Source of the DNA: a virus
Lineage: Duplodnaviria; Caudoviricetes
IMG/VR virus record: IMGVR_UViG_3300021082_000020
Coordinates: 1 to 64,000 of that record
Length of the DNA stretch: 64,000 nt
Strand: one strand, 5' to 3'
In this document: positions 1 through 64,000 of the stretch, one piece after another
How positions within the stretch are numbered: the stretch's first letter is position 1
Layout of the letters: each line of letters starts with the position of its first letter
Notes under the pieces: model-generated
The model's database searches: none
Seen by the model: only the letters and a program-made list of their open reading frames with translations
Told to the model about the DNA's origin: nothing
Made by a program: the position numbers and the translations under genes

Positions 1-652
1 GCAACGCGGCCTGTTGTCGGACCGCATTGTTCTGCGCCATCGCCTTGTCCATGCGCTCTCGCGAGTACATGGCCGCGGCTTGTGTCGTCATATGCCCCTG
101 CTGCACTGACTGCTGCAGATCAGGGGGAAGCGAGATGCCGAGGTACTCCTCGCAAAGTTTCATGTAGGGGCGCGTCCCCTCATAGAACTTCACGAAGTCA
201 CCGCGGCGCATCGCCGCCATCAGCTCAAGGCCAAACAGGAAATCGTCCTGACCGATATCGTTCTTGCGAAGATAATCGGTGACCTTGCGCGCCATATCAG
301 CGTCCGGCTCGAGCGCCTTCAGTCGCTGCACCTCGCCCGACAACTTCTGTCGTTGCGAATTGAGCTTCTTGATGCGCCGTTGCGCGGCTTTGGAAAGCTT
401 GGCTAGTTCGTCAGGTGTCGGCTCTTCCGACAATTCGGGTTCGCGTTCGGACTTCCTTGCGACTTGGGATGGCGGATCCCCCTTTGAGCCGTCGGTGTCT
501 GAGTAGTCGTCATCCTGTCGCAGCTCAGGCACTGCGCTCTGGATGGCGTCTAGAAGACTACCGCCGGTATCGCCGGCGTCCGTACCTGGCGAAGGTACCT
601 GCTCGATCGACGGCACTACCTCGGCGGGTAGTTGCTTGTCGTCATCTGCCAT
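1..652 (-). CDS. Capsid scaffolding protein, copy A (runs off window start)
   Basis: Hand translation MADDKQLPAEVVPSIEQVPSPG..., homologous to 47928..48974; directly downstream of portal. Confidence 0.75.
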   Translation of the reverse strand, partial: MADDDKQLPAEVVPSIEQVPSPGTDAGDTGGSLLDAIQSAVPELRQDDDYSDTDGSKGDPPSQVARKSEREPELSEEPTPDELAKLSKAAQRRIKKLNSQRQKLSGEVQRLKALEPDADMARKVTDYLRKNDIGQDDFLFGLELMAAMRRGDFVKFYEGTRPYMKLCEEYLGISLPPDLQQSVQQGHMTTQAAAMYSRERMDKAMAQNNAVRQQAAL

Positions 653-665
653 ACTTAATTCCCCC

Positions 666-681
666 GGTGCCGATCGGCACC
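666..681. promoter_or_regulatory. Perfect 16-bp palindrome GGTGCCGATCGGCACC just upstream of the scaffold RBS
   Basis: Identical at 48988-49003; the portal-scaffold spacer is conserved between copies. Confidence 0.5.
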
Positions 682-718
682 TTCAAGCGATCATTACGTC
701 AATTCAGGTTGTTTGTCA

Positions 719-3304
719 TCAACCCGGCATGGTCGGCATCGTCACCTGCTGCGGCATCGGATGCGGCCGAGGCGGCGGCGCGCCTGACAGTGTCTGCTGC
801 GCATCAGGCGCCGACGGTGGCGGCGCCGCCTTGGCGCCGCCATCTGGCGCGTTGACGGCACCCTGCGGCCCCATAGCCGCGCCCGGTGCAGCGCCTGCAC
901 CGGCCGCGGTTGGGCCGGCGCTGCCAGACATAGCACCGTTCATCGCAACGATACTCGGCAGCGAGGACTTGAATGCCTCGGTCAGATCGAGCCGATCGTC
1001 GAGCCGGCGCAGCGTGTCCTTGGCCAGGAACTCCGGGTCGATGCCGGGAAGTTGAATGAGCAGCGGCATCAGCCGCTGGGCGTTGGCGATCTCCTGCGCC
1101 TGGTTGGGGCGGCCCATGGAGCCCGCCTCGATCTCGAGCAGGATCTCGTTGGCGATGTCCTGGGCGACTGGCTCGGCCGGCCACACCGCGCCCTGGCCGA
1201 CGATCTTCTTCACCCGGTCCTGGCTCATCTCGCGCATCAGTATCTGGCCACCGTTGCGCGCCAGCTGCGTCAGCAGGTCGTTGAGGTCGTCGATGTTGGA
1301 CCCCATCGATGTCATGCGGCTGCCTTCGGCAATCTGTGCCTGGGTCGCCGTGGTGTTGGAAGTACCACCCAGGTTGGCTTCCTGAATACCTGTCGTCCGC
1401 AGAATGTCTTCGTAGACGGGATTGACCTCGTACAAGTTCGGATCGATGCCGGGACCGGCGTAGGGCTGCAACAGTTGCTTCACATCCTGCTGCGGCTGCA
1501 GCGCGTTGAACTCGATCACCGCATTGGCTTCGCGGTTGGTCAGCTTCTCCATGTCCTCCTCGTCCATGGAGCCCGCCACTACCGCGGTGAACGGCCGGCC
1601 GGCGATCCGCTGCTCTTTCAGGCCCTCGCGGCAGCGGTTGTACTCGAGCTGCATGTCGCGCATTAACCTGACGTCGCTCGGCGGGAACAGCTCGTTCTCA
1701 TCCTCGATGCCATTGAAGATCAAGGCGTACCAGGGATAGAACCGCTCGTTGTAGATCTCCGGCGAGGCCGGCTCTTTCAGGAACTCGCGGTAGCCATCGC
1801 ACACCACATAAACCAAACCATCGTTCCTATTGTAGATCTCCCAGACAAGCGCGTTCGGCTCGCCGCGGTTCTTGTCTTTGTCCTTGGCGCTCATCCAGTC
1901 TTCCATCGCCTTGGATGGATCGGTGTCGGTGTCGCTGCCGTATTCGGTGCAGTGACCCCTAACATCTACGCCATAGATCTCTTCGATCTCGCTGACGGAT
2001 AGCAGATACTCCTCGGCGACCCAGCCGGCGGCGACCCAGTTGCGCAGATCGATGCACTTGATGTCCGGGATGATCCGGGTCGACAACGGGAAATCAAAGG
2101 TAAGCCCTTCCCGCACCACCGCGCCGCGCGCATTGGTTAGATCCTTCAGCAACAGCCGCAGCTGCTCGGCTTCCATGTCGCTGTCGTCGGTGATGGCGTC
2201 GGTGGCGTCGGCCGCCAGGCGCTCGAGGGTGGCCAGTCGCTCGTTGGCGTCGGCGATGCCCTTCTCCAGGTCGGGCCGCAGCTGCATCACCCGCTCGAAC
2301 CCGAGCTTCACATAGGCCACGCCGTTGGTGACGGCGCGCCGCACCGACATCTTCAGCATTGATTTGAACGGATGCGGCTGGTTGTCGACCTCGTAGGCGT
2401 AGAGCAGCTCGAGTGTCCGAGCGAGCTTGTCCATCATAATGTTCTCGGCTTTGACCCGAGCCGCATCCATCATGATGTCGATGCCGGAACCGACCGCCTG
2501 GGCGACCATCGGCGAGCCCGGCGGCACCATGCCGCCGGCGGCGGCACCGGCCGCAGCCTGGCCGAGCTGGTCGCCCAGCCCCTGCGGCTGCTGCATTTCG
2601 CCAGGGATCGGACCGGCGCCCATGCCGGGCATGGTGGCGCCGCCCAGCGCGGCGCCCACCTGGCCGGAGATCTGATTGATGTCGGGCGACGGCGCCATCG
2701 CCGGGCTGGGCGGCGGACCGCCGCCGGCCATCAGCATGCCGATGTCGGGCGGCTGCCCGGTTGCCATCGGCATCATGCCCTGGATCGCGTTGCCGGCCTG
2801 ACCCATCATTCCTGGCGGCATGCCGCCGGCCATCGGCCCCATGGCGCCAGTCGCCTGCGCCTGCTGCATCATCATGGCGGCAGACTGCATCAGCTGGTTC
2901 AGGGTGGTCTGGCTCTCGTCCCAGCTGGTGGCATTGAGCCGCGGCCGTTTTCTCGCGACGGCTTTTGGATTTTTGGCGTACAGAAACGCCGTCTTTTGCG
3001 CCACCAACCTGAGGGTGAGGTTGGCGACGTAACGCTTGTCCTTGGCTTCCTTGGACCACTGCTTGCCGAAGCAGAACTCTTGATCTTCCCGCATCCGGTC
3101 GAATGAAGGTTTCCAGTACCGCTTGGCCTTCTTGACCTTGGATGTCCAGTCGCGGACCAGGTTGCGGCGGCGGTCCGGCGGATCCGGGTTGGCGCGCGGG
3201 ATCGAGTTTGGCTTGCCGGTGGTCGGATTGATATCCGGCTCGCTGGATTTCTCGTCGAAGCCGGCAAACACACGCATCATGTCGTCTTGGAAGGCGTCTA
3301 CCAT
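719..3304 (-). CDS. Portal protein with Met/Gly/Pro-rich insertion, copy A
   Basis: 861 aa between TerL and scaffold; podoviral portal-like segments (VWEIY, GIQEANLGG..TATQAQI, IEAGSMGRPN). Confidence 0.85.
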   Translation of the reverse strand: MVDAFQDDMMRVFAGFDEKSSEPDINPTTGKPNSIPRANPDPPDRRRNLVRDWTSKVKKAKRYWKPSFDRMREDQEFCFGKQWSKEAKDKRYVANLTLRLVAQKTAFLYAKNPKAVARKRPRLNATSWDESQTTLNQLMQSAAMMMQQAQATGAMGPMAGGMPPGMMGQAGNAIQGMMPMATGQPPDIGMLMAGGGPPPSPAMAPSPDINQISGQVGAALGGATMPGMGAGPIPGEMQQPQGLGDQLGQAAAGAAAGGMVPPGSPMVAQAVGSGIDIMMDAARVKAENIMMDKLARTLELLYAYEVDNQPHPFKSMLKMSVRRAVTNGVAYVKLGFERVMQLRPDLEKGIADANERLATLERLAADATDAITDDSDMEAEQLRLLLKDLTNARGAVVREGLTFDFPLSTRIIPDIKCIDLRNWVAAGWVAEEYLLSVSEIEEIYGVDVRGHCTEYGSDTDTDPSKAMEDWMSAKDKDKNRGEPNALVWEIYNRNDGLVYVVCDGYREFLKEPASPEIYNERFYPWYALIFNGIEDENELFPPSDVRLMRDMQLEYNRCREGLKEQRIAGRPFTAVVAGSMDEEDMEKLTNREANAVIEFNALQPQQDVKQLLQPYAGPGIDPNLYEVNPVYEDILRTTGIQEANLGGTSNTTATQAQIAEGSRMTSMGSNIDDLNDLLTQLARNGGQILMREMSQDRVKKIVGQGAVWPAEPVAQDIANEILLEIEAGSMGRPNQAQEIANAQRLMPLLIQLPGIDPEFLAKDTLRRLDDRLDLTEAFKSSLPSIVAMNGAMSGSAGPTAAGAGAAPGAAMGPQGAVNAPDGGAKAAPPPSAPDAQQTLSGAPPPRPHPMPQQVTMPTMPG

Positions 3305-4872
3305 CCTTGCAGGCCCCTCGCCCGAAGATCTCGACCCTCACGCCGGCGCGTGTTTGCAAACAGCTCGCGGTAGGTGCCGGTCAAGACTTCCGGCTCGACC
3401 TTCCTGCCGCGGGTTCGCCCGTGCATCTTCGACAGTCCTAGCCCAACCAGGCTCAAAGTGTCGACCACGTCGTCGTTACTGCCGTGCGGAAACTTCAGGA
3501 TTTGGTCCTGCATCTCCGACCATGAACGGATGAATCCTGGGAAGTGTACCATCTTCATGCTGGTGCGGGCCTGGATCGCCTGCGCGCGCTGCTGCTTGTC
3601 GGCCGCGGGATTGATCGGATCGATCGCACAGAACGCCTGCTTCTCGGCCATGCGCCGGCGCAGGAAGGGACCGAGGCTCTTGGTGATGGCGCCACCCTCG
3701 GCCCACCAGAACATCGGCTTATATTTCTTCATCAGCACGATCATGCTCTCGACCGCCTGATGCGAATCCAGCCGGTCCCAGACCATGTCCGGCATGATCC
3801 AGATGTTATCCTTCTCGTCGACGCCGACGATCATCAGACAGGTCTTGTCGGCGGACTTGGCTACCGACACCGCGTGGTCCGACGCCCCATAGAATCTAAG
3901 GGTATGAAACGCCGGGACGTCATCCATTTTATTGTAGGTGACCAGGTCGCTATCCTTGAAGAAGGCCCCATCCTTTGGCCCTGGACGGCCCTGATACAGC
4001 GCAGCAAATCCACGCGGATCGGTGGCACGAATATCCTCCAGATATTGCTTGGTGAACCGCTCCGGCCATAACGCTTCGCCGGGTTTGCGGCCGAGCACGT
4101 CGTTGTCTTCGGCTAGCGCCGGCAGATCAATCTTGCGCCAGGCTTTGGCTTCTTCGACGTTGTAGTACGGATTAAGCGGGTCGATAAGCCGGCCAACGAG
4201 ATCGTCTTCGGTCCACCGGGTTTGGACGATGACGATAGTGCCAGTCGAATCCATGAGGCGAGTTCGGAGGACTTGATTGTACCACTGCCACAGCTTCTCT
4301 CGAACGATGACTGAGTCAGCTTCAGTTCGATCCTTAATAGGGTCATCCAATAGGATGCAGTGGCCACCGCGGCCGGTGATCGAGGAACCGCGTCCCACAG
4401 AGAAGACCACGCCATCACGGGTGGTTTGGACTCGGTTGACAGCATTTGCTCCAACCTTGATCTCGACATCGGGGAAGACCTGCTTGTATTCTGGTGTCTC
4501 CATGATGTCGCGGACGCGACGACCCAAGTCCCAGGAGTAATGCTCATTATATGTTGCGACGATAATGCTCCTGTCGGGATGGCGACCAACGTACCAGGCG
4601 GGGAACATCGCACTTGCCAGAGTAGTCTTGCCAAATCTGGGTCCGACATTGATCATCAATCTCCGGTAGTCGCCGCGCTCGACCTCTTCAAGCGAGCGAC
4701 CGATCATGCGGTGGAACGGTTGTGGCTTGTACAGCGACTGCCCGACATCGTCATCGTAGTTGGGATCAGGCATCATCAATTCTGTAAACGCTATCAAATC
4801 ATCGCGGGCGATGAGGATTGCGCGTTTACGCTTCAGCAGTTTCCGTTGGACGTCCTTTTCAGAGTCCGTCAT
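3298..4872 (-). CDS. terL: Terminase large subunit, copy A
   Basis: Walker A GPRFGKT, Walker B ILLDD, VQTRW coupling motif, C-terminal nuclease FPHGSNDDVVD. Confidence 0.95.
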   Translation of the reverse strand: MTDSEKDVQRKLLKRKRAILIARDDLIAFTELMMPDPNYDDDVGQSLYKPQPFHRMIGRSLEEVERGDYRRLMINVGPRFGKTTLASAMFPAWYVGRHPDRSIIVATYNEHYSWDLGRRVRDIMETPEYKQVFPDVEIKVGANAVNRVQTTRDGVVFSVGRGSSITGRGGHCILLDDPIKDRTEADSVIVREKLWQWYNQVLRTRLMDSTGTIVIVQTRWTEDDLVGRLIDPLNPYYNVEEAKAWRKIDLPALAEDNDVLGRKPGEALWPERFTKQYLEDIRATDPRGFAALYQGRPGPKDGAFFKDSDLVTYNKMDDVPAFHTLRFYGASDHAVSVAKSADKTCLMIVGVDEKDNIWIMPDMVWDRLDSHQAVESMIVLMKKYKPMFWWAEGGAITKSLGPFLRRRMAEKQAFCAIDPINPAADKQQRAQAIQARTSMKMVHFPGFIRSWSEMQDQILKFPHGSNDDVVDTLSLVGLGLSKMHGRTRGRKVEPEVLTGTYRELFANTRRREGRDLRARGLQGW

Positions 4873-5086
4873 CGGTGTGCTTATACTTCGCCGCCGGCAC
4901 GTCCGGCATCTTCTTGATCGACGCCTTCGGCTTGGAGCTGATCGTGCTCGGCTCGACCGGGGTCGGCTGCGGTCCCTTCACTGGCGAGGTGTGATGCGTG
5001 AAGTTGTCCTGGGTCTTAGACACTGGCGGCGGCTTGGCCACCGGCGGCGCCTTGATGTTCACAGTCTTACCGATCTTGGATGGCAT
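4859..5086 (-). CDS. Small basic Pro/Lys-rich hypothetical protein
   Basis: 75 aa, conserved at 53208..53435, overlaps TerL start. Confidence 0.7.
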   Translation of the reverse strand: MPSKIGKTVNIKAPPVAKPPPVSKTQDNFTHHTSPVKGPQPTPVEPSTISSKPKASIKKMPDVPAAKYKHTDDGL

Positions 5087-5125
5087 GAGGTTCCCCTAGG
5101 TTGAAAATCCGAAAAAATTTTTGGG

Positions 5126-5287
5126 CTAGGTCGCGTCTTCGTCGTCGTCCTGCATCAGCACGCCGACACCGTTGACGGTGATCTGCAAGTCGACGCCGTC
5201 TGGCACGGTCAGTGCGATCTCGATCCGCGGCGTGAGCGGCTTGACGATGGGATTCTCGGGTGTGAACACATCCTGCGGCGGCTTCAT
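5126..5287 (-). CDS. Small hypothetical protein (MKPPQDVF...)
   Basis: AGGAGA RBS before ATG at 5287; conserved at 53479..53643. Confidence 0.65.
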   Translation of the reverse strand: MKPPQDVFTPENPIVKPLTPRIEIALTVPDGVDLQITVNGVGVLMQDDDEDAT

Positions 5288-5288
5288 G

Positions 5289-5465
5289 TTATCTCCTGAC
5301 TGTGCAGCGTTCCATCTGGATAAGGTTTCGCGCCAGTTGTCGGCAGGCGGTTTCGGCATTGATGGCATCGATCTCGTAGCGGGAATAAAACGGCGGTCGT
5401 TCGGTCACGGTGGTCACGATACAACCGGATAACAGGACGGCGAGCATGGCCAGGACGAGGATCAT
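5289..5465 (-). CDS. Small lipoprotein, o-spanin candidate (not in ORF track)
   Basis: Hand translation MILVLAMLAVLLSGCIVTTVTERPPFYSRYE..., 58 aa; lipobox LSGC; homologue at 53645..53827. Confidence 0.7.
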   Translation of the reverse strand: MILVLAMLAVLLSGCIVTTVTERPPFYSRYEIDAINAETACRQLARNLIQMERCTVRR

Positions 5466-5669
5466 CTAGAGCCTCATTGGTGTCACCACACCCAACAGGC
5501 CGGCGATGATGTAGACGATGATCAACACCACGATGACGGTGATCAGCACTGACACCACAGTTCTAAACTGCGGCGGCATTGGCACCATGGGCAACAGGGC
5601 TTGCACCGCCCACAGGATGACGCCGAGCACCACCAGCAGCAGGACGATCGAGATCAGCGTACCGATCAT
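5466..5669 (-). CDS. Two-TM small membrane protein, holin candidate (copy A only)
   Basis: 67 aa, two long hydrophobic helices split by PMVPMPPQFR; next to the lipoprotein. Confidence 0.6.
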   Translation of the reverse strand: MIGTLISIVLLLVVLGVILWAVQALLPMVPMPPQFRTVVSVLITVIVVLIIVYIIAGLLGVVTPMRL

Positions 5670-5678
5670 GCTAGCCCC

Positions 5679-6251
5679 CTAGCGTCGGCGCGGAATCACC
5701 TTCTGGCCGACGAATTGCGGCTCGATCATATACTTTGTTTCGTCAATGGTAATGGGGCCACCGGCACTAATCGGCGTGCCGTCCGGCACCGGCGGTGGGG
5801 CTTCACCCTCACCCTGTTCAAAGCCAATCTGATTATAGGTTGATTTGACATCATAGGCGCGGTTGAGCGCATCGGCGGCACCCATCCGCTCGACGAACAC
5901 ATTGAGCGGGCCTTGCAGTTCTGGGACAGCCGCACCGGCGGCAAAGTTGGCGACCAGGTCGGTGTCGGAGGTGAGGCTGAACGTATAAATCGGGTACATC
6001 GACGCGACCAGGCCGTTGATGTAGGTCCACTGCACGAAGTGCTTATCGACGTTTGGCGTGGCTTGCACCGTCACCGTGGCGCCGATCGGATAGACGCCGC
6101 CGCCGCTGGTCATGCCAGCGTCAGGCGGCGAGGCGATGGTTGAAAGGGTTCTGGTGGTCGCTTGCGGGTCGACAACAACGACAACCGGCGGCGGCGTTTC
6201 CGTCGCCACCGGGTGCGGCTCAAAGTCAGGATTTTTAGGCCAGTCGGTCAC
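5679..6251 (-). CDS. Putative virion protein with a divergent InlB B-repeat-like (Ig-like) domain
   Basis: ASPPDAGMTSGGGVYPIGATVTVQATPN..FVQW..YTFSLTSDTDLVANF; termini match 54004..54291. Confidence 0.65.
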   Translation of the reverse strand: MTDWPKNPDFEPHPVATETPPPVVVVVDPQATTRTLSTIASPPDAGMTSGGGVYPIGATVTVQATPNVDKHFVQWTYINGLVASMYPIYTFSLTSDTDLVANFAAGAAVPELQGPLNVFVERMGAADALNRAYDVKSTYNQIGFEQGEGEAPPPVPDGTPISAGGPITIDETKYMIEPQFVGQKVIPRRR

Positions 6252-6589
6252 TTATTCCTTCGCTCCGGGTCTTCCTCCACTGGCGGATTGGGCGCCTGCG
6301 GGTTGTCGGGCGGCTGGCCCATCGGGTCGATGCCGCTATGCTGCTTCTTGGCCAGTTCGACCGGATCGGACGTCTGACCCGGCGTGTCAGGGTGCTCCGG
6401 CTGGTCACCCGCAGTCCGCCGGTGTTGCTGTTCTTGGTGCTTGGTTGCAGTGCGGGGTTCGTCGTCGTCATCACTCGACTTCTTGGACATCTTAGATTTC
6501 CTCCGCTTTCGGGGTGTGGCCGGCTTCCTCCGCGCAGTCACCTTGCGCTTGCGCGCAACAACCGGGCGCTTTCGCTTGGCCTTCTTCAT
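6248..6589 (-). CDS. Protein with very basic N-terminus and acidic/Pro-rich C-terminus
   Basis: MKKAKRKRPVVARKRK...; conserved at 54288..54602. Confidence 0.6.
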   Translation of the reverse strand: MKKAKRKRPVVARKRKVTARRKPATPRKRRKSKMSKKSSDDDDEPRTATKHQEQQHRRTAGDQPEHPDTPGQTSDPVELAKKQHSGIDPMGQPPDNPQAPNPPVEEDPERRNK

Positions 6590-6617
6590 AACAGCACATG
6601 CTCCGTATCGTTGCAGC

Positions 6618-6830
6618 TCATTTTGCTTTTTCGCTAATGGGCTGGCAGGACTTAGCTAATTCGGCGATTAAGCTGTCGCGCCGCTCCGACGCAGATGAAA
6701 TATGGTAGAGCGTAAAAAACACCACGCCAAGGCAGACGATGTTGATGATGACGAGCGGCAACGCCAGCGGTCCCGCGGCCGCCAATCCCTTAGCAACCTC
6801 GCCCGCCACCTTGCCGGTGTACTCAATCAC
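6618..6830 (-). CDS. Single-TM membrane protein (i-spanin or holin accessory candidate)
   Basis: One TM helix plus short helical tail with Cys; conserved at 54633..54845. Confidence 0.55.
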   Translation of the reverse strand: MIEYTGKVAGEVAKGLAAAGPLALPLVIINIVCLGVVFFTLYHISSASERRDSLIAELAKSCQPISEKAK

Positions 6831-7345
6831 TTTTTCCTGGCTTCCAGCGCCTTGACGCGCTTCTCCAAAGCATCGAGCCGCTCGTCCGGCGATATATACA
6901 CCGGCAGCGGCGGCGGATCCGACAGCGTGTTGGTCTTCGGATCGTAGGTCTTGCCGCCGAAATCCTTCTGCGGATCGTCGCCGGTGTAGCCGGTAATCTC
7001 GATCACCCGCTGATTGATCGAGTGGATCGCGGTCGGATCGTAGGTGGCGGCGCCGACGATACTCCGATTGAAATGTGGGTGGTGGTAAATGTTGCAGACC
7101 ACGCTGCCAGGCTTGAAGTTCGGCACCGGCTTCGGCCTGTCATCGACCAGCAACGCGCCGGTGGTCGGGTGATAGGTCGACGGTTTCGGCGGCTGCATCA
7201 GTAGGAAGTTGGGCCGGACGTAGTCGTACCAATCAACCAGGTCGGCCTGGCGCCTGGCATAGACGGCGCCGCGCGGCGCATCCTTCTGCGGCTGCACCGG
7301 CTGGTATTTGACCCACACGCCGTGGTCGATGATTTCCATGGTCAT
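6827..7345 (-). CDS. Tail fibre assembly/chaperone-like protein
   Basis: Directly follows a tail fibre gene; DWYDY motif; C-terminal LEKRVKALE coil; conserved in copy B. Confidence 0.55.
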   Translation of the reverse strand: MTMEIIDHGVWVKYQPVQPQKDAPRGAVYARRQADLVDWYDYVRPNFLLMQPPKPSTYHPTTGALLVDDRPKPVPNFKPGSVVCNIYHHPHFNRSIVGAATYDPTAIHSINQRVIEITGYTGDDPQKDFGGKTYDPKTNTLSDPPPLPVYISPDERLDALEKRVKALEARKK

Positions 7346-8634
7346 GCCGCTTCCGATGCGTAGTAGCCGCCAGCGGTCTTAACCTGCAGCACACGGTAAC
7401 GCTGCGTTAAAAAAGAGCCGCCGAAACCGCTCGGAATAGCGCCGCTGCCGCCGGTTTGGCAGGCGGTCGGGCCAAACGGTTCAGTCAGTCCCTCGTCGCT
7501 GCTGTGGACATAATCGCCGACATAAACCAGGCGGGTCTGAATCAGCGGCTCGCCGTCGCGGGTGGTAAAAAACCGATAGGCGATGCCCTCACCGTGCGAC
7601 CAGCCGCCCATATAGAACTGGCCGTCAGTCGCCATGCCGAAGTTGCAGGCGAAGTAGCCGGCGCAGTGGAACGCCATGGTCGGATAAGGCGGACCTTGCA
7701 GCATGACGCTGGAGGGTGTCGCCGAGGCGAAATAGACGCTGTTGTTGAAGAAAGTGTGATTGGTGTTGCTGGGATGGGAAGATCCGCCGTTAGCCGACAA
7801 CGTACCGCTGAAAGTGGCAACGCCTGCACTGAGGCCGGCGCCGACCACCAGGCCGCCGTTCGGCATCTGATAGTTGGTGCCATCAAAGCCGACATAATGG
7901 GCCTGGTTGCTGCCGAGGAAGGCGTAGCCGACATTTGCGCTGCGGTAGGCGTAAAAGTCGGCAGCGACCTTCAAATCGCCAATCATGGTATCGCCGGTCT
8001 TGCTAACCTTGCCGGCGGCGGTCGTGGCGACAGCGGCGTCAGCTGCGTCGACGTAGTCCTTGCGCACGGCATTGGCCGCGGCCGGCGACGTCGGCAACGA
8101 TAAATGCCCAGTCATAGTCGAACCGGCCTTGGCGACCTTCTCGGCTTCCAGCTCGGCGATCGCCGCCTGCACGTTGGTGGCAGCGATATCGCCAGTCGGT
8201 ACCGACGGCACCAGGTTGGCGGCCGGCGGCGGCGGCGCGGAATCGTCGACGTATTTCTTGGTAGCGGCTTCCAGGTTGGTGGTCGGCGGTCCGGCCAGGG
8301 TAAGCGGCCCACTCAGAGTGCCGCCGGTCAGGAGCAGGTAGCCACTGCCCGGCGCCTGCGTGGCCATGCGCCACTGCGTCGGATTGAACGAGCCCGGCTG
8401 GACGACATTGAGCGCAACATAAAGAGCGTCCTGGTAGACGACAAAGTCATTGAGCAAATACTGCGCTTTCGGGTCGAAGTAGCGCACCGCGATCAAGGCC
8501 AGCGGCAGCCCCTCGGGGTCGCCAACCGCGATCTGCCGGGTCGACGTATTGACGATGATTTCGCCCTTCTCGATCGGATGCGGGAACACCACGGTCGGAT
8601 CGCTGTCGCGGCGGTGGCGGTAGTGTGAAGTCAT
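7342..8634 (-). CDS. Tail fibre protein (Mtd-N-like N-terminus)
   Basis: HYRHRR..KGEIIVNT..IAVGD; repeated GGTLSGPL/GSTMTGHL and ATKKYVD motifs; AFHCAGYF..GGWS tip motif. Confidence 0.8.
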   Translation of the reverse strand: MTSHYRHRRDSDPTVVFPHPIEKGEIIVNTSTRQIAVGDPEGLPLALIAVRYFDPKAQYLLNDFVVYQDALYVALNVVQPGSFNPTQWRMATQAPGSGYLLLTGGTLSGPLTLAGPPTTNLEAATKKYVDDSAPPPPAANLVPSVPTGDIAATNVQAAIAELEAEKVAKAGSTMTGHLSLPTSPAAANAVRKDYVDAADAAVATTAAGKVSKTGDTMIGDLKVAADFYAYRSANVGYAFLGSNQAHYVGFDGTNYQMPNGGLVVGAGLSAGVATFSGTLSANGGSSHPSNTNHTFFNNSVYFASATPSSVMLQGPPYPTMAFHCAGYFACNFGMATDGQFYMGGWSHGEGIAYRFFTTRDGEPLIQTRLVYVGDYVHSSDEGLTEPFGPTACQTGGSGAIPSGFGGSFLTQRYRVLQVKTAGGYYASEAA

Positions 8635-8643
8635 CGCATCCCC

Positions 8644-11600
8644 CTAGATCCGCTTCCAGACGCCGCCATCCTTGACGAAACTGGCGATCGGCAGCGTCCA
8701 GGTGCCGCCGACCTTAACGTAGGTCGTGGTTTCCTTCCACACGCCGCCGGTCTTCACCCAGGTCTTGCCGACCGGCACGCCGACGGCAAAAACCGGCGTG
8801 ATCGGCTGGCCGGCGATCGGCACCACACCGGCCGTCAGGATTTCCTTGCGGGCAAACACATCAGTCAGCGCCAGCCCAACCAGTGGCACGGCAGCCGGAC
8901 TGATTATCTCGGTGTAGTTAATGCCGCCGGCCGAGAAGATCGGCGTGATAGTGAGGCCGCCGATCGGCAACGCGCCAGCCGTCAGCGTGTCGGTGTATTT
9001 CTTGCTGAAGACCGGCGTGACGGTCGAGCCGACGATCGGCACTGCGCTTGGCGCGATCGTGTCGGTGTATTTCTTACTGAACGCCGGCGTGACGGTCTGC
9101 CCAGTGATCGGTACCGCACTCGGCGTGAGCGTGTCGCTGCGGGCGTAGACATCAGCAGCCGCGGCGCCGACGATCGGCACGCTGCTGGGCGCAATCGTAT
9201 CGCTGCGGGCGTAAACATCGGCGACAGCTGCGCCGGCAACCGGCACGGCGGCCGCGGTGATCGTATCAGTGTAATTGATGCCGGTGGTAGCGCCCTCACC
9301 CATCCATGACTTGAAACCGGATGGAACAGGGAAAACTAACGCGGCAAGCTCAGTGCGGATTGTTACTTCTGTAGGACCGATAAAACTGTTTGCCTGTAGG
9401 GCCTGAATACTGTAGCCGCTGGAAGTGATACCGCCGCTGTTGGTTGCCGGATCGTCGGTCGAAACGCCGTTCCAGTAACCGTTATTAAGCCGCAGCCATA
9501 CTTTGTTGTTGAGTGTGTCGGTGGCAACGCAGACCGTGTCTCCATCGACAATTGCAGCTGTGCCAAGTCCGGTCGCGCCGCCAAAGGCGTAGATTGTGCC
9601 GTTCTGGTAGAGAGAAATAGCGAAGCCATAATCATTCGCAATCAATGCGGGCGGCGGCCCCCTGGAAACACCAGCCATGACACCACTGGCCTGGACACAC
9701 AGAAACTCGCCGTAATATTTCTCGTCGTCGGCAACATCATGCAGCGTCGTAGATCGGACACCATCGCCAGCGGTCAGTGTTGCCGTCTTGTCGGCATTTG
9801 ACAGCGTTACGCCTGCGGTCTTGTCGTTGACGTTCCACGCATTGGCAATACTGGTAGCAGCGCCGGCATAGACCGGATTGATCGTTGCGCCGACGATCGG
9901 CAGCGTGCTGGTAGTGATAGTGTCGGTGTAATTGATAGGACCGGCGACATAGACCGGAGTGATCGTTGCGCCGACGATCGGCAGCGCACTAGCAGTGATC
10001 GTGTCGGTATAATTGATACCGGCGGCTGGTGCCGCCGACCGGACTTCGATGATCTCGACAAACGACGGGACGTTGGCGAAGAACGGCGCGTAGCCGGTCT
10101 TGTCGACCAGTGCCGCCTCGGCCACACCGTTCTTGTAGTAAAGCGAGCCGCCCAAGGCCGGTGCAGCGCCGTAGTGGATGTCGACCGTGCCGCCGGGAGG
10201 AAATTGAGCCGAAACAGCGTAGTTCTTGGTGTTGTCCCAGTCATCCGGCAACGGCACCCAGTCGGACAGCACATAGCCGGTAACGCCATCGAACGTCAGC
10301 GTGTCGCTGCCGCCAAACATGAGACGAGCTGGCGTGCCAGCCTTGAAATCATAGGCATCGCCGGATGCCGCCGCCTGATTGATGTAGCAGACAGCCGTCT
10401 GTCCAGCGGCTGTCGTGGGATGGAAGTACAGTCCGACACGCACCTCCGAGCCGGTGCCGGCGCGCAGATTGGCGGCGAGATGCGTGGTGACGAACGTGTA
10501 GTTCTGCCAGCCAGCGTTGATGCTGGACATAGTGTACGCGCCATAAACAGCCTTGATGTTGTCGGGCAAGACAACCCAGTCGCTGTAGGCGACGGCACCG
10601 TTGCTCAGCGTGATGTTGGCAACGCCACTCCACTTTAATTGGACCGGCGTGAATGTCGTGCTGCCAAGGTATGGCGAATTAGGATCGTTGGTGCCGTTCC
10701 AGATGCCGACAGAGGCGGTGGTTATGATGACGGACGAAGCCGACGGCGCTTCCAGGCGAACGCGAACCTCGCGTGTGGCACCAGAGCCTCTGATCTGGAT
10801 CTCGTTGACGAAGGCACTGTAGCCATCGATCTTGGCGCTGCCCTCGTGTGCATGATTGTACTGAGAAACTGGCGGCCCGGTGTAGGCCACCAGCGCCCCA
10901 CTGCCGGGACCGCTGATGGTTCCCTGGCCGGTGGTCAGGCGCAGATCGGATGGCGAACCGAGGTCGGTGACGACAACAAGATGCGTGGCATCCGCCATGC
11001 TGGTGACAGGCACCACAGAGCGCATGGCGTAACCGCCCCAGCCGGCACTATCGCTGGTGGACGCGACTGAGTAGATCGTCGTTTCGGTTAACGACCCGCC
11101 ATAAACTGGCGTGATGCTCGATCCGGTGATCGGCACGCTGCCTGGCGTGATCGTATCGGTATATGCATGTGTTTCATGCAACGGTGTGATCGTTGCGCCG
11201 GCGATCGGCACGCTGCTCGGCGTGATGGTGTCGGTATAAGCGACGAACGGAACGAAGTTGGGCGTGACGATCGCGCCGGCGCTCTCGATGTAAAACACCG
11301 CATCGGCGTTGTTGCTGCCGGATGTGCCAATGATGCTCCACTCGCACATCACCCACAGGTATTCGTTGGTGAGCGTGACGGTGGCGCCGGGCGTCCACGT
11401 CACGGTCGACACGCCGGACGCCGTGGTAGTCAGCGCGGCGGTGGTGGTGCCGGCCACCGACGAACCCATAATGCCAGCTATTCCGGTCGAACCGTCAGCA
11501 GACGCAGACCTGTAAAGTCTGACCCGCATCTGCCCGGTCTGCGACGAGGCGGCAGACACCGCGCGCATGCGAAACGTGAATGTCCAATTGGTATTGGCAA

Positions 11601-11859
11601 ATACGCCGGTAAGCGGCGATTCACTACGGAAGCAACCATTTGCCGAAAACGAAGTCAGCGCATCGCCAGCAGCAAACGTGTTTGATGCACGCTTGGACCC
11701 GGCAATCATCAACGACATGTTGGTGGCGGCCAGCTTGGCCACGGTCCAGCCGGTGGTGGTGATGCCGGTCGCCGGAGCTGTGCCGCCGTCTTGCAGGCTC
11801 AGTGATGTCGATGAGCCACTCGGCGCCGCGTTCTTGAAGTAGAAGGTCTTAGTTGCCAT
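8644..11859 (-). CDS. Large repeat-containing adhesin/receptor-binding protein with SPRY-like domain (copy A only)
   Basis: 1071 aa; 11 YTDTITPxxVPIxGxxITP-type repeats; WNVNDK..VTLSN..KYYGEF..GDTVCVA..KVW segment; triple VKxGGxW C-terminus. Confidence 0.7.
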   Translation of the reverse strand: MATKTFYFKNAAPSGSSTSLSLQDGGTAPATGITTTGWTVAKLAATNMSLMIAGSKRASNTFAAGDALTSFSANGCFRSESPLTGVFANTNWTFTFRMRAVSAASSQTGQMRVRLYRSASADGSTGIAGIMGSSVAGTTTAALTTTASGVSTVTWTPGATVTLTNEYLWVMCEWSIIGTSGSNNADAVFYIESAGAIVTPNFVPFVAYTDTITPSSVPIAGATITPLHETHAYTDTITPGSVPITGSSITPVYGGSLTETTIYSVASTSDSAGWGGYAMRSVVPVTSMADATHLVVVTDLGSPSDLRLTTGQGTISGPGSGALVAYTGPPVSQYNHAHEGSAKIDGYSAFVNEIQIRGSGATREVRVRLEAPSASSVIITTASVGIWNGTNDPNSPYLGSTTFTPVQLKWSGVANITLSNGAVAYSDWVVLPDNIKAVYGAYTMSSINAGWQNYTFVTTHLAANLRAGTGSEVRVGLYFHPTTAAGQTAVCYINQAAASGDAYDFKAGTPARLMFGGSDTLTFDGVTGYVLSDWVPLPDDWDNTKNYAVSAQFPPGGTVDIHYGAAPALGGSLYYKNGVAEAALVDKTGYAPFFANVPSFVEIIEVRSAAPAAGINYTDTITASALPIVGATITPVYVAGPINYTDTITTSTLPIVGATINPVYAGAATSIANAWNVNDKTAGVTLSNADKTATLTAGDGVRSTTLHDVADDEKYYGEFLCVQASGVMAGVSRGPPPALIANDYGFAISLYQNGTIYAFGGATGLGTAAIVDGDTVCVATDTLNNKVWLRLNNGYWNGVSTDDPATNSGGITSSGYSIQALQANSFIGPTEVTIRTELAALVFPVPSGFKSWMGEGATTGINYTDTITAAAVPVAGAAVADVYARSDTIAPSSVPIVGAAAADVYARSDTLTPSAVPITGQTVTPAFSKKYTDTIAPSAVPIVGSTVTPVFSKKYTDTLTAGALPIGGLTITPIFSAGGINYTEIISPAAVPLVGLALTDVFARKEILTAGVVPIAGQPITPVFAVGVPVGKTWVKTGGVWKETTTYVKVGGTWTLPIASFVKDGGVWKRI

Positions 11860-12112
11860 CGCTCACCCACACGAAGGTGTAGGTGCAGCGTGAATACTCC
11901 TGAACATGCTCAGGGCTAGTCGGCCACACGTTGCAGCCGCCGCGGTAGTACGGATGCCCATCGTGTCCATTGCAGTGACCATGCCCCTCGATCGTGCGAT
12001 AGAGCGCGCAGTAGCCTTGCACCGGCGGCGGCCCCAGCTCGCCGTCGAACGGATCTCTGCCGCGGCAGCAGTCGCCGCACTGGCAGCACTCGCCGTTGCG
12101 GACCCAGGTCAT
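11849..12112 (-). CDS. YkgJ-like CxxCxxCC cysteine-cluster protein (copy A only)
   Basis: ECCQCGDCC...C..Y...C...CNVWP...C pattern; overlaps neighbours at both ends. Confidence 0.7.
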   Translation of the reverse strand: MTWVRNGECCQCGDCCRGRDPFDGELGPPPVQGYCALYRTIEGHGHCNGHDGHPYYRGGCNVWPTSPEHVQEYSRCTYTFVWVSDGN

Positions 12113-12345
12113 GGCGGGCGAAACCGCCCCTTCCGGGCCAGGTTCAGCAGCTCTTTAGCCAGCGCCTGCGCCTGATCCGGCGTGAAGTTGACCACCAGCG
12201 AGCCGTTGGTCCGCACTTCGGCGCCGGTAACGCCGATCTTGATGTTGTCCTTGATGCAGCCAAGCACCTGCAGCTGGAGCATGCTGACGGTGTGACCCGC
12301 CAGGATGAACGGCCGCTGCTTCAGATCGGTGACGTAGTCGACCAT
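12109..12345 (-). CDS. Hypothetical protein (copy A only)
   Basis: 78 aa tightly packed in the operon. Confidence 0.55.
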   Translation of the reverse strand: MVDYVTDLKQRPFILAGHTVSMLQLQVLGCIKDNIKIGVTGAEVRTNGSLVVNFTPDQAQALAKELLNLARKGRFRPP

Positions 12346-12346
12346 G

Positions 12347-12796
12347 TCAGTTGATGGTGAATAACGCCCCTTGCGGGATCGTATAAGTGTCGGTGATCGC
12401 CATGGTGATGCCGGAGCCGTGATTAATCCAGCCGATCACCGGATTGAGCGGCGTGGTCGGCGTGTCGTTCCACCAAATCGCATATTGGAACGTCGGAATG
12501 GCGCCGGTCGCGACCCACTGCACCGAGCCGGCCGGACCGGCGCCGGTGTGCGACACGGTGGTGACCTGACCGGAGCGGGTAAACGACATCGTCGTCGCCA
12601 TGCCAACGCCGTCGGCGGCCTGGGTGTAGCCGTTGCCGCCGGCAATCTGCGTCGGCGACACGTTCGACAGCAGAAACGACCCGGTGAGCGATGGCGCGGT
12701 ATTGGTCAACAGCAGCCGGAACTGGTCGCTGTTGAAATCATGCACTTTGTTGGCAATATCCTCACTCAAACAGTCCGGCTCGATGAAGGTGGCCAT
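12347..12796 (-). CDS. Putative virion structural protein (copy A only)
   Basis: AGGAGA RBS; DQFRLLL..GNGY..FQYAIWWND..VIGWI resembles small beta-rich phage proteins found beside fibre genes. Confidence 0.55.
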   Translation of the reverse strand: MATFIEPDCLSEDIANKVHDFNSDQFRLLLTNTAPSLTGSFLLSNVSPTQIAGGNGYTQAADGVGMATTMSFTRSGQVTTVSHTGAGPAGSVQWVATGAIPTFQYAIWWNDTPTTPLNPVIGWINHGSGITMAITDTYTIPQGALFTIN

Positions 12797-12810
12797 TTGC
12801 AGTCTCCTAG

Positions 12811-13677
12811 TTACGGGGCAACTTGATACCAAACATCGCCATCGGCGCCGCCGCTCGGCGGCGAGGTCGAAACTGTCGCCTTGGGCGCCTTGGTGTCGAC
12901 GTAGGCTTTGGTCGGCACCTGGTCGGCGTCAACGATCGCGACCGGATTGGTGAGCTTAACCTTGCCGCTACTGGCGATGCGCAGTCGCTCGATGCCGCCG
13001 GCAGATGCCCCTGTGTAGAATGACAACGCAGTAGGTAGCGAATTGGCACTTGGCGCACTATCGACTATGGCGCCAACGCCAGCACTCTGCGGCCAATCGT
13101 AGACACCATCCACCACTGGCGAAGCTTCGCCGCCAAACCCAAGCCAGCCGATCCAATCATTGAGCTGAAGCGGAACTGAACCGCCGTCGAGTGTGCCACG
13201 CGCACGGTTAAGGATGAAGTTTGCACTGGCATTTGGAGCGTTGTCGTAGCGGTCTAATTCAAACACTCCTCCTGGGCCATAAACGTAAAGCTCCATTCCA
13301 GTGATGTTGTTTACATCGAACGGAATATAGCTTTCGCTAGCGATGTACAGCGGCCCGGTCAGCGTGCCGCCGGTCAGCGGCAGATAGACGCCGGCGCCGG
13401 CTGCCGTGAAGTTCGCCGGGTTGAACCCGGCCGGGCCGTGCGCCGCGGTGCATTTGTAGATGGTGCCGGAATAGACCACATGGTCGCCGGCCGCGTAGAT
13501 GCCGCGGGCATCAAAGTAGCGCACGGCGATCAATGGCAGGGGCAGGCCAACGCTGCCGGCGTTGGCATCGCCGGCGGCAAGCTGGCGATTGGCAGTGTTG
13601 ACCGAAAGCTCGCCCGGCTCGAGCATCGGAAACGGATTGGACGGATTGGCGCTGCGCCTATGGCGGTACTGCTTCAT
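12811..13677 (-). CDS. Short tail fibre/adaptor protein (Mtd-N-like N-terminus), copy A
   Basis: N-terminus paralogous to 7342..8634; YLPLTGGTLTGPL; ends STSPPSGGADGDVWYQV. Confidence 0.75.
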   Translation of the reverse strand: MKQYRHRRSANPSNPFPMLEPGELSVNTANRQLAAGDANAGSVGLPLPLIAVRYFDARGIYAAGDHVVYSGTIYKCTAAHGPAGFNPANFTAAGAGVYLPLTGGTLTGPLYIASESYIPFDVNNITGMELYVYGPGGVFELDRYDNAPNASANFILNRARGTLDGGSVPLQLNDWIGWLGFGGEASPVVDGVYDWPQSAGVGAIVDSAPSANSLPTALSFYTGASAGGIERLRIASSGKVKLTNPVAIVDADQVPTKAYVDTKAPKATVSTSPPSGGADGDVWYQVAP

Positions 13678-13718
13678 TCATGGCTCCCTCCTCAAGTCAG
13701 AGCCTGGTAAAAGTCAGT

Positions 13719-14111
13719 CTAACGTTTGCGACTGCGCGCCGCGCTCTCGGTGAAAGTAAAATCCAGCGTGTTGCTCTTCATGCTGCCGGTGCGAACGCCG
13801 ACCGGACAGGTGGCGGCGACCGCGAATATGCTCGGTTTGACGCCGGTGGTGATTTCGGTGGAACTCCTAAACTTGGTCGGCTCGTCGTGGCCGTTGAAGA
13901 CGATCTTGGTCACTTCGGTGAAATTCTCGCCGCTGACGACCAGCTCCAGGTCACCCTCGCCGCAAACCGCGGTGTCCGGCTCGAGCAGCTCAATGGTCGG
14001 CGGCTTCGCCTCGCTGAAAACGATATTGTCGGCGGCGCCGCCGGTGATGTCGACCTTGCCGGGACCGGACACGGTCAGAACCTGGTGCTCGCCGATGTGA
14101 TGGATCGTCAT
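13719..14111 (-). CDS. IPT/TIG Ig-like domain protein
   Basis: PTIELLEP..LVVSGENF..IVFNG..SNTLDFTF; homologue at 60414..60806. Confidence 0.75.
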   Translation of the reverse strand: MTIHHIGEHQVLTVSGPGKVDITGGAADNIVFSEAKPPTIELLEPDTAVCGEGDLELVVSGENFTEVTKIVFNGHDEPTKFRSSTEITTGVKPSIFAVAATCPVGVRTGSMKSNTLDFTFTESAARSRKR

Positions 14112-14123
14112 TGGGTATCCCTT

Positions 14124-14342
14124 TCAGAATGTGCCGCCGTCGAGCTTATCCCATATCCCGTTAGTGCGAACATACGCTTCACCGTCGAGCGGCGCCTCGG
14201 CTATTCCGCCGGCACTGCTGGCGGCGAACTGCGAAGCGATGCGCTTGTTGGCGGTCGGCGCCGCGGTAGTCTGAATGGCATTGCCGATCGCCGCCGGGTC
14301 GACGTTGGGTACCCAAAGCGCAACTCGCAGATTTTGGCTCAT
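14124..14342 (-). CDS. Small protein ending in a fibritin foldon-like motif
   Basis: GIAEAPLDGEAYVRTNGIW versus T4 foldon [20 protein letters not shown]. Confidence 0.75.
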   Translation of the reverse strand: MSQNLRVALWVPNVDPAAIGNAIQTTAAPTANKRIASQFAASSAGGIAEAPLDGEAYVRTNGIWDKLDGGTF

Positions 14343-15751
14343 GGCGGTAGCACCACAGGAATATGCGGCCGGAACCAGACTGCCCAGAACCTGGAATCGG
14401 CCGGCGGCGCCACGGTCATCGCCAGGGTCGCGTCAATGCCGGTGAAATCAACGCCGGGCTCCTGCACAACACCATCCAGACTGACGATCAGCTGCGCGCT
14501 GTTGCCGATCGTGGTCGCGACCGCCGGCGGGCCGACGGTCGGATCGATGTAGCTCAGAGTGAAGATCTTGGTGGTGCCATCTGGTGTGAGCGGCTGCACT
14601 TTGAAGGCGTCGACCTTGGCGGAATTGATTTGGTCGGGCGGGATCATCAAATCCCACTGCACCACGGCGCCGGCGCCAGGCGCCTCGACCATGGTCATGC
14701 TATCGGCCGTCGGGTTGGTGGTGTAGTCGACGGTCGGCACCAGCCGCACGCCGTTCAAGTAAACGTCATGCCCCTCATTGGTAAAAAGCGGCGCGCGACC
14801 GCTGCTATCCATGCCGGAGAAGGTGACCTGGCCGGCGGTCGCGACGTAGACGTAACGCGCACGGAAACCTGGCGCGACGGTGATGCCGGGCTCCTGCCAG
14901 GAGGTGCCGTTCCAGATCATGATCGAGTTTTTTGCGGTGTCGTAGTAGAAACTGCCGACCGCTAACGGATCCGGCACGGTTTCGCCGGTGTTGGGGTTGG
15001 TTTCGCCAGGAACCGGCGGCACCGACCACGGCCCGAGGTAGTAAAAACCGATATTGCCGACCAATTGCTGGCAATAAATGGCCCACCACTTGGCCGACCA
15101 CAAACCACCGACGCCACCCATGCCGGAAACCGGCTGGTAGAACAGTCCTTGCGGAAATGCCGAGGCATTTATGAAATCCAGCGCGTGGCTGTTATCGACA
15201 ACAGGTCCGGCTAGATACTCTGCCCATTGAAGCGCCTCATCTTTGGCGGCAATGGCGTTGTCGGACTGCGCATGTGAGTAATTTGCCGAATTTTCCGAGG
15301 CAATCGCCGCGGATTCGGCCCGATCGGCGGAATTTTCCGCGTCAGAGGCGGAATCCAGCGCGTTGACGTTGCCGTGACTGATCGCGCTGAGCATTTGCGC
15401 CGCGCTGACGGCCGCCGCTTCAGCATCGGTGGCGCGCAAATCGGTCTCGCGACCGCTTTTGATGACAATCTGGATGGCGTCGGCGGCTTTTTCCGCTGCA
15501 GCGGCAATGCGGCGCTCGGTTTCGTCGATTTCGGCGCGATCGAGCTTCCATTCCGGCGTCAGTTGCTCCTGGCCGACGCTGTTATTGACCAGTTTGCCGT
15601 CGTCGCGGCGAATATCCGCAAGTGCTTGCTGGGTGGACTGGATTGCTTCGACTAGATTGTGGATCTGCGCGTCGAGCAGGTCGGCCTGGATCTGGCCGCG
15701 CGGGCGGTCGGAGAATAAAATCTTCTGCTGCGGCCGCACGATCGCTGGCAT
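14339..15751 (-). CDS. Tail fibre anchor/proximal protein, copy A
   Basis: LDAQI..IRRDDGKL.NNSV N-terminus, Ala-rich coil, then VYLNGV..DY and VSLDGV.Q..DF small beta domains. Confidence 0.7.
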   Translation of the reverse strand: MPAIVRPQQKILFSDRPRGQIQADLLDAQIHNLVEAIQSTQQALADIRRDDGKLVNNSVGQEQLTPEWKLDRAEIDETERRIAAAAEKAADAIQIVIKSGRETDLRATDAEAAAVSAAQMLSAISHGNVNALDSASDAENSADRAESAAIASENSANYSHAQSDNAIAAKDEALQWAEYLAGPVVDNSHALDFINASAFPQGLFYQPVSGMGGVGGLWSAKWWAIYCQQLVGNIGFYYLGPWSVPPVPGETNPNTGETVPDPLAVGSFYYDTAKNSIMIWNGTSWQEPGITVAPGFRARYVYVATAGQVTFSGMDSSGRAPLFTNEGHDVYLNGVRLVPTVDYTTNPTADSMTMVEAPGAGAVVQWDLMIPPDQINSAKVDAFKVQPLTPDGTTKIFTLSYIDPTVGPPAVATTIGNSAQLIVSLDGVVQEPGVDFTGIDATLAMTVAPPADSRFWAVWFRPHIPVVLPP

Positions 15752-15814
15752 GGCGCGTTTTCCGTTGCGGACAGGCTGCAGTTTATCGCATTGAACCGGA
15801 AAAGGGGAAGCAAC

Positions 15815-16345
15815 ATGATCTCAGCTGAAGCACTCGCTGCGTTATCCGGCCTGGAACACGGCGCGCACTACAACACGCTGCACTCGATCGCCCGCGAATT
15901 GATCGAGGCCGGCTATGCCTGCGAGGATTGGGGCCAGCTCAACATGACCGAGGCCGGGCGGGTCTATCTGCGGCGGGGTAAATTCAACATCAGGATCACT
16001 GGCGATGAGCATGTGTCAGACATGTCGGTCACGCACATGCGGATCCCCGATGCGCCGATCGATCGCAGACCGTCGAAATTCTGGAAGAACCGCGCTGGCG
16101 ATTTCGAACAGCCGCACCGCACCCGCGGCGACTTCGATCCGACGGTCGCGCTCGACACCACCACGGTTGCAACGAGGCCGCTCGAGCTGGTGCAAGAGGC
16201 GCCGGCCGAGCCGCTGCCGGCCGCGACCGATCGCATGCAGGAGATGTTGCGCGCGGCCGGTGTGGCGTCGGGCATCACTGGCGTGTGGCCGGACGAAAGA
16301 TGGGTGCTCGAGTTCGTGAAGGCGCTAGATAATCCGGCTCCGTAG
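15815..16345 (+). CDS. Conserved hypothetical protein, opposite strand to late genes
   Basis: MISAEALAALSG...; homologue at 62521..63084; possible winged-helix N-terminus. Confidence 0.7.
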   Translation: MISAEALAALSGLEHGAHYNTLHSIARELIEAGYACEDWGQLNMTEAGRVYLRRGKFNIRITGDEHVSDMSVTHMRIPDAPIDRRPSKFWKNRAGDFEQPHRTRGDFDPTVALDTTTVATRPLELVQEAPAEPLPAATDRMQEMLRAAGVASGITGVWPDERWVLEFVKALDNPAP

Positions 16346-16359
16346 CAGCCCCAACTAAC

Positions 16360-16596
16360 AAAAAATTTGCCACGCAGCATTGCGGCTGCCGGCGCCCGAG
16401 CGACTCGGCCCCGCCGGGGGGCGGTTAGCAGTAGGTCATTGGTATTACTACGCTTTCGCCGCTTGATTGACCGCGGCGCGCGCGGCGCGCGGCCTACCAT
16501 CTATCTGTGTATCAGATGCTATCGGCCAGCTAACGTATTGATTTTATTAGCTTTCGGTTTTTCCGCCAGCACCATTGGGATGCAGTTGGGATGCTA
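16360..16596. other. Putative packaging (pac/terminus) region with IHF site
   Basis: Non-coding, conserved with 63190-63426; IHF consensus AATCAATACGTTA on minus strand at 16531-16543; GATG(C/G)TA repeats. Confidence 0.45.
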
Positions 16597-16851
16597 TTCG
16601 CCCAATTGCGCTAGCGCCGCGTCGAGCTCGGCTGCGGTCATGTCAGCGCCGCGGCGCCGCGATTGGCCGCTGTCATCAGTAAAGAATTGTAGCAACGTGC
16701 GGCCAGCTGATGCTTTCGCGGCCGCGCTAGCTGATTCATCTTTAAGCACGCTTAGCAGAGCTTCGCGGACTATTGTCCTTAGAGTGGCTTGATTGTTTGA
16801 ATCGTCGCTTGGCTTGTTGGCTTGCTCGATTAACCGCGGTTTCATTGGCAT
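16594..16851 (-). CDS. Small helical protein, terminase small subunit candidate
   Basis: ASAAAKASAGRTLL..DMTAAELD conserved at 63424..63684; abuts the putative pac region. Confidence 0.45.
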   Translation of the reverse strand: MPMKPRLIEQANKPSDDSNNQATLRTIVREALLSVLKDESASAAAKASAGRTLLQFFTDDSGQSRRRGADMTAAELDAALAQLGE

Positions 16852-17104
16852 TGCGCTTTGCTTCCCAATTGCGCCTTTGCGCTTGCATCATATTCCCACC
16901 ATGCCAGCGACAACATGGAACGCCACGCATTGCTAGCTGGCCACACGGGCGCCCGCTATGGCGCGCGATCGCCACACACCGCATGCGATTCGCATAATTG
17001 GGCTGTATCGCGTGCTTGCGCATTGCTGCTTTCCAAGCCGCGTTTCCCCATTGCGGCTTGCGCTTTAAATTATTTTTCAAATTATTTGTGTTTTGCTCTT
17101 GCAT
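16742..17104 (-). CDS. HGGxSTG-like zinc-binding protein
   Basis: RCVAIARHSGRPCGQLAMRGVPCCRWHGG, identical in 63599..63931. Confidence 0.7.
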   Translation of the reverse strand: MQEQNTNNLKNNLKRKPQWGNAAWKAAMRKHAIQPNYANRMRCVAIARHSGRPCGQLAMRGVPCCRWHGGNMMQAQRRNWEAKRNANETAVNRASQQAKRRFKQSSHSKDNSPRSSAKRA

Positions 17105-17126
17105 TATGTCCCGATCGGGATATGTT
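17099..17126 (+). promoter_or_regulatory. Sigma70-like early promoter with palindromic spacer
   Basis: TTGCAT-N16-TATGTT; palindrome TCCCGATCGGGA at 17109-17120; AT-rich upstream; identical at 63926-63953. Confidence 0.6.
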
Positions 17127-17163
17127 GCTAATCACTGAAACGAACCTAACAGGAAACGCCAAC

Positions 17164-17814
17164 ATGCTGATTAAAGACGCGATCGCGATCGCCGGACCAT
17201 TAGGCTACCCATCAAAAATGCCCGGCACAAGCTATGGCATCAGCGCCAAAGCTTGCATCACCGGCGCCAAATTGAATCTAGTTGAGGGTTCAACATGCCA
17301 TGGATGCTATGCGCTTAAAGGCAATTACATCTATCCAAGCGTAAAGATGGCGCACGAAAAGCGTATCGCCGGCATTGCTCATGAGCAATGGGTTAACGCA
17401 ATGGTGGTGCTGCTAAAGGCTGCACACAAGCCACGCAAAGTAGGTTTGCCGTTGTCGGCCCATCATCGCTGGCATGATAGTGGCGACTTGCAATCAGAGA
17501 CTCATCTGGCCCGCATTTGTGAAGTAGCAGCACAGACTCCAGAATTGTCACACTGGCTTCCCACGCGCGAAATTGGAATCCTGTCCCGTTTCATCAAAAA
17601 CGGCGGCAAGGTTCCGGCGAATCTGACAATTCGCGTTAGTGCAACAATGGTGGATGGCGCCGCAACAAAGGCGTGGCCGATTACATCCACAGTGCATCAG
17701 CACGAAACCGCGCGCGGTCACGTATGCCCGGCGCCCGAGCAGGATAACAATTGCGGCGCATGCCGTGCATGCTGGTCACAGGATATCCCTAACGTTTCCT
17801 ACCATAAGCATTGA
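17164..17814 (+). CDS. GP88-family Cys-rich (Fe-S) protein
   Basis: SKMPG..C..C..CYA, RWHDSGD, HWLPTRE, CPA..C..CRACW; AGGAAA RBS before ATG at 17164. Confidence 0.75.
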   Translation: MLIKDAIAIAGPLGYPSKMPGTSYGISAKACITGAKLNLVEGSTCHGCYALKGNYIYPSVKMAHEKRIAGIAHEQWVNAMVVLLKAAHKPRKVGLPLSAHHRWHDSGDLQSETHLARICEVAAQTPELSHWLPTREIGILSRFIKNGGKVPANLTIRVSATMVDGAATKAWPITSTVHQHETARGHVCPAPEQDNNCGACRACWSQDIPNVSYHKH

Positions 17815-17822
17815 TTGCAGTG

Positions 17823-17852
17823 CATGCCGCGCGGACTAATCCGCGCGGCATG
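17823..17852 (+). other. Perfect 13-bp stem-loop in the early transcript
   Basis: catgccgcgcgga-ctaa-tccgcgcggcatg; no U-tract follows. Confidence 0.7.
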
Positions 17853-17888
17853 AGCGGCCATCATGCCGAAAACAGAAAAGGATCGAAC

Positions 17889-18083
17889 ATGAAAACGCCA
17901 ACACCTATCGACGCGCTAGAAGTGCGCATTGCGGCCAATATTACATCCAGCCGTGAATTAAACCACGGCCGCGTGCAGTGGTTTATTGAGGCAAAGGGCT
18001 TTGCCCATGCCGGACATGGTGCCACCGCGGCCGCGGCCGCGCACGATTTTCTAATCCGTAATCACCTGGAATCGGAGGGTTAA
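17889..18083 (+). CDS. Small early protein
   Basis: AAGGA RBS; packed in early operon. Confidence 0.55.
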   Translation: MKTPTPIDALEVRIAANITSSRELNHGRVQWFIEAKGFAHAGHGATAAAAAHDFLIRNHLESEG

Positions 18084-18275
18084 ATGCGCACAATCAAAAT
18101 CGCACAAGCTTTCCCGCATTGGGCAGCATCGTTCGAACCCGGAAACCCATGGACAATGCCGGCGGAAGGCTACCTGCCGTTACCCTATGCGGTGTTCAAA
18201 ACCTCATGGCCACAGCTGCAGAAAAAGCTAGCCAAACAATACCCGGGCTGTGTGCTCGAGCCCATGGCCAAGTAA
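18084..18275 (+). CDS. Small early protein
   Basis: GGAGG RBS; abuts previous stop. Confidence 0.55.
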   Translation: MRTIKIAQAFPHWAASFEPGNPWTMPAEGYLPLPYAVFKTSWPQLQKKLAKQYPGCVLEPMAK

Positions 18276-18311
18276 CTGGCGATTTTTTCCGAAAACATGA
18301 AAGGACAGAAT

Positions 18312-18593
18312 ATGAAACGCACCCCACGGCCAGGCACCAAAGCTTGGAAAGTGTTTATTGCGAACGCCATGGCCAAGGCGCCGGCCAATCGCACGCCGCA
18401 GGAAGTGGTAGCGATACGTAAGGAAACCACAGGCAGCGTAATGCTAACTGAGGTCGACCGCTTTGCCGCGGCACGCGAACTAGGTAAACGCGCGGCCGCA
18501 GTAGGCTACCCCGCAACCGATAATCCATTCGCCACGCCGGCCATGCAAGCCGCATGGGAAACCGCACGTCTTGAAGCCCTGAAAGGCAACTAA
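18312..18593 (+). CDS. Small early protein
   Basis: AAGGA RBS; ends in NPF..AAW motif. Confidence 0.55.
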
Positions 18594-18594
18594 C

Positions 18595-18954
18595 ATGAAA
18601 CTAAAACAACCGCCGGCCATTCGCTACATAGTCCGCGACAAGGCCACCCAAGGCTGCGACTTCCTGATGTGGGGCGACAATGACCCCGCCGCGGCAAAAT
18701 ACACCCTGGACCAGGCCCTGGCCGATAGCCTCGACGTCGAGCTGGTCACCATGCCAGCCGACGATATGGACGAGCACACGCGGCGCCTAATCGAAGGCGA
18801 GCAACCCTGGATGATTCGCTACTTCAACGCCGATGATGTGCCGGCGGACTGTCACCCTGATTTTTTCGCAACGCAATCCGCAGCATTAGCTGAAGCACCG
18901 CGGTTCATGGCCACCCTCAATTGGGCCACCCGGTTCGAGGTATACCGATCATGA
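18595..18954 (+). CDS. Early hypothetical protein
   Basis: 119 aa coupled to neighbours. Confidence 0.6.
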
Positions 18955-19250
18955 GCCTGTCAGACACAGCCAAGGGCGCCCTCGCGGGCGCCTACGCTTC
19001 CCGCGGGCGTCACCGCGGCCAGCTGCTAGCCCGTTGCCCCAAATCGCACACGCTCGCAGCCGCGGCCTGGCAGGGTGCCATGCTGGTATGCAACCCGTAT
19101 CAAGTATCGATCGGCGCCGTGTTGTTCATGACCGCAGAGCAGCGCGCCATACTCGAGGAGGTGCGCGCCCACTTCGAAACCCTGCCGCGCGAGTACCAGG
19201 TGCTCGCCCAGCGCGATCGCGAAGCCCTCGAACGGCTCGGAGTATGGTGA
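18951..19250 (+). CDS. Early hypothetical protein
   Basis: ATGA overlap with upstream gene; GAGG RBS. Confidence 0.6.
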
Positions 19251-19627
19251 TGGCTAAATATTGTAAATTGGCAGTGGACCGTGAAATTAGAAAAACCGAC
19301 GCCACTGCGGACGAGGCCAGCAAAATCCACCGCCTATTATCCGGCCGGCATGAGCAAAGGCCGCAGCCGAAACCGCTGGCGGAAAAATCCGCCAGCAGGC
19401 CAGGGGGTAAAATCGGCCGGCGGGCTAAGCCCGCCATGTCCAAGGATAGGTTCCTGGCTGGGATTGCCGCGCTCGGCCACAACGTCAACACCGCCAACCA
19501 ACTATTGGGCATTGGCCGGTCGACCATCTATCGGATGGCCAGCGGCCAGGCTGCAGTGCCACCCGTGATCGCCCGCCTGATGGACATGTACGAGCGGCAC
19601 GGGATCCCGCCGGAGCACCAGCCATGA
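19250..19627 (+). CDS. HTH DNA-binding protein
   Basis: C-terminal MSKDRF..LG..NTANQLLGIGRSTIYRMASG..VP HTH pattern. Confidence 0.7.
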   Translation: MAKYCKLAVDREIRKTDATADEASKIHRLLSGRHEQRPQPKPLAEKSASRPGGKIGRRAKPAMSKDRFLAGIAALGHNVNTANQLLGIGRSTIYRMASGQAAVPPVIARLMDMYERHGIPPEHQP

Positions 19628-19746
19628 GCCTGCTCGGTATCATCCTCGGCGTAGTCAATTATGAGAACGCCGGCGGCATCGAGGCTGCCCTGTCTGCGGT
19701 CGCGGTCATAGTCTTGATTGCACTCTGCCGCACGGAAGGGGGTTAG
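19624..19746 (+). CDS. Possible 40-aa hydrophobic peptide (not in ORF track)
   Basis: Hand translation MSLLGIILGVV..AVAVIVLIALC; ATGA overlap. Confidence 0.3.
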   Translation: MSLLGIILGVVNYENAGGIEAALSAVAVIVLIALCRTEGG

Positions 19747-19756
19747 CCGGCCGGAG

Positions 19757-20027
19757 GCTATGGACCCTATGGACCCTAGTTGGGGGGGTAACAACAGATA
19801 TATAAAAAGATGTTTTATATGAATCCTTTTAAATATAGGGTCCATAAGGTCCACACTTGGGCGTTATGCGTATGAAATCAATCGTTTACTTATGGCCCGG
19901 ACTATGGCCCGGAAGGCTACTATGGACCCCTACTTTAGGGTCCATAGGATCATTTTCATAGTGTTTTGCCACATTTCACCCGTTGTGCCACCCCTATGGA
20001 CCCTGAAATTCATTTTAGGGGTCCACA
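19757..20027. repeat. Putative replication origin with TATGGACCC iterons
   Basis: About 10 direct and inverted TATGG(A)CCC-like copies, AT-rich tract, IHF consensus at 19876-19888; immediately 3' of the helicase gene. Confidence 0.7.
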
Positions 20028-21473
20028 CTATTCGGTATCGTTTTTGACTGCCCGCAGCACCGTCTGGATGTCGTCGATTGGACCCCATTTGGCTGCATGC
20101 TCACGCCGCCCGGTCTCGTTCAACGCATCGGCCGCGGCCGCCCGGCTGCGGAAGCAGTACAGGGTGTAGCGCCGCTTGCTGATCAGGATCTTCGCTTTAC
20201 CCCTGCCGCTCGATAGTTTCACTGGCGTACAAAACGTGGCGAAGGCGCCGGCCAGCTGCCCCTGCCAGGTTGTGTCGCGCCGGCCGATCCGCTCGCCGTC
20301 GCCATTGACGTGCGTGTCGATCTCCCGCTCGAGCGCCGGCTTGGTGAACACCAACCCTCGCTCGTCATCCTCGGCGTAGTCGGTCAGCAGGTGCTCGACA
20401 TCGTTGAGGGCGAGGTCGGCCATCTCGTCCTTTTCCTCGGTATGTAGTGGCCGGAACATATCGAACTGGGAGAGGTCGCTAGTCTGCTCCAGGTAGGTAG
20501 CCAGCGCAGCGATGTTGGCCGGCTTGTTCATCCACGCATCAAGCTTGTCGGCTTCCTCCTTGGTCATCGGCCGGCCGTTGCGCAGCACCGAGATCCGCCG
20601 ATCGTTAGCGGGAATGGCCGCGGCATTGATGTGGTTGGTGAATACCATCAGCGAGTTGAACGACATCGCGTCGAACGCTTGCAGGCGTTTGACTTTGAAC
20701 GTGCGCCGCCGCGGCGCCGGGTCGATACAGTTCTTCAGCGCCGTGTACACACTGCGCTTTTCGCCGGATCGATAGGCGGTCGGCGAGGTGTGCGCCTCGT
20801 CGACAATGGTCAGCACGCTGTATGCCTGCCAGTCCGTATACACCGCCTGCGACGAGGTGCCGGTGATGATGCTGAAGTCCTCGAACTTGCAGTAGGTCTC
20901 GCCCAGTAGCTTGGCGCATATCTTGCCAAACATGCCGCGGCCGACGCCGAAGGTGTCATTGGCCACATGCCACGGCGAGGTGCCGGGGATCTCCGGGTGC
21001 AGCCACTTATGTGCCAGCCAGTCCAGCTGCCAGTCGCGCTGTACAGCATCAGGCAGGAACCGATGCATGAAGTCCTCGAACGGCGCGATATCGCCAGTGC
21101 CGTCGTCGACATGGACCGGCCTGCGGTAGATATTCTTGAACACTTCGCCGTCTTCTATGTAGGTCGGGAAGTTCTTGTCCGGCCGCATCCGCACGCCGGC
21201 GATGCTCTCGCGCCGCGGATGCATCTGCCAGGCCGTAGTCGCCGAGATCTTCTTCGGCTTGCCACTCTGCTGCGGCTGCAGCTCAAACCAGGAGGCGTAC
21301 TCGGTCTCGAACGCTTTGAGGCCCATGCTGCAGTAGGCGCTCGGCTCGTACAGCATGATCACCCGATCGGCCCGGGAATCAAAGCCGTGCGTCCGCACCA
21401 GCCACTCGATCTTGTCCTTGATCGGGTCGGTCTCTTTCGGCTTGGCCGGCATCGGCTTGGCAAACGTCACCAT
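20028..21473 (-). CDS. Primase-associated helicase (DUF5906/NrS-1-like SF3)
   Basis: LDWLAH..HP, GVGRG Walker A variant, IVDE Walker B, VFTNH..DRR; GGAGG RBS before ATG at 21473. Confidence 0.8.
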   Translation of the reverse strand: MVTFAKPMPAKPKETDPIKDKIEWLVRTHGFDSRADRVIMLYEPSAYCSMGLKAFETEYASWFELQPQQSGKPKKISATTAWQMHPRRESIAGVRMRPDKNFPTYIEDGEVFKNIYRRPVHVDDGTGDIAPFEDFMHRFLPDAVQRDWQLDWLAHKWLHPEIPGTSPWHVANDTFGVGRGMFGKICAKLLGETYCKFEDFSIITGTSSQAVYTDWQAYSVLTIVDEAHTSPTAYRSGEKRSVYTALKNCIDPAPRRRTFKVKRLQAFDAMSFNSLMVFTNHINAAAIPANDRRISVLRNGRPMTKEEADKLDAWMNKPANIAALATYLEQTSDLSQFDMFRPLHTEEKDEMADLALNDVEHLLTDYAEDDERGLVFTKPALEREIDTHVNGDGERIGRRDTTWQGQLAGAFATFCTPVKLSSGRGKAKILISKRRYTLYCFRSRAAAADALNETGRREHAAKWGPIDDIQTVLRAVKNDTE

Positions 21474-21475
21474 GA

Positions 21476-22447
21476 TCACCCCTCCCAGGATTGCTTGAAG
21501 TCCTGCGCCACTTCGAACAGTTGCTGCTGCAGTTCGCGATCCTCTGCCGGCGACAGCGATTCCCAACGATGTGACACGCCGGTCTTGGTATCCCACAGTG
21601 TGAGCCCGGCGCCGCCGGAGTGATTGACCAGCACCCGATCGCGGGTCTTGGATGCCTTATCCCAGATGTTGGCGTAGCCTTTGATCCGCGTCACACCGGC
21701 GCGCTTCTCCAGCTCGGACAATTTGATATGTTCGCCATCTGACAGCACCATCACGTCATCTGGTTTGAGATCATACACCCGATCGCCGGGCAGATGCGCG
21801 TGCTCGGTTTTAATCTGCTCGAGCCCGAGGTCGACCATCACCTGCTCGCACTCGCCAATCATCGAAGGGATGTCGATCTCGGGAAACCATGGCAATGATT
21901 CCAGCGGCGCTTCGAGGATTGAGCGTCCCTGGTAGCCGTAGATACGACCTGGTGAGTGATAGCCATGTACCGCGACATACCGTTTGTCGTTGCCGGTGAA
22001 GTACTCGACCAGGTGCGGTTTCTCTTCCTTGGATTTAAACCGTGCTGTCCAGCGCCGCTTGCGGGCGGTAGCGCACTGGCCGATCAGCGCCAGTGTTGTG
22101 CTGCCGGAGGTCCGCCGCAGGCACTGCGCCATGAAGTCCGGCCAGCGTTGTGCCAGACAGCGCATCAGCGCCTGCCGCACATCCAAATCACGCACGTCGA
22201 GGTCGATGATGAAACAACTCGACCCAAACATGCGTATGCCGGCGGTTTTGCCGCTCCACCGCTCGATCGCGGCGTCGTCATTGGGTTGGCTAGGCCAGCC
22301 GCGGAATGGCCCGTCGCGGCCGCGCAGTGGGATCACATCATAGCCGTTGTCGCGGATTTTGCGCCATATCTTGCGGTATTCATGCGCTGGCTTCGGCTGC
22401 AGCGGTATCGCTTGCGCCGTCTGGCCGGGATGGTATTGATTGCTCAC
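21476..22447 (-). CDS. Bifunctional primase-polymerase (Prim-Pol) domain protein
   Basis: GYDVIPL..GW, GIR, IIDLDV (DxD), G.HS..Y motifs; AGGAG RBS before GTG at 22447. Confidence 0.7.
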   Translation of the reverse strand: MSNQYHPGQTAQAIPLQPKPAHEYRKIWRKIRDNGYDVIPLRGRDGPFRGWPSQPNDDAAIERWSGKTAGIRMFGSSCFIIDLDVRDLDVRQALMRCLAQRWPDFMAQCLRRTSGSTTLALIGQCATARKRRWTARFKSKEEKPHLVEYFTGNDKRYVAVHGYHSPGRIYGYQGRSILEAPLESLPWFPEIDIPSMIGECEQVMVDLGLEQIKTEHAHLPGDRVYDLKPDDVMVLSDGEHIKLSELEKRAGVTRIKGYANIWDKASKTRDRVLVNHSGGAGLTLWDTKTGVSHRWESLSPAEDRELQQQLFEVAQDFKQSWEG

Positions 22448-22504
22448 TGGTTTAGCTCCTCTGGGGTTGCACTGGTCACCTAGGGATGGGTGGGACTGCA
22501 CTTA

Positions 22505-22533
22505 AGCCGGCAGGGTTTCGCCCCCTGCCGGCT
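22505..22533. terminator. GC-rich hairpin, possible intrinsic terminator
   Basis: agccggcaggg...ccctgccggct 11-bp stem at the end of the VRR-NUC gene. Confidence 0.45.
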
Positions 22534-22536
22534 ATT

Positions 22537-22824
22537 TCATTTCAGCAACACGTCAATATCCGCTGAGTTCTTCACGATCGCAATCGCTACCCCTAGCTCG
22601 TTAAATCGCTCATGCCACAACATCTGGTGTGCCGCCGTGCGGCCGCCCCTAGGCCGCTTCACTTCGACGAATACCACGCGGCCGCCGGGCAGGGTCACCA
22701 GCCGATCGAAGAACCCGCGCCGCCCCAGCACAGTAACTTTAACGCATTCGCCACCAGCGGCCTCGACCCGCTCGCGCAGTTCGCGTTCGATTTTATTCTC
22801 TCTCACAGATAATTTGACAGCCAT
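22537..22824 (-). CDS. VRR-NUC nuclease (resolvase-like); start may be GTG at 22806
   Basis: RE..IE..GG..K..G..DRL...FVEVK..G..Q. Confidence 0.85.
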   Translation of the reverse strand: MAVKLSVRENKIERELRERVEAAGGECVKVTVLGRRGFFDRLVTLPGGRVVFVEVKRPRGGRTAAHQMLWHERFNELGVAIAIVKNSADIDVLLK

Positions 22825-22870
22825 CGCGATCTATGCCCTGTTGTCTGCAGCAAACAGAACAGAGGATAAC

Positions 22871-24136
22871 ATGTCTCTTCACTCCAATATTGTCGGCGGC
22901 TCGACCGCTGACCGTTTATTGAATTGCCCCGGCAGCTTTCAGCTGCTGCAGCGGATCCCCGACCAGGCCGAGATGCCGAGCGAATATGCCGACTACGGCA
23001 GCGCCATGCATGCGGTCATGGATGGTTTGATGACGCTATATGCCGACGGCTTTCCGAGCATTGAGCATATGTTCGAAGATGCCGAGCACATGCTCGATAG
23101 TACCTTCTACGATCGTGTGCTCGAGCAGCACCACCTCGATGATTCGATCTTTCCGGCGATCGAGTCCTTGTATGAATTGATGAACGAATACGGTGGCGGA
23201 TTCCATGTTGCCGCCAATGAGTTGCGGGTGAAATTCCCGGGCGTGCCGGGCGCTTTCGGCACCGCCGACCTGTTACTGGCGAGCAAGAAATTCGTGCTGA
23301 TGGTCGACTGGAAATTCGGCGCCGGCGTGCCGGTCAAGGCGGTTTACAAGGACGAGCACGGCGAGCGGGTGAATCCGCAATTGTTGTTCTATTTCGCTGG
23401 CGCCATGGAGGAGCTGCCCTCCATGTTCAATAAGAAGCGGTACGCCGTGGCAGTGATCCAGCCGCGCACCACCGAGCGCCTGACGCATACCGTCATCACC
23501 CGTACCGAGATCGATATGTTCATTGAAGATATGGACTTAGCGATCATCGCCGCGCTCGGTAAAAACCCCAAGCTGCACGCCGGCGAGCACTGCCGTTGGT
23601 GTCCGGCCCGGCCGTGTTGCCCCGAGCACACCAAGCCGCTGTTTGATCTGGTCAACATGGAAATCATGCCGGCGCAGTTGACTGCTTCCGTAGTCGACGA
23701 CGGTAACGCGGCCGCTTACGGTGAGTTTCTGGCTAAGGCCAAGTACCTGGCCGATCTGGCCGCCGAATATAAAAAGCAGGTGGATGAAGCAATCCACAGC
23801 TATTTGTCGAACGGCGGCACTGTGCCGGGTTGGAAGCTGAAGCAGAAGACCAAATTACGCCAGTGGATCGATAGCGACACCGTCGCCTTCAACTTGAAAC
23901 GATTAGGTTTTGAGGAAGAAGATATCTGGCAGGACAAGCTGCAAACCTTCGGCCACGTCGACCGGGTTGCCAAGCGGCTCGGCGTCAAGATTCCCGACAC
24001 ATTGCGCGCCGCACCCGAGACCGACGAGACCGTGATCGCACCGGAGAGCGATCCGGCGCCGGCGATCGATCGCGCCAAGGCGACCCTCGAGTTCGCCGCG
24101 GCGCTCAAGCAATTGCGTCACGAACAAAATCCGTGA
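22871..24136 (+). CDS. DUF2800/Cas4-like PD-(D/E)XK exonuclease
   Basis: HS..GGSTA.R..CPGS, G..MH, FGTAD, VDWKFG, QPR, HCRWCP; GAGGA RBS. Confidence 0.85.
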   Translation: MSLHSNIVGGSTADRLLNCPGSFQLLQRIPDQAEMPSEYADYGSAMHAVMDGLMTLYADGFPSIEHMFEDAEHMLDSTFYDRVLEQHHLDDSIFPAIESLYELMNEYGGGFHVAANELRVKFPGVPGAFGTADLLLASKKFVLMVDWKFGAGVPVKAVYKDEHGERVNPQLLFYFAGAMEELPSMFNKKRYAVAVIQPRTTERLTHTVITRTEIDMFIEDMDLAIIAALGKNPKLHAGEHCRWCPARPCCPEHTKPLFDLVNMEIMPAQLTASVVDDGNAAAYGEFLAKAKYLADLAAEYKKQVDEAIHSYLSNGGTVPGWKLKQKTKLRQWIDSDTVAFNLKRLGFEEEDIWQDKLQTFGHVDRVAKRLGVKIPDTLRAAPETDETVIAPESDPAPAIDRAKATLEFAAALKQLRHEQNP

Positions 24137-24203
24137 CACAATACCTGGCCGGTTTTGGTATTTGCGCCGGTCACTAGAACTGAACCCGAAAGGACACGCG
24201 AAA

Positions 24204-24983
24204 ATGAATGAGATTGCAAAACGTAACCTTGGTTCGACAGCACTGTCGCTGCCGGACGACCTCGCCGACCGGCTGCTAGCTGGCATTGAGGACAGCCAGG
24301 CCACCACCCTGGTAGCCGGCGGCGGCAAGGATCTGATCAAGCTCTCCAAGAACGACGGCACCTGGAATATCGGCCAGGCCGACGAGCCGATGCAGGTCGG
24401 CTCCAAGTGGTGGATCAATGTCGTATCGATCTGCCACGGCTTCATCTGCTGGTCCAATTACCAAGGCAGCCGCAAGAATGAGCGGCTCGGCGAGGTGATG
24501 GTGCCGATGTACGAGCCCAAGCCGCAGAAGCCCGGCCCGATCGAGGGCTTCCCGTTCCAGGAGCAGCGCAGCTTTGAAGCGGTGTGCTTGAACGGCGAGG
24601 ATGAGGGTGCCGAGGTCCAGTTCAAGAACGGATCCGTTGGCACCATGAAGGGCTTTAAAAAGCTCGAGGATGCGGTCAAGGCCCAGCTCAGGACCGACCG
24701 TAAATTCCCCTGTCCGGTGATCCAATTCAAGTCGGAGAAATACAAGCACTCCGACTATGGCTGGATCTGGAACCCGGTGTTCGAGGTGGTCGACTGGGCC
24801 GACATGCAGGGCAACCTGAAGTCGGAAGGCGGGGCCGAGGCTCCGGCCGAGCCCGATGCGCCGAAGCCGGCGCCCGCGGCGGCCGCGGCCAAGCCCCGCA
24901 CCAAGCCGGCGCTGGTTGAGGATGCCCCTACTGCCGAGGCTGCGCCTCGGCCGGCGCAGCGGCGCCGTCCGCCAGCGGCTTAA
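24204..24983 (+). CDS. Putative single-stranded DNA-binding protein
   Basis: Between nuclease and polymerase; PCPV..Y.H..YG.I..PVFEVV.W; flexible C-tail. Confidence 0.6.
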   Translation: MNEIAKRNLGSTALSLPDDLADRLLAGIEDSQATTLVAGGGKDLIKLSKNDGTWNIGQADEPMQVGSKWWINVVSICHGFICWSNYQGSRKNERLGEVMVPMYEPKPQKPGPIEGFPFQEQRSFEAVCLNGEDEGAEVQFKNGSVGTMKGFKKLEDAVKAQLRTDRKFPCPVIQFKSEKYKHSDYGWIWNPVFEVVDWADMQGNLKSEGGAEAPAEPDAPKPAPAAAAAKPRTKPALVEDAPTAEAAPRPAQRRRPPAA

Positions 24984-24992
24984 TCGTTGCAA

Positions 24993-25025
24993 CGGGGGGT
25001 GGCTGAAAACCACCCCCCGGTTTGT
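24993..25025 (+). terminator. Intrinsic terminator-like hairpin after SSB
   Basis: cggggggtgg-ctgaaaa-ccaccccccg then gtttgt. Confidence 0.55.
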
Positions 25026-25063
25026 GGACACCTCTTCCCTTCCATCCCGGGGAATGCCCTGCC

Positions 25064-27226
25064 ATGCCGCCGCGCACCTTCGATTCCGATAAAATCTGCT
25101 GGTTCGACTTCGAAACGAGGTCGGGCGAGGATCTCCAGAAAGCCGGCGCCACCCGCTACGCTTGCGATGATGATGCCGCGGCGATCATCCTGACCTACGC
25201 GATCGGCCACGGGCCGGTGCGGCTGATCACGGCGCCGCTTGCGGCGGACTGGGCCTTGTCCTGGCACCACCTGCCGCTGGATTTTACTGAGTTCTATTAT
25301 CGGGTTGAGGCCAGTCCGGCGCACGGCACCTTTGCCGCGTTCAATGCCGGGTTTGACCGAAACGTATGGAATTTTGCGTTGCGCGATGCGCCGCAGCTGT
25401 TCCCCGACATGTGCATCGACCCCTCGGTGCAGGCCACCGCGGCCGGCCTGCCGCCGGACCTGGCCGGCGCCTGCAAGGCCAGCGGATCCACTGCCAAGGT
25501 CGAAGACGGTGGCATCTATATCAAGTTGTTCTGCATGCCGGATTCGACAGCTACGCCGCAGAGCCACCCGGCGGAATGGGCGGCGTTTTGCGCCTACGCG
25601 ATCGGCGACATCGAGGCGATGCGCAGTCTGTTCCTGCGGACCCGGCAGCTGCCGCTGCGCGAATGGGAAGAATACTGGACCGCTGAAGCCATCAATGACC
25701 GCGGCATTGGCGTCGACATCAAGTTCGCCAGGAGGGCCGACCGGCTCGCCGGCACTGCCAAGACCCGCGCCGGCAACGAGCTGCGCGAGATCACCGGCGG
25801 CGCCGTCGCCACCGTCGGCCAGGTCAAGCAGCTGACCCAATGGCTGCTGCATCAGCTGCCGGACGAAGGCGTCGACATGCTGACCAAGCGGGAGGAAGAG
25901 GAGTCCGACGACGGCACCATCATCCGCCCGGCCAAGTACAGCCTGACCCGGTCGCGGATCGAGAAGCTGATCCCATACTGTCAGGCGATCGGCCACCACA
26001 AGGCGCTGCGCGCCCTCCAGATCCGTTTGTATGGCGGGTCGACCACACCGGCCAAGTATTCAAAGATTCTCGCTCAGGAGGTGAATGGCGCGGTTTTCGG
26101 CCAGTACGTTTTCAATGGTGCGCCGCAAACCGGCCGGTTCTCCTCCCGCGGCGTGCAGATCCAGAACCTGGCGCGGTCGTTCCTCACCTACGAGCACGAA
26201 GCGATCGAGGCGATCCTCAACGGCGCCGACTATGACGAGCTGGAGCGGCTCGGCGACGACACGCCTGTGGTGCGTAAATTGGCGTTGCTGATTCGGCCCA
26301 CATTCGTTCCCCAGGGAACGAATCAGTTCGTGGTCAGCGACTTCGCACAGATTGAAGCGCGAATATTGCCCTGGCTGGCCGGTCCACAGTCCGAGGGCGC
26401 CCAGCGGCGGTTGAACATCTTTCGCGAGGTCGACGACAACCCCAAGCTGCCGGACCTCTACACCCGTACGGCGGGTGAAATCTCCGGCATCAAGCTACTC
26501 GGCGAGGTCACCAAGGCGCTGCGGCAGCGCGGCAAGGTCGCCGAGCTGGCGCTCGGCTTCGGCGGCGGCATCGGCGCGCTCGCTGCCATGGGTGCAAATT
26601 ACGGGCTTTATCTGCCGCGGCGTGAGGCCAGAGACCTGGTTCAGGCGTGGCGTGAGGCCAACGGCTGGTGTGTCAGGTTCTGGGGCGCCCACACCGACGA
26701 CGGCATCAGCAACGGCCTGTGGGGCGCCGCCAACCGGGCGTTGGATGAGCCCGGCATCGTCCAGACGGCCGGGCGGCTGGCCTACATCTACCTGCCGCAG
26801 ATCCTCAAAGGCACGCTGTACTGCCAGTTGCCGTCCGGCCGCTGCCTGGCTTACCGCGGCATCAAGTACGAGAAGGTCAAGGAGCTGGATGACGACGATA
26901 ACGTCATCGGCGAAACAACCCAGCTGCGGTTCTGGAAGGGTCATAGCCGGGCCAAGATTTGGCACGGCACGCTTTGTGAAAACGTCGTGCAGGCGACTGC
27001 CGCGGATATCCTGCGCGGCACGCTGGTGCGGCTCGAGCAGGCCGGCATGAACGTCAGGCTGCATTCCCATGACGAGGTGCTGATCGAGTGTGCTGAGGAG
27101 GATGTGCCGGGTGTGGCGAACTCGTTACGCTACATCATGCGCAAGGGCTTTCCTTGGACCGACGGCCTGCCGCTGATGTCGGAAGAGAACATCCAGTCCT
27201 ACTATTCGAAGTGGGAGGGCAAGTGA
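25064..27226 (+). CDS. Family A DNA polymerase with 3'-5' exonuclease (APSE/SPO2-like)
   Basis: DFET exo I, AFNAGFDR exo II, TGRFSS..Q.QNL, motif A SDFAQIEAR, motif B RQRGKVAELALGF, motif C HDE. Confidence 0.95.
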   Translation: MPPRTFDSDKICWFDFETRSGEDLQKAGATRYACDDDAAAIILTYAIGHGPVRLITAPLAADWALSWHHLPLDFTEFYYRVEASPAHGTFAAFNAGFDRNVWNFALRDAPQLFPDMCIDPSVQATAAGLPPDLAGACKASGSTAKVEDGGIYIKLFCMPDSTATPQSHPAEWAAFCAYAIGDIEAMRSLFLRTRQLPLREWEEYWTAEAINDRGIGVDIKFARRADRLAGTAKTRAGNELREITGGAVATVGQVKQLTQWLLHQLPDEGVDMLTKREEEESDDGTIIRPAKYSLTRSRIEKLIPYCQAIGHHKALRALQIRLYGGSTTPAKYSKILAQEVNGAVFGQYVFNGAPQTGRFSSRGVQIQNLARSFLTYEHEAIEAILNGADYDELERLGDDTPVVRKLALLIRPTFVPQGTNQFVVSDFAQIEARILPWLAGPQSEGAQRRLNIFREVDDNPKLPDLYTRTAGEISGIKLLGEVTKALRQRGKVAELALGFGGGIGALAAMGANYGLYLPRREARDLVQAWREANGWCVRFWGAHTDDGISNGLWGAANRALDEPGIVQTAGRLAYIYLPQILKGTLYCQLPSGRCLAYRGIKYEKVKELDDDDNVIGETTQLRFWKGHSRAKIWHGTLCENVVQATAADILRGTLVRLEQAGMNVRLHSHDEVLIECAEEDVPGVANSLRYIMRKGFPWTDGLPLMSEENIQSYYSKWEGK

Positions 27227-27651
27227 TGGTCGCCTCAACCAAAGTCCGGCCGCTGCCACCGGGGGTACGCACGCGGCTCGATAAGATGCTGTTGCTGCTT
27301 GGTTCCGACAATGACGGCGAGCGGGCGGCGGCGTCCGGCATGATCACCAACCTGCTGCGCGAGCACGGCCTGGACTGGCATGACATCGTCGGCTCGATCG
27401 GCCAGCCTGCGGCGGCGGCGGCGCCAAAGCCGCCGCCACGCAACCCAGTGCCGATGCCTGTCGGTCATGAAATAACTGCGGATGAACTCAAGCGGTTGGT
27501 GCATTTGATTTTACGTAGTCCTCTCAATAAGCGGGCGCGGGAGTTCCTGGCCGGCATGATGGACCGTGCCAACATCTACGACCTGGTTTTTTTATCCGAC
27601 AAGCAATGGATTTGGCTGCGTGACTTAGCGCGGCGAGCGGGGGCGATATGA
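27226..27651 (+). CDS. Hypothetical protein
   Basis: LLGSDNDGERAAA..LLREHGLDW motif; stop-start overlaps. Confidence 0.65.
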   Translation: MVASTKVRPLPPGVRTRLDKMLLLLGSDNDGERAAASGMITNLLREHGLDWHDIVGSIGQPAAAAAPKPPPRNPVPMPVGHEITADELKRLVHLILRSPLNKRAREFLAGMMDRANIYDLVFLSDKQWIWLRDLARRAGAI

Positions 27652-28379
27652 AGCATGTCATAGCACTATCTGGCGGCAAGGATTCCACCGCTATGGCGCT
27701 GCGGCTGAAGGAGCTGCACCCGCACACCGACTACACCTACGTCTGCACGCCGACCGGCGACGAGCTGCCGGAGATGTTCGAGCACTGGCGATCGCTCGGC
27801 GATCGCCTCGGCAAGAAGATTCTGCCGGTTATGCACAGCACTGGGCTTAAAGGTGTGATCCGCAAAGAGCAGATGCTGCCGAATTTCCGCGCCAGGTTCT
27901 GTACGCGGATCCTAAAGATCGAGCCGTACCGGCGCTGGCTGCAAGCTAACACGCCGTGCGTATCCTACGTCGGGCTCCGTGCCGACGAAGCGGGCCGGGC
28001 CGGCGGCGCCTACGCCGACATTGCCGGCGTCGAGATGCGCTTTCCTCTGCGCGAGTGGGGCTGGACCGAGCGGCATGTGTGGACGTACCTGGCTGATAAC
28101 CAGGTACAGATCCCGCCGCGTACCGACTGTGCGCGTTGTTACCACCAGCGGATTGGCGAGTGGTGGCAGCTGTGGAAGGAATTTCCCGAGCTGTGGGCCG
28201 ATGCCGAGGCCGATGAAGAGGAACTCAAGGCCACCTACCGCACGCCCGGCCGCGATACCTGGCCGACCGCATTGAAGGATCTACGCGCCGTATTCGAAGG
28301 CGGCCGGTTGCCACGCACGGTGAAGGACACTGCTGATGGCCTACGTAACGTCGGCGCCTGCCGGGTGTGTACGCTATGA
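27648..28379 (+). CDS. PAPS reductase-family (PP-loop, Fe-S) protein
   Basis: SGGKDS PP-loop, RFCT..LK..P, GLRADE, CARC, C-terminal CRVC. Confidence 0.9.
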   Translation: MKHVIALSGGKDSTAMALRLKELHPHTDYTYVCTPTGDELPEMFEHWRSLGDRLGKKILPVMHSTGLKGVIRKEQMLPNFRARFCTRILKIEPYRRWLQANTPCVSYVGLRADEAGRAGGAYADIAGVEMRFPLREWGWTERHVWTYLADNQVQIPPRTDCARCYHQRIGEWWQLWKEFPELWADAEADEEELKATYRTPGRDTWPTALKDLRAVFEGGRLPRTVKDTADGLRNVGACRVCTL

Positions 28380-28654
28380 GCACACAAGACGACGCTCCAG
28401 GCGAACGGGCGCGGGTCTACAGCAAGATCGCGCCGATCATCATGGAGTTCTACCGCGAGTACACCGGCGCGACATTCCACATGGAAGACCTGCGCCGCTA
28501 TGTCATTAGCCGCGCCCCGGAGATTGCACCGGACAGTCCGAGTCGAATCCTGCGCGAGCTGCGACTGGAGAACCGGCTTAACTACGTGGTGCTGAGCCGG
28601 TACGAGTCGCTGTACCAGTTCCGACGCCGCGTCAAACCGCCTTTGGATGTGTGA
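28376..28654 (+). CDS. Small winged-helix-like protein
   Basis: FHMEDLRRYV..APDSPSRILRELR..YVV. Confidence 0.55.
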   Translation: MSTQDDAPGERARVYSKIAPIIMEFYREYTGATFHMEDLRRYVISRAPEIAPDSPSRILRELRLENRLNYVVLSRYESLYQFRRRVKPPLDV

Positions 28655-28655
28655 C

Positions 28656-30059
28656 ATGCGTCAGAAATCGGAGATGCGGCCGTACCAGGACCGGATCGCC
28701 AGTGCGCTCTACGAGAACGATGAGAAGATCGCGGTCGCTCGGCCCGGCGGCGGCAAGACCGTTGCGGCGCTGACCGCGATCGGCGAGTTGATCCGCGACA
28801 AGCATATTCGCCACGCGCTGGTGATCGCGCCCAAGCGTGTGGCCCGCATGGTATGGCCGGACGAGATTGCGCTATGGGCGCATACCGCCGGGCTGTCTTA
28901 CCAGGTGCTCACCGGCACGCCGCAGCAGCGGGCGATCGGCCTGGCCGAGGCACACGCTGGTCTCTACGACATCACCATCGTCGGCATCGACATTGTCGAG
29001 TGGCTGGTCGACACCCTGGTTAAGCTGCCGGACGATTCGCGGCTGTTCGATCTCTTGGTGATCGACGAGGTGTCCCGTCTGCGCAATCCCTCCGGTGTGC
29101 GCGCCCGGCGGCTACTCCGATACGCCAAGCGGTGGCGCATGGTTTGGGGTCTGACCGGCACCCTGCGGCCGTCCGGCGCCGAGGATCTGTTTATGCCGGC
29201 CACGGTGGTAACCCGCGCCAAGCTTTGGGGTAAGTCGTTCTACCGTTGGCGTAAGGATCGCTTCTACCCGCTTGATTACAATGGCTACACATGGGCGCCG
29301 CTGCCGGGTGCGGAGGAACGCATCAATGCCGAGCTGGCACCGCTTTGCGTCACCCTGCGCGACGACGAGCTGCCGCAGCTGCCGGAACTGTCGATCATCT
29401 TCGACCGGGTCGAGCTGCCGGCCGCCGCCCGCAAGCAGTACCAGGACATGGAGGAGAAGCTGATGCTGTGGGATGGCGGCGGCGAGGCTATCCTGGCTGC
29501 CTCGGCCGCGGTCGCTACTGGCAAGCTCGCGCAGATTGCCAACGGTTTCGTCTACGATGACGGTGTGACCCATCGGATCCACGGCGAGAAGGAGCAGTGG
29601 GCACAAGACATCATTGACGACGCGGACGGGTCGGTGCTGTTCATTTACGAATATCGCCAGGACTTGGAAATGCTGCGTGTGCTGCTCGGCCAGGATCTTC
29701 CTTACCTCGGTGACGGGGTCACCGACGCGGCATCTGATCATAATATCACCCAATGGAATGCGGGCATGCTGCCGTTCATGGCAATGCATCCCGCCAGTGG
29801 CGGACACGGATTGAATCTACAGCACGGCGGCTCAGACATGGCCTGGATCTGCCCGACCTGGTCTCCTGAACTGTGGGAGCAAACGATCGCTCGCCTGCAT
29901 CGTTCCGGGCAGACTAAACCAGTCATCGTCCGTGTCTGTACGGCAGCGGACACAGTGGACCAGATGAAGATCGATCGGGTGTACCGGAAAATGACGGCGC
30001 AGCAGGCGTTCGAAGCCTACCTGCGGCGCCATCAAGTAGAGGGATTCGTCAACGCCTAG
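28656..30059 (+). CDS. SNF2-like superfamily 2 helicase
   Basis: RPYQ, PGGGKT, IDE, LTGT, GHGLNLQ, Q..ARLHR.GQ. Confidence 0.92.
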   Translation: MRQKSEMRPYQDRIASALYENDEKIAVARPGGGKTVAALTAIGELIRDKHIRHALVIAPKRVARMVWPDEIALWAHTAGLSYQVLTGTPQQRAIGLAEAHAGLYDITIVGIDIVEWLVDTLVKLPDDSRLFDLLVIDEVSRLRNPSGVRARRLLRYAKRWRMVWGLTGTLRPSGAEDLFMPATVVTRAKLWGKSFYRWRKDRFYPLDYNGYTWAPLPGAEERINAELAPLCVTLRDDELPQLPELSIIFDRVELPAAARKQYQDMEEKLMLWDGGGEAILAASAAVATGKLAQIANGFVYDDGVTHRIHGEKEQWAQDIIDDADGSVLFIYEYRQDLEMLRVLLGQDLPYLGDGVTDAASDHNITQWNAGMLPFMAMHPASGGHGLNLQHGGSDMAWICPTWSPELWEQTIARLHRSGQTKPVIVRVCTAADTVDQMKIDRVYRKMTAQQAFEAYLRRHQVEGFVNA

Positions 30060-30310
30060 AGTGTAGCAGCCTTCTCTAGGCTGAGCACCAACTGGGCGCC
30101 GTCGTCGTCAAATTTGTTTTTGGTTAGGATCTCAACGATCTCTTCGTTGAGCCTGAATAGTTGATCGCGGTTGATGCGGTACCGGGTGTGGGTGTCGTCG
30201 GAAGTGATGTTGAGAACGACGGTGTTGCGTTGGGGTATGGTTAGATAGACGAAACGCACTGGCGGCATGGTGGGCCTCGTTATCCGTTTGGAGCGTGAAG
30301 TCACCACCAT
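30056..30310 (-). CDS. Hypothetical protein
   Basis: Last gene of leftward operon. Confidence 0.5.
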   Translation of the reverse strand: MVVTSRSKRITRPTMPPVRFVYLTIPQRNTVVLNITSDDTHTRYRINRDQLFRLNEEIVEILTKNKFDDDGAQLVLSLEKAATL

Positions 30311-30319
30311 ACTCTTCCA

Positions 30320-30514
30320 TTAATCCCGTTCCAGTGCGCGCTGCGCAATCCCCATACTTTCATCAGCACTGACGTCATGCAAATTTGCAATTTCGCGCAG
30401 GGCTTCGCGCAGTTTCTCGTTCTTTTCCGCCAACCGCATAAGCTCGCGCAGGCCAATATTGAGCTGCCGTTCGATTTCAGTCAGCGCCGCGTACATCTCC
30501 TTCTCATGGGACAT
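30320..30514 (-). CDS. Small coiled-coil protein
   Basis: ENEKLREALREIA..IAQRAL. Confidence 0.55.
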   Translation of the reverse strand: MSHEKEMYAALTEIERQLNIGLRELMRLAEKNEKLREALREIANLHDVSADESMGIAQRALERD

Positions 30515-31070
30515 CGCGGTGCATCCACTTCAGTTCTGGACGGCCGGTCCATTTGTGGTCGAACACCAACCAGCAATAGTCCGACTTGCCGCCGCCCACC
30601 TTGCCGCCCGAGGTGATGACATGGCCGGGCGGCATCGACGGCCGCGGGGTCAGCAGCCACACGCTTTGTAGTGGTTTGTTATCTAGCCAGCGGGCGGCAT
30701 TGAGCCGGGCGGTTGGCATGATCAGCGCCACCTTGTTGCGGGCGCGATCCAGCGCGTGCTTGGTAAACTCCTGGAACCTGTCGAACGGCGGGTTGCTGAC
30801 GATATTGTTGGGCGTGGTGATGTGGTTTTGAAAAAAGTCCTGCACATCGCCGCGGCCGCGACGATCGATCATGTCGGCGCCGTGTGCCAGGTAGCCGGCC
30901 TTGATCGCGGAATCGATAATGCGGCCGAAGCCGCAGGCGGGATCGTAGATGTCACCGACAAAGTGCTCTTCTTCGAACAGCCGCTCGCTGACCCAGAACG
31001 GCTCGACGTAGTGCTCGTCGACGCGGGGATAGGCTTTGGCGCCGGCGGTGTGGGTCCACGGCTGGCTCAT
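30504..31070 (-). CDS. Compact DNA N6-adenine methyltransferase
   Basis: Motif I DPACGFG before motif IV NPPF; GAGGA RBS before ATG at 31070. Confidence 0.85.
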   Translation of the reverse strand: MSQPWTHTAGAKAYPRVDEHYVEPFWVSERLFEEEHFVGDIYDPACGFGRIIDSAIKAGYLAHGADMIDRRGRGDVQDFFQNHITTPNNIVSNPPFDRFQEFTKHALDRARNKVALIMPTARLNAARWLDNKPLQSVWLLTPRPSMPPGHVITSGGKVGGGKSDYCWLVFDHKWTGRPELKWMHRDVP

Positions 31071-31279
31071 CGCACGTCCTCGTTCCACTTCCACTTACCC
31101 TTGACCCAGTGGCCGTTGACCGGATCCTCACACTCGACGGCGCGGACTTCGCGTGCCGAGGTCCAACGTTGTTCCAGGTCACGGGCGTAAGCCATTGCTT
31201 CGGCTTCGGTTTCGCAGCGCACCGCGTTGTCGTACCACTTCGGGTCGTTGTGGACGCGCACCTCCGGTTTCCAGGCCAT
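31067..31279 (-). CDS. Hypothetical protein
   Basis: Trp-rich 70 aa, coupled to neighbours. Confidence 0.6.
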   Translation of the reverse strand: MAWKPEVRVHNDPKWYDNAVRCETEAEAMAYARDLEQRWTSAREVRAVECEDPVNGHWVKGKWKWNEDVR

Positions 31280-31575
31280 CAGGCGCTCCCCTGGACGTCG
31301 TCCAGCAGTGCTGCCGCGTTGCGCGTCATCTCTTCGTCCACGTCCTTGAACATCTGGTTCATCACTGCGGACAGCTCGGCCATACCGATCTTGGCCGCCT
31401 GGTCGATGCTCATGAACGACTGCGCGGCGCCCATGAAGTAAGCTGACCGCATGGCGCTGATCTGGTCTTCACCGGATCCGGCTTCGCGCAGGCTGCCGGC
31501 GAACGCGGTCCATCCCGCTTTCAACGTTAGGTCCGGGTCCAGTTCACCTTTGATAACTTTGAAGATTTCAGCCAT
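31279..31575 (-). CDS. Hypothetical protein
   Basis: GW..Q..MR.AY.MGA motif, coupled. Confidence 0.6.
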   Translation of the reverse strand: MAEIFKVIKGELDPDLTLKAGWTAFAGSLREAGSGEDQISAMRSAYFMGAAQSFMSIDQAAKIGMAELSAVMNQMFKDVDEEMTRNAAALLDDVQGSA

Positions 31576-31960
31576 CGGCTTTCTCCAGCTGTTTGGCGCC
31601 GAGATCGGCGGCTAGCTCGTTCAATGCCGCGGTGGTTGGCGTCGGCGCCCGGTCCAGCTCGTTGACACTGGCGACAAAATCCTCGGCCCGGCGTGTCAGC
31701 AATCCGATATTAGCCATTTGCGTGGTCAGTTCGATCAGCATCTTATGTAGCCGCAGCGATTCGTGGCGGTAGCGATCGCGTTCTTCGACCATCATCTGCA
31801 CCCGGTCATGCTCGCGGTTTAAATCAATACGCATCTGGCTGATGGTGTTCTGGGCGTTGATCAGGTCTTCGTGCATCTGCGTGACCTTGGCCAGCGCAGC
31901 CACGCGGTGGTCGTTCTCGACGTCGGGCAGCGGACGTGTCTGTTGCCGAGGTGCGTTCAT
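31568..31960 (-). CDS. Coiled-coil hypothetical protein
   Basis: AAGG RBS before ATG at 31960; heptad pattern. Confidence 0.6.
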   Translation of the reverse strand: MNAPRQQTRPLPDVENDHRVAALAKVTQMHEDLINAQNTISQMRIDLNREHDRVQMMVEERDRYRHESLRLHKMLIELTTQMANIGLLTRRAEDFVASVNELDRAPTPTTAALNELAADLGAKQLEKADG

Positions 31961-32030
31961 GGTTTTCGCCTTTCTGTTGTGAAGCTGCTGCGCCGGGTAG
32001 ATCACCCGGCGCAGCATGACCGCGGACGCA

Positions 32031-32261
32031 TTACCTTTTCGCAGCCTTTTTCGGAGCTGTTCGCATAGGCCATAGATGGTCAGGTGCATCGTGGCCGATC
32101 TCTTTCAGTTCATCTTTGAGTAGCCGGTAAGTGTCTGCTGGGAATTGCTTTCCCGCTCGCCAGTTGTAGACGCCGTTCTCCGAAGTTCCGGTTAGCTCGG
32201 CCATCGCCTCGATGCCGCCGAGCGCGTCGATGATTTCAGATGTCGTTCGTAAGGTCGTCAT
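32031..32261 (-). CDS. Cro-like HTH regulator
   Basis: IIDALGG..MAELTG....VYNWR...FP; first gene after a divergent promoter. Confidence 0.8.
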   Translation of the reverse strand: MTTLRTTSEIIDALGGIEAMAELTGTSENGVYNWRAGKQFPADTYRLLKDELKEIGHDAPDHLWPMRTAPKKAAKR

Positions 32262-32267
32262 ATGGAA

Positions 32268-32332
32268 TCAGTCCTATCTCAACATTTTTGAGGGTGCAAG
32301 CTTGTATCTCAAAATAGTTGAATTATAGTCGG
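32268..32332. promoter_or_regulatory. Divergent promoter pair with two operator-like palindromes
   Basis: Operators CTCAAcatttTTGAG (32278-32292) and cTCAAaatagTTGAa (32308-32322); rightward TTGTAT-N16-TATAGT; leftward TTGCAC-N17-TAGGAC. Confidence 0.65.
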
Positions 32333-32337
32333 GTACA

Positions 32338-32532
32338 ATGGCCGACCCGGAAACCCAGCTGCGCGAGCTGATGATGGAGGATGCGAAGGTCTATCGCATC
32401 CGCAATCAGATCGCGGAGAAGACCGATCCGCAGGCCAATAAAAATAAAGCGTACAGGTCGAAGGCGAAGGCTAAGAAGGCTGTTAATGTTGAACCTGTCG
32501 ACGAACACCCAACAGAGGAACCACCCCAATGA
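32338..32532 (+). CDS. Small hypothetical protein, probably leaderless
   Basis: ATG 8 nt after the -10 box; ATGA overlap with next gene. Confidence 0.5.
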   Translation: MADPETQLRELMMEDAKVYRIRNQIAEKTDPQANKNKAYRSKAKAKKAVNVEPVDEHPTEEPPQ

Positions 32533-33314
32533 ATAAATTGCTTGGCACCGCGTTCGCGGTGTCTCTCGCTACATTTGCACTGGCGCTGCCGGCGCAGGCT
32601 GCCACCCGTATCCTCGGCGGCCAGACTTGGACGATCGGCGGCACTGACCTGACACTCGGCGGCGTCCCGGCCGGCAATCAACCGCAGAACGCGCCCTGCG
32701 TCATCTGCGGCGCGAACCAACCAAACCAAACCAACGTCGACCAGAATTTTGGTTATACGGACTATGGCAACCAGGGGAATTTAACCTCTGAGACTTACTT
32801 TTCGTCCGGTATTCTCAGGGACACGGTGCTTGGTGCCGATACCATCTCGGCGGTCAACTACAGCGGCACACAGTTGATCAACCTGATCACTGCGTTGGGT
32901 GGCCAGCAGACGTTCAGCATCGGCATCGATCTGAACCAGGCTAGTGGGCAGGGGCCGCAGACGCTGGAGAGCTTCTTCTTCCTCGACCTGACCAGCAAGA
33001 CGGTCCTGGCGTCGTTCCTGCCGGACATTAATGACGGCATTGCGCTCAATAGCATCAACAATGGCACGGGCTTTCCCGACTACCTATTAAACGGCCTGAC
33101 CACTGCCGGGTTGGATCCCAACCATCAGTATGCGTTCTTTGCCCGCATGACCAACATCAATGACGGCCCTGACAGCTTCTTCATTGTGCCGGGTACTCAG
33201 GTGGCGGCGGTGCCGCTGCCGGCGGTCGGCGCCGGACTGCCCGCCCTGATCGCGGGGATGTTTGGCTTGGTTGGGCTGCATCGCCGTCGGAAGCAGCGGT
33301 TGTTGTCGGCTTGA
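32529..33314 (+). CDS. Secreted VPLPA-CTERM (PEP-CTERM class) surface protein
   Basis: Signal peptide ending AQA; C-terminal VPLPA + TM helix + RRRKQR. Confidence 0.85.
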   Translation: MNKLLGTAFAVSLATFALALPAQAATRILGGQTWTIGGTDLTLGGVPAGNQPQNAPCVICGANQPNQTNVDQNFGYTDYGNQGNLTSETYFSSGILRDTVLGADTISAVNYSGTQLINLITALGGQQTFSIGIDLNQASGQGPQTLESFFFLDLTSKTVLASFLPDINDGIALNSINNGTGFPDYLLNGLTTAGLDPNHQYAFFARMTNINDGPDSFFIVPGTQVAAVPLPAVGAGLPALIAGMFGLVGLHRRRKQRLLSA

Positions 33315-33323
33315 CCTTGCTGG

Positions 33324-33356
33324 CTCCGGCGGCGTGCATGTGAAGCGTCGCCGGGG
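33324..33356. terminator. Hairpin downstream of VPLPA-CTERM gene
   Basis: ctccggcggcg...cgtcgccgggg (with G-U pairs), followed by A/T tracts. Confidence 0.35.
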
Positions 33357-33398
33357 TCGAGCTTCAAAAATGCAAAAAAATTTTGGGCGGTCTAAACG

Positions 33399-33554
33399 AT
33401 GCTGTGGGTTTTGCTAATAGGATCGGTCTGGGCGATCACCGGCTACCCGAGCAAAGAGGCGTGCCTCGAGGCATCGCGGACATCCAACTTCAGCTACGTC
33501 ACATGGTGCGTGCCGATGCAGAGCACCGGCACAGTGGTGTCTGGTCACCGTTAA
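33399..33554 (+). CDS. Possible 51-aa peptide with two Cys (not in ORF track)
   Basis: Hand translation MLWVLLIGSVWAITGYPSKEACLEA...WCVP; stop abuts the stop of the convergent gene. Confidence 0.45.
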   Translation: MLWVLLIGSVWAITGYPSKEACLEASRTSNFSYVTWCVPMQSTGTVVSGHR

Positions 33555-36500
33555 TTACCAACCGCCAGTACTGCCCATCGGCATCGAGAATCCGCCACCA
33601 CCCATATCGAAGCCACCGCCGCCACCCCAGTCGAGGCCGGCGCCGATGTTGCCGCCACCCCAACCCCAGCCACCGAGAACCTGCGGTGAGATCGGTGACA
33701 ACCCGCCGACCATGCCGCCGGACGCGGCTGTCTGATTGAGCAACGGACTCGAGTAGGTGCTGTTCTCAATGGGCGGCAGCACACCCGCCAAGGCTATGCT
33801 GCCGCCCTGGCTGCCGGGCGCGCCCGGTGCCACCGCGCCGGTCGGGATCGAACTTAATCCCGGCGGCGCAAGAGACAGCCCGCCGGCGGTACCACCGGCG
33901 GGCGTGGCGGGCTGCGCCGGAAGCACCGGCTGGGCATCAGCCGGTGGTGGGCTCGGATCCGGCGCAACCCGGCTTCCTTCATCGTTGTAGACATCGGTCA
34001 GGGCTTGGGCGATCTCCGGCGTCATCACCAGTTGCGGAGTTTGCGACGGTTCTGCGTAGCGCGCGTTCTTGCCGGTTGGCACACCCGGATCGGCGTCGAT
34101 GTTGGTGTGTTGTTTAATGTCGTAGAAACCGGCGTCGTTAGCGAGGGCGTCTGTCCGGCCAAGCTTAGAACGATTTTGTCCGCCTTTTCTCTTGTATGGA
34201 TCGCCCATATACGGATCGGATTCGGATTCAACATACATTCTGCGGTCATGAATGTTTGTCGACTCTGGCATCCGCGATGTGTCGATCGGTTTGAACGATC
34301 CGAGATGCTCGATAAATCCTGTGTTCTCTCGGTTGATGTATTCGGCCATTGCAGGATCGACATCAGGCAATGCGACAGCGCCACCTGAAGACGAGAAGTT
34401 CTGCGCCGGCAGTTCTGGCGCGTCGACCGCGGCGGTTGCGCCAGGTTTCTGGTCAGCAGCCGGTGTAACCTCCTCAGTGACGGCCGCTCCGGCGGCCGCC
34501 GCGGTCGGCTCTGGTGCCAGCCGCTTGCTGGCGCTGAAGTCGGTGGCACCCGAGGTGCCGAGGTCGAGGTCGCTGCGCTTGCCGACTGCCGCCGGCTTCG
34601 GCGCGCCCTCCTTCACCGCGGCGTCAAACTGCTGCTGGGTGATGCCCATCTTCGGCAGGTAGGGTTGCACGCCGGCGGCGATCTGGCTGCCGATGAACGG
34701 CGTGTTCATTGCCTCACGCAAGGTCTTGTTGCCGATGAAGTCCGGCACTTGACTGACCTTGCTCGGATCCCCCCGCTTGACCAGCTCGATCACCTTGGTG
34801 TCGAGCAGCGCGTGTGCCGGGTTGACCGCGGGAGCGGCTGGCGGCGCCGGCTTGGCGACCGGCGGCGGCGCAGGGGGCGCGGCTGCCGGAGGTTTGACCG
34901 GCGCCGCTGCTGCCGCAGCCGGGGTAGTAGGGGTAGGCACTACGGCCGCGGGAGGTGGAGCTTGGGCTGCTGGTGTCGCTGCCGGTTCTTCCGGCAGCAA
35001 TGTTTCCGGTTCGGTCGCCGCGATTGCGGCAGCACCCGGCGGCGCACTTGGCGTGGGTGCCGCCGCCGGAGCCGCAGCCGGCGCAGGCTTCGCTTCAGCT
35101 TGCGGGGGCTGGGCGGGAGCCTGTGCCGGAGCTGTTTTTGGTGTCGCTGCTGGATCCTGTTTGCCGCCCCAGTCCTGGGCCGCGGTCGTTCCGGCGTTTG
35201 GATTCTTGTAATAGTTCGGATTGTCGAACGCCTGCGCTTCCTGGCCGCGGCGAATGGTCAGGCCGTGCAACGGCTTCTTGGCGCCGGATGCGTCGGTGAC
35301 CTTGTCGTACTGGACGAAGATCTCTTTAGCCTGCTTCCAGTCGCCGGCCTTCACCGCGGCAGCCAGGCCGGTGTTGTTCAAGGCGGCGCCGCCGGTGTTG
35401 AAGCCGAGCGAGGCGAGCGAGTTGCGGATCGCCGGCGGGGTGTTGGGGTTGAGCGCATCGATCGTTGCCAGGTGCCGGCTCAGTTCGGCGTTCATCTCAG
35501 CCCTGGCGGTCGGCTCGTCGATGCTGGTGCGGCCCTTGGCGGCGGTGCCGTAGCCGATGTTGGTGGTGCCATAGTCGGCGAACGACTTCGGCGTGAAGTT
35601 CTCCTTCTTGGCCACCCACTCGGTCAGCTCCGGCGGCACGCCAGCGGCGTGCGGGCCTGTCGCGGATGTAGCGGATGTAGCGGATGCCGGGTTGGAGAAC
35701 GATTGCCCTTTATAGCCAGGATTGATCTGGACGTGCGGCGCGTCACCCTTGACCGGGAAGTGGACGCCAAACTTGTCCTGGTTGCCGGCGTTCAACCACT
35801 GCCGGAACGGGCTGTCGGGCAGGTCGCCGGCGCTACCCTTCTGGTGCTGCGAGTGGCCGGCCTTGGCGGCGATGCCGCCGGTGCCGGCCTCGTACTTGTC
35901 GCGGTAGATCTGCTGCACGTCGGCGCCGCGGGAGAACTCGCCGTACTGCGCCCGCTTGCCGGGGTTCTCCTTCTCGAACGCCTCGCCAGCGGCACGCAGC
36001 CGGGCGGCCAGTTCGGGATCAATCCCCTGGTAGCTGCCGGCCGCGGTCAGCGGCGCGTCGACGATCTTGCCGTCCTTCAACACACTGTGGTGACCGCCAC
36101 GCTCCTGTAAGAACTTGAGATCGGCTTGGTAGGTCGGGCCTTCGGCCGATCGCTCGACCGGCGCCCTGAGCCTGGCGCGGTTGGCGCCCGGCCCAGGCGG
36201 CCGCTCCGGCATGGCCGGCGGTGTCGGCGGCTTCACCTGCTGCTGTGCCTGCAGCTTCTGCTGCAGGGCCTTGTCCTTGGCGGCGCCGAAGCCGCCCGAG
36301 ATCGTTTCACCGATGCTATCGTCACTCTGCATCGGCCGCTGCAGCGACGAGGTGACCTGGCCGACCAGCGGCTGCACCTGCAGCGGCTTGGTTTCGTCGA
36401 CGTGGATGTCTTTCGCGCTCGGCCCCTTGAGTATGCGCTCGAGGAATTGGGTCATCTGGCTGGGCTGTGTGCCGGGTGGCACCACACCCAGGTTGACGCC

Positions 36501-36611
36501 GAGCGCGTGCAGCGCACGCGAAGTATCATCGCCGAGCAGCGGCTGCTTGCCGGCGATCATCGTCTGCTTGCTCTTCTCGCGCTCGAGCGCCTGTTCGTCC
36601 ATGTAGGCCAT
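33555..36611 (-). CDS. Ejection/internal virion protein with M15 peptidase and GH24 lysozyme domains
   Basis: R..Q..Y..GHSQH..G.AGD..PHVQ (M15); E.F..D..T.IGYG..SL.FN.G..GL..RR..E (GH24); Pro/Ala linkers. Confidence 0.85.
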   Translation of the reverse strand: MAYMDEQALEREKSKQTMIAGKQPLLGDDTSRALHALGVNLGVVPPGTQPSQMTQFLERILKGPSAKDIHVDETKPLQVQPLVGQVTSSLQRPMQSDDSIGETISGGFGAAKDKALQQKLQAQQQVKPPTPPAMPERPPGPGANRARLRAPVERSAEGPTYQADLKFLQERGGHHSVLKDGKIVDAPLTAAGSYQGIDPELAARLRAAGEAFEKENPGKRAQYGEFSRGADVQQIYRDKYEAGTGGIAAKAGHSQHQKGSAGDLPDSPFRQWLNAGNQDKFGVHFPVKGDAPHVQINPGYKGQSFSNPASATSATSATGPHAAGVPPELTEWVAKKENFTPKSFADYGTTNIGYGTAAKGRTSIDEPTARAEMNAELSRHLATIDALNPNTPPAIRNSLASLGFNTGGAALNNTGLAAAVKAGDWKQAKEIFVQYDKVTDASGAKKPLHGLTIRRGQEAQAFDNPNYYKNPNAGTTAAQDWGGKQDPAATPKTAPAQAPAQPPQAEAKPAPAAAPAAAPTPSAPPGAAAIAATEPETLLPEEPAATPAAQAPPPAAVVPTPTTPAAAAAAPVKPPAAAPPAPPPVAKPAPPAAPAVNPAHALLDTKVIELVKRGDPSKVSQVPDFIGNKTLREAMNTPFIGSQIAAGVQPYLPKMGITQQQFDAAVKEGAPKPAAVGKRSDLDLGTSGATDFSASKRLAPEPTAAAAGAAVTEEVTPAADQKPGATAAVDAPELPAQNFSSSGGAVALPDVDPAMAEYINRENTGFIEHLGSFKPIDTSRMPESTNIHDRRMYVESESDPYMGDPYKRKGGQNRSKLGRTDALANDAGFYDIKQHTNIDADPGVPTGKNARYAEPSQTPQLVMTPEIAQALTDVYNDEGSRVAPDPSPPPADAQPVLPAQPATPAGGTAGGLSLAPPGLSSIPTGAVAPGAPGSQGGSIALAGVLPPIENSTYSSPLLNQTAASGGMVGGLSPISPQVLGGWGWGGGNIGAGLDWGGGGGFDMGGGGFSMPMGSTGGW

Positions 36612-38710
36612 TAGCGTCGTGGCCCCGCTAGTGGTGGTCCGCCCGGCCCGGATGCCGCCGCTGAGGCGGCGGTGATTGCTGCTGCCAGGTCAGCGATGGT
36701 GTAATCGCGCTGGAAGGGCTGGCCCTCCAGTGCATTGAGCGCGGTCGGCGACTGCATCATCCGGCCGCCGATCGCCCGCCGGATCGGCCCGAGCGAGTAG
36801 CCGGCGATCCGTCCGGCGGTGTTGCCGCCGGGTACGCCGGTCACGGCGCTGACCGCGCTGCCGATCTGGCCGCCGACCTCGCCGGCAGTCAAACCGCCGA
36901 CGACGCCTTGACTGAGATTGCCCATGGTCTGGCCAAGCCCTCCTTGTCTGGTGGGTTGGTTCAGTGCCTGGGCGATCAGTGCCAGGCGGTCGACCCGGTC
37001 GCGCTGCGGGCCTGCTATCACATCCAGCGATTCGTCCGCTATGCCCCGGACCCGGGTGGCAAGCTGCCGCGGCCCCGGCGCGCCCTGGTTCGGGCTGTTG
37101 ATAGTCTGGTTGCCGAGCAGGCGCAGGTAGTCACCGAAAGTCTGGTCGAGCGGCGACGGCCCCTGCCCGCGTGCGACCGGCTGGCTGGTGGCTTCCAGCA
37201 TGCGCAGCCGGGTCGGATCCTGCTCACCCTGCTTGAGGTAGTTGTAGCCGGACGCGGCATTGGTACCGGCCCGCTCGGCTACGCCGGTGAGCTGCTCATG
37301 CGGTCCGCCCTCACCCATCGCGGCGGCGTAGCGTTCCTGGGTGCGATCGAACACGGCCGGCGGCACGCCCTGATTGACCGCGGTGCCGCGCATCTCGCGG
37401 GTAGCAGCGGCTTCGACATCGCCGGCGTAGCGGCTCGGGATCGGATCCATACCTTCGCCGGCGATCCGGGTGCCGCTGCGGAAGTCGCGCAATTGATTGT
37501 AGGTGCCACTGGTATCGAGGATGGCGCCGGTGACCGGGTCGCGTGGGAACCGCGCCTCGATCGCGTTGGCGCGGGTCTCCAGCGGCCGGGCGGTGATCGG
37601 ATCGGTCTGACCTGCAGCCTGGCGCAGCGCGTCCAGCACCGGCTGCCAGTCGGCCACGGCGCCCGGCCCGACCGTCTGTGCCAGGGCTTCCTGCGGCGCC
37701 GCCACCCGGGTCCGCAGGTCGTCGGCGTTGGTCCTGGCGATGTCGCCTACCGCGGCGCCGATGTCGGCCGGCGCCGGCGTCGGATTGACCGAGCCTCTGG
37801 CGTCGGCCATGTCGTCCCAGGCGGCGCCGGTCTGGTCGCGGGCATTCATGCGGCGGTTCTGGGTGAAGGTAGACGCGCCGAAACGGTTGGCGTTGGCATT
37901 CTCCCGCATCCGTATGGTGTCGTTGCCGAGCGCGCTGGCCGGTAGTTGGACGCCCTCGACCCGCGCCGCCTGCGCAATCTGCGGTGCTTCCGGCCGGCCC
38001 ATGCCGCGGTACTTCCAGTCGATGTAGCTGCGCGGCGCCTGGCCGGCGGCACTGGCGCCACCGCCGCCGAGGATCGCGCCGAATAGCGCGCTGGTCTCCG
38101 GGTCGACGCCGGCCGTCCGGCCGACCTTCTCGCCGATGTCGGCGCCATAGTGCGAGCCGACTGTCGGCGCCACTGTGGTAGTGCCGAGCCGGGTCAATGC
38201 GGCGCGCACCGCCGCCAGCGCGTTCGGCGCCGCGGCCACGCCGCGGGCGATCGCCGACGCGCCGCCGCCGAGCAGGGCGCTGGCGCCGCCTTCGAGCAGT
38301 TGCCGGATCGTGCTGGCATCGGCCGGCAGTGGCTCGGCGCCGACCGCGTTCAGCGCCATCGGCCCGAGGTAGGGGATCTTGGTCTCGGGAAAGATCCCGG
38401 CCCGGGATCCGGCATTGCCGACGGCGATCGCCAGGTCGGGTATGCCGGTCAGCGCGCCGCCGCCGATCCGCGCGGCGGTGTTGTAGGCGGAATAGGGATC
38501 GCTCGGCGTGGCTGGAGCTGCGGCCGGTGCCGGAGCGGGTGTCGGCTCCGCAGTCGGTGCCGATGCCGCGGTGCCGGCCGGCGGCGCTGGCGCGGCGCCG
38601 TCCCGCAGCTGCTTGTATTGATCGGTCTTGGCCTGGAACTCAGGCGTGCCTTTCAGGTGCTGATTCTCGGTGGCCCACTGCACCAGGCTTTCCAGGGTGT
38701 CGGCCATCAC
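36611..38710 (-). CDS. Ejection/internal virion protein
   Basis: 699 aa Ala/Gly-rich with hydrophobic Gly helices; position in ejection cluster. Confidence 0.65.
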   Translation of the reverse strand: MMADTLESLVQWATENQHLKGTPEFQAKTDQYKQLRDGAAPAPPAGTAASAPTAEPTPAPAPAAAPATPSDPYSAYNTAARIGGGALTGIPDLAIAVGNAGSRAGIFPETKIPYLGPMALNAVGAEPLPADASTIRQLLEGGASALLGGGASAIARGVAAAPNALAAVRAALTRLGTTTVAPTVGSHYGADIGEKVGRTAGVDPETSALFGAILGGGGASAAGQAPRSYIDWKYRGMGRPEAPQIAQAARVEGVQLPASALGNDTIRMRENANANRFGASTFTQNRRMNARDQTGAAWDDMADARGSVNPTPAPADIGAAVGDIARTNADDLRTRVAAPQEALAQTVGPGAVADWQPVLDALRQAAGQTDPITARPLETRANAIEARFPRDPVTGAILDTSGTYNQLRDFRSGTRIAGEGMDPIPSRYAGDVEAAATREMRGTAVNQGVPPAVFDRTQERYAAAMGEGGPHEQLTGVAERAGTNAASGYNYLKQGEQDPTRLRMLEATSQPVARGQGPSPLDQTFGDYLRLLGNQTINSPNQGAPGPRQLATRVRGIADESLDVIAGPQRDRVDRLALIAQALNQPTRQGGLGQTMGNLSQGVVGGLTAGEVGGQIGSAVSAVTGVPGGNTAGRIAGYSLGPIRRAIGGRMMQSPTALNALEGQPFQRDYTIADLAAAITAASAAASGPGGPPLAGPRR

Positions 38711-40308
38711 TGCACTCCGAATGCTTCGTTACCGCGTTGGACCACCGGCGGCACTGCCGGGGCGGCAGCGCCGCGCCGCGCGCCAGTGGCTGGTGTTGCG
38801 GTGGCGGCGGCTGGATCTACGGCCCGGCCCCGCTGCAGGATGGCTTCCTTGTCGAACGGATGCATCTCCGGCATCTTCGGCACCGCCACGTTCGGGTCGA
38901 CGCCGCGGCTCTTCGACACCGTGTCGCGGAAGTGATCGGTGACCACGTTGCGGTTCTGCTCGTACTCCTTCATGCGGACGTAGCCCTGCTCGATCAGGTT
39001 GGCGCGGGTCTCCGCACTCATCATGCCCTGGTCGGTGAACAGCTTGGAGTACAGCGCCGCCATCTGCTGCGCCATGGTGCCGGCGCCCTGGGTCAATTTG
39101 ATTTCGCCTTCGCGCACCACCGAGCCCGGGTCGAACAGCTTGGCGATCGCGTAGACGATCTGCAGATCGGTGGTGTTGTTGATCGGCCGGTTGGTGGCCT
39201 CGATCAGTGAGTTGTAGCTGGGTATTGCTGACAGGTAGTCTTTAACCTCCTGGGTCCGCATGACGCGGTCGGAGATGTCCAGCGGATCTCCTGCCAGGCT
39301 GCCGGTGACCCGTGACGCATTCGGATCGACCGGCGTCCCGGTGCCGGACGTCGACAGCATGCCACCGCGGCCGAGCAGGTCGACCACATGCGGCGGCATC
39401 TCCTGGGTGTGGACGTACTTCTCTTGCTTGACGCCGTTGGCTTCCTCGAGCACGCGCGAGGATGGGTAGGCGGTCGGCGCAAAGATCGCGATGTTCATGC
39501 GCTCGGCCTGGGTGAGATCGCGGCCGACGCTTTGCCGGGCGATCACTGCCAGCCGCTCGCGGGCGGTGGATTCATCCAGCTTCGGCGTAAGATCCGTAGG
39601 TCCGGTGGTGGCGAGCGTGTGACCTGGCGGCACTGCACCGTTGGGGCCAAACAGCGGCCGGTTGGTGCCAAGCTCGGTCTTGTTGTTGTTGGTGGTGACC
39701 CGTTGCCCGGTCGGCTGGCCGTCGATGCCGATCACCGCGAGCGTGTGCGCGGCCGGTACGCTTTTCTCTTCGCCGGTGCGGAACCGGCCGGTGGTCAGGA
39801 ACTGCAAACGGTTCTGTTCGTCCTGATCGGTCGGCGCGCCGCTTAAACCGACGCGGGCCTTGGCATAGCCGCCAGGCAGGTCGCCGGCGCCCTGGTGCGC
39901 CTGCGCCCGGGCGGTCGCCTGGAAGAACGGCAGCTCGGCCTTGTAGCGTTCGGCCACCTTCGGATCGACGTACTTCTCCTGGTATGTGGTCGGCGGCAGG
40001 AAGGTCTCGCCCGGCAACGTGCTCGGGTCGGCCGGATTGACCGGCCCCTGCTGCTCGATCGGGATGTCGCGGGTGCTCTGTGGCGGCCCGGCAGTGGCAA
40101 TTGCTGCAGCCGCGGTGTCGCCGGCGGCGACGGCGGCGTCGAACTTGGCTTTGTCCTCGGCCTGCTTCTGTCGCAGCGCGACGATGTGCTCGACCGTCAG
40201 CTTCTGGTCGAGCGCCGCCTTCGGCGCGCCAGTGATGCTCTTGGCTATGTTAGTGGCGAGACTGCCCCAGGATGGATCCTGCTGGTAGGTGAGAAATTCC
40301 GATCCCAT
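38707..40308 (-). CDS. Ejection/internal virion protein
   Basis: 533 aa; C-terminal D..IVY..AKL.DPGSVVREGE motif; position. Confidence 0.65.
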   Translation of the reverse strand: MGSEFLTYQQDPSWGSLATNIAKSITGAPKAALDQKLTVEHIVALRQKQAEDKAKFDAAVAAGDTAAAAIATAGPPQSTRDIPIEQQGPVNPADPSTLPGETFLPPTTYQEKYVDPKVAERYKAELPFFQATARAQAHQGAGDLPGGYAKARVGLSGAPTDQDEQNRLQFLTTGRFRTGEEKSVPAAHTLAVIGIDGQPTGQRVTTNNNKTELGTNRPLFGPNGAVPPGHTLATTGPTDLTPKLDESTARERLAVIARQSVGRDLTQAERMNIAIFAPTAYPSSRVLEEANGVKQEKYVHTQEMPPHVVDLLGRGGMLSTSGTGTPVDPNASRVTGSLAGDPLDISDRVMRTQEVKDYLSAIPSYNSLIEATNRPINNTTDLQIVYAIAKLFDPGSVVREGEIKLTQGAGTMAQQMAALYSKLFTDQGMMSAETRANLIEQGYVRMKEYEQNRNVVTDHFRDTVSKSRGVDPNVAVPKMPEMHPFDKEAILQRGRAVDPAAATATPATGARRGAAAPAVPPVVQRGNEAFGVQ

Positions 40309-40315
40309 GCTGCCC

Positions 40316-41002
40316 TCATACGCTCGTAGCTAGCGCGTTGCCGAGGCCGGTCCCGGCAACGCTGGCGCCGGCTTGCGCTAATCCCCCAGCTGCACCGCCG
40401 CTGTACTGTGAAATCTTTATCGGCTCGACTGCCTTGGCGACGTTGTAGGCGGACAACTGTCCGGCGCGCTCGTTGCCGGCCAGGCGGATGTCCTGGCCTG
40501 CAGCATTAAAAATGCTGTTGGCGCGGTTGGTTAGGCCATACTGCGAGCCGCCGTAGGACTGCACGTTGGCGAGGGCGGCGATACGTTTCCTCGCTTCGAT
40601 CGCTGCCTGCTGGATATGCCCTTGAATGGCACTCTTCATCTCGTCGGAGCCGTTCTCCTGCCCGGAGAACATGGCAGAGGCGATCGCGTTGGGGTCGCCC
40701 TCGGCCTGGTTGGCGATGTCTTCCGGCGTCAGTGCCACCTTCAATCGATCGGCTTCGTTCTCCTGTGCCGCGGTCTGCTTCTTGGCGTCCAGCTCCTCGA
40801 GCGAGCCACTGCGCGCGGCCTCGGCATTGAGCCGCAGCTGCTCGTCGCGCTTCAGATATTCTTGGGATTGTCTTCGCTGGTAGGCGACCCACTGATCGTT
40901 GGCAGCATTTTGCTGCGAGGCCATGTCTTGCTGCTGCTGCATGTTGTACATCGACATGCCGATGCTGAAGCCAAGACCAATGATCGAGACGGGATCGCAC
41001 AT
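40316..41002 (-). CDS. Internal virion protein (T7 gp14-like)
   Basis: MCDP start, hydrophobic N-terminus, Gln/Ala-rich helix, Gly-rich C-terminus. Confidence 0.7.
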   Translation of the reverse strand: MCDPVSIIGLGFSIGMSMYNMQQQQDMASQQNAANDQWVAYQRRQSQEYLKRDEQLRLNAEAARSGSLEELDAKKQTAAQENEADRLKVALTPEDIANQAEGDPNAIASAMFSGQENGSDEMKSAIQGHIQQAAIEARKRIAALANVQSYGGSQYGLTNRANSIFNAAGQDIRLAGNERAGQLSAYNVAKAVEPIKISQYSGGAAGGLAQAGASVAGTGLGNALATSV

Positions 41003-41014
41003 GGTTCAGCTCGG

Positions 41015-41659
41015 TTACGTTATGGTTCCAGATCCAGCCTCGCGGCCGGTCCGGGCGGCGAGTGCCTTGTTAGCCTGATACTCTCCGACCGCCGGCGCGA
41101 CCGCCGAGCCCAGGCCGATGGCGATCGGCTTGAACATGTCGCCCAATGCGCCCGGGTTCGGCTGCTGCAATTGCGCGTTGCCGGCAGATGTCGCCGCGGT
41201 GTTGGCGGCGACGGTAGGGTCTTCGGTGGCGTACAGCTGGTTGTAGGCTTGCTGCTGCTGCGCCGCGATCGATTTGCGCAACTCAGCCGTATCAGTATCG
41301 GCCTTGGCCTTCAGCGCCGCCTCGTTGACGCCCTGCTGCTCGGTCAGCTTGTTCTGCACGAAGCCGGCGGCGCCGGAGCGTAACAACCCGGCGCGCGCCA
41401 GGTCCGCTTCGGAGGTGCGCTTGGCCTCGCCGTACTGCTTCTCCAGCTGCGGCAGTGTGTAGTCCAACCCGGCCTTGCGATACTTCTCATAGAAAGCATC
41501 GCCGAAGTTGTCGTTGCCAAAGATGCTATCGATCGCCGTCTTGCCCTGATTGAGCCGAGCCTGGCGCTCGTTCTCTTTGTCGCGAGCTTCCTGGGCGCGC
41601 TGCATCTCCAGCTGCACCATTTGATTGTTCGATGGTCCGCTTCCGCCTTTACCGCCCAT
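41015..41659 (-). CDS. Putative internal virion protein with MGGKGG N-terminus
   Basis: GAGGTG RBS; Gln/Ala helical; ARAGLLRSG motif. Confidence 0.65.
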   Translation of the reverse strand: MGGKGGSGPSNNQMVQLEMQRAQEARDKENERQARLNQGKTAIDSIFGNDNFGDAFYEKYRKAGLDYTLPQLEKQYGEAKRTSEADLARAGLLRSGAAGFVQNKLTEQQGVNEAALKAKADTDTAELRKSIAAQQQQAYNQLYATEDPTVAANTAATSAGNAQLQQPNPGALGDMFKPIAIGLGSAVAPAVGEYQANKALAARTGREAGSGTIT

Positions 41660-41668
41660 GTGCTCACC

Positions 41669-42019
41669 TCATACTTGCGCGTTCGGATCGACCGGCGCCG
41701 TCTTGCTGTAGTCTGCCCAGAAGCCGGGCGGCGTCAGCACCGACTTGGCGACGATGTTGCCGGTGGAATCCTTGGTGGTCTCGGTGCCGGACACGCCCTC
41801 GGCCGGTGCGGTCGTGGTGTCTGGCTTCGAAGTGTCTTCCGCGGGCTTTGCCGTAGCGTCAGTGGCCGCTTTCTTGACGTTGATGTTCGACTGGTACCCA
41901 GTCATATCCAGCGGCGCCTTCTTGGCCAGCGTCTGCTGTGCCTCTTCCAAGGTTGCATTGCCCGACTTGTCGAGCGGTTCCTGGTAGTACTGCTGTCCAC
42001 CGCCACCCTTGCCGCCCAT
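41669..42019 (-). CDS. Small virion-cluster protein with MGGKGG N-terminus
   Basis: AGGAG RBS before ATG at 42019; C-terminal TGNIVAKSVLTPPGFW motif. Confidence 0.65.
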   Translation of the reverse strand: MGGKGGGGQQYYQEPLDKSGNATLEEAQQTLAKKAPLDMTGYQSNINVKKAATDATAKPAEDTSKPDTTTAPAEGVSGTETTKDSTGNIVAKSVLTPPGFWADYSKTAPVDPNAQV

Positions 42020-42027
42020 GACTACTC

Positions 42028-42498
42028 CTACTTGCTTATGCTGAGACTGCCTTGTGTGTTCGACGCTTTCTGTTTGCCCTGCGCATCCCAATTCGACGGC
42101 GGCGCCAGCAGTGTCGCGGCCAGCTGGTCGCCGGTGGTGGTCTGCAGTTTGCTGCCGCTGCTGATCGGACTGCCGGCCGAGATCGCCGGCCCGAGTGGCG
42201 CGTTCGGGTCGACTGCCGGCGCGGCCGGTGCCGCCGGTGCGGCGGCTGCGGGCGCGACGATCGGCGGCGCCACTGGTGCCGGTGCCGGCTCTGGTGCGGG
42301 TGCGGCTACGGGCTCTGGCGTCGCCTCCGGCGCGGGCGGCGCGATCCAGTTCGGATCGGTTTCTTTGTTCCAGAAGCCGCCGTAACCGTCATATTCGGGC
42401 GGCAGGGCCGGGTTTCTGATGTATCCGCCGTAGCCGTCGTAGATCGTGTCCGGTTCGATCCGGTAGCCGCCGTAACCATCATAGACTGAATATGGCAT
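42028..42498 (-). CDS. Pro-rich protein with three YDGYGG repeats
   Basis: 3x YDGYGG[YF]; C-terminal TGDQLAATLLAPPSNW. Confidence 0.7.
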   Translation of the reverse strand: MPYSVYDGYGGYRIEPDTIYDGYGGYIRNPALPPEYDGYGGFWNKETDPNWIAPPAPEATPEPVAAPAPEPAPAPVAPPIVAPAAAAPAAPAAPAVDPNAPLGPAISAGSPISSGSKLQTTTGDQLAATLLAPPSNWDAQGKQKASNTQGSLSISK

Positions 42499-42505
42499 GG
42501 CCCAC

Positions 42506-42877
42506 CTATCTGGTTGTGCTGATGCTGCCAGGCGTGGTCGCCGGCCGCTGCGATTGATTTGCCCAAATCGACGGCGGTGGCAGCAGCGACCCAGCCAGGA
42601 GAGCGCCGGTGGATTGCGGCGGGCCGCCGCCAGGTTGCAGCTTGCTGACGATCGGACCGCCGGCCGGGATTGCCGGGCCGAGCGGCTCGACTGGCGCCGC
42701 GGCCGCGGGAGCGGCCGGTGCCACTGGCGGCGCCACCGGCGCCGGTGGCGGTGCCATCTGCGCCGGCGCCATCGGCAGGTTCAGTGGTGGCGGCGCCGCC
42801 GGTGCCGGTTCCGGTTCCGCTGCCCAGCCCGGTTCGGATCCCCAATGATAACCGCCGCCTATGTCGTTCCAAGGCAT
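42506..42877 (-). CDS. Pro-rich paralogue of 42028..42498
   Basis: Shares PLGPAI.AG.PI and TGALLAGSLLPPPSIW motifs. Confidence 0.7.
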   Translation of the reverse strand: MPWNDIGGGYHWGSEPGWAAEPEPAPAAPPPLNLPMAPAQMAPPPAPVAPPVAPAAPAAAAPVEPLGPAIPAGGPIVSKLQPGGGPPQSTGALLAGSLLPPPSIWANQSQRPATTPGSISTTR

Positions 42878-43395
42878 CAGAGCACCACCGTGAAAATCAT
42901 GCCGACCGGCTCGCCACCGAAGTGCCGACCGATCATGTTCATCAGTGAGTTCTGCTCCGGCATACCGGAGCAGATTGGGAAGTTGATCACCTTGCAGCCG
43001 TCGCGGCGGGCCAAGGTGATGACCATGTCGACCAAGCGGCGGCCGAGGTCGGTGCGCTGGTACTTCGGGATGGTGTAGGTCTCGTCCATCACGCCCATCG
43101 GCTCGGAGAACACATCGAACACATGGTAGCTGCAGACGCCGACCAGCTTGTTGTTGTCCAGCGTATCGAGCGCGATGACGTACATGGCGAACTGGGTGCC
43201 GACCGCGTTCGCTAAGTAGCGTTCGGATTTCTCCCGGTGATACTTCAGGTGCTTGGCCCAGCCGGACAGCTCGAAGAACTCGCCGAGGAAGTCGGCAAGC
43301 ATCGGAGCGTCGGCCGATTCCGCCATGCGGACGTTAATGTGCGGGGTACGCACCGTCCGCTTTGGTTTTGGTAGTTTGATAACCGGAATATTCAT
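42877..43395 (-). CDS. GNAT acetyltransferase
   Basis: VRMA..D; acetyl-CoA motif YTIPKYQRTDLGRRLV; AGGTGG RBS. Confidence 0.85.
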   Translation of the reverse strand: MNIPVIKLPKPKRTVRTPHINVRMAESADAPMLADFLGEFFELSGWAKHLKYHREKSERYLANAVGTQFAMYVIALDTLDNNKLVGVCSYHVFDVFSEPMGVMDETYTIPKYQRTDLGRRLVDMVITLARRDGCKVINFPICSGMPEQNSLMNMIGRHFGGEPVGMIFTVVL

Positions 43396-43852
43396 CAGCC
43401 AGCCACCTGTACGAAATGAAGTCCTCACCCTCGATGCCATAGCCGGACAGCACGCCTTCGGCCCTGGCGCCAATTAAACTCATGAATCTGCGGACATCAT
43501 CCCGGTGGCGTAGTGCCACCGCATCAACGCGGTGTATTCCGAGGTCGACCAACATCGGTAGAACGAAACCACGGATCTGCCGCATCATTGGTAACACGGC
43601 GCGACCCCAGTCGTCAGTGCCGAAGGCGAAGCCGGCAGCCACACCCTGGCGTTTCAGCACCGCGCCCCAGACTGAGATCGGGCCGCGGTCGAGGCTCCAG
43701 GCGCAATACACAAACAGCTTGTGCCGCATGATCAACCCTGGCAGCCGCTCCATGTCGGTGCCAGCCGCGGTCATCTCGGCTACGTCTTCCTCGCGCATGT
43801 GCTGCAGCACATGCCGGATTATGCCGACGTCGGCCTGCGCGATCTCGATCAT
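43334..43852 (-). CDS. GNAT-like virion assembly protein (T7 gp13-like)
   Basis: MREED.AE..A, FGTD.W, RF..LIGA..EG...YG..GEDF; follows nozzle gene by ATGA overlap. Confidence 0.7.
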   Translation of the reverse strand: MIEIAQADVGIIRHVLQHMREEDVAEMTAAGTDMERLPGLIMRHKLFVYCAWSLDRGPISVWGAVLKRQGVAAGFAFGTDDWGRAVLPMMRQIRGFVLPMLVDLGIHRVDAVALRHRDDVRRFMSLIGARAEGVLSGYGIEGEDFISYRWLADEYSGYQTTKTKADGAYPAH

Positions 43853-45285
43853 CCGGTCTCGGCCCCTGCGTAATGTACCACCATGTTGGACAGGGTTTGC
43901 GGTCCCAGCTCCTGCGACCGCAGCCGCAGCGACATGTGGGTGGCGTGGCCAAACAGCTGGATCTTGCCCTGTGGGAACGACGGTCCGTTGAACTCGCCGA
44001 TGACGTCCTCGATCGTGGGGTCGGCCACATTGAACGCGGCCGACACCTGCCACGGCACGCCGGAGCAGGTGGCATCCAACGCAGTGAAACCTTTGAAGGT
44101 GGCCACGCCCTCGCCGGCGTGAAATGGGAAGATCAGCTCGACCGGACAGTCGTCATAAATGGGTCCGACATCGGAGGTGCCGCCGTAGGCATAGACGGTG
44201 TTGTTATCGTCGCGCACCACCACGCGATTTTGATGGATACAGGCGGCGGTGATGACGAAGCCGGCATCGTACTCACTCCAAGCTGTGATCTTCGGCCCCG
44301 GGAACGCTGATAACACATAGATCTTAGAGGTTAAGGGGGCGGCGGCGTCGGCTTTTGAGCCAGACATAATGATCCAGAACCTTCCGGTTACCGGCTGCAG
44401 CAGTGCGATCGTGCCGCTCATCCAGTCCGGCCCCATGGCGCGGAATAGATCCTGCATCAGTGGATCCAGCGGCGAGCCGATGTCGGACACCGCCGCAGCC
44501 AGTGAAGAGTTTCTAGCGCGTAGTGATCTGACACCTGATTGCGACAGGTACATCACATCGCCGGAGCCGTACTGCATCACTGAGCGCCAGGCGGTGGTGC
44601 CGGCCTGGCGCAGCGTCTGCACGTATTGGTTCTTGGTGAAGTCGGGATCCATGATCCACAGCTGCACCGCGGTCGAGGAGAAGATCGCCAGCTTGTCGTA
44701 GTAGACCTCGAGCGCCACCGAATCTGTCATATCGGAATCGCCCATCGACAGGTCGATGAAGTTGGTCGGATTGGGCGGCGCCATGCCGGACCAGTCGCCG
44801 GCGTTACCGATCGCCGAGAAGTACAAGATGCTATGCTCGACCGTGTACATCTTGTTCTTGTAGGTGCGGCAGTAGAAACCGCGCGCCAGTGGCAGGTTCA
44901 GGCCGTCATAGTAGCGGCCGATGTTGCCGGCGGCGTCCTTCCACAGGATCACGAATACTTTGTTGTCGAACAGGTCGTAGTCGACGATCTCATAGATCGT
45001 CGCGGTCTGCTGACCGAGCACGCCGATCGACCAGACACCGGACGGCGGCTCGACCTTGTAGGGGCCGTTCGGGCCGAAGGTGTAAAGTTTCTGGTTGACC
45101 TCGACCAGGCCGCGACTGGCGCCGTCGACCGACCAGAACGGCACGAACGCCATGCGCTTCTCGATCTCACCACCCGGCGTGACATGGGCGTTGGTCATGC
45201 GGCGCAGCGTTCCCGCCGGCGCGGTCAGCTCACTGCGCCGTAGATCCAGACCGGCAGCGAAGTCGGTGATGGTGAAGTAGGGCAA
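43849..45285 (-). CDS. Tail nozzle/tubular protein B-like
   Basis: DF..GL..R N-terminus, NA.V..GGEIEKR, LYFSA.G..DW, beta-propeller-like; position. Confidence 0.75.
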   Translation of the reverse strand: MPYFTITDFAAGLDLRRSELTAPAGTLRRMTNAHVTPGGEIEKRMAFVPFWSVDGASRGLVEVNQKLYTFGPNGPYKVEPPSGVWSIGVLGQQTATIYEIVDYDLFDNKVFVILWKDAAGNIGRYYDGLNLPLARGFYCRTYKNKMYTVEHSILYFSAIGNAGDWSGMAPPNPTNFIDLSMGDSDMTDSVALEVYYDKLAIFSSTAVQLWIMDPDFTKNQYVQTLRQAGTTAWRSVMQYGSGDVMYLSQSGVRSLRARNSSLAAAVSDIGSPLDPLMQDLFRAMGPDWMSGTIALLQPVTGRFWIIMSGSKADAAAPLTSKIYVLSAFPGPKITAWSEYDAGFVITAACIHQNRVVVRDDNNTVYAYGGTSDVGPIYDDCPVELIFPFHAGEGVATFKGFTALDATCSGVPWQVSAAFNVADPTIEDVIGEFNGPSFPQGKIQLFGHATHMSLRLRSQELGPQTLSNMVVHYAGAETG

Positions 45286-45297
45286 CTACTCCCTCCA

Positions 45298-46245
45298 TCA
45301 GTTCGGGATGTAGTCGAGATAGCGGACGCGGCTCGCGGACTTGTCGGGATCGAAGCCGCCGCGCTGATTGCCGCCCATGTTGTAGTTCTGCCTCTTGTCC
45401 GCCCCCTGGTCGGCCAGCACCCGCCGCAGCGCGTTCTGCGCCTTGGTCAGCTTCATCGGCGCTGCTTCACTCTTCTGCACAGCCAGCATCTCGGCCGCGG
45501 CAAACAGCACGATCACCTTGGAATCGATGATGCAGGTATCGGTTGACGCCACCAGCGGCGACAGCGGCGCCTGGCCCTCGAACCGCATTATCAAGTTGTC
45601 GGTGGTCGGCACCGGCATTATCCGCAACTGTCCAACCGGATTGGTTATCGGCGCGGCACCCGCCGTGTTGACGGTGACGACGTTGCCCCAACGTGTTGGA
45701 TTGCCGGAGTTAGACATCCCCGGGCGGACCATGTGCGCCTTGATGCCGTAGGACAGCGGCGTCCATGACGACTTGACGGTCAGTACCGGCGGCGGCACGG
45801 ATGATGCCGTCCAGAGTGTTGGAGCAGCTGCGCGCTGTTGTGCGAACGTCAGCGGCGGTGGGCCGTTGACTAGATCGAAGTTGAGCCGCCAGACCGAATT
45901 GTCGGCAATATCGCGTGCATAGGTACCAGCCGCGTAGAAGGTTGAATTTGCCCAGTACGGCACCGTGGTTGTTACCAGGCTACCTTGTGCCACCCAGATC
46001 TGGGCGATCTGATCGAACGCCATCGCCGGCGGGTAGGAGTAGATCTCCTGGTTGGAGATCAACGGTATGTCGACCCACATCTTCAGGTGCTGCCAATTGT
46101 AGGCGTCCCACAGCTCGCGCTGCTGCCGCGCCAGCAGGACATCGATCGTGTCCTGCGCCTGCACTCCCTGGGCAGGGTTGAGCGATGCGCCAATCTCGGC
46201 ACGTAGCTCGCGGCGCAGCTCCAGCAGCGTGACCCCCAGTGGCAC
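45298..46245 (-). CDS. Head-tail adaptor/tubular protein A-like
   Basis: TLLELR..LR.E.G..LL...QREL...W.HL; Q..I.PVP; position before nozzle. Confidence 0.75.
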   Translation of the reverse strand: MPLGVTLLELRRELRAEIGASLNPAQGVQAQDTIDVLLARQQRELWDAYNWQHLKMWVDIPLISNQEIYSYPPAMAFDQIAQIWVAQGSLVTTTVPYWANSTFYAAGTYARDIADNSVWRLNFDLVNGPPPLTFAQQRAAAPTLWTASSVPPPVLTVKSSWTPLSYGIKAHMVRPGMSNSGNPTRWGNVVTVNTAGAAPITNPVGQLRIMPVPTTDNLIMRFEGQAPLSPLVASTDTCIIDSKVIVLFAAAEMLAVQKSEAAPMKLTKAQNALRRVLADQGADKRQNYNMGGNQRGGFDPDKSASRVRYLDYIPN

Positions 46246-46721
46246 TAGCCGGCGTCCTTATGCTCCGGTGGCGGCGGTGTCCGGCGGCCGCGTGCCGGCC
46301 GGAAGATCGGCTCGAGTTGGGTTCCGGCCTTGGCGACTTCGTCCTCGCCGTCGTCTTCCTCGTCGTCGCCGTTGCCGTTGGTGATCGCTGGCGCGACCTT
46401 GGTGGAGATGGCGCCGCCTTCATAGTGCGGCAGGTTCACCTCTTCGGTCATCATGTAGTCCATGCGGAAGGCCCGCCCCGGGAAGCACCGCTCGACAACT
46501 TCACGGCCATAGATGCTCATCAGCCGGTTCTTCTCTTCGGTCGGCCACACTTCGCCGATGCCGATCGGCATGATGTCCATGACGTTCTCGTCGCCGTGCA
46601 GCGTCTGCAACACCTGGATCTCCGGCCAGGTCACCGGGTTATGTGCGCCATAGATCACGGTATGACAGTTCTGACCGGCAAGGTTGATCTTGCAGGCGCA
46701 GTATTGGATCTGCTTCGCCAT
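46245..46721 (-). CDS. Hypothetical protein downstream of capsid
   Basis: GGAGA RBS; VT.PEI.VL..LHG..V..I..E..RL..YG. Confidence 0.7.
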   Translation of the reverse strand: MAKQIQYCACKINLAGQNCHTVIYGAHNPVTWPEIQVLQTLHGDENVMDIMPIGIGEVWPTEEKNRLMSIYGREVVERCFPGRAFRMDYMMTEEVNLPHYEGGAISTKVAPAITNGNGDDEEDDGEDEVAKAGTQLEPIFRPARGRRTPPPPEHKDAG

Positions 46722-46735
46722 AGTCTCTCCCTAAT

Positions 46736-46781
46736 GAAAAAGACCGGAGTGCTAAGAGTGTCCGCTCCCCGCACTCCGGTC
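46736..46781 (-). terminator. Intrinsic terminator after the capsid gene
   Basis: 11-bp stem gaccggagtgc/gcactccggtc followed by TTTTT on minus strand. Confidence 0.7.
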
Positions 46782-46792
46782 CCGCGCTGCGA

Positions 46793-47911
46793 TCAGACAA
46801 TATCCATGACGACAGCGCCGTTGAGGCGCCGCGCACAGAGTTGCCCGGTCGAAGTGATGGATCGATAGATCACGTACTTATCGGGTGCGCGATCCGGTGA
46901 GTGCTGGTGGCGCCACTCGTCCTGCATGGCGACCAGGTAGATGTCCCGCGAATCATACCAATAGCAACGCTTGCTCTTGCCGAGCTGGTCCAGCGTTGGG
47001 TCGTATTCGAAGTCGGTGCCGGCATAGGAAATTTGCCCGACACTGACATCCTTGGCGCCAGAGAAGCCCTGCATGCTGTAGTTACCGTTGGCGCGCAGTT
47101 CAGCTTCCAAGGCAGCAAGCCAGTCACTGCCACAGAAGCCGGTGTTCGGCTTGGCGCCGTACCGGGTGAGCTGGCGATACTCTTTCTGCAGCAGGGTGAT
47201 CAACGCGCCGCCGTTGGCGGCACTGGACGTAATTGGCCCGCCACCCCAGGCTGACAGTGCCGGCGTGCCGGTCACAGCCGTACCCATCGCCGAGGTATAG
47301 GCGCGGTTCCTCCACCACGGCTTCTGCGCCCGGTTGATGCCAGCGACGATGCCAACGCTTGGGTCGTCAGTGACCAGTGCCGCCATGCCGGCTAAAGCTT
47401 TGGCATCAGTGGCGCCGTTGGTCCACAGCAGGTTGTTCATGCAGCGGGCGTACTGCTCGCTGACATCTTGCAACGCATCCTGCAACAACCCGACCAGGAC
47501 GGTGTCGTCGCGGCCGGAGTGCTCGTTGACGTCGTCCATGTTGCCGGAGTCGGAGACGCTGATGCCGTCGGTCTTCAGCTCGGAGTGGGTGAGCATGATG
47601 CCGATGTGCATTTCCTTCCAGGGGAACACCGCCTGGGTCAGGTTCGCAGGGGTGTAGTAGGTGACCGCGTCGTCGAGCTGGTAGCCCTTGAGCTGGTCGT
47701 CAGTGCCTGGCGCCGCGGTATTACCGAAGTCACCCTTGACCGAGATGATGATATTCCCCTTGCCGCCGGGGAAGGTCTTCTTCTTGGATTCCATCGCCGC
47801 CAGCAGCGGCTTCTCCTGGATCGCCTCCTGGAAGGCGGTCCCTTTGTTCATCCAGTAGTCCAACGCCGCCGTAGTGATGTGGGCGAGCAGTGGCGCAGAA
47901 TAGGTAGGCAT
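46793..47911 (-). CDS. Major capsid protein
   Basis: 372 aa after scaffold, followed by terminator; L..G..D.KAL.G, GINR...WWRN, GQLC.RR.N. Confidence 0.85.
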   Translation of the reverse strand: MPTYSAPLLAHITTAALDYWMNKGTAFQEAIQEKPLLAAMESKKKTFPGGKGNIIISVKGDFGNTAAPGTDDQLKGYQLDDAVTYYTPANLTQAVFPWKEMHIGIMLTHSELKTDGISVSDSGNMDDVNEHSGRDDTVLVGLLQDALQDVSEQYARCMNNLLWTNGATDAKALAGMAALVTDDPSVGIVAGINRAQKPWWRNRAYTSAMGTAVTGTPALSAWGGGPITSSAANGGALITLLQKEYRQLTRYGAKPNTGFCGSDWLAALEAELRANGNYSMQGFSGAKDVSVGQISYAGTDFEYDPTLDQLGKSKRCYWYDSRDIYLVAMQDEWRHQHSPDRAPDKYVIYRSITSTGQLCARRLNGAVVMDIV

Positions 47912-47927
47912 TTAAGCACCTCTGGAA

Positions 47928-48974
47928 TTAGAGGCGCGGCGCTCCCTCGCGAGCAAATCTGACTGCTTCCAGCAGTGACGTAGGCTCGGGTGCCACACCA
48001 GCGGTTCTTCCGGTGCTGCTCGGGACACGCGATGTGGCTTGGCGTCTGGTTCCAGCCCAACTTTCGTACTGCGCGTTAACGCGGCGGAGCGCCTCTTGGG
48101 CGATCTGCACACCGTTCTCGGGCGACTTAGGTGGACCGTATTCCTGGACTAGCGCCATCATCGTGGACTGAACAGCGGCTTTTTTCTTAGCCGCATAGTT
48201 GGTGTCCGATCGTATGATCTTCAGTTCCCAGTTGTTGACGGCAGTCGCCACCTTGTCGGCCAAGATCTCCCGCTGCAATTGCAGCTGCTGTTGCGCTGAC
48301 GTTTGCTGGTGCTGCTGCAACGCGGCCTGTTGTCGGACCGCATTGTTTTGCGCCATCGCCTTGTCCATGCGCTCTCGCGAGTACATGGCCGCGGCCTGTG
48401 TCGTCATATGCCCCTGCTGCACTGACTGTTGCAGATCAGGGGGCAACGAGATGCCGAGGTATTCCTCGCAAAGCTTCATGTACGGCTGCACGCCGGTATG
48501 AAACTTTACGAAGTCACCGCGGCGCATCGCCGCCATCAGCTCAAGGCCAAACAGGAAATCGTCCTGACCGATATCGTTCTTGCGAAGATAATCGGTGACC
48601 TTGCGGGCCATATCCGCGTCCGGCTCGAGCGACTTCAGACGCTGTACCTCGGCCGACAATTTCTGCCGTTGCGAGTTCAGCTTCTTGATGCGCCGTTGCG
48701 CGGCCTTGGAAAGCTTGGCTAATTCGTCAGGTGTCGGCTCTTCCGACAACTCGGGTTCGCGATCGCGAACGGACTTCCTTGCGACTTGGGATGGCGAGTC
48801 CCCCCTTGAGCCGTCGGTGTCTGAGTAGTCGTCATCCTGTCGCAGCTCAGGCACTGCGCTCTGGATGGCGTCTAGGAGACTTCCCGCGGTATCGCCGGCG
48901 TCCGTACCTGGCGAAGGTACCTGCTCGATCGACGGTGCTATCTCAGTGGATGGCACCTTGTCGTCATCGGCCAT
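47928..48974 (-). CDS. Capsid scaffolding protein
   Basis: Acidic N-terminus, coiled coil, Gln-rich, C-terminal P.SL.EA helix; between portal and capsid. Confidence 0.75.
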   Translation of the reverse strand: MADDDKVPSTEIAPSIEQVPSPGTDAGDTAGSLLDAIQSAVPELRQDDDYSDTDGSRGDSPSQVARKSVRDREPELSEEPTPDELAKLSKAAQRRIKKLNSQRQKLSAEVQRLKSLEPDADMARKVTDYLRKNDIGQDDFLFGLELMAAMRRGDFVKFHTGVQPYMKLCEEYLGISLPPDLQQSVQQGHMTTQAAAMYSRERMDKAMAQNNAVRQQAALQQHQQTSAQQQLQLQREILADKVATAVNNWELKIIRSDTNYAAKKKAAVQSTMMALVQEYGPPKSPENGVQIAQEALRRVNAQYESWAGTRRQATSRVPSSTGRTAGVAPEPTSLLEAVRFAREGAPRL

Positions 48975-49040
48975 ATCAAATTCCCCCGGTGCCGATCGGC
49001 ACCTTCAAGCGATCATTACGTCAATTCAGGTTGTTTGTCA

Positions 49041-51653
49041 TCAACCTGGCATTGTCGGCATCGTCACCTGCTGCGGCATCGGATGCGGCCGCGCCGGCGG
49101 TGCGCCGGCCAGTGTCTGCTGCGCGTCGGGCGCCGACGGCGGCGGCGCTGCCTTGGCGCCGCCATCTGGCGCGTTGACGGCGCCCTGCGGCCCCATGCCC
49201 GCGCCTGGCGCAGCACCTGCGCCAGCCGCGGTGGGGCCGGCGCTGCCAGACATAGCACCGTTCATCGCAACGATACTCGGCAGCGAGGACTTGAATGCTT
49301 CGGTCAGGTCGAGGCGATCGTCGAGCCGACGCAGCGTATCCTTGGCCAGGAACTCCGGGTCGATGCCGGGCAGCTGGATCAACAACGGCATCAGCCGCTG
49401 GGCGTTGGCGATCTCCTGCGCCTGGTTCGGCCGACCCATGGAGCCCGCTTCGATCTCGAGCAGGATCTCGTTGGCGATGTCCTGCGCGACCGGCTCGGCC
49501 GGCCAGACCGCGCCCTGGCCGACGATCTTTTTGACCCGTTCCTGCGACATCTCCCGCATCAGGATCTGGCCGCCGTTGCGGGCCAGCTGCGTCAGCAGGT
49601 CGTTCAGGTCATCGATATTCGACCCCATGGACGTCATCCGCGAGCCTTCGGCAATCTGCGCCTGGGTCGCCGTGGTGTTCGAAGTGCCACCAAGGTTCGC
49701 TTCCTGGATGCCTGTCGTCCGTAGAATGTCCTCATAGACTGGATTTACTTCGTACAAATTCGGATCGATCCCTGGCCCGGCGTAGGGTTGCAGGAGCTGT
49801 TTGACGTCCTGCTGCGGCTGTAGCGCGTTGAACTCGATCACCGCATTGGCTTCGCGGTTAGTCAGCTTCTCCATGTCGTCTTCGTCCATGGATCCAGCCA
49901 CCACCGCAGTGAACGGCCGGCCGGCAATACGCTGTTCTTTCAAGCCCTCGCGGCAGCGGTTGTACTCGAGCTGCATGTCGCGCATCAGCCTGACGTCGCT
50001 CGGCGGGAACAGCTCGTTCTCATCCTCGATGCCGTTGAAGATCAAGGCGTACCAAGGGTAGAACCGCTCGTTGTAGATCTCTGGCGAAGCAGGTTCTTTT
50101 AGGAACTCTCGGTAGCCGTCACAGACCACATAGACCAAGCCGTCGTTGCGGTTGTAGATCTCCCAAACGATCGCATTCGGCTCGCCGCGGTTCTTACTCT
50201 TGTCCTTGCTGCTCATCCAGTCTTCCATCGCCTTGGATGGATCGGTGTCGCTGTCGGAGCCGTACTCGGTGCAATGACCGCGCACGTCAACGCCATAGAT
50301 CTCTTCGATCTCGCTAACGGATAGGAGATACTCCTCGGCGACCCAGCCGGCCGCCACCCAGTTGCGCAGGTCGATGCACTTGATGTCGGGGATGATGCGA
50401 GTCGACAGCGGGAAGTCGAAAGTAAGCCCTTCCCGCACCACCGCGCCCTGCGCCTTGAATAAATCCTGCAATAGCAGCCGGAGCTGCTCGGCCTCAGAAT
50501 CGTCGTTGTCGGTGATGCTGTCGGTGGCGTCGGCTGCCAGGCGCTCGAGCGTGGCCAACCGTTCGTTGGCGTCGGCGATGCCCTTCTCCAGGTCGGGCCG
50601 CTGCTGCATCACCCGCTCGAAGCCGAGCTTCACATAGGCCACGCCATTGGTGACGGCGCGCCGCACGCTCATTTTCAGCATGCTTTTGAAGGGGTGCGGC
50701 TGGTTGTCGACCTCGTAGGAGTAGAGCAGCTCAAGGGTCCGAGCCAGCTTGTCCATCATGATGTTCTCGGACTTCACCCTGGCCGCATCCATCATGATGT
50801 CCATGCCGGAGCCGACCGCCTGCGCAATCATCGGCGAGGCCGGCGGCGCCATGCCGCCGGCGGCGGCGCCGGCAGCGGCCTGGCCAAGCTGGTCACCGAG
50901 CCCCTGCGGCTGCTGCATTTCGCCAGGGATCGGGCCGGCACCCATACCCGGCATGGTCGCGCCACCGAGCGCGGCGCCCATCTGGCCGGAGATTTGGTTC
51001 ACTGAAGGTGACGGCATCGACGCCGGGTTGGGCGGCATGCCGCCGGCCATCAGCATGCCGATGTCGGGCGGGCTGCCAGTTGCCATCGGCATCATGCCCT
51101 GCACCGCGCTACCGGCGGCACCGGCGACCTGGCCGGCCATACCAGGTGGCATGCCGGGCATGCCGCCAGGCGCCATCGGCCCTTGGCCCATGGCGCCAGC
51201 AGCTTGCGCCTGCTGCATCATCATCGCCGCAGACTGCATCAGCTGATTGAGCGTGGTCTGGCTTTCGTCCCAGGAGGTGGCATTGAGCCTTGGCCGCTTC
51301 TTGGCCACTGCCTTGGGGTTTTTGGCGTAGAGAAACGCCGTCTTTTGCGCCACCAATCTGAGCGTGAGGTTGGCGACGTAACGCTTGTCCTTGGCGTCCT
51401 TGGACCACTGCTTGCCGAAGCAGAACTCCTGGTCCTCACGCATACGATCGAATGACGGCTTCCAATACCGCTTGGCCTTTTTGACCTTGCTGGTCCAATC
51501 GCTGACCAAGTTACGGCGGCGGTCCGGCGGATCGGGATTGGCGCGCGGGATCGAGTTTGGCTTGCCGGTGGTTGGATTGATGTCTGGTTCGCTGGACTGC
51601 TCATCGATCCCGGCGAACACACGCATCATGTCGTCTTGGAAGGCGTCTACCAT
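49041..51653 (-). CDS. Portal protein, copy B
   Basis: 870 aa, near-identical to 719..3304 outside the low-complexity insert. Confidence 0.85.
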   Translation of the reverse strand: MVDAFQDDMMRVFAGIDEQSSEPDINPTTGKPNSIPRANPDPPDRRRNLVSDWTSKVKKAKRYWKPSFDRMREDQEFCFGKQWSKDAKDKRYVANLTLRLVAQKTAFLYAKNPKAVAKKRPRLNATSWDESQTTLNQLMQSAAMMMQQAQAAGAMGQGPMAPGGMPGMPPGMAGQVAGAAGSAVQGMMPMATGSPPDIGMLMAGGMPPNPASMPSPSVNQISGQMGAALGGATMPGMGAGPIPGEMQQPQGLGDQLGQAAAGAAAGGMAPPASPMIAQAVGSGMDIMMDAARVKSENIMMDKLARTLELLYSYEVDNQPHPFKSMLKMSVRRAVTNGVAYVKLGFERVMQQRPDLEKGIADANERLATLERLAADATDSITDNDDSEAEQLRLLLQDLFKAQGAVVREGLTFDFPLSTRIIPDIKCIDLRNWVAAGWVAEEYLLSVSEIEEIYGVDVRGHCTEYGSDSDTDPSKAMEDWMSSKDKSKNRGEPNAIVWEIYNRNDGLVYVVCDGYREFLKEPASPEIYNERFYPWYALIFNGIEDENELFPPSDVRLMRDMQLEYNRCREGLKEQRIAGRPFTAVVAGSMDEDDMEKLTNREANAVIEFNALQPQQDVKQLLQPYAGPGIDPNLYEVNPVYEDILRTTGIQEANLGGTSNTTATQAQIAEGSRMTSMGSNIDDLNDLLTQLARNGGQILMREMSQERVKKIVGQGAVWPAEPVAQDIANEILLEIEAGSMGRPNQAQEIANAQRLMPLLIQLPGIDPEFLAKDTLRRLDDRLDLTEAFKSSLPSIVAMNGAMSGSAGPTAAGAGAAPGAGMGPQGAVNAPDGGAKAAPPPSAPDAQQTLAGAPPARPHPMPQQVTMPTMPG

Positions 51654-53224
51654 CCTTGCAGGCCCCTCGCCCGTAAGTCTTGGCCCTCACGCCGGCGCGT
51701 GTTTGCGAACAGCTCGCGGTAGGTGCCGGTGGTTATTTCCGGCTCAACCTTCCTGCCGCGGGTTCGCCCGTGCATCTTCGATAGTCCTAGCCCAACCAGG
51801 CTCAGAGTGTCGACCACGTCGTCGTTTGAGCCGTGCGGAAACTTCAGGATCTGGTCCTGCATCTCCGACCACTGGCGGATAAAACCAGGGAAGCGCACCA
51901 TCTTCATGGAGGTGCGCGCCTGAATTGCCTGCGCGCGTTGCTGCTTGTCGGCGGCGGGATTGATCGGATCGATCGCACAGAACGCCTGCTTCTCGATCAT
52001 GCGCCGGCGCAGGAAGGGGCCTAAGCTCTTGGTGATGGCGCCGCCTTCCGCCCACCAGAACATCGGCTTGTATTTCTTCATCAGCACGATCATGCACTCG
52101 ACCGCCTGGTGCGAATCCAGTCGGTCCCAGACCATGTCCGGCATGATCCAGATGTTGTCCTTCTCGTCGACGCCGACGATCATCAGGCAGGTCTTGTCGG
52201 CGGACTTGGCTACCGATACCGCGTGGTCCGATGCCCCATAGAATCGCAGGGTATGAAACGCCGGGACGTCATCCATTTTATTGTAAGTGACCAGGTCACT
52301 GTCTTTGAAAAAGGCCCCATCCTTAGGTCCTGGACGGCCCTGATACAGCGCAGCAAATCCACGCGGATCGGTGGCACGGATCTCCTCCAGATACTGCTTG
52401 GTGAACCGCTCCGGCCATAACGCCTCGCCCGGCTTGCGGCCGAGCACATCGTTGTCTTCGGCTAGCGCCGGCAGATCAATCTTGCGCCAGGCTTTGGCTT
52501 CTTCGACGTTATAGTAGGGATTAAGCGGGTCGATAAGCCGGCCAACGAGATCATCTTCTGTCCATCTCGTCTGGACGATGACGATAGTGCCAGTCGAATC
52601 CATGAGGCGAGTTCTGAGGACTTGATTGTACCATTGCCACAGCTTCTCGCGAACGATGACGGAGTCAGCTTCAGTACGGTCCTTAATTGGGTCATCGAGG
52701 AGGATGCAATGACCACCACGTCCGGTGATGCTGGAGCCGCGTCCCACACTGAAGACCACTCCATCACGGGTGGTTTGGACGCGGTTGACGGCATTGGCGC
52801 CCACCTTGATTTCTACTTCTGGGAAGACCTGTTTGTACTCCGGTGTCTCCATGATGTCGCGGACGCGACGGCCCAGATCCCAGGAATAATGCTCGTTGTA
52901 GGTGGCAACGATGATACTCCTTTCGGGATGGCGACCGACATACCAAGCTGGGAACATCGCACTGGCCAGCGTAGTCTTGCCGAAGCGTGGTCCGACATTG
53001 ATCATGAGCCGCCGATAATCGCCGCGCTCGACCTCTTCAAGCGAGCGACCGATCATGCGGTGAAACGGTTGTGGCTTATACAACGACTGCCCGACATCAT
53101 CATCGAAGTTGGGGTCGGGCATCATCAGTTCTGTAAACGCTATCAGATCGTTGCGGGCGTTGAGGATCGCCCGCTTGCGCTTCAGAAGCTTGAGGTGGAC
53201 GTCCTGTTCAGCCTTCGTCGACAT
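51647..53224 (-). CDS. terL: Terminase large subunit, copy B
   Basis: Same motifs as copy A; intact. Confidence 0.95.
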   Translation of the reverse strand: MSTKAEQDVHLKLLKRKRAILNARNDLIAFTELMMPDPNFDDDVGQSLYKPQPFHRMIGRSLEEVERGDYRRLMINVGPRFGKTTLASAMFPAWYVGRHPERSIIVATYNEHYSWDLGRRVRDIMETPEYKQVFPEVEIKVGANAVNRVQTTRDGVVFSVGRGSSITGRGGHCILLDDPIKDRTEADSVIVREKLWQWYNQVLRTRLMDSTGTIVIVQTRWTEDDLVGRLIDPLNPYYNVEEAKAWRKIDLPALAEDNDVLGRKPGEALWPERFTKQYLEEIRATDPRGFAALYQGRPGPKDGAFFKDSDLVTYNKMDDVPAFHTLRFYGASDHAVSVAKSADKTCLMIVGVDEKDNIWIMPDMVWDRLDSHQAVECMIVLMKKYKPMFWWAEGGAITKSLGPFLRRRMIEKQAFCAIDPINPAADKQQRAQAIQARTSMKMVRFPGFIRQWSEMQDQILKFPHGSNDDVVDTLSLVGLGLSKMHGRTRGRKVEPEITTGTYRELFANTRRREGQDLRARGLQGW

Positions 53225-53435
53225 GCTTGTACTTCGCCATCGGCACGTCTGGCATCTTCTTGATCGATACCTTAGGTTTGGAGCTGATGGTGTTGGCTTC
53301 GACCGGAGTCGGCTGCGGACCCTTTACCGGCGAGGTGTGGTGGGTGAAATTGTCCTGGGTCTTCGACACTGCCGGCGGCGCCTTGGCCACTGGCGGCGCC
53401 TTGATGTTCACGGTCTTGCCGATCTTGGAAGGCAT
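53208..53435 (-). CDS. Small basic protein, copy B
   Basis: Homologue of 4859..5086. Confidence 0.7.
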   Translation of the reverse strand: MPSKIGKTVNIKAPPVAKAPPAVSKTQDNFTHHTSPVKGPQPTPVEANTISSKPKVSIKKMPDVPMAKYKHVDEG

Positions 53436-53478
53436 AGTTGAGTTCCCCTCAAGTTGAAAATCCGAAAAAATTTTTGCG

Positions 53479-53643
53479 CTAGGCTACGTCCTCATCGTCG
53501 TCCTGCATTAGCACGCCGACGCCGTTAACGGTGATCTGCAGGTCGACGCCGTCCGGCACGGTCAATGCGATTTCGATCCGCGGAGTGAGCGGCCGGATCA
53601 AAGCCGGGTCCGGTGGAAATACATCCTGTTCAGGCTTGGCCAT
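53479..53643 (-). CDS. Small hypothetical protein, copy B
   Basis: Homologue of 5126..5287. Confidence 0.65.
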   Translation of the reverse strand: MAKPEQDVFPPDPALIRPLTPRIEIALTVPDGVDLQITVNGVGVLMQDDDEDVA

Positions 53644-53644
53644 T

Positions 53645-53827
53645 TTATCTCCTGACTGTGCAGCGTTCCATTTGGATAATATTTCGCGCCAGTTGTCGGC
53701 AGGCGGTTTCGGCATTGATCGCATCGATCTCGTAGCGAGAATAAAACGGCGGGCGTTCAGTCACAGTCGTCACGATGCAGCTGGATAACAAGACGGCGAG
53801 CAGCACCAGGGCGGTGGCGTTAGGCAT
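53645..53827 (-). CDS. Small lipoprotein, o-spanin candidate, copy B
   Basis: Lipobox LSSC; mature part differs from copy A by one residue. Confidence 0.7.
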   Translation of the reverse strand: MPNATALVLLAVLLSSCIVTTVTERPPFYSRYEIDAINAETACRQLARNIIQMERCTVRR

Positions 53828-53993
53828 GGATCACAAAACCGAAAGCATGCCAGCCCAGCAGGAACAGCAGCACGAAGAACAGTAAGTTGCTGGCGTGGAT
53901 GGCCCAAGGGAATTGTCCCGGCGAGTAGGTGTTAGTGATCCAGCTAAAGAACCACAGCACCATCAGAACCCAAAACAATAAACCTATCGACAT
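53820..53993 (-). CDS. Two-TM aromatic-rich membrane protein, holin candidate (copy B only; not in ORF track)
   Basis: Hand translation MSIGLLFWVLMVLWFFSW...LLFFVLLFLLGWHAFGFVIHA; same slot and GGGGG RBS as 5466..5669. Confidence 0.65.
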   Translation of the reverse strand: MSIGLLFWVLMVLWFFSWITNTYSPGQFPWAIHASNLLFFVLLFLLGWHAFGFVIHA

Positions 53994-54003
53994 GGCTAGC
54001 CCC

Positions 54004-54291
54004 CTAGCGTCGACGCGGAATCACCTTGTGGCCGACGAATTGCGGCTCGATCATATACTTGGTTTCGTCGATTGTAACCGGACCGCCAGGACTGATCGGC
54101 GTGCCGTCCGGCACCGTCACTGGCGTTGTCGGCGCCGGCGGCGGGTGCGTGGTGTCGTAGGCGGTCTTGGTCTCGATCGCCCGATTGATCGCATCGGCGG
54201 TCGCCACCTTCTCATTGAACACGTTGACGGGGCCGGAGGGCTCCAGCTCCCCGCCAACGCGCAGCTGTGGGTTTTTAGGCCACTCAGTCAC
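54004..54291 (-). CDS. Short form of 5679..6251 without the Ig-like domain
   Basis: Shared MT.WPKNP start and VPDGTPIS..KVIPRRR end. Confidence 0.7.
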   Translation of the reverse strand: MTEWPKNPQLRVGGELEPSGPVNVFNEKVATADAINRAIETKTAYDTTHPPPAPTTPVTVPDGTPISPGGPVTIDETKYMIEPQFVGHKVIPRRR

Positions 54292-54602
54292 TTAGCCTGC
54301 GGCTCCGATGGCGGATTGGGAGCCTGCGGGTTGTCAGGCGGCTGCCCCATCGGGTCGATGCCACCGTGCTGTTTCTTGGCCAGTTCGACCGGATCGGAGG
54401 TCTGCTCGGACTGGTCGCCCGCAGTGCGCCGCGGATCCGGGTGCTTTGTTGCAGTGCGAGGTTCGTCTTCGTTGTCGTCATCATGCGACTTCTTGGACAT
54501 CTTGGCTTTCCTCTTCTTCTTTCGGGGTGGGGCCGGCTTCTTTCGCGCAGTCACCTTGCGCTTTGGCGCAACAACCGGGCGTTTTCGCTTGGCCTTCTTC
54601 AT
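54288..54602 (-). CDS. Basic/acidic bipartite protein, copy B
   Basis: Homologue of 6248..6589. Confidence 0.6.
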   Translation of the reverse strand: MKKAKRKRPVVAPKRKVTARKKPAPPRKKKRKAKMSKKSHDDDNEDEPRTATKHPDPRRTAGDQSEQTSDPVELAKKQHGGIDPMGQPPDNPQAPNPPSEPQAK

Positions 54603-54632
54603 AACTATGCATCCTCCCTGTAGGTTGCAGCC

Positions 54633-54845
54633 TCATTTCATCCTTTCGACGATCGGCTGGCAAGACTTGGCCAATTCGGCGATCAGCGCATCACGCCGCT
54701 CCGATGCCGACGAGATGTGATAGAGCGTGAAGAACACCACGCCGAGGCAAACGATATTGATGATTACCAGCGGCAGTGCCAGCGGTCCCGCAGCCGCCAA
54801 TCCCTTGGCGATCTCGCTCGCGGCCTTGCCGGTATACTCGATCAC
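54633..54845 (-). CDS. Single-TM membrane protein, copy B
   Basis: Homologue of 6618..6830. Confidence 0.55.
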   Translation of the reverse strand: MIEYTGKAASEIAKGLAAAGPLALPLVIINIVCLGVVFFTLYHISSASERRDALIAELAKSCQPIVERMK

Positions 54846-55342
54846 TTTTTCCTGGCTTCCAGCGCCTTGATGCGCTTTTCCATAGCGTCGAGCCGCGCAC
54901 TGAGCGATGGCGGCGGCGGCGGCTGATCGCTGAACGTGCCGGTCGCGTGGTCGTAGACCTTACCACCGAAATCCTTCTGTGGGTTATCGCCAGTGTAACC
55001 GACGATCTCGATCACCCGCTGATTGATGGAATGGACAGCGGTCGGGTCGTAGGTGGCCGCGCCAACGATGCTCTGATCGCGCTGGCGGAAGATGTTGCAG
55101 ACCACGCTGCCGGGCTTGAAGTTCGGCACCGGCTTGGGCCGGTCATCGACCAGCAGCTCGCCGGTGGTCGGGTGGTAGGTCGGCGGCTTGGGCGGCTGCA
55201 TCAGCAGGAAGTTGGGCCGGACGTAGTCGTACCAATCGACGCTATCGGCCTCGCGCCTGGCGTAGATTGTCCTGGCCGGCGCATCCTTCTGCGGCTTTGC
55301 CGGCTGGTATTGGATCCACACGCCGTGGTCGATGATTTCCAT
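54842..55342 (-). CDS. Tail fibre assembly-like protein, copy B
   Basis: Homologue of 6827..7345. Confidence 0.55.
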   Translation of the reverse strand: MEIIDHGVWIQYQPAKPQKDAPARTIYARREADSVDWYDYVRPNFLLMQPPKPPTYHPTTGELLVDDRPKPVPNFKPGSVVCNIFRQRDQSIVGAATYDPTAVHSINQRVIEIVGYTGDNPQKDFGGKVYDHATGTFSDQPPPPPSLSARLDAMEKRIKALEARKK

Positions 55343-55344
55343 GG

Positions 55345-56637
55345 TCAGGCCGCTTCCGATGCGTAGTAGCCGCCGGCAGTCTTAACCTGAAGCACCCGGT
55401 AGCGTTGCGTTAGAAAAGACCCACCGAAGCCGCTCAGTTGGGCGCCGCTGCCGCCGGTCTGGCAGCCGGTCGGCCCATACGGCTCGGTTAGGCCCTCGTC
55501 GCTGCTGTGGACGTAGTCGCCAACATAAACCAGGCGGGTCTGGGTTAGCGGCTCACCTTCACGGGTGGTTAGAATCCTATAGTAGACGCCGCCACCGTGT
55601 GACCAGCCGCCCATATAGAACTGACCGTCGGTCGACATGCCGAGGTTAGCACCGAAATAGCCGGCGCAATGGAAGGCGAGTGTCGGATAGGGCGGCCCCT
55701 GGATCTGGACGCTGGACGGCGTTCCTGAAGCGAAGTTGACGCCGTTGTTGAACAAAGTGTGGTTGAGGTTAACCGGGAAGTTCGACCCGCCATTAGCATT
55801 AAGCATGCCGCTGAAAGTGCCGCCGACCGCGGTAAGCGTGCCGCCGACCGACAAGCCGCCGCTCGGCATAATGTAGCCGGCGCCATCAAAGTACAGGTAG
55901 TGGGCGTTGTTACTGCCGAGATACAGCACGCCGGAATTAGCACCGCGGTTCGCCCAAACGTCGCCGCCGACCTTCAAATCGCCGGTCATGGTGTCGCCGA
56001 TCTTGCTGACCTTGCCGCCGATCGCGGTGGTGTTAGCGGCGACCGCGGCGTCGACGTAGTCCTTGCGCACCGCATTGGCCGCAGCTGGCGTCGTTGGCAG
56101 GGTCAGGTGGCCGGTCATGGTCGAGCCGGCCTTGGCGACCTTCTCAAGCTCCAGCTCGGCGATCGCGTCCTGCACGTTGGTGGCGACGATATCGCCGGTG
56201 GCGGTCGACGGGACCGTGCTGGCGGCCGGCGGCGGCGGCGCGGAATCATCGACGTACTTCTTGGTGGCGGCTTCCAGGTTGGCGGTCGGCGGGCCGGCCA
56301 GAACCAACGGCCCGCTCAAGGTGCCGCCGGTCAAGAGCAGGTAGCCGGCGCCCGGCGCCTGCGAGGTCATGCGCCACTGCGCGAGATTGAAGGCGCCCGG
56401 CGGAATGGGGCCGAGCGCGACATAGATGTTGTCCTGGTAGACGACGAAGTCGTGCAGCGCGTATTGCGACCGCGTATCGAAGTAGCGGATCGCGATCAGC
56501 GCGAGCGGCACGCCGGCCGGGTCGCCGACGGCGACCTGGCGATTGGCGGTGTTAACCGCGATCTCGCCCTTCTCCAGCGGGTTGGCGAACGGCACGGTCG
56601 GGTTGTTGTCGCGGCGGTGGCGGTAGTGCGAGGTCAT
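55345..56637 (-). CDS. Tail fibre protein, copy B
   Basis: Homologue of 7342..8634, also 430 aa from MTSHY. Confidence 0.8.
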   Translation of the reverse strand: MTSHYRHRRDNNPTVPFANPLEKGEIAVNTANRQVAVGDPAGVPLALIAIRYFDTRSQYALHDFVVYQDNIYVALGPIPPGAFNLAQWRMTSQAPGAGYLLLTGGTLSGPLVLAGPPTANLEAATKKYVDDSAPPPPAASTVPSTATGDIVATNVQDAIAELELEKVAKAGSTMTGHLTLPTTPAAANAVRKDYVDAAVAANTTAIGGKVSKIGDTMTGDLKVGGDVWANRGANSGVLYLGSNNAHYLYFDGAGYIMPSGGLSVGGTLTAVGGTFSGMLNANGGSNFPVNLNHTLFNNGVNFASGTPSSVQIQGPPYPTLAFHCAGYFGANLGMSTDGQFYMGGWSHGGGVYYRILTTREGEPLTQTRLVYVGDYVHSSDEGLTEPYGPTGCQTGGSGAQLSGFGGSFLTQRYRVLQVKTAGGYYASEAA

Positions 56638-56639
56638 GC

Positions 56640-58661
56640 TCAGCTCCCCGGCTGCGTCGGCGGCGTGAAATTGGCCGTCCACAGTGCGCGGCCTTTGTTG
56701 ACCCGGAACTCATCGATGTAGCCGACGAACTTGTTGGCACCGTCATAATAGGCACCGACGTAGAAGTATCCGCCAGTTGACGGGATGACTTTGTCCGTTA
56801 TCGGTGTCGTCCCATCAGACACGCCGTTGATGTAGAACGTGATGCTGTTGTTACGGCAAACCACGGCGCAGTGCGTCCAGGCATTGAGTGGGATCGGCGT
56901 TGCCGTGGGATAGGCAACTTTGTTTACTGAACCTACCACAACATCAAACCGCAGCAGCCCCGCCGGGTTTATCCGCATGCTCCAACGGTCATTGTAGGTG
57001 TTGTTGGATTGATGATGCGCGGCGACAACGCCGTCGGCTGCCTGACGCGCAGACTGAAACACCCAAAAGTCTATCGTCCAATCATAGCCGTCGAGCGTCC
57101 AATCGGCGCTTGGGTAGTAGGCGATATAGCATGTGCCGTCGAACAGCGCCGAGCGGCCGCCAAACTTGCTCTGCACCGCAGACGTTCCCATCACCCCTGC
57201 AGTGGGTGTCGGGAAGATGCGCCGGTATTGCGAATTGTCTCTTATGTCTGCATCGAAATGCAGCAATAGGACCACCGGATCGGCGCCGTATTTGTACGGC
57301 GCATTCGGTGGCGTAAAGTTGGCGGTCCATAACGCCCTATCTTTGGTGATGCGTAATTCATCGATGTAGCCGTTGAATGGATAAGAAGTGCCGGCAAGCA
57401 TGCCGACGTACAGCAGCGATGACACCACCGGCAGCACCGGAGTTGTCAGTGGCGGGCCGCCGACACCATCGACGTAGATCTTATTTATCCTACCGGCCCG
57501 CACGAACGCGATGTGATGCCAAGTGTTGATTGTAAGACCGGGCGCAGCGGCGTAGACGCTGTAATCACCCCCAGCAGCCGCCTGCCGTTGCAGCATGGTC
57601 ATGTTGCCGTCACTGAGCAGCATCAGCAACCAGCCGTCGCCGGCCCAGTGCGTCGCAAGACACGCAGCTTGCCCTGCCGGCGGCCATGCCTGAATCCATA
57701 TCCACATGTCGATGGTGTAATCATCGCCGATCGACCAGTCGGCATGATCAGGGTACGTTATGTAACTGTTGGTGCCGTTGAGGTACAACCCACGCGAACC
57801 GCCGAATGGCGTCGGTGTAATGTTAGTGGTGACTGCGCCGCCTGCGGCAGTCGCTGCGCCGCGCTTGTACTGCGATGCATCGCCGAGATTGTCGAAGTGC
57901 ATCAACAGCTTTGTGTTTAGATCGGGGTCTGGCTTGTACAACACCAATGGTGATCCGGCAGAAGGCACCGAGAAGTTCGCGGTCCATCTGGCGATGCCGT
58001 TGCTGACGCGAAACTCATCGATGTGGCCGTAAAAGTAAGCGTAGCCGCCAGGATTGGGCCAGCAACCGACCATCGGGCCGTAAGTCGCATTGCTGAAAAT
58101 GCCGTTGCCGCCGACCGCCTGGGTGCCTTGCAATATGCCGTTGCGAAAGGCGTAAAACGTCGGGCCTTTGCGGACTAGTGCGCGGTGGCACCATGTATCG
58201 AACAGGCGACCGCCCATCGGCATCGAGGCGGCGAGGTTCCAGTTTGCCTGATCATTAGAGGCGTAAAAATAAGTGCCAGTGGCATCGCCCCAGCCAACCA
58301 ACATAGGCGAATACACGATACCAAGCGTATCCCAGGTGAACGAGGGACGATAAACATCCTGCGCGCCTTGCGCGTACTCCCACCAGTCAATGGTGAAGTC
58401 ACCGGAATATAGATTGAACGAGTTCTCCACGTTCACTGGCGAGTATGCATAAGCGTTAGCGGGGAACTGTGCGGACGCTTCGCCAGCGCCGCCGCCTATG
58501 CCAGTCGATGCAGGGAACGCCACATTGGAAGAAATAATCGGGCCGTTCTGTTTTGCCGAATAATCGATCGAACCGGCGGCATCGAAATGCGCGAGCCACG
58601 TCACATAGGCGTCGTTGTAGCGCGTGTCGTCGCCAGGATAATTGAAGCCCAGGCCGCTCAT
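56640..58661 (-). CDS. Triple LamG/ConA-like lectin adhesin (copy B only)
   Basis: Three repeats of L.HFD...TID.W...W.H.A.V...IDE.R...A.WTANF; ATGA overlap at 58661. Confidence 0.85.
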   Translation of the reverse strand: MSGLGFNYPGDDTRYNDAYVTWLAHFDAAGSIDYSAKQNGPIISSNVAFPASTGIGGGAGEASAQFPANAYAYSPVNVENSFNLYSGDFTIDWWEYAQGAQDVYRPSFTWDTLGIVYSPMLVGWGDATGTYFYASNDQANWNLAASMPMGGRLFDTWCHRALVRKGPTFYAFRNGILQGTQAVGGNGIFSNATYGPMVGCWPNPGGYAYFYGHIDEFRVSNGIARWTANFSVPSAGSPLVLYKPDPDLNTKLLMHFDNLGDASQYKRGAATAAGGAVTTNITPTPFGGSRGLYLNGTNSYITYPDHADWSIGDDYTIDMWIWIQAWPPAGQAACLATHWAGDGWLLMLLSDGNMTMLQRQAAAGGDYSVYAAAPGLTINTWHHIAFVRAGRINKIYVDGVGGPPLTTPVLPVVSSLLYVGMLAGTSYPFNGYIDELRITKDRALWTANFTPPNAPYKYGADPVVLLLHFDADIRDNSQYRRIFPTPTAGVMGTSAVQSKFGGRSALFDGTCYIAYYPSADWTLDGYDWTIDFWVFQSARQAADGVVAAHHQSNNTYNDRWSMRINPAGLLRFDVVVGSVNKVAYPTATPIPLNAWTHCAVVCRNNSITFYINGVSDGTTPITDKVIPSTGGYFYVGAYYDGANKFVGYIDEFRVNKGRALWTANFTPPTQPGS

Positions 58662-60367
58662 GCGATGAGGCTCCCGCACAGTATCCAAGTATCAGTATTG
58701 ATCTTCGACAACGTGCCACACGATCCCAGCTTTGGCAGCTTGCGCTTGCTGTCCTCCGAATAGATCGTAACACTGGCGGCGGGCGCTATCGTTGATGCGA
58801 ACGGTGCCGCCACCGTGAGGTCGATTTGCGCGCCAATGGGGATCGGCACGGTGGCATTTGCTGGCACCGTAATGGTCGAGCCTATTTGTATCACCAGCAA
58901 TTTGCCTGCGTCTGACAACACCAGCGTATAGGTTGGCGTAGCTATGTTATTGATTGGCCGCACACCGGCATCGACGTACTGCTTGGTGGCGGCACCAAGC
59001 GCCTGCGTTGGATCGCGGCGCAGATACATTTCCCCAGTAGCACGATCAAGTTGAAGTGCATTTGCCGCCCCAGATACGCCGTCGTCGTCGTAGCGCACCA
59101 ATGTCAAACTAGATCCAGCGTTGCCGCCGCTTTCGGCATCGCCACCCAATCGCCACAGCCAGCGCCGCTTGCCGTTACGGTTAAATCGGACATCAGCAGT
59201 ATTGCCGCCGAGAACATCATTAAGGATCAACAGCGGCGCTGTTTTATCAATTGTCAGATCGCCGGTCATCGTGTCGCCAGCCCTGGCGACAGCATAAGAC
59301 TTGGTGGCAACGCTGTTTGGCTGCGTCGGAGCTTGTGCGACGAGAACCTGTCCGCTTGCTCGATCTATCGTGAGCGGGGTGCCAAGCACAACGCCGTTGT
59401 TGTCGGCGCGGGTGATTGTAAAATTACAGCCGACATTGCCTGGACCTTCAGGAATGCCGTCACCTAAATTTATCGTCCAGCGCGTCTGGTAGTCTGACCA
59501 ATCGATCTTTGTGCCGACACCGCCTTCGATGGAGCAGGGTACGTTGGCCCCCGGCGGGCTTAGCATGCTGAAGTACGGCGCAGGCGCGATAACATTCACA
59601 CCTCCTTTGAAAAAAGACGAGCCGTCGCTGCCGATGCGCAGGCGCTCGGTGCCGTAGCTTGTTGAGCCGGTCTTGAAACACAGCGCCAACGGAACGCCCG
59701 CCCCCGCAACAGCATCGCCATCAACCGCAGCAAATATAGCGACAGACGTTTGGTAAGCTGATCCGTCGAAACCAGTGAACGCTATGCCACCAATCTCGCA
59801 ACCGGGTGTCAGCGCTAGCGGTGCCGCCGCTGTTCCCTGCGCGTATTGGAAATACAGACCTTCGGAGTAGAGATCGTCGTTGAAGTGATCGAATTGTCCG
59901 TAGGTCTGGTTGCCACCATAGTGACCGAGGATAAATCCCTGCGTGCCACCACCACCCGGCGGCGTCACATAAACAAAGCCGTCACTGCGATAAGAAAACG
60001 ATCCGGCGATGATGTCGATGCCAAGCGGCCCAGTCAGCGTGCCGCCGGTCAGCGGCAGATAATCGCCGCCGCCGCCGCCGGCGCCGCTGAACTCGGTCCA
60101 CTGCGCGGCGTTGAACGGGCCGGGCGGCACCGCGGCGATCGCCACGTAAAGCTTGCCGGTTTCGACCACCATGTCATTGGCGAGATAGCTGGCCCGCGGG
60201 TCGAAATAGCGGATCGCAATCAACGGCAGCGGTGTGCCGACGCCGACAACGTTGGCGTCGCCGACCGCGAGCTGCCGATTGGCGGTGTTGACCGAAAGCT
60301 CGCCCGGCTCGAGCGTCGGAAACGGATTAGCCGGGTTGGCGCTGCGCCTGTGGCGGTACTGTTTCAT
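58658..60367 (-). CDS. Tail fibre/adaptor protein, copy B variant
   Basis: N-terminus matches 12811..13677; longer shaft; C-terminal YTLVLSDAGK..TITVP..K..TDTW..G.L domain. Confidence 0.8.
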   Translation of the reverse strand: MKQYRHRRSANPANPFPTLEPGELSVNTANRQLAVGDANVVGVGTPLPLIAIRYFDPRASYLANDMVVETGKLYVAIAAVPPGPFNAAQWTEFSGAGGGGGDYLPLTGGTLTGPLGIDIIAGSFSYRSDGFVYVTPPGGGGTQGFILGHYGGNQTYGQFDHFNDDLYSEGLYFQYAQGTAAAPLALTPGCEIGGIAFTGFDGSAYQTSVAIFAAVDGDAVAGAGVPLALCFKTGSTSYGTERLRIGSDGSSFFKGGVNVIAPAPYFSMLSPPGANVPCSIEGGVGTKIDWSDYQTRWTINLGDGIPEGPGNVGCNFTITRADNNGVVLGTPLTIDRASGQVLVAQAPTQPNSVATKSYAVARAGDTMTGDLTIDKTAPLLILNDVLGGNTADVRFNRNGKRRWLWRLGGDAESGGNAGSSLTLVRYDDDGVSGAANALQLDRATGEMYLRRDPTQALGAATKQYVDAGVRPINNIATPTYTLVLSDAGKLLVIQIGSTITVPANATVPIPIGAQIDLTVAAPFASTIAPAASVTIYSEDSKRKLPKLGSCGTLSKINTDTWILCGSLIA

Positions 60368-60413
60368 TCATGACCCCCTCCTCAAGTCAGGGCCTGGTAA
60401 AACCTGGCAGTTT

Positions 60414-60806
60414 TTAGCGACGCCGGCCGCGGCTGGCCGCCGGATCGGTAAAAGTGAAATCGATCGTGTTGCTGCGAAGCCCGCCAGTGCGAACGCCGAC
60501 CGGACAAGCCGCCGGCACCGCAAACAGGCTCGGTTTGACGTTGGTGCGCACTTGCGTGTCGCTGAGCAGCGCCGTCGGCTCGTCGTTGCCGTTGAAAGTG
60601 ATGATAGTCGCGTTGTTGAAGCCGGTGCCGTCGACAATGAGCTGCAAATCGGCATCGCCGCAGGCGGCGGTGTCGGGATTGAGACCGTCGACCGTTGGCG
60701 TCTCCATTTGTGCAATCACCGGCACGCTATCGGATCCGCCAACATTCAATTTGGCCGGTCCGGTAATGGTCATGACCTGCGTGTCGTCGATATGATAGAT
60801 CGTCAT
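60414..60806 (-). CDS. IPT/TIG domain protein, copy B
   Basis: Homologue of 13719..14111; AGGAGA RBS. Confidence 0.75.
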   Translation of the reverse strand: MTIYHIDDTQVMTITGPAKLNVGGSDSVPVIAQMETPTVDGLNPDTAACGDADLQLIVDGTGFNNATIITFNGNDEPTALLSDTQVRTNVKPSLFAVPAACPVGVRTGGLRSNTIDFTFTDPAASRGRRR

Positions 60807-60820
60807 TTGCTCAATCTCCT

Positions 60821-61051
60821 CTAAAACGTGCCGCCGTCGAGCTGCACCCAATAACCGTCGATTCTGACATAAGCCTCGCCGTCGATCGGCGCTTCGCCGA
60901 TCCCACCGCCGCCGCCGCCACCGGAAACGACCGAAAACGCCGATGGGATGCGTTTGTTGGCGCTGGACGGGCCGATGTTGTTGATGACATTGCCGCCGCC
61001 GACCGGATTGGCGGTCGGCATCCACAATGCGACGCGCAAATTCTGGCTCAT
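60821..61051 (-). CDS. Small foldon-motif protein, copy B
   Basis: GIGEAPIDGEAYVRIDGYWVQL. Confidence 0.75.
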   Translation of the reverse strand: MSQNLRVALWMPTANPVGGGNVINNIGPSSANKRIPSAFSVVSGGGGGGGIGEAPIDGEAYVRIDGYWVQLDGGTF

Positions 61052-62460
61052 GGCGGTAGCACCACAGGAATATGCGGGCGAAACCAAACCGCCCAAAGCC
61101 GGCTGTCCGCCGGCGGGGCCGCGCTCATGGTCAGGATGTCGCCGGCCGCGGTGAAGTCGACCACCGGCTCTTGGATGATCCCATCCAGACTGACTTGCAA
61201 CTGCGCGCCAGTGCCGACATTGACCGCAACCGCCGGCGGGCCGGTGGTCGGGTCGATGTAGGTCATGGTGAACGCGGTTTTAACGCCGTCGGGAATGAGC
61301 GGCTGCAGTTTGAAACAATCGACCTTGGCGGAATTGATCTGATCGGGCGGAATCATCAGATCCCACTGCACGATCGCGCCGGCACCAGGCGCCTCAACCA
61401 AAGTCATAGCGTCGGTGGTGGCATTGACGGTGTAGTCGACCGTCGGCACCAGGCGGACGCCGTTTAGGTAAACGTCATGGCCTTCATTGGTGAACAGCGG
61501 CGCCAAACCGTTGCTATCAATGCCGCTGAAGGTCACCTGGCCGGCGGTCGCTACGTAAACGTAGCGAGCTCGGAAACCTGGCGCGACAGTGACGCCCGGC
61601 GTCTGCCAGGTCTCGCCATTCCAGATCATCACCGAGTTTTTGGTGGTATCGTAGTAGAAACTGCCGATCGCAAGCGGATTGGGAACGCTTTCGCCGGTGT
61701 TAGGATTGGTGCTGCCGGGCAGCGGCGGCTCAGCCCACGGGCCGAGGTAATAAAAACTGAAATTGCCGACCAATTGCTGGCAATAAACCGCCCACCACTT
61801 GGCCGACCACAAACCGCCGACGCCGCCCATGCCGGAAACCGGCTGATAGAACAGTCCCTGCGGGAATTTCGAGGCGTTGATGAAATCCAGCGCGTGGCTG
61901 TTGTCGACAACTGGCCCGCCGAGGTATTCGGCCCAAGCCAGCGCCTCATCTTTGGCGGCAATGGCGTTGTCGGACTGAGCGTGTGAATAATTAGCGGAAT
62001 TTTCCGACTGAATCGCCGCGGATTCGGCACGGTCGGCGGAATTTTCCGCGTCAGAGGCACTATCCAGCGCGTTGACGTTGCCGTGGCTAATCGCCGTGAG
62101 CATTTGTGCCGCGGAAATGGCCGCGGCTTCGGCATCTTGGGCGCGCAAATCGGTTTCGCGGCCGCTTTGCACCACGATGCTGATCGCATCGGCGGTTTTA
62201 TCAGCGGCGGCGACGACACGCTGCTCGATATTTTCGACTTCGCTGCGGATATGCTTGAGATCGAAGCTCAACTGCTCCTGGCTGATGCTGTTGTTGACTA
62301 TTTTGCCGTCGTCGCGGCGGACATCAGCGAGAGCTTGCTGGGTGGACGCGATCGCTTCGATCAAATTGTGGATCTGCGCATCCAAGAGATCCGCGGTAAT
62401 CTGGCCGCGCGGACGGTCGGAGAACAAAATTTGCTGCTTGGGCCGGACGATCGCTGGCAT
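61048..62460 (-). CDS. Tail fibre anchor/proximal protein, copy B
   Basis: 470 aa, colinear with 14339..15751. Confidence 0.7.
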   Translation of the reverse strand: MPAIVRPKQQILFSDRPRGQITADLLDAQIHNLIEAIASTQQALADVRRDDGKIVNNSISQEQLSFDLKHIRSEVENIEQRVVAAADKTADAISIVVQSGRETDLRAQDAEAAAISAAQMLTAISHGNVNALDSASDAENSADRAESAAIQSENSANYSHAQSDNAIAAKDEALAWAEYLGGPVVDNSHALDFINASKFPQGLFYQPVSGMGGVGGLWSAKWWAVYCQQLVGNFSFYYLGPWAEPPLPGSTNPNTGESVPNPLAIGSFYYDTTKNSVMIWNGETWQTPGVTVAPGFRARYVYVATAGQVTFSGIDSNGLAPLFTNEGHDVYLNGVRLVPTVDYTVNATTDAMTLVEAPGAGAIVQWDLMIPPDQINSAKVDCFKLQPLIPDGVKTAFTMTYIDPTTGPPAVAVNVGTGAQLQVSLDGIIQEPVVDFTAAGDILTMSAAPPADSRLWAVWFRPHIPVVLPP

Positions 62461-62520
62461 TTAAGCGTTTCCATCGTGCGGACGCCCATTTATCGCACAA
62501 AACCACGGAAAGGAAAGAAC

Positions 62521-63084
62521 ATGATCTCAGCCGAAGCGTTAGCCGCCCTGTCCGGCATCGAAAACGGCGCGCACTACAACGCGCTGCACACAACCGCACG
62601 CGAGTTGATCGCCGCCGGCTACGCTTGCGACAACTGGGGGCAGCTCGATTTAACCGAGGCCGGGCGGATCTATCTGCGGCGCGGGCAGTTTAGGATTGCC
62701 ATCACATCCGACGAGCAGGTCTGCGATTTGTCGGTACACATGATGGACGTGCCGAAGGTGCCGATCGATCGTCGACCGTCGAAGTTCTGGAAGAACCATG
62801 CCGCGGTCGACCTCGAGCAGCCACACCGCAGTCGCGGCGATTACGACACGATCGATCCAATGACGGCGCCGCACCGTGCGCGCAAAGCGGCCGAGCCGCT
62901 CGAGCTGGTCCCGGAAGCGCCGTCGCTTCCGCCGGTGCCGGCAGCAGAGCGACTGCCGGTGGCCGAGAGCCAACTGCAAAAGATGATGCGGGCTGCCGGC
63001 GTGGCGTCGGGCAAGACCGGCGTGTGGGTCAAAGACGAGTGGGTGGAGGAGTTCATCCGCGCGCTCGAGGGCGAAGACGAATAA
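62521..63084 (+). CDS. Conserved hypothetical protein, copy B
   Basis: Homologue of 15815..16345; AAGGA RBS. Confidence 0.7.
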   Translation: MISAEALAALSGIENGAHYNALHTTARELIAAGYACDNWGQLDLTEAGRIYLRRGQFRIAITSDEQVCDLSVHMMDVPKVPIDRRPSKFWKNHAAVDLEQPHRSRGDYDTIDPMTAPHRARKAAEPLELVPEAPSLPPVPAAERLPVAESQLQKMMRAAGVASGKTGVWVKDEWVEEFIRALEGEDE

Positions 63085-63423
63085 GGGTGGCACAGACAGG
63101 GTATTTTTAGGAGCAGATCCACCCTTCAGAAATACCCTGTCGCGTGTGCGGTACGGCGCGTGTGGCACACAGACACGCTTCAATTCACGAAAAATTTGCC
63201 ACGCAGCATTGCGGCTGCCGGCGCCCAGCCGACTCGGCCCCGCCAGGGGGCGGTACGATGCTAAGCTATTGATAACACTACGCTTTTCACGATGAATAGG
63301 CTCGATCGCCGCGGCCGCGCATGGTAGCATCTGTTTTGTAAACAGATGGTATAGGCCAGGTAACCCATTGATTTTGCTACGTTTGACCAGCTGCTTTGGG
63401 CGGGCTGGGATGCGTCTGGGATG

Positions 63424-63684
63424 CTATTTGCCCCATTCGGCGATCGCATTATCAAGCTCGGCCGCTGTCATGTCAGCGCCGCGGCGCCGCGCTAAGTCAT
63501 TGGTTTCGTTATCAAAATACTGCAAAAGCGTCCGGCCAGCGCTGGCTTTTGCTGCAGCGCTAGCTTCCTGGTCTTTAAGCACGTTTAGCAGGGCTTCCTT
63601 AACGATCGATCGTAGAGAGGCTTGCGCCTTTGAATCTGTCACGGGCGTTTCGGCTATTGCGATTAAACGCGGTTTTACCGGCAT
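63424..63684 (-). CDS. TerS candidate, copy B
   Basis: Homologue of 16594..16851. Confidence 0.45.
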   Translation of the reverse strand: MPVKPRLIAIAETPVTDSKAQASLRSIVKEALLNVLKDQEASAAAKASAGRTLLQYFDNETNDLARRRGADMTAAELDNAIAEWGK

Positions 63685-63931
63685 TGCGCTTTGCCTCTCT
63701 GATTCGCTTCGACGCTTGCATCATGTTGCCACCATGCCAGCGACAACACGGAACGCCCCGCATCGCTAGCTGGCCACACGGGCGCCCGCTATGGCGCGCG
63801 ATCGCCACACACCGCATGCGATTCGCATAATTCGGCTGTATGGCGTGCTTTGCCATGGCCGCTCGCCATGCCGCGTTGCCCGATTGTGGGCGCCGTTTAT
63901 TTTTCAAATTATTTGAATTTAGCACTTGCAT
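63599..63931 (-). CDS. HGGxSTG-like protein, copy B
   Basis: Homologue of 16742..17104. Confidence 0.7.
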   Translation of the reverse strand: MQVLNSNNLKNKRRPQSGNAAWRAAMAKHAIQPNYANRMRCVAIARHSGRPCGQLAMRGVPCCRWHGGNMMQASKRIREAKRNAGKTAFNRNSRNARDRFKGASLSTIDR

Positions 63932-63953
63932 TATGTCCCGATCGGGATATGTT
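63926..63953 (+). promoter_or_regulatory. Early promoter/operator, copy B
   Basis: Identical to 17099-17126; downstream leader differs. Confidence 0.6.
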
Positions 63954-64000
63954 GCGCATACCGGATTTGGTCCGGCGCCAACGTAACAGAAACGGACATG

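Follow-up and report, generated by a model that had tools for sequence, protein, structure and literature searches.

The window analysed here (64,000 nucleotides) is the first part of the 94,958-bp IMG/VR contig IMGVR_UViG_3300021082_000020, which IMG/VR lists as linear rather than as a provirus, and which consists of phage sequence from its first base to its last. As written, the contig comprises two collinear, intact genomes, A (1–48316) and B (48317–94958), and its start and its end fall within one and the same gene. Self-BLAST aligned 1–5457 with 48317–53813 (88.2% identity), 6229–8634 with 54269–56637 (78.7%), 13341–16288 with 60016–63027 (74.2%) and 16352–17128 with 63181–63955 (76.4%), reproducing the coordinates of the original prediction, in which position 1 recurs at 48317 and the gene order repeats through 63955. 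Collinearity reaches the final contig base (46734–47968 with 93726–94958). Over the whole contig, A could be aligned to B over 76% of its length at 81.3% identity with both genomes intact; the repeat is, as had been proposed, neither an exact terminal redundancy nor a decayed duplicate. The A unit measures 48,316 bp as written, in agreement with the predicted 48.3 kb, and the period of B is 46,990 bp; the A/B boundary, however, does not lie at 48316/48317 but within 47847–48026. The segment 47969–48316 is present only once, leaving the record 348 bp short of two full units.

Both genomes carry a portal gene (A, 719–3304, minus strand, matching phrog_156 and phrog_12082; B, 49041–51653) and a terminase large subunit gene (TerL; A, 3298–4872, minus strand, phrog_38, E = 4e-98; B, 51647–53224). 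The replication module of A (20028–30059) includes a primase (20028–22501, minus strand), a DUF2800/PD-(D/E)XK exonuclease, a nucleotidyltransferase, a family A DNA polymerase (25022–27226), a PAPS-reductase-like gene found only in A (27648–28379) and a helicase (28647–30059). Three large genes on the minus strand (33555–40308; matches to phrog_7 and PF00959) encode products of 1018, 699 and 533 aa, the first with a lysozyme domain. Judged by size and position, these three would be internal virion or ejection proteins of the podovirus type. The tail-fibre and adhesin cassette specific to A (8635–13340, minus strand) is replaced in B by a tail-fibre cassette with ORFs of 682 and 569 aa (56638–60015, minus strand). 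The predicted gene set, which includes a polymerase, a primase and a helicase of the phage's own and lacks a recombinase, corresponds to a virulent phage. Profile scans of all six frames of the whole contig (E ≤ 1, with positive controls found in 11–14 control genomes) detected no tyrosine recombinase (PF00589), serine recombinase (PF00239) or rve DDE transposase (PF00665), and searches of some 50 proteins against PHROGs or Pfam likewise gave no recombinase hit. The contig contains no tRNAs, no host DNA at its flanks and no att-type junction, the join sitting in an intact 348-aa ORF that is uninterrupted in relatives. These results bear out the earlier reading, in which no recombinase, att-like junction or bacterial gene was recognised in the 48.3-kb unit.

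Purifying selection on both copies, also claimed from the sequence, is evident in the A versus B comparison: over 9,287 concatenated codons, dN is 0.12 and dS is 0.65 (ratio 0.19), and dN/dS is 0.067 for TerL (96.6% amino acid identity) and 0.076 for the portal protein (92.8%). Genes that were unpaired in rough gene calls proved to be intact in B by tblastn, such as a methyltransferase gene at 77523–76936 (196/196 aa, 90%).

The 348-aa ORF that bears the join (47928–48974, minus strand) is flanked by the portal gene on one side and by the gene in the major capsid position on the other. It has no PHROG or Pfam match, but its position suggests a scaffold protein, and full-length matches were found at 41 related loci. 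In the contig this ORF is a chimera across the A/B switch, yet it is full length and collinear with its relatives. The switch is confined to a run of exact identity of 122–180 bp at 47847–48026, and this run covers the capsid-position gene at its 3′ end together with the adjoining end of the scaffold gene. Of this run, 47847–47968 is proven to be common to A and B by its repetition at 94837–94958, and over 47969–48026 the contig still agrees fully with true A as seen in the public run X1. Phage A accordingly occupies 1–47846, linearised in the scaffold gene and without the roughly 290 bp of its own that would correspond to 48027–48316, whereas phage B extends from 48027 to the end of the window at 64000 and on to contig base 94836, closed by the 122-bp repeat at 94837–94958. 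The original prediction had pointed to 17.1–48.3 kb for a switch point, and it was found just inside that range, at 47.85–48.03 kb.

A contig of run X1 (record 8; 1,886 bp, depth 18.8) is identical to our contig over 46510–48026 and departs from it at 48027, with 22 substitutions and 6 indels in 48027–48153 and a further 117 letters that could not be aligned. From 48304 on the two align again, and at 48348 the X1 contig has a C, the A allele of position 32. On either side of the switch the genomes differ at 47846 (G in A, A in B) and at 48027 (A in the B-type sequence of our contig, G in true A). The departure at 48027, a base at which a contig of run X10 also diverges, places the A-to-B switch within 47847–48026, and the return with the A allele indicates, from this one contig and its single diagnostic site (48348), that A closes on itself. 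Contig segment 47969–48316 is only 80–84% identical to every other strain, whereas the true-A letters of run X1 match those of a third strain, C, at 19 of 23 sites; since X1 agrees with strain C and the contig does not, this segment belongs to the other lineage, B.

Further public data point in the same direction. Over 38317–48026, Logan contigs from X1 and X2 agree with the record to within 0–1 differences, and in X1, X2 and X18 kilobase-sized contigs tile the A half with 0–1 differences and leave the B half nearly uncovered, although such contig data show presence and not absence. A query composed half of A and half of B was contained to at most 0.54 in any of 24 runs from 20 studies. Together, this ceiling and the near-lack of B in X1, X2 and X18 are suggestive of separate A and B genomes. 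In exact scans of IMG/VR, a B-specific 46-mer to the left of the switch had no match, and the corresponding A-specific 46-mer matched only contigs of strain C, whose identity to A and to B alike is about 88%; these 46-mer scans thus yielded no independent contig containing A or B only.

Both ends of the contig lie at exactly shared stretches. At the start, an exact run of 127 bases (1–127) is common to five loci (L006, L007, L008, L044 and L123), with divergence of the strain C contigs from base 128 onwards, and four strain C contigs from other samples (L032, L033, L045 and L046) begin at the very first base of our contig. Bases 1–127 would mark a vertex of a de Bruijn graph with k = 127 and no genome end. 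A physical genome end at position 1 was considered, as contigs from three further assemblies start there, and was rejected because the identity extends over exactly 127 bases, contigs on the opposite side stop at variable positions (48406, 48428, 48545 and 48733) and other contigs read through. At the 3′ end, the final 122 bases repeat an internal stretch (47847–47968 and 94837–94958), making 47847–94958 a self-overlapping 46,990-bp unit that closes B. This run is the longest of the 95 exact A/B runs of at least 31 bp in the record, and the chance of the contig end landing in it is about 0.003. A strict k = 127 model predicts 127 shared bases here, 5 bp more than observed, and the last 127-mer of the contig has no match among the sampled loci, strain C sharing just 74 bases of it, so that the 3′ end was rejected as a k = 127 vertex common to a sampled strain. 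Metagenomes assembled at JGI with metaSPAdes use -k 33,55,77,99,127 (PMC6646334), and two complete relatives (G001 and G003) are closed by exact 127-bp overlaps. The assembler behind the contig and its k value are inferred. MEGAHIT with k = 123, for which a 122-bp overlap would equal k-1 in the JGI k-list (PMC6646334), was rejected since the contig start fits k = 127 exactly; for MEGAHIT, the authors of COBRA report an end overlap of maxK and not of maxK-1 (PMC10914622).

At 46–48 kb, complete relatives are as long as a single unit. Two of them (47,048 and 47,747 bp) are closed by 127-bp overlaps and are rated 100% complete by CheckV, further ones measure 47,410, 46,612, 46,109, 46,005 and 45,895 bp, and each relative carries one scaffold gene. 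No double-length relative was found among about 120 loci, and strain C contigs run collinearly through the capsid-position gene, scaffold, portal and TerL across what appears in our contig as the junction. Another record of the same phage group (G005, 54.7 kb) also overshoots one unit into a diverged copy. Only two GenBank phages show detectable nucleotide similarity, which lies in portal and TerL (65–70% identity over 7–17% of an 8-kb query): Microcystis phage Mae-Yong1326-1 (OP028995, 48,822 bp) and Rhizobium phage RHph_N65 (MN988536, 48,682 bp). Both have the genome size of one contig unit. A and B belong to an uncultivated group from soil, rhizosphere and sediment that is known only from metagenomes.

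Taking these findings together, we conclude that the 95-kb record is very probably an assembly chimera of two virulent podovirus-like phages rather than a biological tandem. The original prediction had offered two readings, an assembler that walked round one phage and switched into a co-occurring relative, or a real tandem; the end signatures, the closure of A and the single-unit relatives speak for the former, and the latter found no specific support. We propose the following hypothetical sequence of events, in which (i) A (about 48.3 kb) and B (46,990 bp) would have co-occurred in one metagenome, probably together with strain C as at least one further strain; (ii) the exact 122–180 bp shared by A and B (47847–48026) would form, in a de Bruijn graph with k = 127, a single edge bearing two loops, a figure of eight; (iii) the assembler path would have begun at the A/C branch vertex (bases 1–127) and gone once round A; (iv) it would then have entered the shared edge, exited on the B branch and gone once round B; and (v) it would have halted on meeting the shared edge again. 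B is likewise probably circular in reality, as its 122-bp self-overlap suggests. Against a chimera it can be held that a figure-of-eight graph fits one A-S-B-S circle equally well, that the shared run of at most 180 bp could be spanned by ordinary read pairs and a paired-end-aware assembler still went from A to B, that the 3′ end shares 122 rather than 127 bases, and that the closure of A is seen in one X1 contig with one diagnostic site, while that of B is suggested by a 122-bp overlap.

The alternative that fares best is a real heterodimeric replicative concatemer or cointegrate, in which recombination within the 122–180 bp run joined replicating A and B genomes during a mixed infection. The switch lies in perfect identity, where homologous recombination would act, and G005 likewise passes from one unit into a diverged copy. 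The strains are also mosaic, A being identical or nearly identical to strain C around the scaffold gene and about 88% identical elsewhere, which indicates that recombination between co-infecting relatives does occur. However, intermediates of this kind would be far outnumbered by A-A and B-B junctions and would not prevail in an assembly. Moreover, each end of the contig lies at a graph-type position, A closes on itself in run X1, and a molecule of 95 kb would be too long for packaging if complete genomes measure 46–48 kb. We therefore consider this explanation improbable, and slightly more so the specific case that the contig is a real A-B cointegrate, whether a circular heterodimer or a mixed concatemer, formed by homologous recombination in the identical run within a cell co-infected by two phage species and abundant enough to be assembled. 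If true, it would be a snapshot of an intermediate in module exchange among these phages. The replicative concatemers of T7, lambda and P22 resemble the contig in that their units are arranged head to tail and no recombinase gene is required. In contrast to the contig, in which the copies differ by 19% and whole cassettes are replaced, their units are identical, and they are joined at packaging termini. The join in the contig lies in the scaffold-position gene, between the portal and capsid-position genes; a packaging terminus (cos, pac or terminal repeat) would be unlikely there, and contigs of relatives read through it.

Two related prophages or episomes in tandem in one cell, as a double lysogen or a plasmid-like heterodimer, are very improbable. 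Related phage genomes occur in direct repeat in tandem lambda double lysogens and in CTXphi-RS1 arrays, and the head-to-tail order of the contig and a small HTH gene and putative Cro-like features in the early region would fit such an arrangement. Yet such arrays require either an integrase or a recombinase site of the host, together with hybrid att junctions and flanking host DNA, and the contig has none of these: the six frames of its 95 kb are free of tyrosine and serine recombinases and rve transposases, host DNA and tRNAs are absent, the join lies in an intact structural gene without an att site, and the virulent-phage gene set with its own replication machinery and the IMG/VR class (linear, no provirus) argue in the same way. 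Least credible of all is a genuine genome of about 95 kb that arose by whole-genome duplication and subsequent divergence, which would account for two intact copies under purifying selection but not for a dS of 0.65 with every gene kept twice, the lack of any double-length relative among the roughly 120 loci, the finding of A alone and joined to its own start, or a record 348 bp short of two units and cut within a gene.

An assembly chimera of this kind has known counterparts. The authors of CheckV consider that IMG/VR contigs in which a genome is repeated are probably artefacts of assembly (PMC8116208), and our record resembles them as an IMG/VR contig of about twice the expected length in which genome copies follow one another head to tail. 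Their cases, however, contain the same genome repeatedly, with a k-mer frequency above 1, whereas two different genomes are present here. According to the authors of COBRA, strain variation breaks contigs and links them at end overlaps of maxK (PMC10914622). The contig likewise ends at shared stretches of about maxK (127 at the start, 122 at the end), and related contigs of other samples break at the same spot. Such inter-strain breakpoints usually cause fragmentation, whereas in this case the path joined two complete genomes.

As most likely a by-product of assembling mixed related strains, the tandem most likely carries no biological weight. For curation it matters, since the record is counted as one 95-kb virus with a CheckV completeness of 100% although two genomes are inside. 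The k-mer test for concatenated genomes misses it (21-mer frequency 1.03) because the copies are just about 81% identical. Diverged double records of this type inflate genome-size distributions, distort viral-species clustering and may create false gene neighbourhoods. Because both genomes are real, the use of the contig as a built-in comparison of which modules swap, already foreseen in the original prediction, remains valid. It offers a clean picture of module exchange in an uncultivated podophage group of soil and sediment, the exchanged modules being the tail-fibre cassette, small early genes, the PAPS-reductase-like gene and domains of the ejection proteins.

The window covers the first two thirds of one IMG/VR record of 94,958 bp, classed as 'linear' with a CheckV completeness of 100, in which two related phage genomes, A and B, stand head to tail. 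The gene-order repeat described in the original prediction is confirmed by self-comparison: 1-5457 recurs at 48317-53813 with 88% identity, and the order repeats as far as 63955 within the window. In the full record, A and B remain collinear up to the final base (46734-47968 corresponding to 93726-94958). Unit A spans 1-48316 and unit B 48317-94958; B ends 348 bp before completing a second full turn, and 47969-48316 is therefore single-copy. Over the whole record, the two units are 81.3% identical across the aligned 76% of A. As had been claimed, both copies are intact and evolve under purifying selection, with dN/dS values of 0.067 for TerL and 0.076 for the portal gene, a dN of 0.12 and a dS of 0.65 over 9,287 concatenated codons, and genes left unpaired by crude gene calls being full length in B (tblastn).

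Each unit is the complete genome of a virulent, podovirus-like phage. In A, packaging and head functions are represented by the portal (719-3304) and TerL (3298-4872), and virion genes by the tail-fibre genes at 7342-15751. A capsid-position gene (46793-47911) and a 348-aa scaffold-position ORF (47928-48974, minus strand) are named from gene order only, neither having a PHROG or Pfam match. Size and position suggest internal virion proteins for the three large genes at 33555-40308, of which the first encodes a lysozyme domain. The replication genes at 20028-30059 encode a primase, a DUF2800/PD-(D/E)XK exonuclease, a family A DNA polymerase and a helicase; a DNA methyltransferase is also encoded. 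The predicted lack of recombinase and host DNA is upheld by six-frame scans of all 95 kb, in which no tyrosine recombinase, serine recombinase or rve transposase was found while positive controls worked, and the record contains neither tRNA genes nor host DNA.

One unit is also one genome in the relatives. The only GenBank phages with nucleotide similarity measure 48.7-48.8 kb, and the long members among about 120 related IMG/VR loci measure 45.9-47.7 kb, with no double-length relative among them. Two relatives of 47,048 and 47,747 bp are 100% complete, carry one scaffold gene each and close through exact end overlaps of 127 bp, a length equal to the maximum k that JGI sets for metaSPAdes (-k 33,55,77,99,127; PMC6646334); terminal repeats of k-mer length have been ascribed to assemblers (CheckV, PMC8116208). 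Contigs of a third related strain, C, are collinear across 45996-53800 (capsid-position gene, scaffold, portal and TerL), and the A/B junction near 48 kb is ordinary genome interior. Within 48295-48733, 8 of 41 related contigs break, which marks a recurrent break point at the border between a variable part of the scaffold gene and conserved sequence common to co-occurring strains; strain-induced breakpoints of this kind, with maxK end overlaps, were described by the COBRA authors (PMC10914622). The middle of the scaffold gene (48027-48303) is hypervariable among strains, includes CTG/GCT-rich stretches and lies between conserved flanks. At 48027-48303 and in bases 1-127, A and strain C are nearly identical, against only about 88% identity elsewhere, a pattern that indicates recent recombination between the lineages.

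The scaffold ORF contains both ends of the record. Bases 1-127 match strain C exactly and divergence sets in at base 128, strain C being otherwise about 88% identical to A and to B; contigs L032, L033, L045 and L046, all of strain C and from other samples, start at the record's base 1. The pattern agrees with a k=127 de Bruijn graph, in which two variants that separate at base 128 are each expected to give an edge beginning with the last 127-mer they have in common. At the other end, the last 122 bases (94837-94958) equal 47847-47968, the longest exact A/B run among the 95 that reach 31 bp or more; the chance of the record end falling inside this run is about 0.003. This terminal overlap is 5 bases below the strict k=127 prediction suggested by the record start, and the last 127-mer (94832-94958) is common to no sampled strain. 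As 47847-94958 overlaps itself with a period of 46,990 bp, the 122-bp overlap by itself suggests that B closes on itself.

For A, closure was observed in one contig of a public sequencing run. A 10-kb query composed half of A and half of B matched 24 runs from 20 studies, with a share of words of 0.41-0.54 and none higher. Four runs from different studies (X1, freshwater sediment, 2018; X2, soil, 2025; X10; X18, sediment, 2020) were aligned to 38317-58316 as Logan contigs. In X1, X2 and X18, the A half is tiled by kilobase contigs at depths of 5-19; those of X1 and X2 show 0-1 differences from A, those of X18 slightly more, and the B half is almost without cover, although in contig data such absence is only suggestive. 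X1 record 8 (1,886 bp, depth 18.8) is identical to 46510-48026, differs by 22 substitutions and 6 indels over 48027-48153, continues with 117 unalignable letters and re-aligns from 48304. Its C at 48348 is the allele found at position 32 of A, the B allele being T. The contig thus passes through its own version of the stretch into the start of A, and A closes on itself. An X10 contig departs from the record at the same base, 48027. Since the X1 letters match strain C at 19 of 23 sites and the record's 47969-48316 is just 80-84% identical to every other strain, the single-copy stretch belongs to the B lineage. The switch from A to B, which had been expected between 17.1 and 48.3 kb, is confined to the exact run 47847-48026, at most 180 bp long and comprising the end of the capsid-position gene and the adjoining end of the scaffold gene. 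The sites on either side of this run distinguish the genomes: 47846 is G in A and A in B, and 48027 is G in true A and A in the B-type sequence of the record. Phage A itself recurs with 0-1 differences over about 10 kb (38317-48026) in X1 and X2 and, slightly variant, in X18, which may reflect a single clone of very wide distribution, connected sampling campaigns or cross-contamination.

The simplest account, which we consider very probable, is that the record is an assembly chimera of A and B arising from a figure-of-eight graph, in which (i) an A loop and a B loop would hang on one shared edge, 47847-48026; (ii) the assembler path would begin at the A/C branch vertex, circle A and take the shared edge into B; and (iii) the path would circle B and halt on meeting the shared edge again. 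Formally, the same graph equally fits a single A-S-B-S circle, which would be a real cointegrate that arose when homologous recombination joined two co-infecting phages. However, A is observed joined to its own start, both record ends lie at graph positions, a 95-kb molecule is not packageable by a phage with complete relatives of 46-48 kb, and such intermediates are expected to be rare compared with monomer junctions. To the extent that sequence can tell, a tandem prophage array is ruled out by the lack of recombinase, att junction and host flank, and a duplicated 95-kb genome is contradicted by the independent existence of A and the lack of any double-length relative. The assembler switch, offered in the original prediction as the mundane option, is thus supported by the A closure and the record ends, and the tandem is judged not to be real biology.

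The record matters for curation rather than as a biological tandem. IMG/VR contigs more than twice the expected length with the same genome repeated were found by k-mer frequency and regarded as probable assembly artefacts (CheckV, PMC8116208). In contrast, the present record is a heterologous version whose copies are about 81% identical; with a 21-mer frequency of 1.03 the k-mer test is blind to it, and it passes as 100% complete. G005 (IMGVR_UViG_3300018083_000035, L114-L116; 54,722 bp), a relative from the same phage group, likewise extends beyond one unit into a diverged copy of its own start: 1-6928 repeats at 49630-54722 with 71-85% identity. The exact run at its end is just 7 bp long, and the contig is probably another assembly chimera of two strains.

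The A/B pair can be used to compare exchangeable modules, as the differences are cassette replacements. These concern the tail fibres (A 8635-13340 versus B 56638-60015), small early genes and parts of the large virion genes at 33555-40308. A PAPS-reductase-like gene (27648-28379, plus strand; phrog_424, E 8e-39) belongs to an A-only segment (27653-28655) together with a 95-aa ORF also confined to A, where B has an unrelated 486-bp segment (74609-75094). A GP88 family protein (PF17338, E 2e-24; 318/319 aa) is encoded on the plus strand at 16858-17814 in A and 63850-64809 in B; only its N-terminal 90 or so residues are conserved, the remainder being replaced, and its third-position GC of 0.53 is unusually low against 0.7-0.85 in neighbouring genes. 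A protein of 190 aa at 5679-6251 (minus strand) carries a divergent InlB B-repeat domain (PF18998); its B counterpart has just 95 aa (54004-54291). The gene-poor region at 17129-19011 (64905-65444 in B), which separates leftward structural from rightward early genes, is a candidate origin, promoter region or site of the true genome ends. An imperfect palindrome lies in it at 17812-17863 (81% over 52 bp), and an element of about 70-100 bp (17808-17908) is present twice in B, at 64905-65004 and 65370-65444.

Follow-up and report, generated by a model that had tools for sequence, protein, structure and literature searches.

We analyzed a window of 64,000 nucleotides (the whole stretch of DNA considered here) that belongs to a viral record of 94,958 bases, in which two head-to-tail units of approximately 47–48 kb each are roughly 80% identical. 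The phage genes of the window include a family A DNA polymerase, an SNF2 helicase, a PD-(D/E)XK exonuclease, a PAPS-reductase-like gene, a methyltransferase, a terminase, a portal and a capsid. The gene of interest encodes an exported protein with a putative C-terminal sorting tail, which a preliminary description had assigned to a phage lacking an exosortase of its own. Both points hold: terminase, portal, capsid, DNA polymerase and helicase genes lie around the gene, and the exosortase family PF09721 has no match across the 94,958-base record, which is likewise without EPS genes. The features of the locus are as follows.

32031..32261, minus strand: 76-aa helix-turn-helix protein, weakly Cro/YdaS-like (all matches below Pfam cut-offs), the divergent neighbour
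32262..32337, no strand: divergent intergenic region between the Cro-like HTH gene (minus) and the 64-aa ORF (plus), with a block, TCTCAAAATAGTTGA, that is identical in both units
32338..32532, plus strand: upstream 64-aa ORF, its stop overlapping the start of the next gene (ATGA); kept in the same backbone (L003, L021, L023)
32529..33314, plus strand: sorting-tail gene, 261 aa, with signal peptide, predicted beta-sandwich passenger and C-terminal sorting/anchor tail
32529..32600, plus strand: putative signal peptide, residues 1–24, cut after AQA as read from the sequence and the near-invariant A22/A24
32601..33197, plus strand: passenger cassette, residues 25–223, a predicted beta-sandwich; an unrelated passenger stands here in the sister unit
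32697..32708, plus strand: CVIC, that is C57-x-x-C60 (residues 57–60), within the conserved block NQPxNxPC[VI]ICGANQPxQ
33198..33311, plus strand: tail module QVAAVPLPA-VGAGLPALIAGMFGLVGL-HRRRKQRLLSA, delimited by sequence, tail-model scans and the sister-unit tail
33210–33224, 33225–33278 and 33279–33299, plus strand: motif, hydrophobic stretch and basic cluster of the tail
33315..33398, plus strand: conserved 3' region with a 17-pair GC-rich hairpin straight after the stop codon, near-identical in the sister unit
33399..33554, plus strand: downstream 51-aa ORF with a hydrophobic N-terminus, accompanying the locus in L021 and in the sister unit
33555..36611, minus strand: 1018-aa protein with a central phage-lysozyme domain (domain search), last gene of the structural operon and the convergent neighbour

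The rightward unit thus runs from the 64-aa ORF through the tailed gene and the hairpin to the 51-aa ORF, divergent from the Cro-like HTH gene and convergent with the structural operon. Given the ATGA stop/start overlap, the 64-aa ORF and the tailed gene are probably one transcription unit; no family was found for either the 64-aa or the 51-aa ORF. As to the moron hallmark of an own promoter and terminator, a promoter scan of 32262..32337 returned a single weak site on the minus strand and none on the plus strand, a plus-strand candidate promoter (TTGTAT-16-TATAGT) was picked out upstream by eye only, and the hairpin after the stop codon is stable (−35.5 kcal/mol, z −3.1, 0 of 200 shuffles as good) with no U-run directly behind it. 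Among isolated phages, the closest are Microcystis phage Mae-Yong1326-1 (capsid 52%, terminase 49%) and Rhizobium phage RHph_N65, with capsid and terminase identities of 40–52% and more distant relatives for the DNA polymerase; the Microcystis phage shares the overall layout and has no tailed ORF. The record has no match to a tyrosine or serine integrase (PF00589, PF00239) and so gives no support for lysogenic conversion by this phage.

Near-identical DNA was found in 24 runs of 20 studies of soil, sediment, rhizosphere and groundwater, of which five rows may be the source sample. Contigs from three other runs cover the gene fully or mostly with zero differences (X6, 32508–33695; X18, 32562–33299; X23, 32693–33778). 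The runs listed for positions 31000–36000 include no RNA run. Some contigs on 31500–34500 part from the window at 32531, 32551, 33181 and 33191 and continue into other signal-peptide, passenger or tail variants (FAVPGPAVGA, LTPGVQAAVP), which is a mere hint of co-occurring variants, as the aligned parts are short.

The open reading frame at 32529..33314 is intact, with 261 codons and an ATG start on the plus strand, and it contains what had been described there: a signal peptide, an Asn/Thr/Gly-rich domain with the CVIC motif, and VPLPA-TM-RRRK. Read by eye, the signal peptide MNKLLGTAFAVSLATFALALPAQA, followed by A25, consists of MNK, a hydrophobic core and A22-Q23-A24, of which A22 and A24 are near-invariant among 120 homologues. 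The mature passenger is moderately rich in Gly (13%), Thr (11%) and Asn (9.5%). Its CVIC block is the most conserved part of the family, with C57, I59, C60, G61, Q64, P65 and Q67 invariant in the family alignment. Two ideas on this block, C60-G-A-N-Q64 as thioester-like and the CxxC as a disulfide, were set aside, and we make no claim from either. The tail comprises V228-P-L-P-A232, a hydrophobic stretch of 18 residues (233–250) and H251-RRRKQR; P229 is invariant in the family alignment and A227, V228 and P231 are near-invariant. An AlphaFold2 model built from 120 sequences (pLDDT 87.6, pTM 0.78) predicts an all-beta region at approximately 26–221 and a helix at 236–260. A chance ORF is ruled out by the 507 homologues at E ≤ 1e-3, the 32 invariant columns among 120 homologous sequences and the confidence of this model.

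Neither the whole protein nor the passenger matches Pfam, NCBIfam or PHROGs, and tblastn of the 261-aa protein against 50,697 phage records gave no match. Foldseek returned nothing at E ≤ 0.001 against PDB and BFVD. Structure comparison of the modelled window passenger reached a best Z of 6.6 (rmsd 3.6, 116 aligned), and CBM32, CBM35 and CBM6 were matched at Z 4–5, within the range of common arrangements; the passenger is predicted to be a beta-sandwich loosely like carbohydrate-binding modules. The passenger that takes its place in the sister unit is also modelled as a beta-sandwich, with carbohydrate-binding modules as its nearest matches (best Z 8.1, 144 chains at Z ≥ 5). As these fold matches are generic, glycan binding is just a suggestion. 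The JGI name 'opacity protein-like surface antigen', attached to three members of the sister family, is not supported by the fold.

The preliminary description had proposed asking whether homologues of the passenger are mostly phage-borne, and they are. A pattern scan of IMG/VR confirmed 190 of 218 matches as relatives in viral contigs, compared with 0 of 79 in 185,579 species genomes (one genome each), and the top Atlas clusters nearest the protein are 97–100% Viruses. The 120 homologues listed among the 507 are all unnamed or 'hypothetical protein', many of them from contigs of 40–47 kb. A passenger profile found a distant homologue in 1 of 401 sampled Alphaproteobacteria. The gene also moves between phages: among 80 fetched loci only L021 and L023 share the backbone of the window's phage, and the commonest neighbour-gene cluster is present in just 10 of the 70 loci used for neighbour analysis (in the other 10 the ORF caller missed the gene). 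An integrase lies directly before the homologue in 3 of 20 loci (L030, L045, L051), and other contexts include RecT, methyltransferase, polymerase and recombination or replication genes. Replaced in the sister unit and without conserved neighbours, the gene is phage accessory (moron-type) cargo.

Scanning the tail against the VPLPA-CTERM model TIGR03370, as the preliminary description had suggested, did not bear out membership. The tail alone scores 9.0, 10.0 and 9.5 bits compared with a curated cut-off of 25.35 bits, and the whole 261-aa protein has no match. The claim of a VPLPA-CTERM substrate therefore stands in part: the literal VPLPA motif, the predicted helix and the basic end are present, but membership by TIGR03370 score is not. 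The predicted layout of the protein is that of VPLPA-CTERM, with VPLPA, a membrane helix and a basic cluster at the extreme C-terminus and a signal peptide at the N-terminus. The protein has no PEP motif, and the PEP-CTERM models TIGR02595 and PF07589 gave no match at E ≤ 10.

The family carries several other tails. We classified 184 of 201 sequences (17 without core motifs were dropped) into VPGPxxGAG (109), VPLPAVGxG (26, the window's class), PEP or PEPxxWA (22), VPLPA-W (14), other VPLPA (10) and other (3). In the window's class, 0 of 14 whole proteins reach the TIGR03370 cut-off (best 24.2 bits), and one tail passes when scanned alone (L053, 26.9 bits). Five of eight VPLPA-W proteins pass TIGR03370 and two more pass TIGR02595, while 6 of 18 in the PEP class pass some cut-off, PEPxxWA-CTERM being listed for all 18. 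No NCBIfam model matches any of 19 whole proteins of the VPGPxxGAG class, and their separately scanned tails all fall below the cut-offs. Close homologues above the TIGR03370 cut-off include P0002 (32.4 bits), P0014 (30.9), L044 (32.6) and L079 (33.3), and PEP-tailed homologues, L049 (28.5 bits) and L012 (24.5 bits) among them, exceed the PEP-CTERM cut-off. Judged by the curated models, several tail classes of the family are real sorting signals.

Tail classes change under a constant passenger. On a quick maximum-likelihood tree of 161 distinct passengers we count at least 35 changes of tail class, a number that tree error would inflate, compared with a mean of 57.1 and a minimum of 51 in 300 shuffles; tail class is thus partly inherited yet often replaced. 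Without recourse to the tree, tail class differs in 134 of 440 passenger pairs at 80–90% identity. The passenger nearest to the window's, at 94% identity, is that of P0002, whose tail passes TIGR03370. These comparisons support reading the tail as a PEP-CTERM-class address label that can be exchanged.

Passengers change under a constant tail as well. At the same place the sister unit has a 228-aa gene whose signal peptide and tail are the same but whose passenger is unrelated: the DNA alignment between the units stops exactly after ...LPAQA (~32599) and restarts at QVAAVPLPA, and 35 of the last 47 residues (74%) are identical to the sister-unit tail. The sister passenger has a family of its own, with 247 homologues and the same palette of tails; VPLPAVGxG and VPGPxxGAGLPGL tails together account for 135 of 184 members in the window's family and 85 of 120 in the sister family. 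A second tailed gene lies beside the homologue in five loci that represent three distinct cases (L002/L004/L024, L044 and L076), and in all three its tail belongs to the class of the homologue's tail or to a neighbouring one. One of the second genes is similar from end to end to the cellular FxDxF PEP-CTERM family (39.9 bits, cut-off 50). By these tail sequences, tail class goes with the phage, not with the passenger. Pattern matching also flagged two additional tailed ORFs, one in L021 and one in L073, which proved to be wrong-frame artefacts over the gene itself. For the family, our observations establish the gene and its modules, a viral distribution, and passengers and tails that are exchanged independently of each other.

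A passenger-only profile run against 1.84 billion representatives recovered 294 proteins at E ≤ 1e-3, and no fused forms were seen, the best 150 of these 294 distant relatives all being ≤320 aa. More distant passenger relatives end with ordinary PEP-CTERM-type tails: 30 of 53 scanned pass a curated sorting-domain cut-off (23 PEP-CTERM, six more VPLPA-CTERM and one VPDSG-CTERM). The single cellular homologue found ends in a VPLPA-type tail; its genome, G244, has an exosortase as well as six TIGR03370 matches. The tails of the distant relatives and of the G244 protein indicate that the passenger fold keeps company with exosortase-type tails.

Among the 401 sampled Alphaproteobacteria, TIGR03370, which is able to cross-match ordinary PEP-CTERM tails, has matches in 38 genomes and PF09721 in 67. 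PF09721 is present in 33 of the 38 genomes with TIGR03370 compared with 34 of the 363 without it (Fisher p 2e-24, shared ancestry ignored), these 34 including one unpublished genome, G440. The complete genome G457 has a strong TIGR03370 signal, yet no exosortase match. For the window's own tail class, the motif AVPLPAVG[STA]G gave seven confirmed stretches in 185,579 species genomes, and there was no true cellular tail in the two inspected, one being spurious and the other an ordinary PEP-CTERM-like tail. A VPGPxxGAGLPGL profile gave nine weak matches in 201 Rhizobiales, four in 401 Alphaproteobacteria and none in 191 Pseudomonadota, from approximately 790 genomes of one phylum with 19–40 candidates scored per genome. 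Two of the cellular look-alikes are clear (G210 and G580), and both genomes are without a PF09721 match. Similar tails do occur on cellular proteins (L091, L097), but seldom and in single copy. Simple hydrophobicity falls far short of accounting for the conservation of the membrane stretch GAGLPGLIAAC..L.

With moderate confidence, we take the locus to hold a phage accessory gene of three modules (a Sec signal peptide, a passenger of ~200 residues and a tail of the PEP-CTERM superfamily), the product of which is sorted into the envelope by the host. Sorting of the exosortase type by the host is the best-supported mechanism, and we put it at about an even chance. Processing by host exosortases, which the preliminary description had invoked, is established for PEP-CTERM but not for the window's tail variant. 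What we infer is that the protein is exported, cut by a host enzyme, placed at the surface and able to bind glycans, and that this has a biological effect. The protein would be exported and its signal peptide cut after AQA, and the tail would then retain it in the inner membrane with VPLPA facing the periplasm. A host exosortase-type enzyme, which would be the host's own and not phage-encoded, would read and remove the tail and pass the passenger to the cell surface or exopolysaccharide layer. There the lectin-like domain may bind polysaccharide and change the surface of the infected cell, and it might mask the phage's own receptor or retain exopolysaccharide like the cellular protein PepA. 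The surface role is suggested by the generic CBM-like folds of the models and by the precedent of PepA.

The tail could instead stay uncleaved and act as a C-terminal inner-membrane anchor, with a periplasmic beta-sandwich that blocks incoming phages, for example via the lysozyme-bearing ejection protein of related phages. Inner-membrane superinfection-exclusion proteins exist in other phages, and a protein anchored in this way would resemble them. Such an anchor would agree with the sub-cut-off score of the window's tail, with the exact motif having no cellular counterpart found, with cellular look-alikes of a related tail class in genomes without PF09721, and with the 1018-aa lysozyme-domain protein as convergent neighbour; the record without an integrase also fits, in that the gene would act during infection, when exclusion pays. 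We nevertheless consider it unlikely, because a plain anchor has no need of the conserved AVP-x-P motif (P229 invariant; A227, V228 and P231 near-invariant), nor of a class-specific membrane sequence common to two unrelated passenger families. Near-identical passengers moreover carry tails that pass the VPLPA-CTERM, PEP-CTERM or PEPxxWA models, and curated sorting tails are frequent in the wider passenger superfamily (30 of 53 scanned). A role as a virion or lysis component is highly improbable: although the gene adjoins the end of the structural operon and has a small hydrophobic ORF behind it, it lies on the strand opposite to the structural genes, has no PHROG match, turns up in numerous unrelated phage backbones without a constant neighbour, has an unrelated passenger substituted in the sister unit, and has no counterpart tailed ORF in the nearest isolated phage. 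To our knowledge, a signal peptide combined with a C-terminal membrane tail is no layout of a virion protein.

Host sorting could also proceed without a known exosortase, if VPLPAVGxG and VPGPxxGAGLPGL tails were a separate, uncurated signal read by another host enzyme, with the phage proteins as its clients. These two classes dominate both families (135 of 184 and 85 of 120), the VPGP class matches no NCBIfam model, the conservation of GAGLPGLIAAC..L exceeds simple hydrophobicity, and the similar-tailed cellular proteins that exist are rare and single-copy. The window's class, however, starts with a literal VPLPA and reaches up to 26.9 bits (tail alone) or 24.2 bits (whole protein) on TIGR03370, so it grades into the curated exosortase-type signal, which counts against a separate one. 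No candidate enzyme was found, and the ~790 genomes sampled for such tails belong to one phylum and were searched with limited sensitivity. We regard this option as unlikely, but both it and the plain anchor are serious rivals. Alongside host exosortase-type sorting, we offer as a tentative and somewhat improbable extension that phages trade a kit of exported signal peptide–passenger–tail cargo in which the tail would be a host-specific label, swapped to fit the sorting enzyme of the host; the dominant label, VP[GL]PxxGAGxPGL-helix-RRRR, which spans the window's class and its sister class, would then be an uncurated signal almost confined to phage cargo, its enzyme perhaps no known exosortase.

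In bacteria, PEP-CTERM-type sorting signals at the C-terminus are a known device linked with exopolysaccharide and aggregation, and a full-text search of a limited collection found no paper on phage-encoded proteins of this type. New here are two large families (507 and 247 homologues) that are almost only on phage DNA, with passengers and tails exchanged independently in both, which suggests that phages routinely route their own proteins via host surface-sorting pathways. If true, this would be an unstudied route by which phages in soil and sediment remodel host surfaces, with adsorption, exclusion and flocculation affected. The natural series of tail swaps could help to match signals with the enzymes that read them, and it draws attention to a frequent tail class without a curated model, VPGPxxGAGLPGL, the commonest in the family. 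If tails are host-specific labels, tail class could mark the host range of uncultivated phages and point to an undescribed sorting pathway.

Among phage systems, the closest parallels are envelope-altering morons, for instance Llp, a receptor-blocking lipoprotein of phage T5, and the Cor proteins. Like these, the window protein is phage-encoded, non-structural and variably present among related phages, and it is predicted to be exported and to reach the envelope by means of host machinery, whereas Llp and Cor use the lipoprotein pathway or plain membrane insertion and have no C-terminal sorting tail. Haft's 'choice-of-anchor' NCBIfam families reportedly combine one passenger domain with several C-terminal sorting signals; in contrast to them, the passenger of the window's family has no NCBIfam or Pfam match and exchange takes place among phages. 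With VPLPA-CTERM proteins (TIGR03370) the window protein shares the VPLPA motif, the predicted membrane helix, the terminal basic cluster and the N-terminal signal peptide, but its membrane stretch is VGAGLPALIAG and not of the WLFGSG type, its score is 9–10 bits and it is phage-encoded.

The exosortase model for PEP-CTERM proteins (EpsH, Xrt), as set out in Haft et al. 2006 (PMC1569441), offers the same three-part tail logic and signal peptide, with small single-domain clients being typical, and true PEP-CTERM and PEPxxWA tails occur on family members and distant relatives. The window protein itself differs in lacking a PEP motif, and the record in lacking an exosortase and EPS genes. The flocculation-associated PEP-CTERM protein PepA (NF033554) is likewise small, secreted and equipped with a sorting tail. 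Weak similarity to NF033554 extends along much of the length of four family members (P0002, 17.3 bits; P0003, 20.7; P0027, 18.3; P0102, 17.7; cut-off 80), and the window's own protein has no score. PepA is chromosomal, unlike the phage-borne gene of the window, and it is RpoN-dependent. In the Aquincola study (PMC9850573), overexpression of PepA lowers soluble exopolysaccharide and raises bound exopolysaccharide. PepA offers a tested role for proteins with sorting tails, that of holding exopolysaccharide on cells.

The whole record (window positions 1-64000 and positions 48317-94958 of the full record, G000:C1) consists of two phage-genome units of approximately 47-48 kb each, arranged head-to-tail. 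Identity between the units ranges from 74 to 88% by block, and the phases of the record start and end nearly coincide, lying at most ~350 bases apart. The record looks like either a genuine tandem or two co-occurring relatives that were merged during assembly. The most divergent part is the block that follows the terminase gene (window 5679-15751 versus 54842-63330), which presumably encodes tail fibres; in one unit it carries Flg_new_2 and a weak, sub-threshold CBM_5_12 match, and in the other three Laminin_G_3 stretches and a TIG domain.

Among the best-conserved parts in the same comparison is the region 3' of the sorting-tail gene (window 33315-33554). On the other side of the gene, in the divergent intergenic region, the two units share an identical 15-base block, TCTCAAAATAGTTGA, despite differences in the sequence on either side of it; the block is a possible operator or promoter element. 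These elements and three other genes of the window are as follows:

32308-32322, 15-base block shared by both units
33315-33554, hairpin, A-rich spacer and 51-aa open reading frame
27648-28379, PAPS-reductase-like gene within the replication module, between DNA polymerase and helicase
33555-36611, gene for a 1018-aa protein with a central phage-lysozyme domain (residues ~336-484)
42877-43473, GNAT acetyltransferase gene within the structural operon

The 51-aa product has two cysteines and a hydrophobic N-terminus. The 1018-aa protein has a Gly-rich C-terminus and long Pro/Ala-rich stretches, and probably belongs to the virion as an internal or ejected protein. The PAPS-reductase-like gene may have a role in DNA modification rather than in sulfur metabolism. 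An N-acetyltransferase occupies the place corresponding to that of the GNAT gene in the related Microcystis phage Mae-Yong1326-1.

Window positions 31000-36000 are present almost entire (78-99% of sampled words) in 24 sequencing runs from 20 studies, covering soil, freshwater sediment, rhizosphere and groundwater and dated 2017-2025. This spread is unusually wide for a single phage sequence; the host may be widespread, or the sequence may come with an organism that is a common contaminant.

In some phages a second, unrelated gene for a protein with a C-terminal sorting tail adjoins the family member, as at the following loci:

L002, 9221-9757, second tailed gene
L044, 6784-7413, second tailed gene
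L076, 9511-9996, second tailed gene

One of these genes is similar to the cellular FxDxF PEP-CTERM family. For the VPGP tail, the commonest tail class of the gene's own family, the only cellular look-alikes found in the sampled genomes, one per genome, are two small Pro/Gly-rich proteins (L091 in G179 and L097 in G210), whose C-terminus runs from PGP[IV]AGAGLP through a helix to RRR.
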